Shown: positions 1 to 64,000 of the stretch, piece after piece | Layout: each line of letters begins with the position of its first letter | Position numbering within the stretch: the first letter of the stretch is position 1 | NCBI GenBank assembly: GCA_026770705.1 | Contig: JANJGN010000034.1 | Coordinates: 6,200,001-6,264,000, forward strand | Length of the DNA stretch: 64,000 nucleotides | Direction of reading: 5' to 3' | Source of the DNA: Isurus oxyrinchus | Lineage: Eukaryota | Position numbers and translations under genes: made by a program | The notes under the pieces: generated by a model | Databases searched by the model: none | What the model was told of the DNA's origin: nothing | Seen by the model: the letters and a program-made list of their open reading frames with translations, nothing else

Positions 1-299
1 GAAATCCAAGCAATCGCAATAAACCCTGATGACATGCTGGCCGAAACGAAGTCATATGCTCCAGGACTATCCATGCTTGCAGTCCAGCTGTTCCGGTACT
101 GTGGGTGTACCAGCATCAAACAGAATGCAGCATTTCAAGATAGCAGCTTGCCGCCACATTCTCAAAGACAATTATGGATCAGAAAAAAATGTTTCACTTG
201 TCAGTAACGGACGCATCTGAAAACATTATAGAACGTTGGAATGAAATGCGATGCGATCTTTCCAAGTCTGAACAGAATAAAAAAAATGACTGATTTGTA

Positions 300-690
300 G
301 CAGGCGATGATGTACTGGTGATGTAAATGGACAAGTAGTCTGTAGACCGAGATTGATGCTCTGGGGACTTGATGTCAAAAGCTAAAATGGCAGCTTGTAG
401 AATTTAAACCAATCAATAGAATCTGAGGCAGGAAGTAAACTATAGCATGGATGGATATAGTAATTATAATCATGAAAATGTTATTCACTGTCGTGCAAAA
501 AGAAAGATTGGGATCACTAATGTCCTTTACGGACATTTTCCATCATTACCCGGATTGACTGAAAGCCGAAAATAATTTGTTTGACTATTAAATGGCTTTT
601 GAATTGCCTTAGCAAGCCACTCAGCTCAAAGGCAATTAGGAATGTGCAACGAATAACAGCCCTCACAACGACACACACATAAAGGAAAAA
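300..690 (+). mobile_element. tRNA-derived SINE (SINE-A), degenerate full-length copy
   Basis: Body motif tcactaatgtccttta...cttagcaagccactcag and tail aaggcaattaggaatg, shared with copies near 18490, 20560 and 23630. Confidence 0.65.
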
Positions 691-1634
691 CTGTAAAGGA
701 ACAATGGCCAATCCTGGTGCGTGAAATTTTCCTGTCATAGGCTGGGCAGATGCGAGAAAGACCAAAAGATAAAGTGGTCTATGAACTGTTTCTTGCATGA
801 GGAGCTATATGAAGAAAAATAGAATTAAAACAAGAGATTGAATGATACATGCCATGTGAGTTTTTCAAGCGAGAGCAAGGAGAGAGACAACACATAGGGA
901 GTAGCAATGAACTGGCCAATGAAACTGCAACCAGAGAAAAAGAGGAACGAATAGCAATCAGCGTACAATTGAGCTCATGCGTCTTCACAGACATGCAGAC
1001 GTTAGCCATTTGTAAGGAGGCAGACCTATGAGTGACAAGTGGAGGCAGAGAGCAAGGCAATAGTGCTTAATGGATACTACCTATCGGTGTTTACGATGTG
1101 ACACTCTGCTTTACAATACCACCAACTAGCACAGCAAAAGCGCTTAATCAAGAAAGGTTGAAAAGGTATTTCAGTAACTAGGACGACACCATTTATTATC
1201 ACAGGAAGGGAACGTTTTGAAAAGAATAATCACAGGAAAAAAGAACACAGCCGACATGTGGAAAATATTCAGTTAATGAAAGAGAGCCAGTAGATGTTTG
1301 CACTTTGCCAAAGAGGTGCATTTTCTTTTTCCGCATTGATAGAGATGGTGGGTGATGTGAATGGTTATTTGAGGACAGCCTACATATTATTTCCAGTGAT
1401 GCCAAACGTTGGCCTGTGGCAGACATTAAGGATGAATATCAATCAACTGCACGGGAAAGTAGCCTTCCCAGCAGAATGAACAGAAAATTGTTGCTTGTGC
1501 ATTTTTCGGTGAAACACAACAATAGGTCATGCTGAAAGTGGCTAAAAGATTTTTAAAATGCGTTCTTCCGATTCATAAATCAAAATATCGCGGACAAAGG
1601 GAGGTGTAATATGCTAAAGCTTTATAAAGGGTTT

Positions 1635-2100
1635 TTAACTGCCTGGATTAGTGCAGCTCCAATGACACTCAGGAAGCCTGACACTATCCAGCACCCAACC
1701 GATAACATTCAACACCACCACCACCGACACAGGGTAGAAGCATTGTGTAATATCAACATGACGCACAGTAGGAAATTGCCTAGGCTCCAAGATAGCAGCT
1801 TCCAACCGCACGACCGGTACCATCCAGTGGGAAAAGGTAACAAATACATTACAGCACCACAACCTGGAATTTCCCCATCCAGGGCATTCAACATCATGTC
1901 TTAAAAATCCATTAGCGTTTGTTCACTGTTGTTGCCTCAAAATCGTGGAACACCATCCCGAAAAGCATTGTGTGCATACCTACTCCGCATGAACTCCACC
2001 GGTTCAAGAAGACAGATAACCACCAGTTTCTCAATGGCATTTGGGGATGGGCAATAAATGCTGGCCTAGCCACCCACGTTCCAAGAATGAATGAAAGAGA
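1635..2100 (+). mobile_element. 3' end of a non-LTR LINE (LINE-B, partner of SINE-A; clade undetermined)
   Basis: ORF remnants AWISAAPMTLRKPDTIQ and FTVVASKSWNTIPKSIVCIPTPHELHRFKK; tail gggatgggcaataaatgctggcctagcc. Confidence 0.75.
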
Positions 2101-2858
2101 GACTAATATGTCACATCTAGCACGCGTCACCGCACCTTCAGAAGGTTGTGGGGATTCTTCAGGGGCTGCATTAAATTGCCAAAATAGCTACAGTGATAAA
2201 GTACTTCAGTTCAATTTCTCTGAAGAAATTGCATAATTCTCGAAGGAGGGAAAGGAGCTGAGAGAAGATTTTACAACTATGTACACGGTTATGACAGGTT
2301 TCAATAATGCAGATCAAAAAATAAAACTACTTATTCGGGTGTGGGGATACAATGTAAGATTTTGGGCAAGAGATATAGGGAGGATCTGATGAAGAATATT
2401 TTCCTTTTAACTCAGCTATTGTTACTGGCCTGCAACGTGTTGTTATGATGGAGGTATAGCGGAGAGAATGGGTTCTTTGAATGAAAATCTGACTGACTAT
2501 TGAGAGAAATAGACTCGCAGGGTTATGAGTGTCGGATGGTGGAAAGGCGCTGAGTGAATTGCTCTGAATTTAGATGGCATAGAGTCCATGTGACGCATGG
2601 TTTCCTTCTGTAACAAAATTACTCTGTGGCTCAAAGACGTCTCCAGTGTGTTTGGAATCTCTAGACCTTATCCAATTCCTTGGCAGCATCCACCACACAC
2701 ACAGTACTGTATTGACACCTCCAATGTTTCTTATATGTATTAAAATCTGATGGGGAAAAGAGGTGCAAAGACAGACTCACTTTCTGTTTAACTTAGAAAT
2801 AAATTTAAAGATATATCTTCCTACATTTCTAAAACAATCAAAATGCCGTTTTTCTTAG

Positions 2859-2885
2859 AATTTGAACAATTGGAGCAGAAGTACA
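2859..2885 (+). CDS. Micro-exon A (27 nt) of coiled-coil gene: (E)FEQLEQKY
   Basis: gtttttcttag|AATTTGAACAATTGGAGCAGAAGTACA|gtaagt; phase 1-1, open frame. The first residue depends on an upstream exon not seen. Confidence 0.85.
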
Positions 2886-3779
2886 GTAAGTACCAGCTGA
2901 CAAGCAAATGTAGCAGCAAAATTTGCATGGCTTGTTTATAAATTACTTGATCCTGTATTCCCGTGTTAATATCTAGCTAAATGCATTATGCATAGGGAAA
3001 ATTGTAGATTTACATACTTCTTGGGATTACAACCAGCAGGAGATTTCACTAACTTTAGGCCAGAAACGTCAATAGAGGTCACTCCTCCTTTATGCATGTT
3101 TTAACCTAAAGTTGAAGTCTGGTCAAACAACGGTGGTAATTTATTGCCCACATTAAATTTTGCGCTATGCATTGCTAGACTAAATCATACTAAGAATATT
3201 GCGTTCTGTTCTGGCCTCTGAACAGCGTTTTTTAAAATCAGGCTTAGAATATGTGAGTATCTGTATAGCTTGGATAGACCACCCTTCGCCTTTGTGATTC
3301 AATCGAGCCTCACTGTACTGTGGTTAGATCGCACGCGCATTAATCTATACAATCTTGTCTCGGCATTACAATCAAAGTAGCGACACTGTCGATGATGGGA
3401 ACAGGATTTAACATGAAGTGGAGAGGTACTATCAGAACAACTAGTATTATAAAGAGGATTTGTCCATAGAAAATTGAAGGCCCCATTTGGGATAGGTGCT
3501 AAACGTTACGAATTAGTCGCTGATGGAGTCCAAAACAAAGGTCATTAATAAAGTATATTCACTAATGTATCGGTAGGGAATACAGAAGGAACATCTTCAT
3601 TCAGAAACTGTCGATTATATTGAAGTCACTTCCTCATGTGGCTGGGGCAAATAGCATGGAACCTGTAAGGCTAATCTAGATAGTAAACAAGGATGAGATG
3701 AATACAAAATCATATTGAAATGTATCGATATGGTATTGTAAGAATACGACTTTGTGGAGCTTAAGATCAGCATCGCGCA

Positions 3780-4002
3780 TAACATAAATAGCAGCTATTG
3801 GGGAATCGCAGCAGGACTGGCAGCATCAATGGAAAGATAAACTGAGCTAATGTTTCGAGTCTGTTCGACTCTTCTTCGGAGGCACATGGACCCAAAACGT
3901 GAAGTTCCTTACGCTCTCCACAGATCCTGCCCGAACTGTTGAGCTGTTCCATCATTTTTTATTTATTTCAGACACCCAGCATTCGCAGTGGATTGCTTTT
4001 AT
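3780..4002. mobile_element. Old palindromic Penelope-like terminus element
   Basis: Arm cagcaggactggcagcatc...gtttcgagtc followed by a degenerate reverse-complement arm; flanks atcagcatcgcgca / atcatcatcgagaa match 11/14. Confidence 0.55.
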
Positions 4003-4347
4003 ATCATCATCGAGAAAGTGCGACGAATGCCCATTTTCTGAACTGAAACTCCTATGCAAATCCAAGACACCAGCCTCGCTAATAATCAGTTATAACCCAC
4101 AATGTAACATTGGAAGACAAGCAATTGATAATCGTGGCAGCTAATGATGGCTGGTTACCCTCTGGAAAGACGTTTTTCTAGAGGCTTGCCTGAAAATGAG
4201 AATTAACGTGAAAATCTACCTGAGTGCAATTTGACTTCGCCTCGTTTGGGCTGGGACAACAAATCTGTAATATCACACATCTCAGCATGTCTAATAATAA
4301 CATCAGACCAGCGGTGTCCAGTTAATTTTTTCTTCTCTTTCTTGCAG

Positions 4348-4374
4348 AAAAAGATACCGAGAAAAAGGCTGCAG
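4348..4374 (+). CDS. Micro-exon B (27 nt): KKDTEKKAA
   Basis: Long pyrimidine tract ttcttctctttcttgcag|AAAAAGATACCGAGAAAAAGGCTGCAG|gtctgt. Confidence 0.8.
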
Positions 4375-4818
4375 GTCTGTTGCATAATAAGACTAGAATT
4401 TTTTTTCAGAAATGCAACCTGGATTTTGAATGTATGAAGATCAATTATTTTCAAAATAACTAACCAAAATAATTATGTGCCAACTTTGGGACTCTGGCTG
4501 TTACACTCACATTTGTCTGATGAGACTGTGTTTAACTACCCCCGATGCCAATGCCAATGATAAAAAAATTCTATGCCGGTTCTGTCATTTTCCAAGACTG
4601 AATGGATTTTGCACTATCTGATGAGGCAGTATTGGAATCCGGTGAGATTTCCAGTCATAGTTCGGCATAAAATATCGCACGCAATCAATATGGGAGCAAA
4701 TTTGCTAGTTACCAACAGTCTAATTTGCATGCATGATCTAATATCACTAAAGATCCTTTTGGAAATGAAATACAGGATATAAATGAAGGCTACTTTAGGT
4801 GTCAGTTCTGCAGCACTC

Positions 4819-4846
4819 CTGAAGAGGAGTCATACGGACTCCGAAA
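4819..4846 (+). ncRNA. Hammerhead-like core in an old Penelope terminus (element about 4800-4955)
   Basis: CTGAAGA-GGAGTC-atacg-GACTCC-GAAA with a perfect 6-bp stem II; helix III and cleavage triplet are degenerate. Confidence 0.55.
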
Positions 4847-5076
4847 ATGATACCTTTATACATCCAGTGATCCTGCCAAACCTGTTGAAAACTTCCAGCT
4901 TTTTTTTATCTGTTTTTTATCTCTTATTTCAAGCATTTGCAGTATTCTGCTTTCATCACATGAAAAAAGACGTCTGAGAGGACTGCTTGCAACAAAAGGA
5001 TGTGTGACATAATAAGAGCTGGCGAGAAATCTTACTTTATGATCAAGTATAATATTCTTATTCCATTGATTTTCAG

Positions 5077-5112
5077 AAATAGAAGAACTCAACAACAAAC
5101 TACTAGAATTAG
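5077..5112 (+). CDS. Micro-exon C (36 nt): EIEELNNKLLEL
   Basis: ttgattttcag|AAATAGAAGAACTCAACAACAAACTACTAGAATTAG|gtgaga. Confidence 0.88.
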
Positions 5113-5249
5113 GTGAGAACATTAGAATTAAGAGCAGAACATTATTGTAACAAATTTCAAACTATCACAGAAATCTGTATTACACGAGGAAGGGGTGCTC
5201 ATCGATTGGCAAATCAACTATTATTTGTCGAACATTGACATGGTGAATG

Positions 5250-5760
5250 AAAGGGAAACTATGGATTCCCAAGCTCCTGGGTAATCACAAAAATGTCCAA
5301 GGTTTGCACATATACCCTTTATTTGAATAGAATAGAACCTTGGGTATGGATACATGATTCTTTCTAGCAAATTTAAAACAGTCACATTATAAGGATGATT
5401 GGTTACGTTAAGTCAGTAGTGAATGTAGCCAATGGCGCGCTCTGAGTTCTTCAACAAGTGCTGTACAATAGCTAAGTCATATGTTAAGAAGACATTGTGC
5501 TTTGTGTTTGTACGCAGGGTCTGGGTATGTCCGGTCTTTGCATATTACAGACAAATGAAGGAACATGTTGCTTGACCGGATAGTCCTTGTGGAAAAAATG
5601 GGCTGCCTACTTTACATCACACCAGCACTTGAATTCATACATGACAGTGCTCAGGTGTGCGGTCGGAAAAAATTATATGTTTGTGCTTACGGCAACATCC
5701 TTTTTGAGGAAAATGCCAATTGCATAGCCATTGCATAGTGCCAACATTAAATGGGTCACT
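5250..5760 (-). mobile_element. Penelope-like element, inverted GIY-YIG segment
   Basis: Minus strand reads VMYEFKCWCDVK and KQHVPSFVCN, homologous to 14409-14654. Confidence 0.6.
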
Positions 5761-5829
5761 TAATCTGTTGTTCAATTTTTACTGACACCATGCATTCCGA
5801 TATTAATTGTGAAGCCTCTTGATTCTGCA

Positions 5830-7060
5830 TTCGGTAACATTGCCAGTGATTTCCATGAAACATGTGGTATTGTTTAATGTAATGAATTCTACAGTCCCAC
5901 TTCATCCATGCTTCCAATACGTTAACACGGCATTCACGACCTTTGATTCTGGAGTTGCATATAAGGATTTCCTTACAGAACTGAACATGCTTCACCTCGC
6001 ACTCCAATTTACTTTTGAGATAGATTGGTCTAATATTTCCCACTTCCTCGGTGCACTAGTTGAGAAACCTGCTAAGGGGATCTCCAATATTAACTAAAGG
6101 AAACCTACATTAACTGATCAAAATACCAACTGGAATTCTTATAATTTTAAACATTATACGATTTTCCCACTCCATAATCTTGTCAATGGGGCCTGAGCTA
6201 TTTGCTCACCTTTCACATTTTACACTGAAATTGAGTACATCAAATCTAGCCTGCAGGGCAATGGTTACCCTTGTCAGATCATTTTTCGATGTGAATCATA
6301 GGAAATGGTCCAAAGGCCAACACCTTCTAACCTCAAAATAAACTTGTTTACCTCAAATTACATTGGAAATGCAAAGTATCTCAAAACACCTGAAGAGTTT
6401 AACCATGCCATTTTGAGACTGCTACAATGCAGTTTCTTTCTGGTTTCAGTGACATTTTTCACTAAGAGAGTGCGTACTACATTAGCCTATCAAGACGTTC
6501 ACACAGATTGCACAATTTCATGTATGGATTCCAGAGGCCAGTTGCAAAGGCTGTACGTGTCCAGGTTTGGATGATCGAATTAAATAGCATGTTCCATCAG
6601 TTTTACAGAATAGACTTACTACAGACAAAGCCAACTTGCAATCCACTACTTACCATACCCCCACCCAAAAAAACTGTCCACTGTTATATGTGATTTGTTT
6701 CCATTGCGATAACACTCACTGTACAATCCTGAGTGCACACATAGCAAAACAAATAAGTCATTTAAGGTGATCAGTCAAATAAAGAATGGTGGTTCGTTTA
6801 TATGTGATGTAGTCGTTGTATATTCACAAGCAGGGACCCTTCTCTGCGACCAAAAGATAGTACAAAACCTATGCCATCATTGAATTACTGGGATTGTCCT
6901 AAGCCTATGGCCTGCCCCTGCTTTCTCATGTCAGCACCTCAGCCAATCAGAGTAGACTTGTCAGCCAATCTGAAACCTTTCCCTGCAGTGAAAATTGTCA
7001 AGAGCTTTTGAAAATTCGCATTCTTGTGGAACACAAAGAGATGTGACCACCTCCCTCTTG
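5830..7060 (+). mobile_element. Penelope-like retroelement remnant (RT C-terminus, thumb, endonuclease, 3' end)
   Basis: FQYVNTAF...LNMLHLALQFTFEI...FLGALVEK (degenerate RYVDD...LN..H...FT.E...FLD), then RKPT and LQGNGYP. Confidence 0.75.
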
Positions 7061-8204
7061 CTTCAACAATACTTTATTATGCTGAAGTACATTTTAATAC
7101 ACAGATTAAATTAAGTAGCATAGATTATGAGAACAGAGTATCAGGAAATGGGATCCGCTCTGCATAACATACCCATCATTTAGGGATGGTGATCAACGTG
7201 CAAGAGCGATAATTCAAAGAGCATTCAGTTATAGGTGTTGTCCTGTGTGCGTTAACTGGTGTGTTGAAGAGATATCTTTCGGGGATGGAGGATGTTAACA
7301 TTCTTTGAAAGGATGGAGGCTAGGCCAGCACTTTTATTCTTCGTTCCTAATATCACTTGAGACAGTGATGGTCAGCCGCCATCTTAAACAACTGCTGTCA
7401 AAATGGGTTTGACCAATTATGAAGCAGGTCCAGTATGGATAACACTGCTTAGGTATGCGCTCTGGTTGACAGGCAGTTTTACTGGTGAAGTCTGCTATTG
7501 TTGAAAACTAAAGCATATGGGAACGACTTTGTGTTAGATCAGGTAAGGGTGAATTGGGAGTGAGAGCCTTTATCTTATCCGTTTGCAGCCTGGATGCACT
7601 TGTGCTAGGTGTGTTCATTTTTGCATATGTTGTGTAATTTGCGTCGGCTTTTGTGGGAGAGGACAGATATGTGTTAGGGCTGCTAAAGTGGGAGGATTAT
7701 GTATGAAATTATCTATGTCTGTGGGCAAGAATGGCTGCATTTGAGGGGGCGAACATATGAGAGGAAACTGATGCCTGCATTTAGGATGGTTCATATCAGA
7801 TAATGGTCAGATATCTACGCGAGAGGTAAGGTACAGGTAAGGAAACACGGCCATGAGGCCAGTGAGCGATTCAATGAGGCCAGAAGCAGGTTGTGGATTA
7901 GTTCAGGGATAGTGGGGCTACACATCAGTGAAATATATGAGATGGGGCCACACTTTTAGCGCAAATGGGTATGTTTTGATATTTTTGATACTAGGATTGG
8001 TTGAGTTTTGGTTAAAGGGAATGGCAAGTTTTTGTGAATTATAATATGGGAGCGATTGAACACTGTCAAATTGGGCTTCAGACATGATGAATGTAAATGA
8101 ATTCGGTATGTGTGGGATCAGCCAAAGATGACATTATCAATGGTTGATGTTGTTTAGCGTGACTTTGACTATTGGTTGAGAATGGACTCAAGAAAGATAT
8201 ATAA

Positions 8205-8710
8205 AAGGAGAGGCAGTGTCACCATGGTCATATTACTGGGCTTTGATTAAAAAGGGATGCTCAGGGTAATGCTATGGAAACATGGACTGACGTGATACAA
8301 GAGCAGCTTTAAATGCAATTGATAATTCCGAAAATAAATTATTTTCATTGATAGTGACCCAAGGCATCATTGCTGATTGTTGTAAAATAAAAATCTCGTT
8401 CAATAATGCCCATTAGGGAATGAAACCTGCCCATCATTATCTGTTCTGAAATAACTGTGACTCCAGACACAGAACGATCTGATTGATCCTTCAGTGCCCT
8501 CTAAAATGGCACAGCAACCCACTCAGCTGTTTCAAATTGCTGCAAAGCCAAAAGTCAATGAAACCGGTAGGTCCAGTGGCCACAAGCTGATCAGCGGAGA
8601 TGCAGTTAGAATCCAAGCCATGTCAACTCTGGAAGGTCCCCGATATTAACACCTGTGGGCTTGCATCAATTTTGGAAGAGTTGTCCTACAGGCTTGTTAG
8701 GCAATATTAG
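8205..8710 (+). mobile_element. SINE-A-type head and body continuous with the LINE-B ORF start
   Basis: SINE body up to gcaacccactcag, no SINE tail, then INTCGLASILEELSYRLVRQ (start of an AP endonuclease), homologous to 9240-9300. Confidence 0.6.
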
Positions 8711-9179
8711 GATATTTCTATGCACTCTGAATCGCACCTTACACAGGTTTCCACTTCCTTTATTTTTTGGTAATTTCCAATCATTCTTCTGCGCTCCGAC
8801 CTCTGGACTGTGGACCAAAAGTTCCCCACAGTGCATTCTCCTCATGTGTAAGATTTTGCTTCACAACTACATTTCAGAAAATGCATGCAAAAAGCTGTGG
8901 AAGCATGTCTTCATCTCACTCAGTGTCAAATCTTCTTTATGGCAAAGGCTTCTTTCAATGTCAGTATTTGTTTTCTGAATAATCACTATTTTCAGCATCA
9001 GAATACAACTGTCAACAATTGGATTTGGGCAGGCAAATTTTCGGATCCAGATCACTTACCTTCTCTTCCAGTCACATGGTGAGTGCGATGAGACACGATG
9101 TCAACTCAAGAAAAAAAGCCCTTCATTCACAGAAAATCATTCAGTCACTCCACACAACTTATGTCGACATCCCAGCATC

Positions 9180-10995
9180 GATTTGACACAGGAACCGATA
9201 CCGGCACAGAAAGACCATTCGATCCTGTAAAGTCATCCTTAACAAAGTTAGAGATTTGGGCAAAAATCGGGACAGCTGCCCCAGAAGCTAGTCAATAAAT
9301 AGCCTGATGTTGTCATATTCAACGAATCATACATTAGAGACAGTATTCCATTCACCATCATACCATCGCAAAGTGTTTCATAGCCCATCGACGGGACACA
9401 CTCGCCAATGGTGGAGGAACAGTGATATACAGTCAGGAGGGAGATGCCGTGGGAGTTGTGGACATTCACTCCCGACTCCAAAACGACTTATTGGCATCAG
9501 GCCAAACATTGGCATGAAAACTTGCTGCTGAGTACGACCTACCAATCCCCAACCTCCTCTAATTGATCCGTAGTCCTCCCTAATGAACACCAGTTGGATG
9601 AAACACTTAAGGTGACAACGTTTCAGGCAGCACACTAGGTGGCGAACTTCAATGCCTAGCACTAAGAGTGGAAAGATAGAATATTATGAGCAAACTGGGT
9701 GAATCCTACATGGCATAGCTGCTAGACTGTGACTGTGGCAGTTAATGAGGGAATCAACAAGAAAGGAATGCACATTTGCCATTTTACTTACCAACGACCC
9801 ACATCCGAGGCGTTTCTATTTACCAGAAAGTGAACTGGGCCAGCTAAATTAAGCCCATGACGTGAATGGGCTGACAGAGAAAGTGGATTCTCGGGCGAGT
9901 AACTCACCTGACTCCTCAAAGTGTTTCCCCCATCTATTTGGCAAAAGTCATGAACGTGATGGTATAATGTCCACTTGACTGGATGAGTGCAGCAAACAAA
10001 AACAACAAAGAAGCTCGAGACCACACAAGGCAAAGTAACCCACTGGATTGGCTAAACATCAAGAACTTAAACATACACTTCCGCCCCAGGCAAGCAGTAA
10101 GTATGCTCTAGGTAATGCACTGCAGCAACTCACCAAGGCTCATTCACAGCATCCTCCAAATCGTGACATATGCGCCAAGGGGGCAAGTCTATTAGGTACA
10201 TTAGAGCACCACCGGCTGCAAACTTCCCTTCAAATCGCCTATCAGTTTGACTTGGAACTGTATTGTCTTCCCTTCACTGTTTCCATGATAAAATCCAGGA
10301 ACACCATTCCTAACAGCACTGTGAGCATGAGCACAAGAACAAAAGAACAGAATAAATGGGAACAGCTGTAGGTCATTTGGCCCCTTGTGCTACCTCCACC
10401 AATCAATGAAATCATGGCTGACGTTCTTACCTTTTGACTTCCACATTCCCATCTAACCCTGATGACGTTTGATTCACTTGCCTAACAAGAATCACTTTAC
10501 CAATGTGTTAATAAAAAATCAATTGCCCCCATTCCACCACCTTCTGAAGCCGAGGCTTCCAAATTTGCACATCTCTCTGAGAGAAAAGAAAATCCTCATC
10601 TCTGTCCTAAAAAGTGGAACCCTAATTTTAACACAGTGCCGTCTAGTTCTTGACTCAGCCACAAGAGGAAACATACTTTGCACATCCACTTTATCAAGGC
10701 CGTTCAGGAACGTGTATACTTCAATTAAATCGCTCCTCACTCTTCAGAACTCCAGTGGAATCAAGCCCATCCTGTCCAAAATTCCCTCATAGGACAACCC
10801 ATTCATTCCAGGTATCTATCTATTAAACGTCATTTGAACGACATTCAATGCGTTTACATCCTTCCATAAATAAGGGGAACAAAAGTGAAAACATAGGCAG
10901 GTTCAATTAGACGACTGACCAAAAACTTCTGAAGGGCAATTAGAGATAGCCAATAAATGCCGTCAGGGAGGCTGAAATCCTCTGAAATAATAATA
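9180..10995 (+). mobile_element. LINE-B copy lacking RT core, interrupted by a CR1 insertion
   Basis: Endonuclease motifs PDVVIFNESY, GGGTVIYS, TYQSP and ANFN; jump near 9815 to QKVNWAS...WMSAA; tail resumes at 10896. Confidence 0.75.
10335..10895 (-). mobile_element. CR1/HER1-like LINE 3' fragment
   Basis: MRSDLIEVYTFLNGLDKVDVQSMFPLVAESRTRRH...FRTEMR. Confidence 0.85.
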
Positions 10996-11829
10996 CAATT
11001 GCCTGGTGATGTTGTTGTGTTCTAGCATAGGTGAGGTCCAGTATTATTGAAGTTGGGTATTGTGCAATTTAGCATGGTGGGTGGTGGTTGGATGGGTGGG
11101 GGCGCAGTTATTTCTGGGTGTTCTCCATTACAGTGAGAGATTTGAGGAAAAAAAAATGATCTTGATGGCACAGCAATTTCCACCATTCTCTAATAGGACA
11201 CTCTTTCCCTCAATTCTGTAAATGCAAATATGTCTTCGTCTATTCCCTCCAGTGTCTCCAATAACGCAATTGTTATTGAGACCGCAAATCTGTTACTCTT
11301 TTGAAACGATGTTCCTAGGCATGGAACCAACATGTGTGCAGATCTGGCTGAATCGAAATGCTCTATTCTGTCAGCAGAGTGTTCTATTCTGCAGCATTAC
11401 AATTGTCATAAAACATATGTTATACAGAATTGAGCATATGGTCCGTCTGGCCAGCACTGACATTGGATATGTTCATGGCTGATGTCCTGCTACAATCCGA
11501 CTTTTCTTACCTCTGCCCTGATCTCTGAAATGATCTCTCAACAACTTCAATCTATCCTACTCGTAAATATGGGATGGGGCTTCCACAACCATTTCGGGCA
11601 GAAGAATTGACATTTTCGCAACAAGTTGAGATAATATATTTCTCTCCTCTCAGTGCTAAATGATCCGCATCTTGTCATCTCGTAATCATCATTTAACTAG
11701 ACCATATGATATCAAGTGCACTTTATAAATAGGTTTAGGGAAAAAGACAGTTCTATTACATGTGAACAATTTTTTGGAGGCAGAGAACCTGGTTAAAAAA
11801 ATATGCAAGGTTTAAAATGATACATTGAA

Positions 11830-12270
11830 TACAAAAGTAAAGAAGTAATAACGTACATTTTAAAAAACTGCTTGGAAAAGGGCTGTTGTGTTCAATTCGA
11901 TTTGCATGCTTTAGGAAGGATCTGCAGATTGGAGAGGATGGAACAACCATTTACCAGTGTGCTCCCGGGAATAAGAGGTGGGCATACACTTGAGAAATTG
12001 CGGACTTTGTTCTTGGAAAAGACAAAACAGAGAGGAAGTTTTGCAACGGTGTCCAAAGTTGTGAGGCGCCTAGGCAAAGTTGAGTGACAACATTATTTCC
12101 ATTTACACAAGCAGCAAAATCAGAGGATACGGATTTGGGGTGATAACTGAAAAAAGCAAAAGGCACTCACGTGATTTTTTTTTAGGCAACGAGAGGTGGG
12201 TCTGAAATATTTCTGCATGCTTGTCGGAGGGATTGAATCGAACTTTCAAATGCAGCATAGATAAATACAT
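11830..12270 (+). mobile_element. Old CR1-like 3' fragment
   Basis: LERMEQPFTSVLPGIRG..EKLRTLFLEK..RG resembles the CR1 ORF2 C-terminus. Confidence 0.55.
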
Positions 12271-12404
12271 CACTGAAAGATAAAATGAAATTTAATTACC
12301 AGTGCTGTGTACCTTCATCAAATTGGAGGATAGATTTGGGCTTTTCTGAGTACGCTCTGTAACACACGCTAAATGCCTGTTTCATCTGTCTGATCTCATT
12401 ACAG

Positions 12405-12419
12405 AAAAACTGAAGAAAG
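12405..12419 (+). CDS. Micro-exon D (15 nt): EKLKK
   Basis: ctgatctcattacag|AAAAACTGAAGAAAG|gtaagt; size-matched counterpart at 36248. Confidence 0.8.
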
Positions 12420-12825
12420 GTAAGTGAGTTCATGCTATTGAGACTGAACTTGTAAATGTAAAGTAAAACATGTGATGTGGAAGAACATGTTCAAACCTTT
12501 AACTGCCCTACTTGATATCCGCTTTAAATGACTAACTCTTCTGTTCAGATCCGCACCTCGGCGGCTTTAGAACTTCTTCCAGCTCGCAAAGCTTGAAAAC
12601 TCTGTCATCTTGGACAATCCCTCTTATTTAGTCTCATTATTGACGTCCGTATGTTTTATTATTTATCTTTCATGTGATGTGGGTGGCGCAGACAGGGATA
12701 ACATTTTTTGCTTATCCCAGGAGTCAACATTTCTGACGGTGGTTTACAATCAATAACATTACTGTGGAGCTACAGTCAAGTGTAGGTATGATTAGGAAAG
12801 GTTGGCAAGTTAACTTCTCTAAAGG

Positions 12826-13602
12826 TTTGACGCTTCGAGTCCTCATGACCCTTCGACAGAACTAGAGTGAGTACAAGAAAGAGTTGAGATGTAAGCTGGT
12901 TTAAGGTGTGTGGTGGGGGGCGGGGTGGGAGAGAGAGAGAGAGAGAGAGAAGTGGAGGGGGTTGGTGTGGTTGTAGGGACAAACAAGCAGTGATAGAAGC
13001 AGATCATAAAAAGATGTAACAAAATAAGATATAGGTGTTCAAACACCAGGAGAGAAATGGAAAGAAATGAAGGTGAGCAAGGCAAAAGAGACATATGGAA
13101 ATCCTGTTGCAGAGACGACCAGAACTTCTACAAGGAGGTGGGCATTTTTTGAAGCGCAGTGGCAGTCAATTCAATTGTTTCCGTATCTCTCTTTTCCCTT
13201 GCTCACATTCATTGCTTTCTATTTCTTTCCTGGTGTTTGAACACCTATGCGTTCTTATGTTACATCTTTTGATGATCTGCTTCTATCACACCTTGTTTGT
13301 CCCTACAACCACACCAACCCCCTCCACATCTCTCTCTCTCTCCCCACGACCGCCACATCCCCACCACGACCCCCCACCACCACCTCCCCCCCCCCCCCCC
13401 CCACCCCACACACACACACACCTTAAACCAGCTTATATTTCAACTCTTTCTTGGACTCACTCAAGTTCTGCCGAAGGGTCATGAGGACTCGAAACGTCAA
13501 CTATTTTCTTCTCCGCCGATGCTGCCAGATCTGCTGAGTTTTTCCAGGTAATTCTGTTTTTGTTTCGGATTTCCAGAATCCACAGTTTTTGTTTTGCTTT
13601 TA
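12826..13602. mobile_element. Inverted-repeat Penelope-terminus insertion with TSD, inside a SINE-A (-)
   Basis: Arms 12826-13101 and 13178-13500 are reverse complements; TSD taacttctctaaagg (12811-12825) / taacttctttaatgg (13603-13617). Confidence 0.85.
13464..13502 (+). ncRNA. Minimal type I hammerhead-like motif with a variant core
   Basis: AGTT-CTGCCGA-A-GGGTC-atgag-GACTC-GAAA-CGTC-AACT; stems I and II pair; ACGT palindrome at helix III. Confidence 0.6.
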
Positions 13603-14129
13603 TAACTTCTTTAATGGACTTTAATGAACAAAATCGAATTTACAACAATCACTGTTGTAAATATTTATGATTGTTTCATCGAAACCATTGAGGAGGCCAG
13701 CTTTCAATTCCAGAATATATTAATTGTATTTTAGTTCTGCCAGCTGCCGAGTTGGGATTTAAACATTTGTTCCTGAAACATTAGCCTGGGCTTCTGAATT
13801 TTCTGGTCTGGCGGCCGTTTGGTACTCTCTGCATTGTCTTGAGTTCATCAACTTCAGGCTTGAGTTATTTAGTTCCCTCCACCTGTCCATCTCCAAATTT
13901 AGGCTGCACCATATAATTTATCTATATGTATGACTCAGTGTCACCTTTCCTAATTTACTGCCTATTCTAAAATCTCCCGCAATGTATGGAAGTCAACTTC
14001 TGCTGCAGCACGCCCTGTAAAATGATTTGGCCTAATTAGTTAAATGGAAAATACTGTAAGCCTACCTTCACTGGTCAATATTGGGATAACTCCCCTCTAT
14101 ACAATTCACCTCTTAAAGCCATCTTGTGA

Positions 14130-14830
14130 ATAGGGCCCCAGCCAATTTCTCAGTGTGCAAATATGACACCGAAATGAGGCACATGAAAGCTATCCTAACA
14201 GATAATGGCCACCCCGAACGCACATTGCTCCTTATGTAAAGTGTGCATTCATGATTGTGCGTAAGGCCAACACTTTCATCGATGAGAAATGTAAAATATT
14301 CTTCAAATTAACCAGAAAGCGTGAAGTGCCTGGAAAAAAAAATGAGCAACAGATGTTGCCAGTCGTTTCTATGGAATTGCAACGCCACTCCTATTCTCTG
14401 ATGACAGAATGCTGCCGTCTAGCCAAAGGATGTTCTACCTGCAACAGAGTGTTGTATATGATTTTAAGTATCGATGTGATGCCCGTTATGTATCTACTTC
14501 CAATGGCATAACGGATTGTATCAAACAGCTGGTATACATGGCAATTTTTAATAAGCTGAGTACTGAATCTAGGCAGCCAAACCGTTCTTTCAAATCTCAG
14601 AACATAATCTCCAACTCTAGATGTGATTCAGCGATTTGGAAATCACAGCTGTAGAACCCCGACTGTGCTAAGGTTTAGGTTAACAACCAATTAGTATTGT
14701 TGTTCAAACATGCAATGCTGCTCCCTTACAATAACTAAAAGTTGCGTGTATTCAGAAACTGGGAGCTGTCCTCTGTAAGCAAAAGGAACATATCCAGACA
14801 TTGTGCATATCTTGAATTAAACACAAGAGC
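14130..14830 (+). mobile_element. Penelope-like element GIY-YIG endonuclease remnant
   Basis: VVYDFKYRCDARYVST..ITDCIKQ...CDSAI (VVY...C...Y[I/V]G...R pattern). Confidence 0.7.
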
Positions 14831-15134
14831 GGTGTAAAATGTATCAGTATGCATTATTTACGTTAAAACTGCGAGTAATCAAATTTGACTTGTTAAGCTT
14901 TGACATTTTCTCATAGAGTAGAAATCTTTCCTCCCTTTGCAATTTGGCATTCTTGCATCTGCCCTCCTGAGTGCAAGGCGGATACCTTGGCAGGGAGTCC
15001 CTTTCTTCAGTAACATTATTCTGCTTCCTACCACTCAGCAGACTTCGTGAACTTCCTGTGGCACCAAGGGATTCGTCACTGCTCACAACGTTTTCTTTTG
15101 GATATCCACAACGACCAACGACACATCTAGAGCA

Positions 15135-16010
15135 TAATCCTAATCAAACATATTTGTTACTTTAGGAAAATAGTTAATAGCATTTCTAATACACGGACTG
15201 TGCTTCATAAAGAAAACGTGTTTATGTTTCTCAATAAATCTGCGTTTGTCCAAGTGACGATCATGTATGTCCAGGATTACCATTAATAAATGCTGCCAAC
15301 AAGACTGAACTGGATGACATGAAGTTAGTGGGTTTATACTTACGCAAGATTTTTTTTTAATTCGACGTGCAACATTTTCAATACACCAGTCCTTTTGAAG
15401 TAACTCTGTTTCTGAAATAGAATGAAAAATTATGGCCAACACCTCGGCAAATTGCACCCTTAACTCCGTCAGTACGTTCAGATACAAATGATCTAGTCGT
15501 GGTGTCATATCAACTTTAAGTACCGAGAGTCTTCTAATGTTGTTTTTCTTTAGCATTGTTTTCCTCAACTAAAATCTCCATGTCTCACTTTTCACCAGAA
15601 CTTTGGCCGTGCTTTCAGTCCTGGTAAAGCCACGTACACAGTAGCGATTATATTTACATCAATACTTCCATTCCGCCTCAAAGAGTAAAATTCATTGGTT
15701 TCCTGAATCACACATGTTGTTCGTCTTGCTACATTTATGCCAAAGAAGATTTTTCGAATCGTTTTTGGATTTGGTGCCTATTTCATTAAATGATGTCTCT
15801 TGATGTTCTTACATACATGCCAGTTCCCCTCTGGATTATTTACAATCAGCTTGATTCTCAGTTCTCTTTTAAACCTGTCATCTGACATATATTTATCTGC
15901 ATATTTCACAAAATTCTATGTTTTCCACAATCCAATAAAGCCTGGATTTGTTAGTCCTACAATTTTCTCGTCCTAAATGCACCTCGACTGTACAGGAACC
16001 ATCACTTCCT
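15135..16010 (-). mobile_element. CR1-like LINE, RT N-terminal region
   Basis: ORF 15140-15568: LKVDMTPRLD..VLTELR...LAIIF...DW..ENV...KK. Confidence 0.75.
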
Positions 16011-16674
16011 TATATGCGACCTTTTCTTCAACTGAATTTTTAATGGTTAAGCATCTATACAAATTTTCCGGAGGGAAAATCGTTCACAGCTCAGTGTGAT
16101 TTACACTCCCTGATAATTAACTTTTTTTCTGAACTGTTTTTTTTTTTTCCGTCGATTGTTCGCTACTGCAAAACTGCTTCTTTTTTTCATGACCAGCATT
16201 CATTCCCAACCTCTAATTGTCCTTGTTGAGAGAACATTTAAGAGTCAACCACATTGCTGTGGGTCTGGTGTGATATAGACGCCAGACCTGGTAAGAACTT
16301 ATCGATTTTTATTTTTCACCTTCCTTGGTAGGATTCGAACCAAGGGTCCCTGGGATTCTGGGCAGGGCAACACTTTAGAAACAGTTTTTCCACTTTTTCC
16401 TTTACATTATTAGCAGCTCAGTCTATACTGATAACATTGATAGACAATTCTGTTTCCACTCAATATAACTGCAATTTACTTTCAACTCTAGACATGCATA
16501 CTTGCCCCTTAGTTTGATGCCAACAAAACTAACCAGGACTGTAATATTACCACTATTGTCGAACTAAATATATTGTGTCATGGACCTTTCCAAATTATCA
16601 GCACGCACCAAAGTCTGTTAAGTCAATATTTCTCTCCTTCCCCCATTTTCCAGCAGCCCATCTTTCCTGACCAA

Positions 16675-16925
16675 TCAGTATAGTGTTATAGTCACTGGGC
16701 TAGTAATAAAGGAACCCATGGATATGCTCTGGTTTAGAATCCCAACACGTCAGTCTGGTTGGTGGAGAAAAAATAAAACCTGGAATTGAAAGTCTGCTGA
16801 TGACAATGGAACCGTTGTCATGAAAAAAAAAAACATTTGGTTCACTTGATGACTTTATCTGGTCTGGCCTACGTGTGATTCTGGACCGACAGGAACATGG
16901 TCTACTTTCACATGCCACCTGAATA
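16675..16925 (+). mobile_element. SINE-A copy
   Basis: gtcactgggctagtaat...ttggttcact...ctggtctggcctacgtgtgattc. Confidence 0.65.
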
Positions 16926-17029
16926 AGGACAGCGACACAGATACACTTTCTAATTTCTTTTCCTGCAGCACCGACCCACCGAGGCTTCAATTTGAGTCAT
17001 CTGCATTCTGCATATCAGGAAATCATCAT

Positions 17030-17285
17030 GGATTTTCGAGAGCATCTTCACATCCAGCAACCTCCAAACTCCACACCATCCTAACTTGGAACTGCCTGTT
17101 TATTCAATATCGCTGGGTCAAACACCTGGAAACCCCCTTCCTACGAGAAATGTTGGTACACCTACCCCACATGGACTCTGACAGTCCAAGAAGGGTGCTC
17201 GGCATTAGCTTCTCATGTGGAATTATGGATGGGCAATTAAAAATGTTGGCACAGGCAGCTACACCCACGCCCATTGAAAGAATTT
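17030..17285 (+). mobile_element. LINE-B 3' end
   Basis: cgctgggtcaaacacctggaaa...tatggatgggcaattaaa tail, as at 1900-2100. Confidence 0.6.
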
Positions 17286-18383
17286 GAAATATTTTTTTTA
17301 TTCAGGAATATTTACCATCTGTCCCTGGTTGAGCTAGGTGTCCATAATCACAACAGCATATTGCCCTTGTTTGAACGTGCCTGCAGCTCACTAATCGTAT
17401 TCACCATAATGAGGGCGTTCACACTCATGCACTGCGAAACAAATTTAGACCTAATTGTATCATCCCTAATTCTGACAAAGAGAGTCGAACTTAATCCAGT
17501 GCAGCGTTTCTCCCTATTTTTTGTGCCCAATTTTCATCCACTCATGTGTTGTCCTCTGTTTCCCATGACCATGCTGAGTTAGCTTAAATTAGCCTGAACA
17601 ACTTTGGAAAGCCGCTCCACGTGAACATTTATGACAGCTCCACATTGATGTCATGTGTTCGACCTGTACTGGTCCCTCCCTCCCACAAATACTTTTAGGG
17701 TCACATAAATCTAAATATCTTGTTCGTGCACAATTTTTTTCTGCTATCAATTCCTTTTTTTTTCATCCAATTACTTCAATACTCACTGGCACACACCATG
17801 GCAATGAATCCAGAGTTTACTATCTCCAAGGTCCTTTGCATGTCTCTCTTAAACTTTGCTCGTAGATTACATCACATTCTAATTCGCTGGCGTCCATTCC
17901 TGTATAAACATCGAATCCTGGCTATCATCCATAAGGAACTTTACAGCTGCTTGGTGATATGCTTGACACTGGCCATGGGTTTGACATATCACCTTACAGT
18001 CCCCAGGTGCATATACGCCAGTTTGTTGCCTTAATGTCAGGCCCCGCTGAAATGGTTATTTCCTGTCTGCAATGTACAGCTGAACCAGGTTTAACTGGGA
18101 CTGCACATAAGGGGAGCACATTGCATTCAGTGAAATACTGCTCTACATGCCTTGCCTTCCGTGGCTACCTCGCTGTCACACATTCAGTCGCTGCAGCATG
18201 ACGTTAAGTTGCAGAGCGAACACATCCAGACACCTGCTATCCATGGAACATCCATTTCAAATTCACTGATCGAAGAAATGAAAACAGACGTAAAATTCCC
18301 ACATGGGGAATGTGTGCAAAACATGGAACACAAACTTCCTGACTCTTCCTTTTTTCATTTATCTTTTAACTGACTTCACATAG

Positions 18384-18434
18384 ATCTACTTAAGGTATCA
18401 ATAAAAAAAGGCTCAGCTACTACTCACCAATCAG
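18384..18434 (+). CDS. Candidate exon E, 3' boundary uncertain: DLLKVSIKKGS(ATTHQS)
   Basis: Pyrimidine-rich acceptor ...actgacttcacatag; open phase-1 frame; the first in-frame GT donor is weak (TCAG|gttacc, 51 nt); position matches exon E2. Confidence 0.4.
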
Positions 18435-18489
18435 GTTACCTTTATTTGACCTGATGTCACAAACGCGAGGGGGGTTCAGGTTCGGGATG

Positions 18490-18885
18490 AGGGCAGTGTA
18501 GTGGTATAGCTGTGCTTTCAAGGTACCAGTTGCCAACAGGCCTAAGATATTGCGCTGGTGACATGGGTCAGAATCCCGCCATAGTCACTGTTGTATTTTC
18601 AATTCGAAAAATAAATCTAGAGTATAACATTGTTTTCAGTAACTATGTGCAAGAAACATTTAGCTATTGTTGCAAAATCCCCATCTGCTGCAATGCCCTT
18701 TCGGGATTGAAAAGTAATTAAAATGTGGTCTGGCTTACTCGTTACTCCAGGCACGCAGGGTTGAGTTTGGCTCCTCATTGCCCTGTGAAATCACTCAGCA
18801 AGCCATTCAGTTCAAGGGCAATTAGAGATGGACTACAAATTTAGCCCTTGCCAGTGACAGCCATACCCAATGAAAGAATAAATAA
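18490..18885 (+). mobile_element. SINE-A full-length copy
   Basis: tRNA-like head (ggcagtgtagtggt...gggtcagaatccc), body, tail caagggcaattagagatgg...atgaaagaataaa. Confidence 0.7.
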
Positions 18886-19377
18886 GTATTCTTATGCAAA
18901 CATTAAAAAAAAGAAAATATTATTACTTGTATCGTCAACTTTTATGTTTGTATAAATTAGAGTTTGCAAGTGCAGGTATACCCTTCTATTTAATTCTAAC
19001 GTTATTGTAGATCGGTCAATTAATTGAACCCTGGCTGCAACTACAGCATATATTTTCAAGTTAGTTTTCGCTTTTGCGTGACTGATTTGTTTTGGCTTGC
19101 TGTACAGTTCATTAAGCTAATTTTTAAAAAAATGATTAATAGTGCAATAAGGTGACGTAACTTTAGTGCTCAGCTTTCTCCGGCCGCTGTTCTTCTCTCC
19201 CCATTTAATTTTCCCGCTCCGCCGCTGTCGGTAATTCGTGTTTTTTTGGACGTCTACTTACTACGGTTGTGATCTAATATTCTACCGTTTCCATTGCCAA
19301 ATCTTCCCATACTATTGTTACTAGCTCCACTCTCCCAAAGTGCTTTGATACCGTGTTGCTAACGATGGCTTCTGTAG

Positions 19378-19417
19378 TTCTCTCTCTCTTGGTCTCTCTC
19401 TCTCTTTCCCTCTCTCT
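19378..19417. repeat. Imperfect (CT)n microsatellite
   Basis: tctctctcttggtctctctctctctttccctctctct. Confidence 0.7.
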
Positions 19418-19600
19418 AATAACTCCACTTTCCCGTTTTGATTTGCTGCTCACCATTTCAATAAACAACATGAATCAAAGCGACCTCATCTCAAGGAGTA
19501 AAAATAACAGATTTTGCAGCGCCACATAAAAGACCTTAAATCCAATGTAGTTGCGTCAAAAAGAAAGTGCTGACCTTGTCTTTCTTTCTTTATATTACAG

Positions 19601-19636
19601 AATTAAGCAATTGCCTGGAAATTGCAAAAGACTTAG
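19601..19636 (+). CDS. Micro-exon F (36 nt): ELSNCLEIAKDL
   Basis: tttctttctttatattacag|AATTAAGCAATTGCCTGGAAATTGCAAAAGACTTAG|gtgggt. Confidence 0.85.
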
Positions 19637-20064
19637 GTGGGTAGAGCACGTTCATGCCTGTGCATGTTTTAAACAAAGGTAATGTTATTTCACCCTACAG
19701 AAAGCTAAGATTCAAAGATTATTTGAAAGCTTTGGATCTAAATTCAGTAGAAAATTATGAATGTCGTCCTGCTGCTGAAGATAATTTTCACCAAGTAGAA
19801 TTTCGAAATCTATGATGTAAAATACGTAGCAGCGAGTGATAAGAAATTCCTGGAGGGAACAGCTGTCAGGACCTATCTAATAATTTCTGAAATGAAGTAA
19901 CTTTCTGAACACTTCACTGAACTTAAGCACTTGTGATAAATAGAACACTTTAATCCACCATTTCTTTATTCGGTGTAAATAATTCCATGGAACTGAATAT
20001 CGGGCTGGATGCATAACGACCCTATTTTGTGCGATCACAGAAGATAAACGGAAAAATCTATATA

Positions 20065-21000
20065 AAATCATAGAATTGTAGCATAATTACAACACAGAAA
20101 GGAACCAATCAATCCATCACTTTCTTGTCAGCTGTCAGTACACTAACTCACCTTGTCCCACTACCCAGGCTTTACGCAAGAGCCATGAACTTTGGCTTTT
20201 GTTTTTATTCCACAGGCAATCTTCCAGCATTTTAGTTCAGTTCATGATTAAATTTGCCTCCTTTATATTCGCAGGCATTTACTTTCAGTTTCTAAGTGCA
20301 TTTGCTTTAAAAATAGTCTTCCCCCTTGCCGTTGTTTATAAATTAACCAATCACTTCAAAGCCATTTGCTTTATTTCAGACATACTTCTGAAACTGTCAA
20401 CAGTTTCTCTCCATCTACTCTGTCCTGACCCTTCATGATATTGAACACTGTCCTCAAGTCACTTAATCACCTCCTCTCTCTGAAGGAGTCTGTGGAGTCT
20501 TTCTAATTCTGGTAGACTCATAATACAGGAGTCCAGAATTATGCTCAGCGAGCGCGTCTAAGTACTATCACGAAAGTTAGTTGAATTTCAATTCAATTAA
20601 GACATTCTGAAGTTCAAGCCTAGTCTCATTTAAAAAAAAACAAGATCTGAATCACTAATGCACAGTACGGAATGGAATCATTCATCCTTATCATGTTTTG
20701 CGTAAATGTGACTCCAGTCCCACATCAATGTGGTTGATTGGTGAGGGCTCTCGGAAACAGCCTAGCAAGTCATTTCAAGGGGAATTAGGGATGCAGAAAT
20801 TAATCCTGCGCTTGGCACAGGATCCACATCACATGAAATAATAAATATAGCAAAACATCCATGGAGAACAACCATCCCTATCCAGCCTACTCACGTAATT
20901 TAAGTTCCTCATGCCGGTAACCGTCCTTTCACTGCATCCTCTCTAATGTCTAAACCAGTGAGTATGTCATAGACTAATCTTTTGCGCAATCAGGCATTAT
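20065..21000 (-). mobile_element. Old CR1-like 3' fragment with a nested SINE-A (+, about 20560-20845)
   Basis: catagaa-type CR1 tail on the minus strand; the nested SINE carries gtgactccagtcccacatcaatgtggttga. Confidence 0.5.
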
Positions 21001-21101
21001 GAGGGCGACGTCCCAGTGCAGCATTTGCTGCATCCTCAGCGCTGTCAATAATTTCCTTCCATTAAGTTAATTTAATTGCTTTATATTGTGTGCCTTAACA
21101 G

Positions 21102-21128
21102 AAGAAAAGCTAAAACTGAAAGGGACAG
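21102..21128 (+). CDS. Micro-exon G (27 nt): EEKLKLKGT
   Basis: tgccttaacag|AAGAAAAGCTAAAACTGAAAGGGACAG|gtagct; paralogous to 52739 (EEKLRQKQK). Confidence 0.8.
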
Positions 21129-21659
21129 GTAGCTACTTTAACGCTTATTCTTTGACAAAGAAGTACGTGACTAACTTTTCATTATTAGTCCTTTATAGCT
21201 TCCATTTTTTAAACTATAATTTGCATACAGCTTCACAAAGTAACATGCAAGGAATTGCTCTTGGTGATGATGTGCAAGAACACCATTGTTTTTTTTTTAT
21301 TTCCGTAAGATAGAAGTTAGAAAATAGTCCTCTTTTTCACGGAAAAAAAAATTGCAACATAGTGAAAAATATGATAATCACTCTGCAATCTATAAGGAGT
21401 TGCTTAAGACAATGGTGACAATGTGAAATTCGCTGTGGAAGGATTTGGTCAGGCGAATAGAACAGATGTGTTTACAGTGAAGTCGGGTAAACACAAGATT
21501 TAACTGTAGAATATTATGTTGGCAGTGTGAGATGACTTTAAGCATCTGCAGAATTCAGACTGTAATCTGAACGTTCGTGCTTTACAAATGTCAGGAAATA
21601 TTTATGTCCTACCTGAGAGGTCATGACCTTCCTCACTTCATGTTCACCAGCATTTCCAT

Positions 21660-22280
21660 CTCCGAATCCCCCACCAAAATCATGCTTCGGCTTGTGCTTT
21701 TGACAATAAAATTAACCAGAGAAGGCATTTAAATATTGTGGCTATAAGTGTAGGTCAGAGTATTGCAATTCCATGGTAAATAAGTCACCTGAAAGCTTCC
21801 TCCCCTGTAAACCATTTCAAGGATATTCATGTGATGGAAGACATTTCCAATTGCCTGAATTCGTACAGCTTCAACAGCACTTCAATACTTGACGCCATCT
21901 AAGACAAGAAAAGCTCTTTTCCTGGCACCTTATCAGACATGTAACTAAATTCAGTCGCTCTAACGCCGCCGCTCAGTTGCAGCATTGCGTACCATCTATA
22001 AAATACGCTGCATAATCTCGCCAAGGCTCCTTCAGTTGCATGGTCCAAACCTTTAACATCGAAGTCAAAGAAGAATAATACCTGGAGACACATAGAGCTG
22101 GTACACGCAAGGCCTTTTGCAAGTAACACACCATTCTTGTTTCGAAGTATATCACATTTCAATCATCGCTGGTGCATCAAAATCCCAGAAAATCCTATCT
22201 AACAGCATTATGGAAGCATGGACATCGCAAAGATTACAACAAATCAGGAACATAACTCAGCACAAACATCTAAAGAGAAA
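21660..22280 (+). mobile_element. LINE-B C-terminal fragment
   Basis: Homologous to 9820-10330 and 1635-2100 (ccaaggctccttcag, atcgctggtgcatcaaaatcc). Confidence 0.6.
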
Positions 22281-22369
22281 GTGGGAATGCTCAAAAATGC
22301 GGACAAAATTGCTGGAATGTGGGACTTGCTGTCGACTTGAACTTAAATTTGAAAAAGAAAACATACGAA

Positions 22370-22650
22370 ATTCTAAAGTGTTCATTTCCTAGGGCAACGC
22401 TTTGAAAAATCAGAGTCAATCTGACTGATTTGAATATAAACAATGCTGGACATTAAACCTTTGTCTGGTAACTAGTGTATTCTCCATGGCAACGTGTCCA
22501 GAAATCAGAATCCACTTGCCAACCGATCAGAACTCTCTTCTCATGGAATATAAATTGCTGTTCCCGTCACAATTTGGAATCCTTGAAAATTGCTCTGAAG
22601 AGCGCAAGAAGAAATAGCTCCAGGAAATATGTCGTTCCTCAGCAATAAAA
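22370..22650 (+). mobile_element. Penelope-like 3' terminus with a degenerate hammerhead core
   Basis: aatcagaatccacttgccaaccgatcag matches 6940-6970; ctgaagagcgcaagaagaaa. Confidence 0.5.
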
Positions 22651-22987
22651 TATTGACGACAGATAGTCAAAAAGGAATTCAACAAAAAATTCATCTCACG
22701 GAGTGGAAAACTGTGAAACCCGTTCGAACAAATGATAGTTGCAATGGATAGTGTAGTTACATTTAAATAAACACTACAAAAAGTATGTAAAGGATAAAAT
22801 GATCTGTTCCTATGAGCAAGTACGGTGGTTGGAGGTCGATATTGTGGGGCGCAAACACTAGTATACACGCATTCAGCTGAAATATGCATTTTAATTTCTC
22901 TAAATTCTGTGTCTTAGTTTCGATAAGAGGCAGCAACTTTCTCTAAAATGTCAAAAAATCCTTAAAATTATTTTTATAATATTGCAG

Positions 22988-23023
22988 AGCTGCTTAAATG
23001 CCAAGAAGCTTTAAAGGAATTAG
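22988..23023 (+). CDS. Micro-exon H (36 nt): ELLKCQEALKEL
   Basis: ataatattgcag|AGCTGCTTAAATGCCAAGAAGCTTTAAAGGAATTAG|gtgagg. Confidence 0.85.
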
Positions 23024-23629
23024 GTGAGGCTTGTGTTATTTCTTTGTTTAACATGCTATAGCCAGTAAAGATAGGCAAACATTACTCCATCAGCATGAAC
23101 AAAAATAAAACTTTTTTTTTTTATCTGTGTTCATATAAACCTGTTTGCCTAAAAAAGCTGCTTTGGCTCTCAAGGAGCAGATAGCGACCAGTATATTCTA
23201 TGTTTTTACTTTTTTGCAGGTTTTCTAACTTAATTGCCAGCCCAAACTCATTTCAAGGCATTTAAGGATGAGCCATGAATTCTGACCTATCCAGCGACGC
23301 CCAAATCCCATGTATGAATATATTTAAAAATTGCATGCCAACAAATGTCGAAGTTGTCATCGACATGAATAAACGAGTAGCATTGTGGAACTTAACTAAT
23401 GAAGCTATATTGTGTTCTAAAAAATAAGCATGACACATTCAAATTCAAACCTGTCTGACCATTGCATTAGTATGCTTAGTCGGATATGTTTTTTTGCAGA
23501 TATGACTCCACGCCTCTATGACTATAATCCCAAAGAAAAAACATTCCCCTGAGCGTGATCAGTCAAATTCCCAAATCAAACAAATAGCTGAAACTGAACA
23601 GAATATCTGTTAAAGAACGTTGTCTGAGA

Positions 23630-23995
23630 TGGAGTAGCGGGGCTATTATTGGTTTTTAAACCGCGTCTCAGGCTTATTGCTTGGGAACTTGTGTTCAAAT
23701 CTCCAATAGCGGCTAATATAATTTAAAATCAATAATTAAATAAGAATAGAATTTAAAATTATTGACCATAAAACTGTTATATGCTGTCATTGAATTTCAG
23801 CTGGTCATTCAGGGAGATAAATCTACCTCTCTTGTCTGGCCTGACCGACATCTGACTGCTGACCCACAGCAATGTGGTTGACTCTTCACTGTCACCTGAA
23901 GTGGCCTTGCAATCCATTTAGTTCAAGGTCAATTAGGGATAGGCAACAAATGATGGCCTTGCTAGAGACGCCCATGTCCCATGAAAAAAGAATGA
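23630..23995 (+). mobile_element. SINE-A copy
   Basis: gacccacagcaatgtggttgactcttcactg...aattagggataggcaacaaatgatggcc. Confidence 0.75.
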
Positions 23996-25581
23996 TATTC
24001 AAAGATAAATGTTGGCTGCCTAGACATTCAAATCAAAATCCTGCTCTACAGCTTTTCAAACATGTCAATAAGGCATTTGTGCCACAAAGAAACAATTTTA
24101 ATCGTAAAATCGTCAAAGCCACCTAAGAGAGTAAACTGGCAAATGGATACACTTTGATTTGGATGGGGCATTTAACAGGAATGTTCAAAACAGCGCACAA
24201 TATGGTAAATCAGCAATTCAGCACTGTTTACAATTTACACTGGATACTTGTCAATAAATTACATTAAATTACATGATTTGTGGCATTTTGCACGGAAAAT
24301 GTGGCCCAACCCAACGGTGAACGCGAGTCCAGAAATATAGAATCTCCTATCATAGGAGGGGTCATAGTGCCTTTGCCAATTTATTGCGAGAGCTAACCAC
24401 CTCTTCAAACATTATTGCACTTTCTAAAAAAAACACGACTATAGTCTTCCCCTTCAAGTATTTATCGAACGGTCTTTTAAATGTTAATATTGAATTTCCT
24501 TCCAATGGCCTTTTATGGCCGGGCTTGCATAGCTGATCACGGTACTTTACAACAGCGTAATGTATTCCCAACTATCTGTTTAATTGGCCAATCGGCTAAT
24601 CTCTGTGAAGCTTGGTTATCGAACCACTGTTGAATGTATTCAAATTCTATCATTATGTTCAACATTTATCTCATATTAACCACTATCCTCACCAGAGCCG
24701 ACCACAAGCACGCAGCCTCTCATCCTCAACACCCAACACATGATCCATCCCTCCCGAAATAATCTGAGTGTTTACTGAAATTCAGGGACCTAATGCATTA
24801 TGGATGCATGGGATTAAGCTGCTTTTTTAAAGCCTGCAGAGCCATGATGGACCAAAGGAACTCGCCCATTAACATGGGGAGGAACTTTCGGAAAACTCAG
24901 CTAGCCTTTCAGAAGCCCATTGACTCCTGCTGGACCATAAAATCCCACTGGCATAAAATTCTGCTCATATATGTTTTTTATGAAAAAATGTTCATGTTTT
25001 TAATCTTTTCCACTGTAAAACACAGCTTCTTTTTATCTCTTCAAATTACTGAAATTACTCCACCCTAAGGCCATTGCGTTAAAACTACTCTGCATCCTTT
25101 TCAACCCCTCGATATCCTTCCAAAACGCTGCTCTGCCGAATTAGACACATTGCACTTGCTGTGGCTTAATCAGCAATACATTAAGTTTTTTTTTTTCTCT
25201 CTCTCTCTCATCATGCTTTCCAGAGTGCTAGACTACAGAATAAAATCGATCTTGGATGGTGGCGAGGACAAAATCTATACAATGACCCTGCTTTTATGAC
25301 ACCAGACGAACCATTGTTTCCACATTTTTCAATTCAATGCATGGATCAAAAAATGGCAATTGGGGCCGCCAATCATTTGGCAGCGCCATACAAGACAGTT
25401 GTTTTGCGCCGTGTGCGCCATACTCTTAGAATAGTAATGAACCTGGTGAAATGTTTCATTTTGATATCATTTGATATCATTTTGAGACCCTTTTGCCTTC
25501 ATTCTGTCTTCTGGAAGAAAGTGCCCACAGAACACAAAATTATTTCAATTATTTATTTTGCATAATTTTACTCCTTGACAG

Positions 25582-25608
25582 GAGATAAGCTGAAAGGAAA
25601 AGAAACAG
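25582..25608 (+). CDS. Micro-exon I (27 nt): GDKLKGKET
   Basis: ttactccttgacag|GAGATAAGCTGAAAGGAAAAGAAACAG|gtgact. Confidence 0.8.
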
Positions 25609-27199
25609 GTGACTACTTTAACAATTAACTGCTTCAGAGCGCTAAGCATTTAAAGCTTGTTCGCGTTTGTATTCTCAAGATATCTAGTCACTGTTAGCAG
25701 GGGAAGAATTCCATCCAGGCCTCTATAGATTAGTCTTAGATTCTAGGTGTTTCTGATTGTGGGACTAAACACAATAGTTCCCATTTATGTAACATAGCCA
25801 TTAGTTTGTTCAATAAGATATGGACAAACTGTAACAGAAGCTTGGTGGTCATGACACTGGATAGAAAATGCAGTGTTTATGCTAATAATCTGCAAATATG
25901 AGCATGGCGATTGCAGAAATTTTAAGAAATCTAAAAAAAATACTACTTCTTTGTCGTTTGTAAAATCCATTTTGTCCACAAAAGTCCCACAGACAGACAG
26001 GTGGGTTGTCCTTACCTGATTTGAACACTGTGTTACTACAAACCTATAACAAAACATTTACCTATTAATTGCCATCTCATGTAGTCTTATTTTCGTCTTT
26101 AACATTTTCAACAATGGAAGTTACGGATTAGGTACACCTTCTGACATTGTTAGAAAACTGAGGAAAAAATAAACACTTTTATTTTTCGAAGGACAATGTT
26201 ATCAAATGATCTCTGTTGATGTCCATAGAAATGCTGCTTATAATCGGAAAGTTTTTTTTTAAAAAAACGTGTAGGAGCCTGAAAGGCAATCTGATAGTTT
26301 CAGATTAATTAGGGTATGAGAGCACTCATGTTGGGCAGAGAAAAGGACATTTACCTGAGGGACATTTAGAGCTGTTTCCATCCTGTAAACTTTACAAAAT
26401 TTCCGCATATGCCTATTTGAGCTGAACCATATAACCTGCGTATAATTTTATCCTCTGGCATTGTCCTCAGTTGTTCCATCAAAGATAAATTCAATTATTT
26501 AACAGACACGACAAGTTGCGAGCGGCCCATCAACATCACCACATGGACAACATCTTGTTGGTGCAAAAATGGTTACTAATCGTTTTCTACTTTCTGCTGG
26601 AGTAACATGGATGCAGGAACTCCAACATCAACAAATTTCAAGGACGTTGGCTTTCAGGAAGGTAACACATAACCTTTGCCCAACATTGCTACTAAATTGA
26701 AATCTGGAGTTATCTTCCAATATGTCCCAGATATTTTCAAGGCCATCCTGGGATTAAGTGTCATTTGGCACCATTGTATCTGGCAATGACAAGCACTGTG
26801 TCAGGAAACTGGTTACAAAATGTCAGGCATCGGATTTGATGTTGTGCTAGTTTTGCAGCAGGCCTGACACAATACTAACGCTATTAAAACAACATGATGC
26901 AGATCTGAAAATGTAGGAAATAAAAGGTTCTTGTTCACAAAAGAAGGCAAATCCAATCCGTCCCATCGTCTAGCGTCAGTCATCAGCCAATTGACGGATG
27001 ATGTCACTGACTCTGTGACCAAGGTGCAATTTGGAACTAACTACTCAGTGATTTTCATTTTGACTTCCCCCCGCTCCAGATTTCACAGCAATGCTGATAC
27101 AAAGATAGATAAAATAAATTATCTCCAGAGGCGTGGTGATGTTTCCTGCCTTGAAATCAGGGCAGGGTTTTACCAACCGTGGCACGAGGAACCCGAGCA

Positions 27200-28250
27200 T
27201 AATTGAAATCAATGGGAATGAATGGGAAAATCTCATATGGGTTGCAGTCATGCCTGGCACAAATGAAGATGTTGGTGGTTGTTAGAAGCCGATTGACTGA
27301 TCTTCAGGTCATTTGTGTAAGGATCCTTTGACTAGTCCCCCAACGTCAAGCATCTTGAATTGCTTCATCAAACATCTTCAGTTTCACATAAGATGAGGGA
27401 CTGCGGGTGTTTTGTGAGAATTACATAGCTCTCAGATGCATTGGAGGCTCATTGGATACTGAGGCGTCTGTTGCTCACAAGCAACAAAAATGGACCGCAT
27501 TCAGACTTGAGCTCAATAGTGACAAGTAACGTTTATGCACCAAAAGTGCCAGGAAATGACCAGCCTCAACAAGAGAGGTTCTAATCGCCCCTTTTAAAAT
27601 TTAAAGTCATTCTTATCGTCTGGCCCCTTACCATCAACATCACTATTGACCAGAAAATTAACTGGATCAGCCATACGAATTTTATGGCTGCAATGAAAGG
27701 TTTTGGAGATGCTGCCAGCGATTATCTGTTCTTCACCCACAATGGACCATTCAGGAAAGTGACAGCGTTCTCTGCGCCTGCTTTCTAGCGTGCACCTTCA
27801 ACAACATTGAAAAAGAACTTCATACCACCCACAAAAAATCTCTAATCATATGCACCGTATTTAACATCGTAAACAGATACTGCCCCCACCTCCAGTACAC
27901 CAGAGTAGCACCATGCACCATATACAAGGTACAATGCAGTTGTTTGACAAACCTCGTATGATAGCACATTCAGAACTCACAAACACTCCTATGATGAATA
28001 AAAAGGCAGTAGATCAATGGGCATGCTACTATCCGCAATTTTCTCTTCAGATCATGCCATCTGTATTTCTGTCCTTCACAGTTGCTGAGTCAAAACGATG
28101 GATCTCCCAACCGAACAAACTCATGGTGTGCCTATACCATATTAACTACAACTATTCAAGATGCAGTATCGCCACTACTTTCAAGACGTTAATTGGTTGT
28201 GCACAATACAATCGAATTTTGTCTTTGGCACTTCCATAAAAAGAATGATT
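27200..28250 (+). mobile_element. LINE-B RT and C-terminal remnant
   Basis: WVAV/LAQMKMLVVV, QVTFMHQKCQEMT and IDQKINWISH remnants, then a 3' tail. Confidence 0.65.
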
Positions 28251-28495
28251 GAAATATAGGCAAAAATAGAGGTTAGAGGATACTGAGCTGCTGCAAACAA
28301 TTTGCATAAACTTCATCCCAGGCATTTGCAACCTTGTGTTTTCCAGGCATGATGGGAAAAGCAAATTATCTAAGCATCAGTTTTCTGGCGAGGAACAATG
28401 CAGCTTTTCTGTAATGTCGCCGAGGTATTTCAGTAATTTTGTCATTTTTGACTCTTGAATTTCTAAAGCACGCATTTCCTTTGTTTTCTGTTTAG

Positions 28496-28522
28496 AAATT
28501 GGGGACTTTCAGAAGAAGATCA
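28496..28522 (+). CDS. Micro-exon A2 (27 nt): EIGDFQKKI
   Basis: ttgttttctgtttag|AAATTGGGGACTTTCAGAAGAAGATCA|gtaagt; like exon A it ends CA|gtaagt. Confidence 0.83.
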
Positions 28523-30032
28523 GTAAGTAGTAACTGACTCTGCAGCTCTCTGAATGTAACATTAGGAATGGCAGAAATTCCTGGGTACCATTTTTCTGGT
28601 AGAACTGATTTGGTTATACTGGAGTAAACTGTGACCCTGAGGGAATATTGGAGCAAAAACACTGAAGAAATCATTCTTACCAGAGACTGAAAACTCCAAG
28701 TAGAAATGGCGGGGATCTCTGCTTATCCAAGAGCCTACAATTATTTGTAGACTTTAGAACTCTCAGCTAGAGGAAACTCATTGGTTATTTGTGATATCGA
28801 ACGAAAGCCACATATCGTCCTAGTCTCCATGTGCATTGGTTAGAGCACAATTCTGTTATGCATATACCTAATCCTCATACCTAACAGAAGCAGAAAATGC
28901 TGGAAATATTCACCTGGTAACGAATCATCAATGAAGAGTAAAACACAGTTAAAGTTTCAGGTTCATAAGTTTATAACAGATTTATCAATATCGGTCACCG
29001 ATTTGAAACATTAACTAATATTCTCACTCCGCATTTTCTGCCTGACTTGCTGGTGTTATCGTTCTTTTCTGTTTTTAGTATTTTCTGCTTTTGTATTTCT
29101 AATATTATTCTGCCTTTACAGCATTTGCAGGATGATTTTTTTTTTTAGTTCTAGTTTCTATATGCTTTGGCAGTCTACATGTGGCGAACTGGGAGTAGTT
29201 CTGATCGTTATATGGCTTCCTTAAAACACACTCGCTGCCCTGGGGACAGTTGTGCTCTCCAGTTCCCTTGGTCAATCTGGCTTAGAATAAATTGTACAAT
29301 CCCGTTCTGCATATGACAAAAAGGAGACATGGACAGTGCTGCAAGTGCAGTAAAGCTAATTGCGAAGACGTATCTGAGAGATTATAAGTAACTTGAAAGT
29401 CTGAACACGCTGGGCCTCGTTACTCTAGAAATGAAAAAGCTGAAAGATGAACTGTCAGTATTATTTGAAGTAATGTAATTGTTGTGTAGAGTAAACCTAA
29501 AGAAGGAATTTTAATTTATTATGGCGTTTAACAGTTTAATTCACTAATAAGCCAAATAGGAATTGATTTTCACCCAAAGTTTGAATTCTAAATCATATTA
29601 TAGTTAAAATGATAAATGTTCTAACATAACAACCGTTTAGGTGAATGACATAGATGCATTGAACTAAGACCTGGCTAAGTTTGATGGCACATGCATACAA
29701 AATAATGCTAACATCATGAGCGAGAGAGGGGAGAGTTTCATCCGTGGCCTCAGCACTGGCAGAGAACAGGTATTTCTGAGTATTTGTATGCAATGAATGC
29801 CACTTCATAAAGTTAACAATATTGCTTAGGAAAGCAGGCACTTGCAGTTCATAATGTGTAAATTTGTCCGGTCACTTTTTGAAGATCAATTCTTTGTGGT
29901 CCTGACCTGAAATAGCCAGTGGTAGTGCATTGAGTGGCACCAAACTTGCCTACGGGGCACATGAGGTAGACATGTCCATTGGCATCATGGCAAGTTATGG
30001 GTGACAGAGTCTTTCCTTTCCTTGTCTTTCAG

Positions 30033-30059
30033 AAGCTGATCTGGAGCAAAAGGATTCAG
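30033..30059 (+). CDS. Micro-exon B2 (27 nt): KADLEQKDS
   Basis: cctttccttgtctttcag|AAGCTGATCTGGAGCAAAAGGATTCAG|gtaaat. Confidence 0.85.
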
Positions 30060-30074
30060 GTAAATTGCAGGAAC

Positions 30075-30420
30075 AATACAGATGAATCGCTACATTGTTG
30101 TGTTGCATCGTTAAGAATAATATGTCAGATTAACTGTTCTCTCAGGTGGATGTAAAATATCCCCCTCTTTCATCTAGCTTTAATAAAGAAGTGCATAGAT
30201 CAGCGTGCTGCCCTTTGTTAATATGTACCCATAAACAAATAAATGAGGGTTAGCGTATCTGGATGAAAAAAGCTGTTGTTTCAGGTAGCCAACTGAGTGA
30301 AAATTAGCTGCATCCTTCGCCAACGTTCATTGAAAACTGGGGCATAATCAATCATCAATTTATTTATTCGATGCTTCTGAACGCCATGAGGTCCTGAAAG
30401 ATTTGTTAGAATCGGATATT
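30075..30420 (+). mobile_element. Deu-domain SINE (DeuSINE-like)
   Basis: ctctcaggtggatgtaaaatatccc core and catgaggtcctgaaag tail. Confidence 0.55.
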
Positions 30421-30504
30421 CCATGAATTATCAGTTTGCCGGACCAGGACAATGGGATAGTTGACATTTTTGTGTGTGACAGCAAGGATTATTCTTCAAC
30501 TACA

Positions 30505-30780
30505 CAAGAAGATAAGAAGCAGGGACAAGGTCAGATCCATCCAGCCTCTCGAGGCCGCTACGCCATACAATGACATCAATTTTGATCTTATAATTCAACG
30601 CCATGTTCCTGTGCTACCTCCGTGTTCCTTGATTACTTTTACATATTTAAAAATCCATCAATCCCCGCTGTGAACATATTCAGCAAATGAGCCTCTGCAG
30701 GGGTAGACAATTCAAAAGATTCACCAAACTCTGATTTCAGACCTAAATGGTCTGCATTTTATTGTAAGAGTGTGTCTTCC
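30505..30780 (-). mobile_element. CR1/HER1-like 3' end
   Basis: ataagaagcagg...ccagcctctcgaggccgctacgccat is the reverse complement of the CR1 tail seen near 49280-49345. Confidence 0.6.
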
Positions 30781-30948
30781 GGTTGAATACAATCTCCGCC
30801 ACCCCGCCCCCACCCCTTCACACCGCGAACAACACCCCGCTCCAGCCACCACACGCACAGTCACACATAGAATGCATAATTTCCAAGATGGTTTCGAGAA
30901 CAAATTCTGTCATATGATCGATAAATTATGTTTTGTTCTGATATTCAG

Positions 30949-30984
30949 AAATAAATATCCTCAATAACAAAGTTCAAGAATTAG
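30949..30984 (+). CDS. Micro-exon C2 (36 nt): EINILNNKVQEL
   Basis: ttgttctgatattcag|AAATAAATATCCTCAATAACAAAGTTCAAGAATTAG|gtgagc; clear paralog of exon C (EIxxLNNKxxEL). Confidence 0.88.
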
Positions 30985-32934
30985 GTGAGCAAAATACTCT
31001 TCAAAAGTTACAGAACACATTGGTCAGAAGTTGGATTTATATTTAACATTAAGTATTATTTAAAAAAAAAAATGATCTTGTGGTTAAAGCCACTACGGTG
31101 AGTTCTGTAACTGCGATACATCACTTTGATTTCGAGATCGAGTTGCTAATGTTTTCAGCAAGAGTGATGTCCTGTAATGACGTGGCCAGTTCAGAGGAGA
31201 CCGGACATCCAAAATCTTATCGATGGGTCAGACTGATTGTTAATGTTTGTGGAAAAGCATGAGAGCATGCGCGATGTGAATTGTCATGAGGGAGATTAAA
31301 TATGGCTGAGATGAGTTATGGGTGAAATGGCTTATGGGTTGATAAAGCTGAAATAGGGCAACAGCAAGTTTGGAATAGATTGCTGATCATACTTATCAAT
31401 AACATTAAACAGGTTTTGGAGATGGAACATTTGTTTGTTGTGCACGTTTCAGATCAAGAAATGTTGATGTACAGTATAGCTGGGTTCCATACAGTTGAAG
31501 CCACACAGTAGGTGTTATCATATAGGGGTGTGTTGAAATAGAGGTGTGACAGGCTTTGAGAAGGATCAGTTGTGGTTTAATTATATGATTGGTTAAGGAG
31601 TGTTAGCTTGAAGGCGTGGACTGGGGTAAGGCTCGGACGGAGAGAGGACAGCTTTTGCTGTGAACATTTAAGGACTGTTTTTTTTTCCAATCGTGAGTCA
31701 GTGCGTGAAAACGATTTGGTTGGGTTTCAAATCGTGTAGGAGTCACTAAGTGTTGAGTCATAGAATATTATGGCACAGAAGCAGGCCACTTGGAACATTG
31801 TTCCTGTTCAAGCCGAAGGGACATGCCACCCAGCTTAACCCCACTTCCAGAATTTGATCCGTAGTCCTGGCGGTTGCAGGACTTTAGAAGCACTTCCATG
31901 CAACGTTTAACTGGTATGAGGTTTCCTGTCTCTACTACCTTTCTAGTGGTGAGTTCACAAGCTTCACTGGGTAAAGAGATTTTTCCACATCTCTCCTCCA
32001 TGCAATGGACAGGGGCAAAAAATGGATCAAAACAACCCTTAGACTCTGAAGAGAGTACTCCCGATGAAAGATTCTGCAAACATTTCATCTATACATTCAC
32101 ATAAGAAATCTCTGCATTCAATGAAATGCTAATTTCAAAGCTTTGACTGGTTTCAGCTGCAAAATTAATAATCGCCATAAATCATTGTAAGTCTTCACCC
32201 CCTTGTCACTGAATTCCCTGCTAAGGTAAATAGGCCCCTCGTACCACTATATTCAAGCACCTCATTGTTTTGTGGCTCACAATCAAATCTCCCATCACCC
32301 TTCCTTGTTCAAAGACGAACAATCCGTGCCTTTCCAACCTTTCATCATAACTGATACTTTCCATTCATGGCAAAATACTTACCATGCATCGCTGACATCT
32401 CCAAGGGATGGTTTTGGGAATGGACAATATTGATTGCGAATTTGATTGAATCTGGTGTCTGCTGCATCAGAGAGCAGTAAATGTATCGATAAGGTTGGGT
32501 GTACTTGAGATATGTTGGAGTGAGGTTGGCTTTGCCTGTGCATTCCGATATTGGTTAGATCTGTTATGGTGAAAATCGAGCATGCTTGAGGATGGCTACG
32601 TGTGAAATGGTGCATGGTTTACAGGTCATGTAGCAGGTGCATCAGTATTCAGAATGAATGAGAACATCACAAACGGTAAACAAGTCCTTGGCTGTGAAGA
32701 GACACACAACCGAGTTTGCAGGAACTTCCAACAAATCCTTGTATGCGGAGATGAAATAGAGGGAGATATCTAATCATTCTATTGCACACGTCGCTAAAGA
32801 TATATCGCAATGCACTGAAGTGATAGCTGGAGAAAACAAAGTACATTGAGGCATTCGTAATATACTTTACAATACGATGAGACATGCTACTGTGTTCTTG
32901 GAAAAGTTCCTACTCTCACCTTACCTGAAGCATA

Positions 32935-34555
32935 ATGTTCGGGTTTATTTTGCAGTTTTCGCTTTTTGGGTTCAGTAAAACACTGGGGTGCTGAAGGTAG
33001 GTTTGGCAGCCTGAAGTGCTGGGAATTTCGAACTCAGGGGCAGAAAAATCCCCTCCCAGTTCAGCAGCATCTCATGCATTTCTGCACATATTTACCATGA
33101 ATGTTCATGTCGGGCTGTGTTTCCGACATCATCGCGCCAGTTTTGTACACTGTGGCACAGGGTGAACTGAAAAGTCGCAACATCACCGGCGTTATGGAAA
33201 CAACAATCAAACGTAGGCTGGATAATTCGCGCACAGATTATGACCGGTCACCACTTCTCGGACCATATTACTGTGCGTGATGACGTTGGGTGCCATTTAT
33301 GGCATCACCATGCTGGTTTGTGCTAATAGGATATGGAAGCGGCTCAAAAAGATGGAAAACTGTGCGCATTATTCAAGCTGAATTTAATGAGACAATTTAA
33401 ATCATTAATGAGCAAACTTGCAGCATTTGCACATCCTGAAACCAACTATATACCTCTACACTGAGAGTCATGGCAGATGCGAAATCCGTTTTTTTTTAAT
33501 TGACGAGCTTATTAGCACGGGTATTTAAACTACACCTGACACCAGAATCACAGCTTTGATGTTAACAGTTCATTGACTGCAGATGTTTCTTATGTGAATA
33601 TACATATGAAACCTTTGCCAATTCTTTCATCAGGAGTACTCTGTTCAGAAGCACGGGTTTTTATTTCTCCTTTGCCCATTGCCTGAGGGCTGCGGATTCG
33701 CTGGGGCAGATCCACATTCTGTTGTCAGCTGCAGGCACAGATTTCAATGAGGAGAGAAGGATGAGGAAGAGGAGGAGAAGGGTGAGAGGGAGAAAGGAGT
33801 ACAGGAAGGCTCAGGTTGCTGAGGCTGTTTAAAATGAGGGCTGCGGGTCAGGAAGAAGGCAGAGACACTAGGCGGAGGCACAGAAGTGCCAATAGTATAC
33901 AGGCAGAGCTTTAGCTATCGACAAGTGCAGGAGAAAACTCAGGCTTTGAAGAGCCAATATAACATGACTGTGTGAGTTGATCGCAAGAATGATATTCACC
34001 AACTGTTTTGGGAACCAACCCATGCCTGCCACATTAATGACCAAAGTGACACTGAACCTTATCTCAGCAGGTTTATTCCCGCCATGCTATGAAGTCCGGG
34101 GTGGATAACATGCCCTGCTGCACAAAATTACGTCCTGTGGCTCAAAGATGCAAGTTTCCAAAGGGCTGGCAATAATATCTCATTGAAGGAGGATGTTCAG
34201 TGTCAATTTGCAGAACCAGAGTTATTTCGTCATAAAGTAATCATGACAATGACTAGCCGTGTAATAGACGGCTGCTTGGTATTCTCAATTCCATTGTCCA
34301 GTTCAGCTGCGTCAATGTGGGATTATGCTACATTTGATGGACAGTAAATGGCAATTACCCCAACACTCCATAGTGAGATGTTTACCTGACTGAGCCAAGG
34401 TTGTGCATAGTGTCACCAACTCATACCAACTTGGCAAGTGCAGGAGGACCAGCCAGAATCGGTCTGTGTGGAAGGAGGTGGCTGAAGAGGTCAACATTGT
34501 GGATGTTGTGAGGAAGATTTGCTTCCAATGTCACTAAACACTAAATGTCCTCATG
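32935..34555 (+). mobile_element. Harbinger/PIF DNA transposon remnants
   Basis: Transposase-like IVYRQSFSY...PMPATLMTKVTLNLISAG (33890-34080); Myb/SANT-like WKEVAEEVN...RKICFQCH*TLNVL (34442-34552). Confidence 0.6.
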
Positions 34556-34789
34556 CCATTGACATCGGTCGACACCACGTCAGTAAGTGCAATCTTACTT
34601 CAGTTCATCACAACCCTGACTTTCAAAGCGACAGGCATGGGTTGGCCTCCAGGCAGCTCTATAAGGTCTCCACTGTGATCCTTTTGTCTGAAGCCATTCT
34701 CCCCCTAAACCTGCACTTGTTTATTTTCAAACTTCGTATCCATGTTACTACTATCCTCTTCAGGCAATGAGCTCTAACTTAGCTCACAA

Positions 34790-35760
34790 GTTTTTTGTCG
34801 AGTACTTTATCAAATGCCATATGGAAGTCAATGTACAGCACATTGACAGCACTACCCTATTCAATATTTTTTCACCTAATCAAAAGCCTCAATGAAGTAA
34901 GTGCAATGCGATTTCAACTTTAACAATCCACGTTATTTTCCCTTCATTCACCCATTTTCCCAAGTGAATATCAATTTAAACACGAATTATTATTTCTGAC
35001 AACGAGGTTAAACTGACAATCGTTCAATTATTTGAGCTGACCTTCAGCTCTCTTAAAAATCATTTGCAGTTAACCATTTTCCTGGCACTATCCCTGAGTC
35101 AAAAAATGATTTCAAAATTAATGCTACTGCGTCTGTAATTACCATTTTACTTCCTTCAGTTTAATTTTTATCATCTCACCTGTTCCTGGGCCTTTATTCA
35201 ATTTAAGCAAAAGATTCTAACCTTAGCGATTTTAAACATTCCAGTTCTCTGAAAAATACTTTTCGTCACAATAAACTTCCAATCATCCTCGTCCTGGATA
35301 AAGGCAGGTGAAAATAAACCGTTATTAGTCAATGGAAGAAACTTGGCTTACCTTGTAGGTTAGCGAGCAAACACTTCTCTTACTTGCCCTTTACTTCTTT
35401 GTTTTCATATTTTTCCAATCTCCCTCTGAAATTTTTTTTCGGCCTAGTTTTCAACTGTATCCTTCGCCTGACCTCGGCTTTAATCTTTTTTTTTTCTGAT
35501 TCGGCGTAAGCTCTACTTTTTCAATTTCTCAGGGAGATCTAGACTATTTATATCTAACTTTCCCCTTCGAGGGAATAGACGTTGACTGTACTCTATATTA
35601 TTTATAAAACTCATATATTATTTAAAAACAACCGATCAAATAATAAGTTTTACCTGCTAATCTTTGAATCATTATTTTCTTTGACCAGATCAGTTTTTGC
35701 ATCACTGAAGTCGTTTCAACCCCCTGTTAATTACTGTTACTTTGAATTGCTGGAGTTCTT
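34790..35760 (-). mobile_element. CR1-like RT fragment
   Basis: Minus strand reads GSAVNVLYIDFHMAFDKV (DF.KAFDKV motif). Confidence 0.7.
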
Positions 35761-36247
35761 ATTTCACCTAGGTATTGAGCACATCAAGGAGGGCAGAAAA
35801 GGCTGATAAAGCTAAGCTACTACCAATGTCTAGCATTACGGGAACCATTGAAAAAATAGATGGACAGCCTTCAAGAGAGACATTAGCGAACATTTCTACA
35901 CAGAACACATAGTAGAATTTTAGAACCCCTTTTCTGAAATAACCGTTCAATTCAGGCTAACTGTTTTGATTCAACATGTAATTGATAGATTTTTTTCATG
36001 GCAATCCATGGTATTAATGGGTATGGCCCAAAAGCTGGAATATAATGTTGGATAACGGAGCAGCCATGATCTCATTATTTTAAGATCAGGTTCCAGCAGT
36101 ACATCATTTACTTTCATATAGCTAATTGCGAGCTGCACTGAATGCTTGTGTTTAGCTTAAATGCTGACGAGTTTTGGTAATGATCAATGTTGCATTGAAC
36201 AGTGTGCAAACTTACCTCTCCTTCCATGTTCCTGAACTGATTCACAG

Positions 36248-36262
36248 AAAAAACAGTAAATG
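36248..36262 (+). CDS. Micro-exon D2 (15 nt): EKTVN
   Basis: cctgaactgattcacag|AAAAAACAGTAAATG|gtaagg. Confidence 0.75.
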
Positions 36263-37414
36263 GTAAGGAAGTGCAATTCGTGGAAACTTGGCTTCTAAAT
36301 ACAGAAATGTGATATTGATGGAACAAGACTACTCGAGCAGAACGGTTGCAGCATCAGAGTATGCGCCCGGTTGATATGTGTTTCTCTTAAAGAAAGTAGT
36401 GTTAAATTTTGAGCTGGAAGAATGAGGGTTGTTTGGTAAAATGTCTTCATTTTTATGGTATCAGCTATGGTGTAAATTTTTAACTGTTCCCCTTCCATGC
36501 TTGAGTTCTTTTTGCAGCCCAAAAAACCTCCGTTTTCCTATTCATATGTTCCTGATTTACACAGAAACTAATCGTTTACTCATTTTCATTTTGAAAGTTC
36601 CTATTTGTACAAAGTCACTTCAAATCTCAAATCTCGTCACCTGACAATGATAAACCTGTCTCCCATTCGGCATTAAGTCTATCTGAAGATCTAATCACTT
36701 TTTTTCTTCACTGGTGCCGTCCTCGTAACATTTTAATTCCACAGTTTCCTTTTTTCTCTATTTATATAGTTGATAGAAATCTACCGCTCCAAAAATCACT
36801 CTCCTTGTCTTTATCCTTGAATTTCTAAGGTGTATCTACAAATCTGTTCAGACACATGCATCGCCTATTTTAATATATTGGGAAGGCGGGTTATAATTGT
36901 AAATTCAGACTCAGGTTGTTGTTGGTGAAATAAAGAGCACCTCATCGCACAAAAAATAGTGAAAATCTTGAAATTCGCCAAAACGGCGTTCTGAATAATG
37001 TTCAATCGAAATCAAAATGTGACTGATAGATTTTTACTCGGCATTTCTTTTAGGGAGCGCTGAACGCAGTAGGCTACTGAAGGCTAACCTGAATGTGTCT
37101 CTAATAGAACGATGGAACATGAAAGGAAAGCAGAATATTCCATACGATGTGCCGTTCAGTGGTGTACTAGCATATCTAAAAATATTGTCCTTCATGATTT
37201 ATTCTTCTCCCTTTGCAATCAATGCCTTCTCTTTCTTTTATACTGACTTGGTTATACATTCTATCAGAGAATTGATTTAAATACGAACCTCTTCACTCAC
37301 TGATCGGAATGAAACGGTTGCATTGGTTAAATGTGCTGAAGTGACACTATTTCAGATGACACATGTGTTACATTACTTAATTTATAATTATTGTGGCTGC
37401 CGTTATTGTTCCAG

Positions 37415-37441
37415 AATGCAAAGCAAGGGAAAAACTTGATG
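37415..37441 (+). CDS. Micro-exon X2 (27 nt): ECKAREKLD
   Basis: cgttattgttccag|AATGCAAAGCAAGGGAAAAACTTGATG|gtgaga; with D2 it gives 42 nt = 2 heptads. Confidence 0.7.
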
Positions 37442-37516
37442 GTGAGAAAAGACATGGCCCAAAACGAGGCTTCGAATTGTACTGAAAAGTCATGGGAAGC
37501 AACCATAAAATTAGAT

Positions 37517-37731
37517 TAAAAAAAAAACTGCGGATGCTGGAAATCCAAAACAAAAACAGAATTACCTGGAACAACTCAGCAGGTCTGGCAGCATCAGCGG
37601 AGAAGAAAAGAGTTGATGTTTCGAGTCCGCATGACCCTTGAACAGAACAGTTGTGTTGAAGGGTCATGAGGAATCGAAACGTCAAATCTTTTCTTCTCCG
37701 CCGATGCTTCCAGACCTGCTGACTTTTTCCA
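37517..37731. mobile_element. Short palindromic Penelope-terminus element with TSD
   Basis: Arms fold about 37650; TSD ccataaaattagat (37503-37516) / ccatgaaataagat (37729-37742). Confidence 0.85.
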
Positions 37732-38284
37732 TGAAATAAGATATTCGCTCATTCATCTTTATGAATATTTGTCTAGCAGTTCAACATTCCCTTATGATTC
37801 ATTGAATATAGTCGATACTGTATTCCAACTTATCAGTAGCGAACTCAAACAGAGGGAAATAGCCAAACAGGTTTTGTCATTTATGTGTCACTTGTGATTA
37901 ATTTACCAATGAAACAGAGTACAGGATGTGACGTACAGTGTGACATTAGCCCAAATTTCAGGATATTCAAGTGACGTTCCACCGAACTTGGAAGTCTACA
38001 TTCTATCCCAACAAGGGAGGGCGTTATGTTGCAATTCTTACCTTTGTTTTCACTTCATCCCATGAACATGGGGCTGAATAGTGCCTGTCCAGATCTGGAG
38101 CATTTGCAGTGGAGTACATGATTTCAGGCGCAATGTACGACGCCACCCCTGCGTTATTAACTTACAATTCAGAGGACAACTAAGGGCAAGTCCTGGTGCT
38201 ATACTACATTCAGAATGCAATAATATGCATTCAGACAGAGAAATCAGTTTGATAAAGGGCAAGTTTTAAATGTACAGTTGAGAC

Positions 38285-39020
38285 CAGGGGCTAAATTTTA
38301 CGCTGCAAAATTGGGAGTTTCCGGCTTTACGGGGCGCATTATTGGGTGTGATGACCTCGAGCTCCTTTTACGATGCCAAAACCCCAGTTTCACTGAACAG
38401 AGCAGGTGGAAGGATCATGAAGTCGGCAAGCCACTCAAGCTATTTAAATATCAAATTAGAGGCAATTAAACTAATTAACTCCCACCTGACTGTAATGAAC
38501 TGAAAGAGGCAAGGACTCGCTTTAGGACAGGTCGGGAATTCATTATTTTTACATGGCAAGATTGTTTGGCGGGTTTTAGATCTGCAATGGTAACCAAAAA
38601 CTCAGCTTTTGCAATGGAAATTCTATTGACTGCAGTGACTGATAAATTGAGTGGACACGGGAACCTTGTGGATATTTTTCATGAAGAGCAGTCCCCTCGA
38701 AATCAGAGGGCACTTTTCATGGAATGTTTTTCTCAATAGGGATGACGGGTGCAAATTGTCTTAGACAGATGGGAGCTCTGTATCTTTTACAGGCACAGCT
38801 TCCAATGAGGAGAGAAGGATTAGAAGGAGGAAGCGAAGTATGAGAGGAAGAAGAGCACACTGTCGCGCTCAGGAAGTTGTGGTTCCTCGGGAAGTGGCAG
38901 AGCAGTCCCAGACCCCGTGGATCAGGAGAAATCCAGAAATCGTCAGCGGAGGTGCAGGCGAATTTATGCTCGGCCAATTGTATACAGGCAGTGAACTATC
39001 TACCTGAAGCTGACATTATG
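38285..39020 (+). mobile_element. Harbinger-like remnant (5' part)
   Basis: Begins ggggctaaatttt; caggcacagcttccaatgaggagagaagg and gtatacaggcag are shared with 33730-33910. Confidence 0.5.
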
Positions 39021-39404
39021 AGTAATTGAGCCTTTCGTGGCACTAGCACAAAGCCCTCCTCAAGGCATCAACACTGTTAAACTCTTTGGCCACCTCCTCC
39101 CAGGTAAAACGAAACTGCCTGGTCTTCCTCCAGTTCCCAGTGTTTGGAATGACATGGTGATATCTATCATATATATTGCATCGTGTATGGAACCACAGGT
39201 GAACTCATTGAATCTGGAGGCTGATTTGCCCATTCGAGAATGCCTCCTCCCTGACTCTGATAGTGAAGTTGTCGATGCTTCGCAACATGCAATAGCTGTG
39301 CAACTTCTCAATTCCAAAAGCGTGGAAATTTGCCGAATGTTAATGCTTCTGCCACCTATGAAGTTTGACATGGCTGTGAAATTGTAGCGAAAGTTTCTAC
39401 GAAA

Positions 39405-40555
39405 GATCCGAAGTGATGTGGAATACTCAGCATTCCTGGCATCATCTGTGGAAAGTGGAACAGGGTTAACGTTTCAAGTCTATATGACTCTTCTTCAGAG
39501 CTGACGAGACGTAGAAATGTAATTGATTTACACTGTCGAAGAGAAGGGATGGAGCAGGTGGAGCAAAGTAATGGATCAGGGATAGGGGCAGCTAGGCGGA
39601 GATTTGGCAAAGTTATAATGGGACAAGAATCAGGGCGTGTTCATGATAGTCTTAAAGACTCAGACATTTGTTAAACGTTGCATGAAGAGGTAGCAGAATG
39701 GGTTATTAGCAGAGCTAGGCTCACCGCTTTCTCAAAGCCAAACATAAGAACAGGTTACAGAGTGACCTTGTGGATGGAGTGAGATTGGGAAAATATCAAC
39801 ATGGACGCGAGAGTTAATTACCTGAATTTGTTGAACTCATTATTAAGTGCAGAAGCCTGTGAATTGCCAAATCAAATGATGACGTGTTGTTCCTCTCGTT
39901 TGTTCTGGGGAACAGGAAGAACAACACCTCATCTTCTGAATGGGTATTTTACAGCCTTCTGCACTTAACATTGATCTCAACAACTTCAGGTCGTGAACTC
40001 TGCCCTCCATGTTGATACTTTCGCCCCAGATTCCCACCCCACCCCCCACACTCCAGCGGCTCCCGCTCCACAACCACCGCACACCGGCCCCCACAACCCC
40101 ACACAACATCACCACACCCCACCCCACCCCACCTAGCAACCAAGGCCAGTCGGTAACTCATTCTTACGTGTCAGAATCTTGCATAACAAAGGAGCCAAGA
40201 TCCTTGTTCTGCCAAAAACAAGTTCCCCTGTCTGACCTCTATGTCACTCTCAGAACCTTCCTTAGTCTGTATCCTTATCATTACCATGCCCTTTATCTTG
40301 TATCCTGAGATCGCTGTCAAATCTCTCCTGAGCTTCCACGTATTCCTGACCTTCTACTTTGCTCCACCTGTTTCTCAACCTTTTTTCAACAATATAAAAC
40401 CCATGCCAATATTACCTCTATTCTGCTCTGATCAAGCGCAAAAAAATTCGAAACGTTAACTGTGTCCAATCACAGATGCCGCCAGCACAGCTGAGATTTT
40501 TTCCAGCATTTTATGTCTTTATTTAAGATTTCCAGCATCCATAGTCTTTTGCATT
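39405..40555. mobile_element. Large inverted-repeat Penelope-like element
   Basis: Both arms encode the GIY-YIG C-terminus: EEQHLIF*MGILQPSALNIDLNNF (+, from 39910) and EEQHVII*FGNSQASALNNEFNKF (-); hammerhead core ctgaagaagagtc...gacttgaaacgtt on the minus strand near 39465-39500. Confidence 0.8.
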
Positions 40556-40789
40556 TATTTGAGCTAAAATGTAAATAGATTTGCCTGAGCAGACGGATCG
40601 ATGCACAATTCTTCACTATGCATAATAACTGCACTCAAGTGATCATCCAATGTGTCAATTGACTCTGCCAAGTATGGCACGGGGTGGGAGAGGGAGCTTT
40701 AAAATGCTGCCATTTGCGTTGTTCCAGCTGCCTGCAGCCTCCAAGACTGAACACCTGACACTCCAGAGCTTCTTAGGCAGAAAGAATCT

Positions 40790-42705
40790 ATATAAGCCAA
40801 ATTTGTCGCTATTTCACAGCAGACTTTATTATTGGGCGTGCACGCGTGGCGAACCCGGAAGCTGTAAAAGCCGTCAACTTTCGGGTGCAGGATCCGTCTT
40901 CAGAGACCCACTGTATTATCCATCCCCTCGAACGGAATTTTACATTCCTAGGGTTTTACATTCACATCGAAGTCCACTAACTTTTGAAAAGCTTGCAGCA
41001 TTTTCCAACCCTGCCCCCGCTTCGATAGGGCTGTATAAATCCGTCCCAAAATGTCATATTTTATTGGCTACAGGACTGCTCATATGATTGAGGAGCGCGG
41101 CGTTTTGGGACATTGTTTCATTAACAGGACTCTCCTGTGAATAAGACTGATTTTATGGTTGATCATCTTCCATTCCTTTAAACAGGGCTGTGAAGTCTCT
41201 GAGATGGGAGGACGTTACGGACTCAGTTGCAGATATAACATCTACAGAAGACGAGAGAGAATTATGTGGACGGGAAGGGTGTCAAGAAAAAGAGGACACA
41301 GTGCGTCCCAGTTTGCTGCAGTTTTGCAGGAAGACAACAGGGTAGCGCCAGACCCAGGCGAAGGGGGGAAACGTAGATTTGCACAATGGAGGCGCAGAAG
41401 ATTCTCTGCTGCCCAAAGAGTTCAAAGGCACGGATTTAGCTCTGCTGGAGAAGGCGTGGGATTTCAAGTGCCACTGTAACCTCACCTTATGACGTCCTCG
41501 CAAATGAGATCTAATCCATCAGGGTTAAAGCCCAGCAGATGCCTGTCCCATTGAAGGTCACATTGAAACTGAACGCCTTCTCAGCAGGCTCAGTTACAGA
41601 ACCTCTGTAGATCTAAGTGGGATAGCGCAGCATGCTGCGCACCATTTCTGAAAGGCATTAACAGATGCAATGTTGTGGAGAGCAGGGAATGACTTCCCAA
41701 TCAAGCAGTTTATTCAGAGTCAAATGGATGGAGCCTCAGTTTAGTTTAGTGTCATGTTTCACACCATGAACGTCCAAACCAGCAGTGTATAACCAGACCA
41801 TTTCTTGAAATTCACAATTACATGTTCTAGGTGAGGTCTGTTCCTGTGGAAACATGATGCATTTGCTGTGCAGCAAACTTAAGTTATCTCCTGCATTCGC
41901 TAGCGTGACCTTTAGCACACGAGGCTGGGAATGATTTTACAGATACCAACGCACCCTGGCCGAAATCATGACGTCAATCAGCTTTGTGTTGCACTGCGAC
42001 CAACTGCTTCTCGCCACAACCACACTGGTGACTTCTTCAGTGTGTTCCTCCTATCTAGTTTGAATCCAGTTGCTTGTCTCCTTTTGCCTGCAGTTGACAT
42101 GACCTGGTCACGTTGCTCAGAAACTGCAGTCTGTGGGGCACCCACCGCGGCTTCACTTTATCTGGGGGCTGGTTTGGTCCTTCTGGAACACCTCTCCGCT
42201 TGCTGCATTGGAAAAGAGCGATATGGAAAATGGTAGAAAAAGTATAATTCCTCAGTGCCAAATGTTGGGGAAAATGCCGTATTTTAGTCAAATTTCTTCC
42301 ATTGTTAGTATTGACATGATTTACAAAGATTAGGAAAATGTAAATACACTTCACGGGCCAGAAAGGAAAATGCATAATTTTTCTCTCAGCTTTGTAAATC
42401 CAGGATATTGATCTGATGGAACACCTGACACAGTTTGGTGCCTGGAAGACCTTGTTTTTGCTGCTTCAGATCTTATTACGGTCATGGCCTGCAGCCATTC
42501 AGAGTGGCCTTTCGGCTCTCCATCACTTATTTGGCGGAGTGGGGGTCGATAACACGCCCCCACCATTAATTTACGGCAAAAATCATATAATCGTTCGAGC
42601 GTTTCTGCCAGCCCACATGTTCAAACGCCGCAAACTTCCGAGTGTGAACCTGCTGTCGGCTCCCGAACTTATCCACGGTTTCGGTGGACCTTCAATTCTG
42701 CCTTA
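40790..42705 (+). mobile_element. Internally deleted two-gene Harbinger element
   Basis: + transposase MPVPLKVTLKLNAFSAGS..DLSGIAQHAAH..LTDAMLWRAG..HDAF; convergent minus-strand Myb/SANT-like EEVTSVVVARSSWSQCNTKLIDVMISAR (41955-42050). Confidence 0.7.
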
Positions 42706-42754
42706 CTCCAAGTCTCCCATTCTCATGCTTCCACCATCAGATTTTTATTTTCTT

Positions 42755-43080
42755 CTTATTCTTTCATGGGATGTAGGCATCCTTGGCTCGGCCAGAAATT
42801 TTTACCCATGCCTAATAGCCCTTGAGTAGGAAGCCACCTTTTTGAACAGCTGTAGTCCATTGGTGCAACTGCATCCAGAATGTTTTAGGGAGTACCTTCC
42901 ACCTTATTGACCCAGCCACGGTGAAGGAAGAGCGATATTGTTCGAACTCAGGATGATTTTTGATTTGGAGAGGTACTTGCAGGTGACGCTGTTTGTGGGT
43001 GCCTGCTGTCCTTATTCATCTGGTTGGTTTTGGACATGGGTTTGGAAGATGCTGTCAAAGGGACATTTGTTATATGCTGC
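42755..43080 (-). mobile_element. LINE-B 3' end
   Basis: Reverse complement of the LINE-B tail (ttcatgggatgtaggcatc...cccttgag). Confidence 0.65.
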
Positions 43081-43091
43081 ACTACGTAAGA

Positions 43092-43570
43092 CCATAAGAT
43101 CATCAGACATAGGAGGAGAAATTAGATTATTCGGTGCACCAATTCTGTTCCGCCATTCAATCATGGCTGATAAGTTTCACATCTCCATTCTCCCACCGTC
43201 TTCCCATAACTTTGATCCACTTATCAATCCAGAACTTATTTATCTTGGTCTTAAATGCATTCAATATCCTGGCCTCCACAACCAGCTGTGGTAATCACAA
43301 CTCTATGGCATAAGATGTTCCTCCTAATCTCTTTTCTAAATTGTCTTGCCTTTACTGTGAGGCTGTGCACTCGAGACCTAGTCTCTCCTGCTAAGTGAAA
43401 CATCTTCCCCACGTCCACTCTATCCAGGCATTTCATTATTCTGTATGTTTCAATCAGATCTCCCTCTTCCTTCTAAATTCCATCGAGTATAGACCCTGAG
43501 TCCTCAAACGTTTCTCATTTGTTTAGCCTATCATTCCTGGGCTCATTTTCGTGACCCTCTCCAGGGTCAT
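43092..43570 (-). mobile_element. CR1/HER1-like 3' fragment
   Basis: LDRVDVGKMFHLAGETRSRVHSLTVKARQFRKEIRRN. Confidence 0.85.
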
Positions 43571-43884
43571 CCTAAAGATGATCAGCGCTCCTGCCAATAT
43601 GTGTCAATGCTGGGGCAAGTGGATTGTGAAGGTGGTGACTGGGCCCTCATTATTTCCAATATCTCCTGTTTAAATCGCTCGTGCTGACCAAACCCACAGA
43701 CAGATTCTGAGAAAGCCAATCCTAATAACACGGTGCGCCATATTCAAAATGTATTTGATGATCTCGGTGTGATGAGCCTTACATTGTTTTGCCACTTCAA
43801 TGTTGCGATTCAAAAACGAATCGTTGATATTTGCATTAATTCCTGCCGCTCCGCCACCCGCCCCCAACCCCTTTTAACTTACAG

Positions 43885-43911
43885 ATGAGGAATCACGGGA
43901 AAAAGATTCAG
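43885..43911 (+). CDS. Micro-exon E2 (27 nt): DEESREKDS
   Basis: cttttaacttacag|ATGAGGAATCACGGGAAAAAGATTCAG|gtaagt. Confidence 0.85.
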
Positions 43912-44029
43912 GTAAGTTTAGGTAATCATAGCAACTGACTTACTCAATGTGAGTTCTGCCTCCTTTAATCGTCTCACTTCATTTGAGGGACAGAGATTTA
44001 TTTTATTACATGGGGTGGGATCCATGAAT

Positions 44030-44370
44030 TGAGCATGTTACAAACTGACTGATTGGCATCAGAGTGCTTTTGAAGTGCAGTCACTGTTTAAGTGTGGGAG
44101 GGTTGTCACGCAAGTATGCACTTCAATGTCCCTTGAAAGTCAATGAGTTTACAATATTTCCCGTGATGTAAATTCTGAGGGCTAGGCTTCGTATCCATAG
44201 AAATTAATGTAGTTGTGACTTTGGCCTAGTGAACCTTTTGAAAGATGGAATTTCTGACAGACTCTAATTCCTTCAGTATGGAACGATGTTTCGTCATCAA
44301 TATTGATGTTGAATCGAGGGAGTGGGATTTGAGCCTATGGACTTCCCATTCTGAGGCTACATAATGTGCA
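44030..44370 (-). mobile_element. Deu-domain SINE
   Basis: cttttgaagtgcagtcactgt, gaaagatggaatttctgacag and ggagtgggatttgagcc motifs. Confidence 0.5.
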
Positions 44371-45333
44371 GTGATTAGCATGGATGTAATTTAATGTTCC
44401 CTCCTTATGGATGTGGAGGATGGGGTGGTGTGTAGTGCTATATAATCAGATGGAAGAGTGCATCTGGTGATCCACTGCCTTCCCATTTACCCCCGCCCCA
44501 CACACTACATCAATTTCTGGGAGGGAAAGAGGGAGGGAGGGCTTCCCACGAGAAGTCCTATTGAGGTCATTATGTAGTCAGCTAAAACCATTTAATGTTC
44601 CCACGCTGCCACAGCATGTTTTCATCCAGCAGTGGGTAGGCAAATAGCCATTCTGCAAAGATGCCCAGAAACCTCCATTGGGTTTACCTGTGACTTAAAG
44701 GGAGTGTGGCAATCCTTTGATTTCAGGAAATCAGATCGAGAGAATCGGCACTGGAAGTGGAGGTGGTGGTGATTGTTAGCGGGGTGGTCGGACGGGAGGC
44801 GGAAGGTGCTGCGTTGCAAACTTCATACACGTTGTCAGTATTGGCTACCCCTATCTCATTGAGACTTACCCTTCCTGCAGGATTCCTACGGGGATCCCTG
44901 GTGAGGGCGCATACTGGCAATGCCAAGCCTGCCAGTGCTGGTGCTGATGGCACTGGAGGGCTGCCTGTGTCGGATTGGTTAACACAACTCAGGAAGGATG
45001 GGGGAAATGGGCGCTACTTCCATTTGCTTATGGTTTAATATAAATGTAGGCCTGGAAATGCCTAGTTAAGTTTTGTATTATTTTTGAAATAGTGCAGCTC
45101 ATCTGGAAAAGATTGACACAGGAATCCCACTGTTATTCCAGGGGGTGGGTGGACAACACTTCACATAATTAACTCTTCCTAATGAAAATGTCTACAGACA
45201 TCAGTCGCCAATGTATTCACTGTGCCTTCTTAAAATTTGCAACATTGGTATATTAAAGCAGGAATAAGGTAATGCATCTACAATTCCAGCTGAGATACAA
45301 ACAATCGATTTTTATTTCATTTATTCATCACAG

Positions 45334-45369
45334 AAATAACCGCTTTGAATAAAAACCTACAAGACGCAG
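45334..45369 (+). CDS. Micro-exon F2 (36 nt): EITALNKNLQDA
   Basis: catttattcatcacag|AAATAACCGCTTTGAATAAAAACCTACAAGACGCAG|gtgaga. Confidence 0.87.
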
Positions 45370-47424
45370 GTGAGAACAATAATTAAGTAATAAAATCGAA
45401 GAGCATTGGTAATTTGACCCAACCCTTAATCTACCTTTCTGTGCGAGCACAGGAGAACTGTCATCAAACTCTCTTTGCCTGCTCTGCAGCCGAGCCGTTG
45501 TCAAAATAAATTCCAAAACATAGACACCTCTGCATGCTGAATTGCTTCCTAACTTCAATTTGAAAAATGTCCAACACTGTTATTTACCCAACACTCCTTC
45601 TCCTACGCTCACCAACCAGGGAAACTTATTTGTGCCTATCTACTCCTTCAGCTTTCCGAACATTTTGGAAACTTTGATCAAATCAAACTTCAACTTATTA
45701 ATTTGCAGAAGATATAATAACAGTTCCTCTAAACTATTCTATTACTTTGGAGTCCTGCTATAATTCTGCTCACTGTACTTTGAACTCCCTCCCAATACAG
45801 CAGGCCATTATGAAAGTGCTATTTTCAGAACTGGCCAGATCAATCAAAGTTTGCTGTAACTGAAACTTTTATATTTCGGGCATGATGTTCAGCTCCTTAT
45901 TCGCTTGCCACTCAGATAGCAGGACAAAAATATTTCATTTGTCTCGTTGATAATTTTCCACAACTACTGGTGACTTTTCAATGATCTATGTGTATGCGCC
46001 AATATGGCAACTGGGATTCCAGATTTTTTAAGTTGTTAACCAGTTGAAACGTACCGTAAATGATACATTTTTCATCGGAAGTGGGTTACCTCACGCTTAT
46101 GCACTGAAAACTCTTTGATAATATATTCCTATTTACTATATGTATCAACATCTATTTCTGATCTCATGTCTCCATCCATGTTGCTTATTTTACTTGCAAA
46201 CTGCGTGTCAGCAGCAAAATTGCCCTTCTGTCTACGCATTATGCCGTGTAAGATGCTTGTGATTGCATGAATCGTCACGCTTTGCCAATTTTAACATCGC
46301 TGTTCTTTTTAACATTCAACCCGTTTTATAGCCCAGCCAATGGATCGTCCTAAATACCATGAGTTTAAGTTGTAGCTAAAAATCACAAATGTGACACTTC
46401 ATCACACAACTTCAGGATATAAATGGAAGCAATGTCAATTGTCAATAGCTCGGATCTTCACAGTAGCAGCAGCGGTAGTTGGATTTCCTCTGCACTCGAA
46501 AACTCCCCCGACATGACACTGTTGCATTAACAGAAATTCCCAGTCCAAAGTCCCCACTCCCACAGAGCCCAGTAGAGTCGGGCAAAGATCGGACACAGCT
46601 GACTGTGGTAATTTTAAAGGTCTGGTCTTGGATTGTTAGTGGATAAGGGAATGGACGTCTGGGTGAATGGGTTAATGGCCGAGTGAGTTAAAGTGTTGAG
46701 TTTCCTTACACAAACTGACCAATCAACATACAGGTTTGGTAAGCTGCAAGAAGGTTTCATTTATTGGAAGGCTGCAACTATGGAATGTTGTGATGTTAAT
46801 TTTCTTTACATATCCAAATGATGTACACATGCAATCTAGAGACCGTCATAGAAAGCCACACGCGACCAGCAATCTTTTAATGCAAACTCAAAGCAGCTGA
46901 TATTGTGACTAATACTGGTTGTTAAATGCTGGATAGCTCACCAAACAACCCTATTATATGGATTCTGCAAGCGCCATTATTCCCAGTGGAATTAAAAACT
47001 TCCACACAGCCTGCTGGTTACATGCTGCTTTATTGTCCTTGGAATACATGTGTGCATCATTTGTATTTGTTTAAAATATTATTCACAACTGCTTCTTAAT
47101 GGATTATGAAGCAAACATTAAGAGTAAATAAATATATACAGGTCGTTTGCTAAAACATATTACACAATTGATTTTTCTCTGTTTACCATTTGAGATTGTA
47201 AGCGTCCTTACAATATAAATATGGTTTAATGACTGTCCTGGATCTCCTAACGGTACAACCTTCCTCAAATCAAGATGGATCATACCAAAGTTCTTGACTC
47301 ATGGGAACATTGACATTGTGTGTATTAGCAGAGTGCTGATTGTCTCGCATGCTTCCACTTTGCGGGTTCATCCTTGGTTATTTTCAAGATGTAATTGGAG
47401 TGTTGGGTATTATATATTTGGGTA

Positions 47425-49360
47425 ATAATTTGTGCTGACTGGTAAGGGTGATAGAATACCTTATCGAGATGGAGTGTGACATAGTTGATTCTGAGGCTTG
47501 CGTGCTCAATCTTAATAAAGGAAACTACATTGTTATGAGGCACGAGTTGCTTATGATGGATTGGGAAACGTTACTTATAGGGATGAGGGTGGAAAGGCAA
47601 TGGCAAGCATTCAAAGAGTGCAGGGGTGAATTGCAACAAGTGTCTATTCCTGCCTGGTGCCAAAGTAAAACAGGAAAGTTGGCCAAACCATGGACTATCA
47701 GGGAAATTAGAGGTAGTACTAGATGCAAGGGAGAGGTACACAAATTGGCCAACTAAATACAACAGGCCAGAGGATTGGGAGCAGTTAAGAATTCAGCAAA
47801 GGAAGGCTAAGGTGTTAATTCAGAAGGGGGAAATAGTTTACCAGAATAAACTCGCAGGGAGCATTATAACTGAATGTAAGCATTTCCATTGGTAGGTTTA
47901 GAGAAGAAATTTGGAGAAGTCTAATATCATTACAGTCAGAAACAGGGGAATTTATCACATATATACAAAGAAATGGCTGACCAAAAAAATACATACTTTG
48001 GTACTGTCTACACAAAGAAGGACACTAATAACGTTGCAGAAACGTTGGGGGAAACAGAGTTTAGTGAAAGAGAGGAACTGAAAGAAATCATTATTGGTAA
48101 CAAAATGGTGTTGGGGAAATTAATGGGACTGAATGCCTGTAAATTCCCAAGGCCTGATAATAGTGCACTTAGGGAAGTGGCCCTAGAAATAGTGAATGCA
48201 TTGATGGTCATCCTCTGAGATTCTATATACTCTGGAATAGTTCCTACAGATTGGAGCATAGCTAATGTAACAACACTATTTAAAAAGGGAGGCAGAGAGA
48301 AAACAGGGAATTATAGACCGGTCAGCCTGACGTGGGAAAAAATCTAGAGTCCATTAAAAAAGATTGAATTGTTGAGCACGTGGTAAACAATGGCACAATC
48401 GGACAGAGTCATCGCGGATTTGTGAAAAGGAAATCATGCTTGACAAATCTACTGGACCTTTTCTGTGAGGAAGATGCAGAGATGTTTCTGTATAATTTGG
48501 ACAGCTGAGTGCATAGGCAACTGTATGGCAGTTGCAGTTTAATGTAGATAAGAGAGAGATTATCCATTTTGCCACCAAAAACAGGAAGGCAGATTATTAT
48601 CTGAATGGCTATGATTTGAGACAGGGGAATGTGCAACGATACGTGGTTGTCCTTGTCAACCACTCGCTGAAGGTAAGCATGCAGGTGCAGCAAGTGGTAA
48701 AGAAGGCAAGTGGTATTTTTTCCTGCATTGCCAGAGGATTCGAATACAGGAACAAGGATTTCTTGCTGCAATTCTACAGGGCCATGCTGAGGTGATACCT
48801 GGAATATTGTGAGCAGTTTTGATCTCCTTAATGCTGAGGAAGGATGTATTTGCTACGGAGAGAGTGCAGCGAGGGTTTATCAGTTTGATGCCTGGGATGG
48901 CGGGACTGACATATGAGGGGTGAGTGAGTCGATTGGGATTATATTCGCTGGAGTTCAGATGAATGAGAGGGCATTTCATAGAAACCTATGAAATGCTGAC
49001 ATATCTAGACAGGGTAGATGCAGGAAGAATGTTCATGATGATGGGGGAGTCCAGAACGAAGGGTCACAGTATCAGGATATGGGGTAAACCATTTAAGACT
49101 GAGATGAGGAGAAATTTCATCACCCAGTCAGTGGTGAGCCTGTGGAATTCGTTACCACAGAAAGTAGTTTTGACCAAAATATTGTATGTTTTCAAAAAGG
49201 GGTTAGATATAGCTCTTCTGGCAAAAGGGAGCAAAGGGTAAGGGGAGAAGTCTGGCGCACTCTATTGAGTTGGATGATCAGCCATGATCAGAATTAACCA
49301 CGGAGCAGGCTCAAAGGGCCGAATGGCAGACTCCTGCTCCTATTTTCAATGTTTTGTTGT
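47425..49360 (+). mobile_element. CR1/HER1-like LINE, 5'-truncated, with the RT core deleted
   Basis: DWSIANVTTLFKKGGREKTGNYRPVSLT, GFVKRKSCLTNLL, QFNVDK, IARGFEYRNK, LDRVDAGRMF; 3' tail gatcagccatgatc...ctcctgctcctat. Confidence 0.92.
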
Positions 49361-49499
49361 ATCTACACCGCATGTCCTTCAGAGATTAGGAAGGCAACTC
49401 ACTACCACCTTCTCAAAGGCAATTAGGGTTTGACAATAAATGCTGGCCTACCCAGCGATGCCCATATCCCTGAAATGAATATTAATAAGGAATTTTTCC

Positions 49500-51300
49500 G
49501 CCTAGCGATGGAGACATGTGTTTTACACCTTGGAGCTTGCCTCTGTCAACCAGGCCTCTCTTGCTGTTGAATCTGTGTACATCGAGGTAAAGCTGCCATC
49601 GTTCTTGACCACACATTTTGTCCATATTCTACTTCGATTTTGCCAATTACCACAAAATCATCGTCCTTTGATTGGCATCCCGTAACATTTTCTACCCATT
49701 TCTTCACATGCAGCTGGAAGATATCCTAAGTATGGATAAGAAAAAAATAAGTTTGGAAGCAGCATTTTCGGAATGGTTTCCTGAAAGCAAATATTTATTG
49801 GTGCCCCTCGTCCAGATGAACTAACGAATGCCTGATTTTGATGCTCACCTTGGATAACATTCTGTGCTTCAAATTTGGAATTCAATTCCTATAAGACCAG
49901 CTCCTCAAAACAAGGTTTAGACGTCTTGGGGGCAAGCATATCCAGATTTGCCATCCTATTGACAGAGATTCCCCCGTCGGTGTGCTGACTCGACAGCTGA
50001 AACAATTACATTCTCTTTCATTCAAGTTCCTGTGTTCCTTCTCCTTTGAGTGCAAAGTGCATTTTCAAAGATGGTCAATCGACAGGAAAGCCTCTTTCCT
50101 GACTTGTGTTACAGAATCACTTCTGACTTTCCCTATAGTTTCAAACCTGCCTAGGTATAATTTTGTACCTAATGAAGTGAACCAGTATCAATGTCCTGCG
50201 TACATTTTGAATTGGTGATCTCGTTCATTATCACAGCATTTGTTTCCATGGACGCCATTTATCCTACTACAGCAACTCTGCCCCTGTCCACCAAGAGATT
50301 ACTTGTGGCTCGCCTGCGGACTCACTTAACTGTGTTTCACTCCTAATGTCCCAAAGCAATGAAAGGTCTGTGTCATTATCCGTAATTAGTTTGGCTTTCT
50401 TGTTAGCTTTCTAGATGAAGGTATCTACAAAGTTCATCTTCACCCTGGCCACTAAGTTGGTGATTCGGTGTTTCCTTATGTAAATCTCTCACACACTCCA
50501 TCGTTCTTCTTTCAGAATGCTGGAAATAATTTTTGCTTGCTTTCATTTTATTGCGAACTCTGGTCAGGACTGAGCAACCATATTTCCTGCATTTGCGAGC
50601 CCAGTGGCTGATTCCAGCAAAACCCTTGGGAAGAGTTTGGAAGGCAGGATGCAAGTGGGTACAGAAGTCTAAGCTTCTTACATGGGTTGCTTGCATTCTG
50701 CTTCTTTGCTGCTGCACCAACAGTGCATCGAATGCTTGCACGTGTCGTTCACCACCCAAAAAGGCATCATATTCTCTGCTGTTATTTAGCACTTTAACAT
50801 GTTTGTATTCTTTCATTTTCTCACAATGCTCTTTCTGGGGGAGTCCAAATCGCGTTGACCCTATAACTAGCTCTGATATGTGTTTACACAACTCAAATTA
50901 CTAAAAGGTAAAATTCTTGCCCTTACCCTAGTAAGTGGGAAGCTGATCAATCGATTACTGCAGCTGTTGTCTTTAAACTCTCAACTCTCATCTGTGTATT
51001 CCAAAATTCATTTTTACATGAAGCTGGTCCTCCAGCACGTAAGCAGTTTCATAGGGTTTTTCTGGTCCTCCGCAAGCAAGACCAAAATGTTAACAATTTG
51101 CAACCTCTCATTACAAACAGTTATCCTTATTTAATTTCCTTTACTTCTTTATATTTATCGGGTTACGTGCTGGATAAACAAAAAAAAAAGCATTACTCCA
51201 ACGCTTGCTTAATTAGCCCAAATTCAACTGCACTCATGTGGCCTCCCCAAGCATCCTGGAATATCTCGTCACCATCTTCCTGATTTTGTCTGTACTTTAC
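49500..51300 (-). mobile_element. Gypsy-like LTR retrotransposon gag-protease remnant
   Basis: Minus strand VKMNFGIHR*EL..RQQ..SIDQ...ISELVIGST, zinc-knuckle remnant GISHWARKCRK, protease-like DIDTGS; many stops. Confidence 0.6.
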
Positions 51301-52738
51301 AGGTGGTCACGCCTCATAGGCAATTTCTGACCTCTCTAATTCACCGAGGGTTCAGAAATGCAGCGACTGTTGTAATCTTTACTCCTCCCTCATTGTTGGC
51401 TGCAGTTCAGGCTCTTGCAATTCATTTTCAAATGATGCCTTTTTCCTGCTCTTTGTGTTTTTTTTTTACCTCTGCATGCGAATGGCAGCCAAGAATATTT
51501 CAATGGTCTTCCAGCTTTTCTGCTCGATTGAAAGCCATGCACATCATGACTCTGAACAAACTTGTCACTTCCTTTCATTGCCAATCCTGCTCTCCCACAA
51601 ATTTGTAAAACACTCTCTGAAAAGGGACTCTGCTTTCTGAGAATCCAGGAACAAAGGGTATATAGCGCCAAATACTATCTGTGCTAGAGGATACCTAACC
51701 AACTACTCTAGTCTATAGACTCAGCAAACTTCATTACTCACAGCAACAGCAAGATCTGCAACTCAGGTGCACTGATAGAATTATGGTCACGAACGGTTTT
51801 AAATCATGTTACCCCTATGCCACATACACGTTATTTGCATATTCTCCTAAAGAGATATCACAACAGTCTGCATGTGAGTCAGTCGGTAATTAGGTGCTTG
51901 CGTAGTTGTTTGGTGGAGAGGTGAATGCTTGAGTAGTTGGGTGGAGAGGTGAGCAAGGTGGTTCTGTTGTTAAATGGGTAGGGGGATGGTGCAGACAAGT
52001 GGGTTGGTGACTACGGTGGGTTGGATGATTAGAATTTAGAATGCGTAGGTGTGTAGAGGCAGTAGTTATGTGGGATGGGTAATCTAATTAGGTTAGGAAT
52101 TTGGACAGTGGTTAGGCAGGAGGAGAGATAAGACAAGTGTATGCGTAGGAGCGTGGGGTGACCAAGTCCCAGTTTCGTCTTCTCTTACTTTTTTCAACTG
52201 CATTCGGTGTAGGTTAAGAGTGAATGTTTCCTGACATGTATCTTGCAACATCCTCTTAACTCATTTCATCATATTCTCTATCCGAATCTTCACCCAAGCA
52301 GGCCCATAAATTTCTACTCTTCATTGGAATGTACCTTAGCCTGTCCATTGAGCATTGCCTTCTGTAACAAGACCAGTTTGCCTATCCTTTTATTTTTTGC
52401 TTGCGGCTAATTCTCTAATTCACCGTGGCGAGGTCCCTTTCATCCCATTGTTGTGAGACTTTCATTTTCTAGGTTAGATTGTCTTTTAATACATAAGCAG
52501 TATTATATAAGAAAATCTAACTGAAATGGTGAGGTAAGCAGATTTAATAGAACATATTAAAAGGTAACTGGATAAATAATTGAATCATTCGAAAATGGAG
52601 AAAGAACAGGTAAGAGGGAATAGTGCAAAAATGCAGCATTGAAGTGAAAAGAAATATTCCTTAATCTTTTGTGGCAAGATCCCATTAATTGATTTCCTTC
52701 TCTTCCATTAACATATCCACTTAATCCATTTCTAACAG

Positions 52739-52765
52739 AAGAAAAACTAAGACAGAAACAGAAAG
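52739..52765 (+). CDS. Micro-exon G2 (27 nt): EEKLRQKQK
   Basis: ccatttctaacag|AAGAAAAACTAAGACAGAAACAGAAAG|gtaagg. Confidence 0.87.
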
Positions 52766-54236
52766 GTAAGGAGTCACATTGTAATGATTTGCGGGCTGTT
52801 AATTTATCGGAATTCCAATTTAGCCACTATCATATTCCCTCTAAAACACTTGGTCTAAGTGTCGATAAGTTGGTTTGAATATATTTGCTCTCCGAGATTT
52901 TACAGATTGCTGCATTCTTGTGTGTCTATCTTATCTGCATTGTGTTTTTTTCATGTGCTTCTGATATGTGATTGAAAGTTATGTTAGTGCGATTGTTTGA
53001 ACAGAAAGGAGTCTCTGTAAACATTGGGATGGTGAAATGGGATGAATTGCCATTCCTCTATGCTGCAAATTATTTCTAATGCTACGATTCCAGCAGATCA
53101 TAAATAGACTCGCCCATTGAAGATTTGCGCGTGCTTTACAGCCTGTTGGAATTTTATCTATTCATTTTGTTCAAAGCAAGACGTTAGAAGTTTTTCCTTC
53201 CGCCTTTATAGTCCACCTTTAAAGTCATGTTCATGGAATTCCATGGACTATCAAAAGCAGTGTTGGAAATAAACCAATTGCAAGTAAGTATATCCTGCTA
53301 ATTCAAAATAAAATATTAACAACAGAGATATTCCCGAGAATGTATTGAGCAATTTGCCAAACGTTAGCCTTCTTTGAGATTCATATGGTTAAATACCTAA
53401 ATATATCCTCGGAAAACCATAAATGTCGTGCCTAAACTAAGAGTATAAAAGCAAGGCGATTTTTCTTCTGGAACTTGCAACTCCATTAGGTGAAGGGTAT
53501 GATCAACAAGAAATGGTAAAAGGAGATTTACGATTTCATGCAGTAGATAATTTTAACCTTTAGCGAAGTTTCGATAGGCAGGGGTTGCAGGGGAACAGGT
53601 TTAATTGAGATGTATAAATCAGTGAGGGATGTGGACACAGTGGATGGTGCTCTGTCTCTTTCCACACAGGAATTTGAGTTGCTCCGTCAAAATGTACTTT
53701 TACTCGCATTCTATCGTCTGGAACTGTGGATGATTATAGCAGAAGTTCCAGCTTTCCTTGCTTTGCACTGCTGACCCTGGGCCCGGCTCGCATTGCGTGG
53801 CATTGGCGTGTTTTGGAAAGATTCGGAGTTTTATGCTCAACCTGTTTGGTCGTGTTGTGCATGCACCTTCCTTGTGCATTGAGTTTTGAGGCACGACTCA
53901 AAAATGCAATTGCAATTGCAGATGTCGGTTCACTAACCTATGCACCATGTGACAAAGTGGAGAGGTTGAACGTGTTTCCAGTGGCATGAATACCAATTGC
54001 ATCGCAAGTTCAGTATAGATGCTTAGCAGATTGATAATAAGATATTGCAAGCTTTTTCTTTCATCCAGATTGTGGTTGGAGCTGGTAAACAGGACCTCTA
54101 GGCGGGGCAAGAGCAGGACAACTCTCACAGTCAAAAATGTATAATTTAGGTTTTCATAGAAAAAAAACACGTTTTTTAATGAGTTGCACAGCAAGTACCT
54201 CCGCCAAGTTAACATTATTGAATAACTACTTTTTAG

Positions 54237-54272
54237 AAATAGAAAACCTGAAAGGATCTTTTGCTCAATGTG
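54237..54272 (+). CDS. Micro-exon H2 (36 nt): EIENLKGSFAQC
   Basis: actactttttag|AAATAGAAAACCTGAAAGGATCTTTTGCTCAATGTG|gtaaga. Confidence 0.85.
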
Positions 54273-54599
54273 GTAAGAACAAGATATTTGGTTTACATCT
54301 CATTGTTACTAGTTGAAGTTAACTGTGCTGAAAGTGTCAACACACACAAAAATACATGTTTTTTTTTTTTCTTCTGTGTTAAAATCTAAAGCAAGGAACT
54401 GCAAATGCTGATAGTAAAGCTATTCAGTTGGATTTTTTTTTGAGATTTTGGGAGGAAGGCATTCGGCCAAACAATGTTTCCAATGTGCATCTCGCTTTCA
54501 ACAAGGGGCAATAGAAATGAAAAGCATATCTACATTTTTCGCATAAGATGCACACAAGGGGGAAAAAAAAGCACAGGAAATTGTTTATACATCTTAGGA

Positions 54600-55005
54600 T
54601 GTAGCAGAAGTGGCTTGATCGTAGCTTTTTTGATCCTGAGCAGTCATGAACTAGCGGATGTGCAGACTATGTTTCCTCTTGTGGGAGAGCCAAGAACTAA
54701 GACTCGTTGATTTAAATTATAAGGTCGCTCAATTTAGACAGAGAAGAATGTTTTTTTTTCCCCAGAGAGTCGTGAGTATTTGCAACTCTGTTCCTCAAAA
54801 GGCAGTGGAAGCAGAGTCCTTGAATATTTCCAATGCAAAGCTAGAAATTATCTTGATTACAAGGGGGTGAAGGTTTATCGGAAGTTGGCAGCAAAGTGGA
54901 GCTGACGTCACAATCAGATCGTCCATGATCGTAATGAATGACGGAGAAGGCTGGAACGGCCAAGTAGCCTTCCCCTGCTCTAATTTGTACATTCATATGT
55001 TCCTA
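54600..55005 (+). mobile_element. CR1/HER1-like 3' fragment
   Basis: DVQTMFPLVGEPRTK..FFPQRVVSICNSVPQKAVEAESLN plus CR1 tail. Confidence 0.8.
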
Positions 55006-56249
55006 TACTGTATCGTGATATGATAAACGGAATAGCACCTAGTGTCATCTGGGTCAAGAATCCCAAAGGTAAACACTTTTCTGAGGAATTCTCCTCTTCG
55101 CCTCAACAACATCCAGCTCATCTCAGTTATATACCTGCCGGGCCTTATTCAGAGACTGAGGGATCTACTTTTAGACCCCGTGACCCAAGAAATTATCATA
55201 ACAGCATTTTTCTTTCAGATCCAATTAAGAATTATACATTGCTCACTAAGTTCAGCCCTAATGCTTCTAAAATACAGGAACATAGACACTGTCTACAGAA
55301 ATATTTAGGAATATTCATTTATCCCATGATTCATTCGGATAAACTTTCATTGCAAACCCTCCAATGTAAGTAAGTTATTGGTTGCATAGGGAAAACGTGA
55401 AGATTAGTCCATGTGTGGTTACAACAACAAGGAGTCAGTTTGTCTCAGTAATAATTCTGAAACTTTGCACATCATTATTATAAAATTAATTCTGAAGCAC
55501 AATTTGATATTCCAATTGCATGCATGGTAAAATTGTGTGAAGCATCTACAGTGCCATACAGGTGCCTGTAAATTCTCTGAATTTTCTGGTTTTCCATTTG
55601 CCCATTCAACGGGAATAGCCCTTTTGTCAATGTCCGCAAATGTCTACATTGCTATAATCTTCTCATTGCAATTTTATTACTTCTGTATTATATACTGTAT
55701 AATAGTTGTGATGTCCAGGTCAAATAGGAATAGATAACGTAGGCTCCAATGTAGTGGTTTCCATGCCAGAATTAATAATTAACTATAATGTTATTGCCGT
55801 CAGTCATCCTCATGAAGCTCACATCTAAGTGAGATAGACCACTAGCGTCCATTTAGCTTCATATGGTGTTTTTTTTTTCCCTGGAGGAAAAGGTCCATCC
55901 GTGAGTTGCCATTTCTGTCAGAAGTGCCAGATAAGAAGTGATCCTGTGCGGCTGTTTACCCTGCTGCTGGGAAAGAGTAGATTCTGATTGTCATGGGCGT
56001 TGCACTGTGAGAGAGAGGTGATGTCATTACCCTGCTTCACCTCCGAGGAATGAAAATAAATGTTTAGGACCGTGGTTTCATGCTGTCAAACATCCTTGGC
56101 CTTATGCCTCTGGCTAAATCGCCACGCAGAAAATCCTACATACCAGATCCTGAAAGAGGGCACGGACCAGCGAAGTCAACAAGATAAGTGCAATTATGCC
56201 ACCAATTTTAGAGTGTCAAAAGGCCCCAAATGCGTTACAGCCAAAGAGA

Positions 56250-56760
56250 GAGGAACAGAAAATGCTGGAAAAATTCACCAGAGGTGACAGCATCTGTGGA
56301 GAGAGCAATAGAGTTGACATTTCAATCAACATGACTCTTCCACAGGGCAGTAGAAATGTTGTGAAATGTTTTCTGTTTAAAGGCTGTGGAGTTGGATAGA
56401 AAACCAGCTACAGGTCCGAGAAAAGGAGAGATTGACAAAGACGTCATGAATGAAACCCAAATATACTGGTAGTGGTATAGGATAAAACAGGTGCTGATAG
56501 TGGCATTAAAGTAAGAAAGCAGAATGTCATAATGACAAGTCAAGAGTAAACACTCTGAAAAGAACAACATGAACAACTAACAGGGATGTCTTGTAGGTGT
56601 GGCGTGGTGGGAGTGCCGTGCTGATAGGGGGTGGGAAAGAGATCGAAAAAATGATAAAATGGAGGACTAAAAAGGGCGATATAACAATGCATAGATGAAT
56701 GAAAATGAAAATGAATAAAAAATAATTCGTTAATAAATAAAAATTAATCTTGAAAAATTA
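56250..56760 (-). mobile_element. Penelope-like 3' terminus, single arm
   Basis: aacagaaaatgctggaaaaattcacc...gcatctgtggagagag...gttgacatttc, homologous to 39405-39750. Confidence 0.6.
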
Positions 56761-57113
56761 TTTTTTTAAAAATGGGTGTTGTTGATATTGTTGTTGATGA
56801 GGTTTACATTCACTTATTGGAAAAAACAAAAAACTTTGCAATCTTCAGAAGATCAAATCAATTTCCGAATGTTTAGTTCCAGCATGAATTATAATCAATT
56901 TGAATAATATTCATATAGAGGAGATGATCAATTATGTTATTTTTATCTTTACTATCTCTATTATTTGGCGGCTATTATTATGTAATAATCATCCCTTAAC
57001 GAATATTTGAGCTTTCAGTAAATGTGTTTCTTGCAGTAACATAATATTATTCATGACAGTGAAATTATTATTGGTATCTTTTTTACTGATATGCCATTCT
57101 CATTTATTAATAG

Positions 57114-57140
57114 AGACAAATCTCAAGGAGAAATCGAAAG
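57114..57140 (+). CDS. Micro-exon I2 (27 nt): ETNLKEKSK
   Basis: ctcatttattaatag|AGACAAATCTCAAGGAGAAATCGAAAG|gtattg. Confidence 0.8.
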
Positions 57141-57253
57141 GTATTGGCAGCAGCATGTCACAACTTTAAGTAGGACGAACATTTTAGTGGTGGACTCCGC
57201 CATGTCAAAGCTTAAAACGATTTTATGATCTTCTGTGTGTTCCCTTGTTGCAG

Positions 57254-57288
57254 AAGAATCTGATAGGGGGTCCGAACTGACACCTTGA
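57254..57288 (+). CDS. Coding part of terminal exon: EESDRGSELTP*
   Basis: tgtgttcccttgttgcag| after a 113-nt intron; in-frame TGA at 57286-57288; poly(A) signals about 410 nt downstream. Confidence 0.68.
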
Positions 57289-57698
57289 GAAAGTACAATT
57301 CAAGCTGTAGTTGTTACTTGAATGACCTTTTGTATTTATGTCAATTTTCGTCTTTATCTGGGCCCGTCAGACGTTGTGAAGTTGCAGTAAATGAACTTCG
57401 CCAGGAGATATTTAATACTATATCAGGTCACCCCAGATATTTTGCAATATGTTCGTTAATTATTAATCCCTTACCATGATACTTCACAATTGAATTTCGG
57501 AACCGTCAGGTATCGTGGAAATGTTGTGGACATTTATTTCTGTCTTTGCACTGTTCAAGTTTGGGATAAATCAGGCTTTCATTTGCTGGGATTTAAATGT
57601 CCATCTGTGACCATCTATAAGAAATCGTTCTACAATTTTGCATGACATATGTGTGACCACACCTAGAATTCTGTATGCAGTATTCATCTTCATATATA

Positions 57699-57712
57699 AA
57701 TAAATGAATAAA
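57699..57712 (+). terminator. Tandem AATAAA polyadenylation signals (putative 3' end of the gene)
   Basis: aataaatgaataaa: hexamers at 57699-57704 and 57707-57712. Confidence 0.5.
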
Positions 57713-59609
57713 GGCAGATTAACTACATTGGCTCCTGGGATGACCGCATTCTAATATCATGGAAATCTCAGAAAATTGTGCCTGTGCTGTCTGGCCAATC
57801 ACTTAATTCTGAGATGAGGATTTGTGCCTTCAGTCACAAGGTTGTGAATCTGTGGAGTTTTATTTCATCAAGATTTAGGGGAGTCCAAATACTGATTAAA
57901 GTTAAAAGGGATGGAATGAATTTTGATCACTGAAGGACTAAGGGGTACGGGGAGGAGATTGAGAAATGGAGTTTAGGCTTGATGGCAATGAATGCCTTCG
58001 CAGCCCCATCCTGCTCCGAATCCATATGCTAGAAAATGTGCTTGGCATTGTCTCTATGTAAACACCTTGTATGTAAAATGAACTGTGAGTGAGTTACATT
58101 CTGGACCTCTGCAATCTCTGTTCACATGGACAGCCATTTGGAGTTATGTATTGCTGTTAAGATAGCCTCAGACCAAGAAAATTTGCACTTACCGATATAT
58201 GAGGATAGATATGACGAAAATGGCAAGTTGATCCATCAAGGTCGTCAAACACTGAGAATGGTTGAACAATTATAAGTAGACATGCCCTTGGCAGCTCCCT
58301 CCCTCATGTCATATATTGGCATCGATAGATAGTCTGAACATAAAGCACGGAATATTAGTGGGAATCATTTTTCTGATTCTCTTAAAAATCAGAAACATTC
58401 CAGGAAGTCAACCTTTACGTGTGTTAGCCAAAAGGAAACTTGCTGTATTAGTATGTATTGAAAATGCTACTTGACAAGTTCGCTCTGCATTTACAGTCTA
58501 ACATCTGTACTTGTCTCCCAACGATTTTGGCAACTGGTGTATTTAGAGATCTGTGTAGCCGGTCTAAACATCTCACAAACACAATAACTCACATAGCTTG
58601 GGTGAGAAAACACGCACCCTTCAGTAAAAACCTATGCAGTTATATTGATCGTTTCCTATGCCTGAATCCTCTTCAACACTCCAACACACATTTTCGAGAT
58701 CTGTTGTGCTGCGATTTAATTGTCGCCAACTTTAACCATTCGAAGATTGTCTGCTGTGCCTTCAGTCCTCTACACTATCACCTCAATAATTCTGTCCCTA
58801 ATTCCCACATTCTCTCGCTCCCACGAAGAAGATTGTTAAGTCAAGGTTTCGATTGCAAGCTCTAATATGTGATTTATGTTTATTATTATGAGCTGTTGCT
58901 ACTCACTCGGTGCGATAAAATTGAATATATTATGGGATTATGTGGCCTCGCAAAACATCATTTCGCTCCACAATAATTGCTTCCCAACATTTTTCCTCCC
59001 CAGAAATAGAAACATTGAAAGGTCAACTGTCAGATGCAGGTGAGTGCAACAGTTGGCATTCATGTTTTGTTCTTCCTGTCAAGCCCCATGCATCAGCCCA
59101 CCGTTATTTTTCTACCTCCCACATGCGACAACCACTCCTCGCCACCCTTCCCCTACCTACTGTTAAATGTAACATCTACATTGAGGCATAAGGAGGAAAT
59201 ATTACTCTACTTACTGACTTTAGAACTGCAGCAAAATGTCCATGTTGGAAATCTCAAGGAAAGCAGACAATTCCTGCAAACACTTGGCAGATTATGTTTT
59301 TTTTTCATGGGTCGGGGGGAGTGAAAGAAATGTTTTGTTCGGTCAAGACTAGAAGAGGTTAGAGATTAAGTATTTTATAAGTAAGGACAGCGGCAGAGAA
59401 AATGCGGAAGGGAGAAAGAAGGGTTAAAATGGTTTGTAAAAGGGTGAAGGACAAATCTGATTTATGGATAAGGGATTATAGAATGAGGCAAAATGCAACG
59501 GTAATAAGATTCGTGATAGATAGACGAAATAGGTGTTAAGAAACTCGCCGCTCATTATACTCACCCATTATATTTGGTGGCAACAATTCAAGTAGCAAAA
59601 ATAATTCAG

Positions 59610-59960
59610 TTTATACAGCCCCCTTCAGGACCTTGGGTCCGCTCACTGTTTTCGACAGCCAGTGAGGCTCTTTTGTAGGTGTAGCCATGGTTGTGATCAT
59701 AAACATGTAACAAATTAATTTCACACAACATGCTCCCCCTAAGGATGTTTCACAATGAACAGCTCATTTGAGTTACAAAGATGCTGGTTGAGGGACAGAG
59801 GATCCCCGTTGACATTTCCACACTCTCTCTCTTTGCGAGAGCATTATGGGGCTTTAATTCAATTTGTCTTGCCATTGGTTTAAGGTCGGGTCAGTCAGCA
59901 GTATGGTTCCCTCTAAGCACGGGGACTATATACGGCTCCTCAAGTCCCTGGAGAGAAGCA
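59610..59960 (-). mobile_element. Deu-domain SINE
   Basis: acagccagtgaggctcttttgtaggtgtag...gatgctggttgagggac. Confidence 0.5.
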
Positions 59961-60319
59961 TGATCCCATAGAATCCTTGTTACAAAATCAGCTTTTACAA
60001 TTGTTCTACTCATGCTGAGCATGAAGCAGAAAGTCTGAGCACCAGAAAAAATCGGAACACCAGGGCTGAAGAACTAAGATAATTGGCTGCTTTGAAAACA
60101 CATCAGACTTTATGTCTGTGGAACGATTACAACTTATTTCAGCCACCAAGTTAACACAATTGCAAATTTCCCAATTTGCACGTTATGAAAGATTGAACCA
60201 TCAAAAACCATAAAATTGTGTCAGGTTTATGTTCCAGTTTGTAATGTTCGTACAACAGGTTGAAACGCTTTGTTTGCTCAATAACATGCGTTGTTCTTTA
60301 TTATAGTCTCAGCCTTGCT

Positions 60320-60680
60320 TAAGTTGGCAAAACTGTCACACCTGAATCAAAACGTCTTAGCGTCAAATCCTACTTAGAACCCTGGAATCATGAAAGGGGC
60401 TGAAACTTTATTGACGATATGAAGTACTGCTGCACTCCAGGAGAGTGCTGTCATTTGGGTGAAACAAGAAACAGGATCTTAGGTAACCTTCTTAGCGTAT
60501 ATGGAAAAGGTCTCGAGGTTGTATTTCAACTAAGTGCAAGGGTTCTTCGCAGTACCAAATAATTTTCTCAAATACTTTAACTAAAATAAATTAAGAAAAA
60601 GCAGCGTAACTGGCAGTTATCTCTTTGCTTATTGTTGGAGCTGTCAGCACAGAAACCTGCACCTGTAAACTCGCTGGCCA
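60320..60680 (+). mobile_element. Deu-domain SINE
   Basis: tRNA-like head (cacctgaatcaaaacg..caaatcc) and tgctgcactccaggagagtgctgtcatttgggtga. Confidence 0.5.
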
Positions 60681-61750
60681 AAGGTTCTGGGTCCGTCTAA
60701 AGCAACCGAAATTGTTACATGGTTGCACCCTATCATATTTTCTGGCATTTATTTTGCTTATTCCCCCGTTCTTTTCCATTAGGAAAGGCTTTAAAGGTTA
60801 AAGAAGCTGGTAAGTGTGTACATACGTTTCTTGCCTTTGGGAAGGTGTCATTATAGCGTACATTTTCTGAATGACATCAGGGCAATTAGCTATGCCTGAT
60901 CTGGTGGCGTATCGCTTATATGACTGGAATAATAGAATTTACACGTTGGGAGACAGTCAGTTTCAACGGATAAAAGACGATGCAGTACTGTCAGAAAAAT
61001 GGAAGTAAAGACTGACAGGAAAAACTGTAATGAAAAGTCACTGATCTCTAAGAAGGAAATCATTCAGTTATAGATTAGCTTCATAATTACATAGAGATTA
61101 TGGTGAAAATAATTTTAAAATTTAATACATGTCAAATTCGCTCTTAAACAAATAAAGTTTGCCAAATAAGTTAATTTCAGAGACGAAGTGTGGAAGAAAT
61201 AAAAGCTGTAAAAGTAAGAATCTGAGATTATAATGAAATTTAAAAGGGAAGAAAACCCCACAAAAAAAGTACTGGTCTGTAAATACTAAGCAGTTTGTAA
61301 CTGCTGGTGTGAGGCAAAGAGGGTGGCACATGCTTCAAAGAGCATGGCAAGGCTAAGGTATTTAATAGGCAACTTGTAGAGGGTCATATGAAGGATAAGA
61401 ATGTTGACAAATTATTGCTTTAATTCGATGTTTTTAGGGTAATGTATAGGGCGTTAATTGATAGGCAGGGTGTGCTCTGATGTCTGATGATATATAGAGT
61501 AATTTCGTCGTCCACTCTCGATGACTTGCTTTGCAGGTTGCTAATGGAAAGCGAGGTGAAAAGAGCGGAAGCTATTCCATTTTCACAATGTTGCCAATAA
61601 ACTGGAGAGCTGCAACAGAATTGCACATTCAAAGACTGTGGTAGAATGTGTTTGAGAGTAATCCTATAGACTGCAAGCTGAGGAATTGAACATAGGTTTT
61701 GAGAAAGGTCTTAGAAACAAAGTTCCGAACAAATAAACACGCAATTGTAG

Positions 61751-61988
61751 AACAAAAACAGAATTACCTGGAAAAACTCAGCAGGTCTGGCAACATCGGC
61801 GGAGAAGAAAAGAGTTGATGTTTCGAGTTCTCACGACCCTTCAACTGTTTCTAGTCCAGTTGACGGGTTATGAAGCCTCGAACGTCAACTCTTTTCTTCT
61901 CCGCCGATGCTGCCAGACCTGCTGAGTTTTTCCAGATAATTCTGTTTTTGTTTTGGATTTCCAGCATCCGCAGTTTTTTTTGTTTTTA
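61751..61988. mobile_element. Short palindromic Penelope-terminus element
   Basis: aacaaaaacagaattacctggaaaaactcagc...cccttcaact followed by its reverse complement; centre near 61852; same family as 37517. Confidence 0.85.
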
Positions 61989-62080
61989 TCTCTGTACGGA
62001 AATGCAGAATTTTGATTTATGTGAGGAGAACAAGCACGGATTTGGAAAAGCCAGGTTTTGTATGAGAAATCTCAGAGGAT

Positions 62081-63500
62081 CATAGAATGGCTGCAGCAAA
62101 AAAAGATCCCTTCCGGTCCAAAGTTTCAGTGCTGAATATTTGCAAGAGAAACTCACTTGGCCCCACTTCACTGCCGCTCCTCCTTTACCTCTGAAGACTT
62201 ATCCCTCAGATCAAAATTTAATTCATTCTCAAGGACACCTTTGTATATGCCTCCATCACATTGTCTGACAGTGCATTCCAAACACTGAGCACTTTTTTCC
62301 CCCCAAAAAAACTCATTTTGCATTTGGTTCATTTCCAATGCACAATAAATTTGTGCCCGTTGTTCTCCATCTCTCCACAAGAGGGAATGATGTTCCCCAG
62401 TCTGCATTGTCCAAGTTCCTCAGGCAGAACTCTATTAAATATGTTGTCAACCTTTCCTTCACAAAGGAGGACAGCTCACGATTATCTATTTTATCCGCTA
62501 AATAGGTCCCTCTTACATTCAGCAATTCAATTAAATCTTGTTATTCTCGCCCACACCCCTCATAACGTCCAAAATATAGTGACCGGAAATTGACTCTATT
62601 GAAGTCAATCCGGTGTTCTATAAATTTTCGGGGGAACTTCCTTGCTTTTACGATCTATGCCCCAATATTAAAGCGCAGATTATGTTATGCCTTATTAAGT
62701 CGTCATTCTGCATACATAGGGCTTGTGCACATGTAAACCCAGGGCCCAATGCTCCTGTACGGCTTTGTGACTGCTAACCTTTATTTGTTTTTTGTTTCTC
62801 CTGATTCACATCACACCACACTGCTCTGCACTGAATTTCACCAACGAGGAATCCACAGATATTGCTACTTTATGTCCCATCGGAAACTGCACAAATTTTC
62901 ATCGCAGCTCGCAATGCTTCCAAGTTTCGTAGCATCTATATTTTTTGTACGAGGTTCTTTTTGCACAACTCAGATAAAGGCAACCGGTGGCGTTAATACA
63001 CTTAGCTGCTCCTCTGGATACTTTACCCTTACTTGAAAAAAAAATGTTTGTTCGCAACTTTCTATATCCTGTCACTCACCCAGCACATATCTGTGCCGAC
63101 AGTGTCCCTTTTAATGCTGGCCATTCAGTTGTGCTGAAAAGCCTGTTAACTACCTTACCAAACAGATTTTGGAAATTTGGGTGCATGAAGTCAACGCCAC
63201 TGTCGCCATCAAGTGTCTCTTTCTTATCAGGCCTACTAAGGTCAATAAATTTAGTTAACCATGACTTGCTCCTCAACATGTGTGCTGCCTTTCGTTAAGT
63301 CTTCTGTATTTTTCCAAAAGTCGTCACCTTGCCCAGAATTATCGTTGCTCACATCTTCCCCAACAGCGTGAAAAGTTGGCTGCTCATAGTTGCTGTCCTA
63401 ACATTCCACACTTTGTTTTGAACAACGGTTGAACATTTGCAATTCCCAGTACTCATTGTATAACAAATGTCGGTGATTACTCCTAGTATCACTCAAATGC
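62081..63500 (-). mobile_element. CR1-like LINE with a degenerate RT
   Basis: KSWLTKFI...GVDFMHPNFQNLFGKV, DATKLG and VKFSAEQC remnants, then a 3' tail. Confidence 0.75.
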
Positions 63501-64000
63501 CTGCGCTTACCTACCATTGTTTCCTCTGTTGCATCTGATCCCAGTCCAATCACTTGTCAACCTTTAGTAGAGCCAGATATTCACGTGCCAGAGCTTTTTA
63601 ATACTTAACCCGTCTCATTTTCAACGATTCCTGCTTCTATTTTGAAGCATTTTCTCCCTTATAATTTACAAAAAACATTGCAGCATTTTCTCCCTTGCTA
63701 TTATCAAAAGCAATATAGTTCTTTCGAGCCTCAGTCAAGCGCTCTGCCTCGCTGTATAGAATCTTGCTTGCTCTCTAGTCGAAAGCACGCCGACGTTCAG
63801 GGCATCTTAAAATGTGCATTTCAACGAAGAACATTTTGGATCCATTTTATGTTCATTGTCGCTCGGTTTTCACCCTCAACTTCGGCTTATTTTGATGGTT
63901 TCCACTTCCCACGGACTTCATATAATAAGCCACATTAGAGACTTTGATGCCATTTTGACATCTGCTATAAGCACAGTATATTTTCTTTCATCTTACTCTT

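Follow-up and report, generated by a model that had tools for sequence, protein, structure and literature searches.

Guinea pig enterophilins combine a long rod of heptad repeats with a B30.2 domain and are not known to have a membrane anchor. An interaction between enterophilin-1 and SNX1 has been reported (PMC13749957, in excerpt). The BG genes are a second point of comparison: excerpts of PMC5938342 and PMC4046983 describe a coiled coil encoded by heptad exons with split codons, whose length is altered by alternative splicing, and according to PMC4046983 and PMC8813856 BG has signal, IgV and transmembrane (TM) exons, has 13 to 36 exons measuring 21 (or 24) nt, and lacks B30.2. Here we analyze a 64,000-nt stretch of DNA from the shark Isurus oxyrinchus (herein the window; C34:6200001-6264000, plus strand), in which an earlier note had seen a hidden micro-exon gene from the letters alone. 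The window falls inside a functional gene (gene 1), whose exons are symmetric phase 1-1 micro-exons up to a single B30.2/PRY-SPRY exon at its end. The exon series of the earlier note stands, as does its reading as a gene in a chondrichthyan context; its terminal exon, its gene model and one queried residue do not, the window being ~4% of the locus and the B30.2 exon lying outside its view.

Micro-exons of the window

The product is invisible to ORF calling, as claimed: none of 23 ORFs of at least 120 aa represents it, and the computed coding fraction is 0.9% (proposed, ~1%). Splice-signal scans of the plus strand recovered all 18 internal exons of the original series, 516 nt in total: ten of 27 nt (2859..2885, 4348..4374, 21102..21128, 25582..25608, 28496..28522, 30033..30059, 37415..37441, 43885..43911, 52739..52765, and 57114..57140), six of 36 nt (5077..5112, 19601..19636, 22988..23023, 30949..30984, 45334..45369, and 54237..54272), and two of 15 nt (12405..12419 and 36248..36262). 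Seventeen were found in one scan and 54237..54272 only in a second; the full set was recovered once candidates were listed less strictly and scored with a window-trained model. All 18 are AG/GT-flanked, phase 1-1 and stop-free, the weakest acceptor (2.5) being that of 37415..37441, and the proposed peptide pieces match the printed exon translations when compared by eye. The extra residue queried between two of them is without support because the stretch from 12419 to 19601 offers no candidate exon of 3 or 6 nt. By acceptor and donor rules alone, the plus strand of the window holds 61 candidates of 9 to 60 nt, with nine of 27 nt, six of 36 nt and at most four of any other length; the minus strand holds 44, with one of 27 nt and none of 36 nt.

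The product had been proposed to end at 57288, which the present evidence does not bear out, as the exon series goes on downstream. Two exons absent from the earlier note, one of 36 nt (59004..59039; intact paralog copy at C34:7289364) and one of 27 nt (60783..60809; intact internal duplicate at C34:6295361), both phase 1-1 on the plus strand, lie 3' of the putative terminal exon (57254..57712), and the exon just 5' of it, 57114..57140, has an intact paralog copy at C34:7287480. The motifs noted there are present (AG at 57252-53, TGA at 57286-88, AATAAA at 57699 and 57707). Its acceptor score of 5.0 is below that of 19 of 20 exon acceptors, and 46 other sites in the window combine an equal acceptor with a stop within 15 codons and an AATAAA within 500 nt. 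Compared with the paralog, which keeps the acceptor and one AATAAA, the stretch is 82% identical and intron-like, with an 11-nt deletion inside the coding part; it is probably intron. Three presumed RNA runs over window positions 42500 to 62000 gave coverage essentially of repeats, with no exon joint among the matches listed, and the B30.2 exon and its 3' UTR had no match among the RNA data sets listed; these results have no bearing either way.

A gene grown by tandem duplication

The micro-exon series extends at least 1.3 Mb upstream of the window, and on the downstream side it reaches an intact B30.2 (PRY-SPRY) exon after 132 kb; it spans at least C34:4881641 to this exon at C34:6395819-6396339. 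In the 46% of the interval covered we identified 184 micro-exons, a density that extrapolates to about 380 and to a rod of ~3,700 residues. The most frequent module joins a 36-nt and a 27-nt exon and encodes 21 residues, or three heptads. Exons of 21 nt make up 9 of the 184, and 7 of 37 in a second gene (gene 2); within gene 1 a central block of them (5.08-5.26 Mb) is flanked on both sides by 27- and 36-nt exons. Across 581 kb of contiguous gene 1 DNA the exons keep one strand and one phase, with the largest exon-free gap at most 16 kb. Intron-side signals alone, scored with a model trained on 20 window exons that themselves lie inside the 581 kb, pick out 27-nt sites 84 times and 36-nt sites 94 times, whereas each remaining length in the 12 to 48 nt range yields 18 to 50 sites. 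In the phase-1 frame 75 of the 84 and 84 of the 94 are stop-free; the counts in the other frames are 48/39 and 26/56. No clear first exon was found in the 5' blocks conserved between genes 1 and 2, and a hydrophobic candidate start at C34:5660117 was dropped because micro-exons extend upstream of it.

Tandem duplication of genomic DNA lengthened the rod: a unit of ~28 kb and about 11 exons is repeated ~10 times; gene 2 derives from a duplication of more than 1 Mb. Besides gene 1, C34 bears four further close B30.2 paralogs, and all five B30.2 exons read open. Duplicated exons are intact in 66 of 69 cases, compared with 47 of 183 control AG..GT pairs at a flank identity of ~81% in both; within genes 1 and 2 only, 50 of 52 internal duplicates in gene 1 (two are broken) and 16 of 16 between the genes are intact. 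In 54 exon pairs, whose conservation is biased upward because detection was required of both partners, mismatch is 10.8% in exons vs 16.6% in introns, gap columns number 0/1,521 vs 715/about 29,900, and dN/dS is 0.41. By these sequence comparisons the duplicated micro-exons are under purifying selection. Retention, exon-pair divergence, the spike in length and phase, and the heptad period described below uphold the original claim of a real gene with selected, phase-symmetric micro-exons encoding a coiled coil.

The rod, its B30.2 head and their possible role

The proposed long coiled coil is evident in the product of the window, where a period of 3.3 to 3.8 peaks in 20 of 22 segments. The heptad period peaks in 84/127 segments over 6.10-6.40 Mb (shuffle mean, 0.13), and in only 64/110 over 5.60-5.885 Mb and 11/25 at the start of gene 2, two values that missed or extra exons could lower. 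Hydrophobic residues occupy positions 2, 5, 9, and 12 of the 36-nt exon and position 4 of the 27-nt exon; position 5, a core heptad position, is Cys in 27 of 68 36-nt exons. No stop arises at exon-skip junctions (0/190 and 0/4,656). Two adjacent exons, at C34:5685491 and 5685852, have T as their last base and would form stop codons with the next exon; therefore, a full-length frame requires that both be skipped.

The B30.2 exon has a phase-1 acceptor 631 nt 3' of the last micro-exon and an open frame. It matches Pfam SPRY (E = 1.8e-13) and gives no match to Pfam PRY; PDB sequence matches reach 7e-20, and the closest solved relatives are BTN3A1, then TRIM58. A predicted model (pLDDT 66) fits BTN3 and TRIM B30.2 folds with a TM of about 0.6. 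On the model, the SPRY match and the PDB matches taken together, gene 1 is a B30.2/PRY-SPRY domain protein with a predicted C-terminal PRY-SPRY β-sandwich. The gene 1 head contains no Cys. As a separate observation, the Cys at position 5, this Cys-free head and the hydrophobic starts of two homolog models fit secretion better than cytosol.

In a quick tree, from which 14 isoform or redundant rows were excluded and whose RING and Ig labels come from sequence motifs, the head falls in a 13-row long-branch clade (SH-aLRT 100) with 11 homologs, of which the 10 that are named are all chondrichthyan, in agreement with the context first suggested. The tree does not resolve the sister group of the clade, so that the case for a butyrophilin ancestor, as opposed to a TRIM one, depends on exon design. 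RING and B-box are absent from 12 family proteins (Pfam) and from 1.03 Mb of gene-region DNA (tblastn), and no Ig domain was found in family members scanned with Pfam. Predicted isoforms from three homolog genes of other species differ by internal blocks of 6 or 9 residues. The longest named members found (945 and 1,697 aa) bear misleading automatic names, and homologs are labeled TRIM39-like, A33-like or nuclear-pore anchor-like; with models this short and misnamed, it is plausible that annotation misses or truncates such genes. Word-index protein searches, which are insensitive, returned no match for the single domain and otherwise one family member among 10 matches or two already-known members, and no paper describing this B30.2 clade came up in searches of an open-access library. 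A 36-nt exon profile was discarded as a family test on homolog rods: it gave 16 matches in P0035 and 13 in P0164, and is non-specific because the unrelated teleost P0133 gives 10.

Our best explanation, to which as a whole we give about an even chance, is a duplication-grown gene of heptad exons plus B30.2 whose product is an intracellular coiled-coil oligomer. The gene would represent the heptad-exon and B30.2 half of a butyrophilin-type ancestor, having lost the Ig ectodomain and expanded in cartilaginous fish, and we infer that heptad exons and the B30.2 exon share one transcript. Its product may be a parallel coiled-coil oligomer, at most ~3,700 residues long (~0.55 μm), with B30.2 heads at one end of the rod that would bind a partner. 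Rod length could be set by splicing, because the omission of nearly any exon preserves the frame. The least certain step is the role: by analogy with what is reported for the BG-derived zipper protein, the rod might serve as an intracellular spacer or cytoskeletal scaffold.

The same architecture could instead belong to a secreted product, a disulfide-linked extracellular rod or fiber (of mucus, egg jelly or case, seminal fluid or plasma) with B30.2 heads as lectin-like or pattern-binding tips, a reading that we consider rather unlikely. The Cys at the core heptad position would suit such a fiber, phase 1 is compatible with a signal-peptide exon, and hydrophobic starts occur in the Leucoraja model P0151 and the Callorhinchus model P0035, followed in the latter by basic sites; teleost P0133, outside the clade, joins a signal-like start to a coil and a B30.2. 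However, the remaining named homolog models either lack a clear signal peptide at the start or open with apparent intron read-through, exon scans show that polypyrimidine tracts 5' of micro-exons mimic signal peptides, C34:4817001-4857000 holds no convincing signal exon, and the signal exon upstream of gene 2 is part of a broken copy of an IgV gene. That exon, C34:6421428, was rejected as the start of gene 2: the next exon encodes a nectin-like IgV that carries both a stop and a frameshift, and the intact copy at C34:7513578 leads into its own TM exon. The adjoining signal-IgV-TM gene would also suit a butyrophilin- or BG-type membrane protein with Ig and TM exons farther 5' and a giant cytoplasmic tail, as would the BG-like 21-nt exons of both genes and an exon design and B30.2 resembling those of butyrophilins as described in part of PMC8813856. 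This version is very unlikely. A genome-wide probe with the IgV-IgC of a shark butyrophilin found 66 matches (scores cover 150 of 160 candidates), mostly on C21, and C34 has none from 2.7 to 7.5 Mb; tblastn found no IgV-IgC exon in the gene-region DNA covered; the neighboring IgV is nectin-like, with no copy upstream of gene 1 among 10 matches, and the duplicated unit does not include its TM exon; and the family members scanned are free of Ig domains. A search for TM exons that covered part of the 5' end of gene 1 yielded ten hydrophobic phase 1-1 candidates, none of them convincing.

A further question is whether the array is one gene. Internal promoters or alternative last exons could divide the 1.5 Mb into several units giving shorter rods, with B30.2 on the last only. 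We think this quite unlikely, although the two stop-forming exons at 5.6855 Mb, the 21-nt block in mid gene 1, known homolog models of at most 1,697 aa, and the acceptor and one AATAAA of the 57254 stretch retained in the paralog are in its favor. The uniform strand and phase with no gap above 16 kb in 581 kb argue against division, no close B30.2 exon occurs between C34 4.817 and 6.396 Mb, and the signature at 57254 is common in the window. That the whole arose by chance AG..GT pairs, or is a decaying pseudogene, is scarcely credible: no transcript was seen and two internal duplicates are broken, yet the retention test, the length and phase spike, the exon-pair divergence and the five open B30.2 exons all contradict it. 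Tentatively, and at somewhat less than an even chance, gene 1 may be a single transcription unit of ~1.5 Mb with ~380 coding exons (nearly all of 15 to 36 nt), encoding a half-micrometer rod with length set by combinatorial in-frame skipping, in an as yet undescribed family (chimaera, rays, and sharks) that would date back more than 400 million years and is annotated only as fragments. Titin has 363 exons. If gene 1 is one transcript, ~380 exons would equal or exceed that count and rival the most exon-rich vertebrate genes with ~1% of the span coding, providing a natural system for testing how micro-exons are defined, and skipped, when a gene has hundreds of them.

Comparison with known systems

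Like chicken BG and the BG-derived zipper protein, gene 1 encodes its coiled coil in numerous short exons that each open with a split codon, and as in chicken BG these heptad exons are symmetric. It differs from chicken BG in that its exons are mostly of 27 and 36 nt, with few of 21 nt, in an array ~10 times longer, and in having a terminal B30.2 and no Ig found; chicken BG has a single IgV and TM, whereas the nectin-like IgV adjoining the gene 1 array belongs to a neighbor gene. As in butyrophilins (BTN/BTNL), heptad repeats are followed by B30.2, and among solved structures BTN3A1 is the closest to the head; unlike butyrophilins, gene 1 has no IgV-IgC exons nearby (the butyrophilin-type Ig exons of this genome are on C21), its rod is far longer than their "a few" heptads, and its head lies in a clade of its own. 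TRIM proteins with PRY-SPRY likewise pair it with a coiled coil, but the homologs scanned lack RING and B-box, and their TRIM-type database names are automatic labels. Enterophilins, similar in layout, are mammalian and much shorter than the gene 1 rod. Chordate clusters of long coil plus SPRY in the ESM Atlas (1,579, 1,277, and 1,802 aa) resemble the Callorhinchus homolog by architecture only (feature scores of 0.92, 0.90, and 0.79), and the teleost example of that layout, P0133, falls outside the clade. The butyrophilin/BG heptad-exon design is here shown scaled ~10-fold, without an Ig ectodomain, in cartilaginous fish, where database names had hidden it.

Micro-exons of the window and the extent of gene 1

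A de novo search of the window for short AG..GT segments gave spikes at 27 and 36 nt on the + strand and not on the − strand. It recovered all 18 internal exons (516 nt, phase 1-1, stop-free) that an earlier note had assigned to a hidden gene, together with two further + strand micro-exons (59004-59039 and 60783-60809) downstream of the last exon proposed there. That last exon (+ strand; 57254 to a TGA at 57286-88, with AATAAA at 57699 and 57707) is present in the sequence, and its role as terminal exon is not upheld: the acceptor is weak, the signature is common to 46 other window sites, the paralogous stretch has an 11-nt deletion and identity at intron level, and two exons lie beyond it. 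The stretch is probably intronic; because the paralog preserves its acceptor and one AATAAA, it may alternatively be another ending of gene 1, the gene to which these micro-exons belong. High-copy interspersed repeats lie within introns at about 47000-49600, 54300-54850 and 61750-62000 of the window, the last of which recurs very often in the genome at about 90%. Most of 43871-61777 is matched by long contigs of sequencing run X1 at about 7% difference; the locus is therefore present in a related genome.

On C34, the contig of the 4.98-Gb assembly on which the window spans 6200001-6264000, exon series of the same kind fill 6.10-6.396 Mb and 5.60-5.885 Mb and are also seen in samples as far back as 4881641. 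The last micro-exon lies 631 nt before a phase-1 exon (C34:6395819-6396339) that is open and codes for a B30.2/SPRY domain (the head); it closes with a stop, and AATAAA comes after it. The gene of the earlier note is real, and larger than reported. At a score of 15 or more and lengths of 15, 21, 27 and 36 nt, gene 1 has 184 exons (13, 9, 85 and 77, respectively) within 705.8 kb read of 1,538.8 kb; the − strand gave three such calls in 581 kb. Segment densities, which for two 5′ segments come from sparse samples, extrapolate to 378 exons. By arithmetic, the encoded rod would have about 1,800 residues from 184 exons or about 3,700 from 378, the latter equal to 0.55 μm at the coiled-coil rise of 0.148 nm per residue.

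A coiled-coil rod under selection

The rod product is rich in Lys, Glu and Leu and almost without Pro. Hydrophobic positions are 2, 5, 9 and 12 in the 36-nt exon and 4 in the 27-nt exon, whose position 7 is most often Lys; 36 + 27 nt therefore span three heptads, in which a single core position is polar. This heptad-type pattern bears out the coiled coil proposed earlier. Exons end in G in 222 of 244 cases, and skipping creates a stop at none of 190 junctions in the window and none of 4,656 over C34:6.10-6.40 Mb.

Partners of duplicated exons were found through flank similarity alone. AG, GT and frame were kept, with no stop, in 66 of 69 duplicated exons vs. 47 of 183 control AG..GT pairs at equal (81%) identity; one of the three failures is an IgV start rather than a micro-exon. 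Limited to gene 1 and its duplicated downstream paralog, gene 2, retention is 50/52 within gene 1 and 16/16 between the genes. With a dN/dS of 0.41 and no exon gaps (54 detected exon pairs), this indicates that both genes are translated now, or were until recently.

Growth by duplication and the 5′ neighborhood

About ten copies of a ∼28-kb unit, each with about 11 exons, occupy C34:5.88-6.16 Mb at 79-83% identity. A larger tandem duplication (C34 about 4.828-6.4335 and 6.4337-7.5199 Mb) gave rise to gene 2; between the two genes the B30.2 is 92% identical. A 241-kb segment that bears exons in gene 1 is missing from gene 2; within it, C34:4901290-4902723 holds a 629-nt inverted repeat of 98.7% identity. 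Duplicates of C34:6350395 and 5771876, at 5840779 and 5764781, lost splice sites, and one of them carries a stop as well; this is exon turnover inside the array. Three further open B30.2 paralogs on C34 are 44-58% identical: 2708644 (2.71 Mb; 45%), 3474122 (3.47 Mb; 44%) and 4816515 (4.82 Mb; 58%). The last two point away from each other, 1.34 Mb apart, and may be further giant genes.

No 5′ end was located for gene 1. With a shark butyrophilin IgV-IgC probe, matches fell on contig C21, site of a B30.2 cluster too, and none on C34 at 2.7-7.5 Mb. The cluster (C21:82-118 Mb) is very large, with most of the 150 listed genomic B30.2 matches and interspersed butyrophilin-type Ig exons, and is probably a TRIM/BTN region. 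A gene at C34:7510720-7524148 pairs a single nectin/PVR-like IgV exon of 351 nt with a signal exon and a TM exon, with no IgC or micro-exons seen as far as 7.544 Mb; further nectin-like IgV exons lie at C34:13.07-13.73 Mb. Its partial duplicate upstream of gene 2 (C34:6421428-6424690) retains the signal exon and donor, and its IgV exon has a stop and a frameshift; we rejected these exons as gene 2's own, as they are a broken copy of the neighbor. In principle the intact signal exon, which is in phase 1, might be joined to the first micro-exon of gene 2, because gene 2 lacks the 241-kb segment.

The B30.2 family and its product

An exhaustive search with the head matched 1,757 proteins with E ≤ 0.001, 150 of which were listed. 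A quick tree built on 162 domains places genes 1 and 2 with 11 homologs in a long-stem chondrichthyan clade (SH-aLRT 100); the ten named homologs come from Callorhinchus, Leucoraja, Narcine, Scyliorhinus, Hemiscyllium, Rhincodon and Cetorhinus. A Pfam scan of 12 family proteins gave SPRY and in some cases a weak PRY; it showed neither RING nor B-box nor Ig. The longest proteins (945 and 1,697 aa) have long coils, and predicted isoforms of three homolog genes vary by internal blocks of 6 or 9 residues, as exon skipping would give.

We propose that the gene originated as the 3′ half of a gene of butyrophilin type and that the array would be one transcript, with rods forming a parallel oligomer, heads clustered, and splicing tuning rod length; the product might be a cytosolic spacer or scaffold. 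We give this proposal as a whole an even chance. A secreted disulfide-linked fiber is possible, though rather unlikely. In its favor, Cys stands at position 5 in 27 of 68 36-nt exons, two homolog models have hydrophobic starts that may be real or intron read-through, and the teleost Megalops protein P0133 (712 aa), outside the clade of genes 1 and 2, joins a signal-like start, a long coil and a B30.2 in a possible convergent secreted form. Neither C34:4817001-4857000 nor the 5′ region of gene 2 has a convincing signal or TM exon. A membrane form is improbable. That the array comprises several shorter units is scarcely more probable. Two adjacent exons (C34:5685491 and 5685852) exceptionally have a final T, which joined to the exon after it would give a stop codon, and in their segment 91 of 3,003 skip junctions make stops; the pair (C34:5685491-5685878) may be poison exons, exons in decay or an interruption of the long frame.

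The known precedent for split-codon heptad exons is the chicken BG tail, whose exons number 13-36, are 21 or 24 nt long and include no B30.2, and a cytosolic zipper protein of BG regulates actin-myosin (PMC4046983, PMC5938342, PMC8813856). Cartilaginous fish have butyrophilins, and these differ in their number of heptads (PMC12841164). Among the open-access papers listed by the literature searches, none describes the clade of genes 1 and 2. By design gene 1 resembles the BG and butyrophilin tail, but neither the Ig that characterizes both families nor the RING that characterizes TRIM proteins was found in the DNA read or in the family proteins scanned; the gene varies a known exon design, in what is apparently an undescribed family.

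Follow-up and report, generated by a model that had tools for sequence, protein, structure and literature searches.

Paired microexons that probably code for a section of a giant coiled-coil rod with a B30.2 end in a cartilaginous-fish gene family

Five microexons between positions 43885 and 57140 of the 64,000-nucleotide stretch of DNA analysed here (the window) raise two questions: what kind of protein is built from such small pieces, and does it grow or shrink by exon pairs that keep a heptad register intact? An initial annotation had described these exons as alternating 27- and 36-nt units that add up to exactly three heptads, and had proposed a two-exon module as the unit of expansion. 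The five exons are indeed 27, 36, 27, 36 and 27 nt long, each with AG/GT ends and in phase 1-1, and the string of a/d positions given for them, ILLALKILFCLK, was recovered exactly on re-derivation; 9 of its 12 positions are strongly hydrophobic, whereas each of the six remaining frames has between 0 and 6 such positions. These exons are probably part of a very long coiled-coil rod that ends in a B30.2/SPRY domain and is encoded by a paired-exon array in a gene family of cartilaginous fishes.

The window lies within what we call gene A, which extends over about 1.55 Mb (C34:4.85-6.40 Mb) and is one of five paralogs on the same contig, C34. Its features are given below in window coordinates; the two last entries lie outside the window.

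1..64000 (C34:6,200,001-6,264,000), + strand: whole window, inside gene A
2859..2885, + strand: microexon type A, 27 nt
4348..4374, + strand: microexon type B, 27 nt
5077..5112, + strand: microexon type A, 36 nt
12405..12419, + strand: microexon type B, 15 nt
19601..19636, + strand: microexon type A, 36 nt
21102..21128, + strand: microexon type B, 27 nt; conserved in gene B
22988..23023, + strand: microexon type A, 36 nt
25582..25608, + strand: microexon type B, 27 nt
28496..28522, + strand: microexon type A, 27 nt
30033..30059, + strand: microexon type B, 27 nt
30949..30984, + strand: microexon type A, 36 nt
36248..36262, + strand: microexon type B, 15 nt, probably D2; identical peptide in gene B
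37415..37441, + strand: microexon in a type A slot, 27 nt, weak a/d pattern, probably X2; identical peptide in gene B
43885..43911, + strand: microexon type B, 27 nt
45334..45369, + strand: microexon type A, 36 nt
52739..52765, + strand: microexon type B, 27 nt
54237..54272, + strand: microexon type A, 36 nt
57114..57140, + strand: microexon type B, 27 nt
59004..59039, + strand: microexon type A, 36 nt
60783..60809, + strand: microexon type B, 27 nt; opens one copy of a 40-kb internal duplication
C34, end at 4,848,606: first exon of gene A, presumed non-coding
C34:6,395,819-6,396,339: B30.2/SPRY exon of gene A, intact

A 36-nt candidate at window position 29429 has no donor and was set aside as what we take to be a repeat remnant; further candidates at 32976, 51853 and 61181 match no exon class and were likewise excluded.

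Two exon types alternate throughout: type A, of 36 or 27 nt, is followed by type B, of 27 or 15 nt. The core positions of type A are a-d-a-d in the 36-nt form and a-d-a in the 27-nt form, while type B contributes a-d in 27 nt (usually Leu, then Lys) and only d in 15 nt. A 36+27 pair consequently spans three heptads with the register unbroken. That the register runs through the junctions is borne out by 19 consecutive modules of this kind (399 aa), in which 53 of 57 a positions and 31 of 57 d positions are hydrophobic, compared with 2-6 of 57 at each of the other positions. By contrast, the size rule of the initial annotation has to be relaxed. Strict 27/36 alternation is unbroken over a run of 39 exons, which starts at 43885..43911 and reaches C34:6,365,170, but it applies to only 64 of 98 neighbours overall and to 11 of 19 in the window. 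Similarly, 31 of 49 modules have exactly 21 residues, but ten have 18 and eight have 17, and pairs are therefore not always multiples of seven. The pair D2+X2, labels that had been left undefined and that we assume to denote the exons at 36248-36262 (15 nt) and 37415-37441 (27 nt), does sum to 14 residues; since X2 has a poor a/d pattern, this is a matter of arithmetic and not of demonstrated register, and X2 is possibly a hinge.

Over 979 aa, the peak periodicity is 3.502, and none of 1000 shuffles of exon order reached the observed power. All 33 cysteines fall on core positions. In coiled-coil terms, 18- and 17-residue pairs correspond to stutters and stammers, and they may act as such here. 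We do not claim that they compensate one another, because a signal that was initially reached by 8 of 600 module shuffles weakened with alternative acceptors or after the removal of duplicates (19, 67 or 29 of 600); the balance of 18- and 17-residue modules is not robust without duplicates, where 67 or 29 of 600 shuffles reach the observed power. An origin of one exon type from another was sought in DNA similarity, which proved flat (0.40-0.45 for B5 against B9 at every offset). The 21-residue motif by itself is not specific, as one protein from outside the family scored within the family range. The rod would probably be two-stranded, tropomyosin-like and a few hundred nanometres in length; a parallel arrangement of two strands is a prediction from the sequence pattern only.

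We are highly confident that the gene and its coiled-coil rod are real. The catalogue comprises 99 exons in C34:6.106-6.381 Mb, with 979 codons, no stop and a single proline. In 297 kb, the exon profile identified 81 exons on the + strand; applied to the reverse strand with an unchanged cut-off, it identified none. The microexon calls are not due to chance. Types A and B alternated in 72 of 80 neighbours over 275 kb before gaps were filled; that the final catalogue shows no break among 98 neighbours is in part a product of the procedure, as 18 exons were added by hand, eight of which had been sought as the missing type. Splice dinucleotides are conserved in 24 of 25 comparisons between genes A and B (23 distinct gene B exons), the exception being a single change from GT to GC, whereas the identity of the flanking introns would predict retention of about 51%; including this set, three comparisons gave 24/25, 14/14 and 10/10. 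The dN/dS values across the microexon comparisons are 0.60, 0.82 and 0.34, and that of the B30.2 exon is 0.45. No RNA record was listed as matching window positions 52000-61000. When four of five RNA runs from the same species were compared with the last microexon and the B30.2 exon, coverage was confined to a repeat. These results speak neither for nor against expression.

At the 3' end, the B30.2 exon matches the SPRY model (E 1.8e-13) and not the PRY model. Its best match in the PDB is the B30.2 domain of BTN3A1, with TRIM58 close behind in score. It is preceded by phase-1 exons of 21 and 27 nt, and this genome's own butyrophilin has phase-1 exons of 27, 21 and 27 nt in front of its B30.2 exon; gene A has the butyrophilin order of phase-1 heptad microexons, a 27-nt linker exon and the B30.2 exon. 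In a ray relative, the last 9-residue segment aligns with the segment that precedes the B30.2 domain in BTN3A1. In unrooted B30.2 trees, the family forms a long branch of its own that is not tied to butyrophilins rather than TRIMs, and the gene A domain is only 23-24% identical to two local BTN domains with which it was aligned. More loosely, the family may descend from a butyrophilin-like ancestor by loss of the exons for the Ig and membrane parts. In 80 ORFs of at least 75 aa that lie upstream of genes A and C, no Pfam family was detected, while an IgC positive control was; upstream of gene B, 144 ORFs contained no Ig, RING or B-box family; and none of 37 C2-set_3 matches lay in C34:2.7-7.5 Mb (110 candidates scored). 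As the searches yielded no exon for an Ig domain, a membrane segment, a RING or a B-box, gene A is by definition neither a BG gene nor a butyrophilin nor a TRIM. A tetherin- or PLVAP-type protein is excluded because the gene ends in B30.2; the sole PV-1 match of a stricter first look is on contig C12 and not beside gene A.

The comparison with chicken BG genes, which the initial annotation had drawn, is nevertheless apt. According to PMC5938342 and PMC4046983, BG tails are built of 21-nt exons (for the B12 haplotype, the range is 13-36 exons, with lengths of 21 or 24 nt), their exon number differs among paralogs as it does in the family of gene A, and the genes have signal, IgV and membrane exons and a tail without a B30.2 end. 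In both systems, many phase-1 microexons form a long coiled coil with heptads that continue across exon junctions, and in the 27-nt type B exons of gene A, codon 4 is an a position and codon 7 a d position, which is also what has been reported for BG exons. Gene A differs in that it ends in B30.2 and yielded neither Ig nor membrane exons; most of its exons are of the alternating 36-, 27- and 15-nt types instead of 21 nt, and their number is about 280 by extrapolation, some 70% of the gene having been sampled and not read through. Still, the idea of a wholly different route from BG does not hold, as gene A also has a run of 21-nt one-heptad exons, eight of which were seen; none of the 99 exons catalogued in C34:6.106-6.381 Mb has this length. 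In butyrophilins (BTN3A1 and the BTN genes on contig C21), as in gene A, phase-1 exons of 21 and 27 nt stand in front of a B30.2 exon that is itself in phase 1, and the family of gene A has a similar Trp-containing 9-residue linker. Gene A, however, yielded no exon for IgV, IgC or a membrane segment, its coil has hundreds of heptads instead of a few, and its B30.2 domain belongs to a separate clade. TRIM proteins with PRY/SPRY also have a coiled coil followed by B30.2; their coils are encoded by few larger exons, and no RING or B-box was found in gene A or in the family proteins scanned. Three-heptad exons are known from CD23. The available passages of PMC6791321 do not confirm them.

The family is present in sharks, rays and a chimaera, and was found here only in cartilaginous fishes. 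The chimaera protein, Callorhinchus milii XP_042192744.1 (‘nuclear-pore anchor-like’, 1,697 aa), has the same plan, with 6 matches to the B|A motif compared with 0.1 in shuffles; the 5' exons of gene A gave no alignment with it above shuffles (score 71, shuffle maximum 85). Short RefSeq models from Leucoraja, Narcine, Scyliorhinus, Chiloscyllium, Hemiscyllium and Cetorhinus, most of which cover the 3' end only, likewise have a coiled coil with B|A motifs, and the family rows placed in the tree share one B30.2 clade (16 rows, support 100). Their database names are automatic only (‘TRIM39-like’, ‘TRIM58’, ‘A33-like’). We found no study of these relatives in the literature, the matched passages of PMC12841164 do not describe the family, and it is apparently undescribed. 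Searches for longer proteins yielded no homolog among 534 candidates when seeded with a single sequence, and one family member among 52 matches when based on an alignment. Some long bony-fish proteins (Megalops XP_036374758.1 and ESM Atlas clusters) resemble gene A in their overall plan of coiled coil and PRY/SPRY, but their B30.2 domains lie outside its clade; the Megalops protein appears to begin with a signal peptide.

As to where the product acts, we tentatively favour a soluble cytoplasmic scaffold. It would space or tether B30.2 heads, by analogy with the soluble BG-tail ‘zipper protein’. Hydrophobicity scans of genes A, B and C identified no membrane exon, and genes A and C have no signal or membrane first coding exon in common; the start codon of gene A is itself predicted. 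It is also conceivable, though unlikely, that a short first coding exon was missed and that the protein is secreted or membrane-anchored. Its core cysteines would then link the chains by disulfides, and the product would be an extracellular rod or matrix fibre that carries B30.2 as its head. This would suit the placement of every cysteine in the core, as well as a 111-nt exon that starts with hydrophobic codons, in which gene A departs from gene C chiefly at third positions. The models of three relatives have hydrophobic N-termini (15-residue Kyte-Doolittle means of 2.15-2.33), but four other family models do not, and intron read-through in partial models can produce such starts. Moreover, the interval from the first exon to the 111-nt exon yielded no ATG-bearing, hydrophobic phase-1 exon common to genes A and C, the 111-nt exon contains an in-frame ATG in both, and gene B lacks this entire region and still keeps its splice sites.

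At the genomic level, expansion by pairs is likely. The proposed two-exon module stands as a pair of exon types, not as a fixed 27+36 unit. All three events that we could trace comprise an even number of exons. Two are duplicated units of 14 exons each, one of 27.5 kb that encodes 133 aa and one of 40 kb that encodes 147 aa; the third is a 5.36-kb block with exactly four exons (42 aa), which is absent from one copy and whose first exon is still found in gene B, in collinear DNA. Each amounts to a whole number of heptads, although the count of 133 aa requires that three exons of 36 nt have AA, and not AG, as their acceptor; use of an in-frame AG 9 nt downstream would give 130 aa. Three even events have a chance of about 0.06, a thin sample. 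The array would have grown as unequal crossing-over between similar introns duplicated blocks of 27-40 kb in tandem. If one exon were gained or lost, the register would be displaced by 2 or 5 residues; such changes may be selected against, and the surviving ones would therefore have even exon numbers.

Predicted isoforms speak against the module, in a way that the initial annotation had itself named as refuting it: in all four isoform sets of relatives in the databases, internal differences are single segments of 6-9 residues and never 21. These segments of 9, 7 or 6 residues, one of them within the coil of the Narcine protein, would be expected if the exons were independent cassettes, paired merely as a by-product of block duplication and skipped singly in transcripts that tolerate register breaks; moreover, about 48% of random intron-to-intron segments would contain an even number of exons. 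Yet the isoforms are predictions for short paralogs, and two of the four sets owe their 9-residue difference to the terminal linker exon, which is not part of the coil. Both the alternation seen before gap filling and the 19 unbroken 21-residue modules would be hard to maintain without selection, and independent cassettes are improbable.

If paired expansion is right, it represents an exon-level bookkeeping of coiled-coil register beyond the one-exon-one-heptad rule of BG, in which natural duplications and deletions can be counted and coupled microexon skipping becomes cleanly testable. The family also bears on the evolution of butyrophilin and BG tails in early jawed vertebrates. A more far-reaching and doubtful proposal is that of an undescribed family of megabase genes, more than 400 Myr old if the chimaera protein is orthologous, whose hundreds of microexons would write the register of a rod of about 400 nm as a two-exon code; pairs of 21, 18 and 17 residues would set the local supercoil pitch, paired splicing could serve as a length ruler, and a butyrophilin tail would have given rise to a cytoskeletal or immune scaffold with B30.2 at its tip.

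That the 1.55-Mb span comprises several partial genes or a decaying duplication array is quite improbable. In favour of it, six samples (26 kb) from C34:5.64-5.83 Mb contained no exon, one duplicate pair accounts for the dN/dS of 0.82 and AA acceptors are present in four copies. Against it, the first-exon sequence matches only at 4.848 and 6.454 Mb, no family B30.2 exon is among the matches listed between 4.817 and 6.396 Mb, the 99 catalogued exons are free of stops, the sampled exons all lie on the + strand (15 versus 0), and the chimaera protein is a single model. Overall, about 4.8 Mb of large genes are exposed on one contig, from a family whose database models are mostly 3' ends.

The five exons at 43885-57140 of the window measure 27, 36, 27, 36 and 27 nt, are bounded by AG and GT and are all phase 1-1. 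The heptad core (a/d) letters that the initial annotation had assigned to them were recovered exactly, with 9 of 12 positions strongly hydrophobic vs 0-6 in the other frames. The alternation of 27- and 36-nt exons that it described holds within this interval but not window-wide, where the 20 microexons (27, 27, 36, 15, 36, 27, 36, 27, 27, 27, 36, 15, 27, 27, 36, 27, 36, 27, 36 and 27 nt) form 27/36 pairs in only 11 of 19 neighbours. The series extends well past both window limits along its contig (JANJGN010000034.1, here C34, in a genome of 4.98 Gb), upstream and downstream, as part of gene A, a large + strand coiled-coil gene ending in a B30.2/SPRY exon.

Two exon classes, A (36 or 27 nt) and B (27 or 15 nt), together form a module. 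Type A exons are hydrophobic at residues 1, 4 and 8, plus 11 when 36 nt long; type B exons are hydrophobic at residue 3 in 95% of the 27-nt form, where residue 6 is mostly Lys, and at residue 2 in the 15-nt form. A profile search of 297 kb called 81 exons on the + strand and none on the reverse strand, with A/B alternation in 72 of 80 neighbours. A candidate of the missing type is present in each of the eight gaps, and five extra A+B pairs were also found. The final catalogue of 99 exons alternates without break, but 72/80 is the unbiased figure, because the expected alternation guided the manual addition of 18 of the 99.

These 99 exons comprise 979 codons with no stop and one proline, and their hydrophobic period is 3.502, with a power matched by none of 1000 exon-order shuffles. 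The proposed 21-residue pair accounts for 31 pairs, but 10 others have 18 residues and 8 have 17, which we take to be stutters and stammers of coiled coils; 27/36 alternation extends to 64 of 98 neighbours. The 18- and 17-residue pairs appeared to cancel each other, but not robustly. An unbroken run of 39 exons from window position 43885 makes up 19 three-heptad modules, across whose junctions the register continues as had been proposed: a is hydrophobic in 53 of 57 cases and d in 31 of 57, every third d being Lys (13/19) and another Cys (9/19).

Window positions 36248-43911 hold exons of 15, 27 and 27 nt with weak core residues, nearly identical in gene B, a paralog on C34; they are possibly a conserved hinge immediately ahead of the regular 27/36 run. 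A decayed, long, retroelement-like tract, presumably CR1-like, occupies 47400-49350 within a 7.4-kb intron across which gene B is alignable.

Between the exons of genes A and B, both splice dinucleotides are conserved in 24 of the 25 alignments, which cover 23 distinct gene B exons (one more failed to align), against about 51% expected from flanking identity, and there are no stops or indels, at a dN/dS of 0.60. Internal duplicate exons likewise conserve these dinucleotides in 14/14 and 10/10 cases (dN/dS 0.82 and 0.34). For gene A we regard as established its exon anatomy, heptad register and order of domains, together with its duplications and the purifying selection on its exons.

The 3' tail of gene A consists of exons of 27, 24, 30, 21 and 27 nt, followed by a long phase-1 exon at C34:6,395,819 that codes for an open 172-residue domain; aligned to a catshark relative, the tail scores 91 (shuffled maximum 52). 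The domain is a SPRY domain (E 1.8e-13), its best solved relative being the B30.2 domain of BTN3A1, with TRIM58 a near second. The other end of the gene is marked by the following features.

Upstream features of gene A (C34, + strand)
5.085-5.11 Mb, block of 21-nt exons
from 4.869 Mb, further 36/27 exons
4,859,457, 111-nt exon, common to gene C (a further paralog)
4,848,606, conserved donor

We take a non-coding first exon to end at this donor. Since first-exon sequence was matched only at 4.848 and 6.454 Mb, in a search too insensitive for gene C's diverged copy, the length of gene A comes to about 1.55 Mb and that of gene B to about 1.04 Mb. Coverage of gene A was about 460 kb continuous plus 118 kb in samples, the latter with 15 exons on the + strand and none on the - strand. 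Six samples (26 kb) at C34:5.64-5.83 Mb (L062, L027, L057, L058, L028, L059) contain no microexon, reflecting either a long intron or a break within the gene, and weigh on our extrapolation to roughly 280 exons and 2,500-3,000 residues. The predicted product would be a soluble two-stranded rod carrying B30.2 heads, an estimated ~400 nm long if a single rod. Downstream of the first microexons, an intron of gene A holds a strongly hydrophobic phase-1 open frame that starts with ATG (L114:2537-2672); it may serve as an alternative first exon or may have arisen by chance.

Self-alignment revealed two repeated units of 14 exons each, one of 27.5 kb coding for 133 residues (19 heptads) and one of 40 kb coding for 147. 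In the 40-kb unit, one copy is without 5.36 kb comprising exactly four exons, A-B-A-B (42 residues). Because gene B retains collinear DNA including the first of these four, the difference is probably a deletion in gene A. All three genomic events are even and heptad-integral, in line with the expectation that exons are gained and lost in pairs; as segment counts give a chance of about 0.26 x 0.48 x 0.48 = 0.06, they support paired expansion without proving it. The arrays may have expanded through unequal crossing-over, filtered for heptad register. Database isoforms of relatives run counter to this expectation, differing internally by single segments.

Internal isoform differences in database models
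Scyliorhinus, single segment, 9 residues
Narcine, single segments, 9 and 6 residues
Callorhinchus, single segments, 9 and 7 residues
second Narcine gene, single segment, 9 residues

None of these four sets shows a 21-residue difference, which speaks against paired behaviour in transcripts; the sets are predicted models of short paralogs, and in two of them the 9 residues that differ make up the terminal linker.

Four copies of a type A 36-nt exon (C34:6,108,106; 6,135,624; 6,162,934; 6,021,985; L022, L019, L016, L031) have an AA instead of an AG acceptor. In each, an AG in frame follows after 9 nt, and splicing there would give the 27.5-kb unit 130 residues, not 133; either the splice site is non-canonical or the exon is three codons shorter. 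Both copies of a duplicated type B exon have GC donors (C34:6,292,324 and 6,332,972; L005, L009).

Further B30.2 exons lie on the same contig.

Paralogous B30.2 exons (identity)
C34:7.496 Mb, 92%
C34:4.817 Mb, 58%
C34:2.709 Mb, 45%
C34:3.474 Mb, 44%

In sampled sequence, 27- and 36-nt exons like those of gene A lie upstream of all four, with matching strand; two more distant paralogs are on C21, the contig bearing this genome's own BTN genes. At C34:6,453,745-6,455,840 (L063, L064), the first-exon region of gene B abuts its 21-nt block, 241 kb of gene A being absent, and the first 21-nt exon bears an in-frame ATG. Genes C (+) and D (-) stand head to head at C34:3.97-4.01 Mb (L124-L127) and possibly share a regulatory region. 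Between genes A and B lie a broken remnant with a weak rhodopsin-family 7TM match (L048:1857-2582; E 8.5e-5 and 0.013) and LTR retroelement remnants (reverse transcriptase, RNase H, integrase zinc-finger; L047:5516-7892). C21:82-118 Mb holds a very large B30.2 exon cluster, with most of the 150 matches listed, many near butyrophilin-type IgC exons.

The nearest named single-domain relatives come from skate, electric ray, catsharks, bamboo and epaulette sharks, basking shark and chimaera; all were named automatically, and in Pfam they match only SPRY or PRY/SPRY. A 1,697-residue Callorhinchus model combines a long coil with B30.2 and matches the B|A motif 6 times (0.1 in shuffles), the skate model 3 times. 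The family is absent from the papers found in a literature search, most subscription journals lying outside its coverage.

In a quick, unrooted tree of 37 rows, 16 family B30.2 domains form a single clade (support 100), separate from IgC-linked and TRIM domains; a second tree on 19 rows gave 100/100, and neither discriminates BTN from TRIM ancestry. The exon plan favours BTN, since this genome's butyrophilin has IgC, a membrane exon, phase-1 exons of 27, 21 and 27 nt and B30.2, and a ray relative's linker aligns to the BTN3A1 segment directly before B30.2; the family may be of butyrophilin-like origin. Of the 172 ORFs upstream of genes A and C, the 80 with at least 75 residues in the stretches ahead of the first microexons were searched; the IgC control was detected, but no Ig, RING or B-box family. 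The 144 upstream ORFs of gene B yielded none either.

Chicken BG tails have exons of 21 nt, sometimes 18 or 24 nt, with a and d as fourth and last codons, so that junctions fall within true heptads, and zipper protein, a soluble BG tail, serves as a regulator of actin-myosin in the brush border of the gut (PMC5938342, PMC4046983). The contrast drawn earlier between such exons and a two-exon module is fair for most of gene A, but the two designs coexist there, as it also has a 21-nt block. It may work like a BG or BTN tail; by the features tested, it belongs to none of the BG, BTN and TRIM families. Long coiled-coil proteins with PRY/SPRY also occur in bony fishes, outside the cartilaginous-fish clade (P0133, P0066, ESM Atlas clusters), perhaps as a convergent design.
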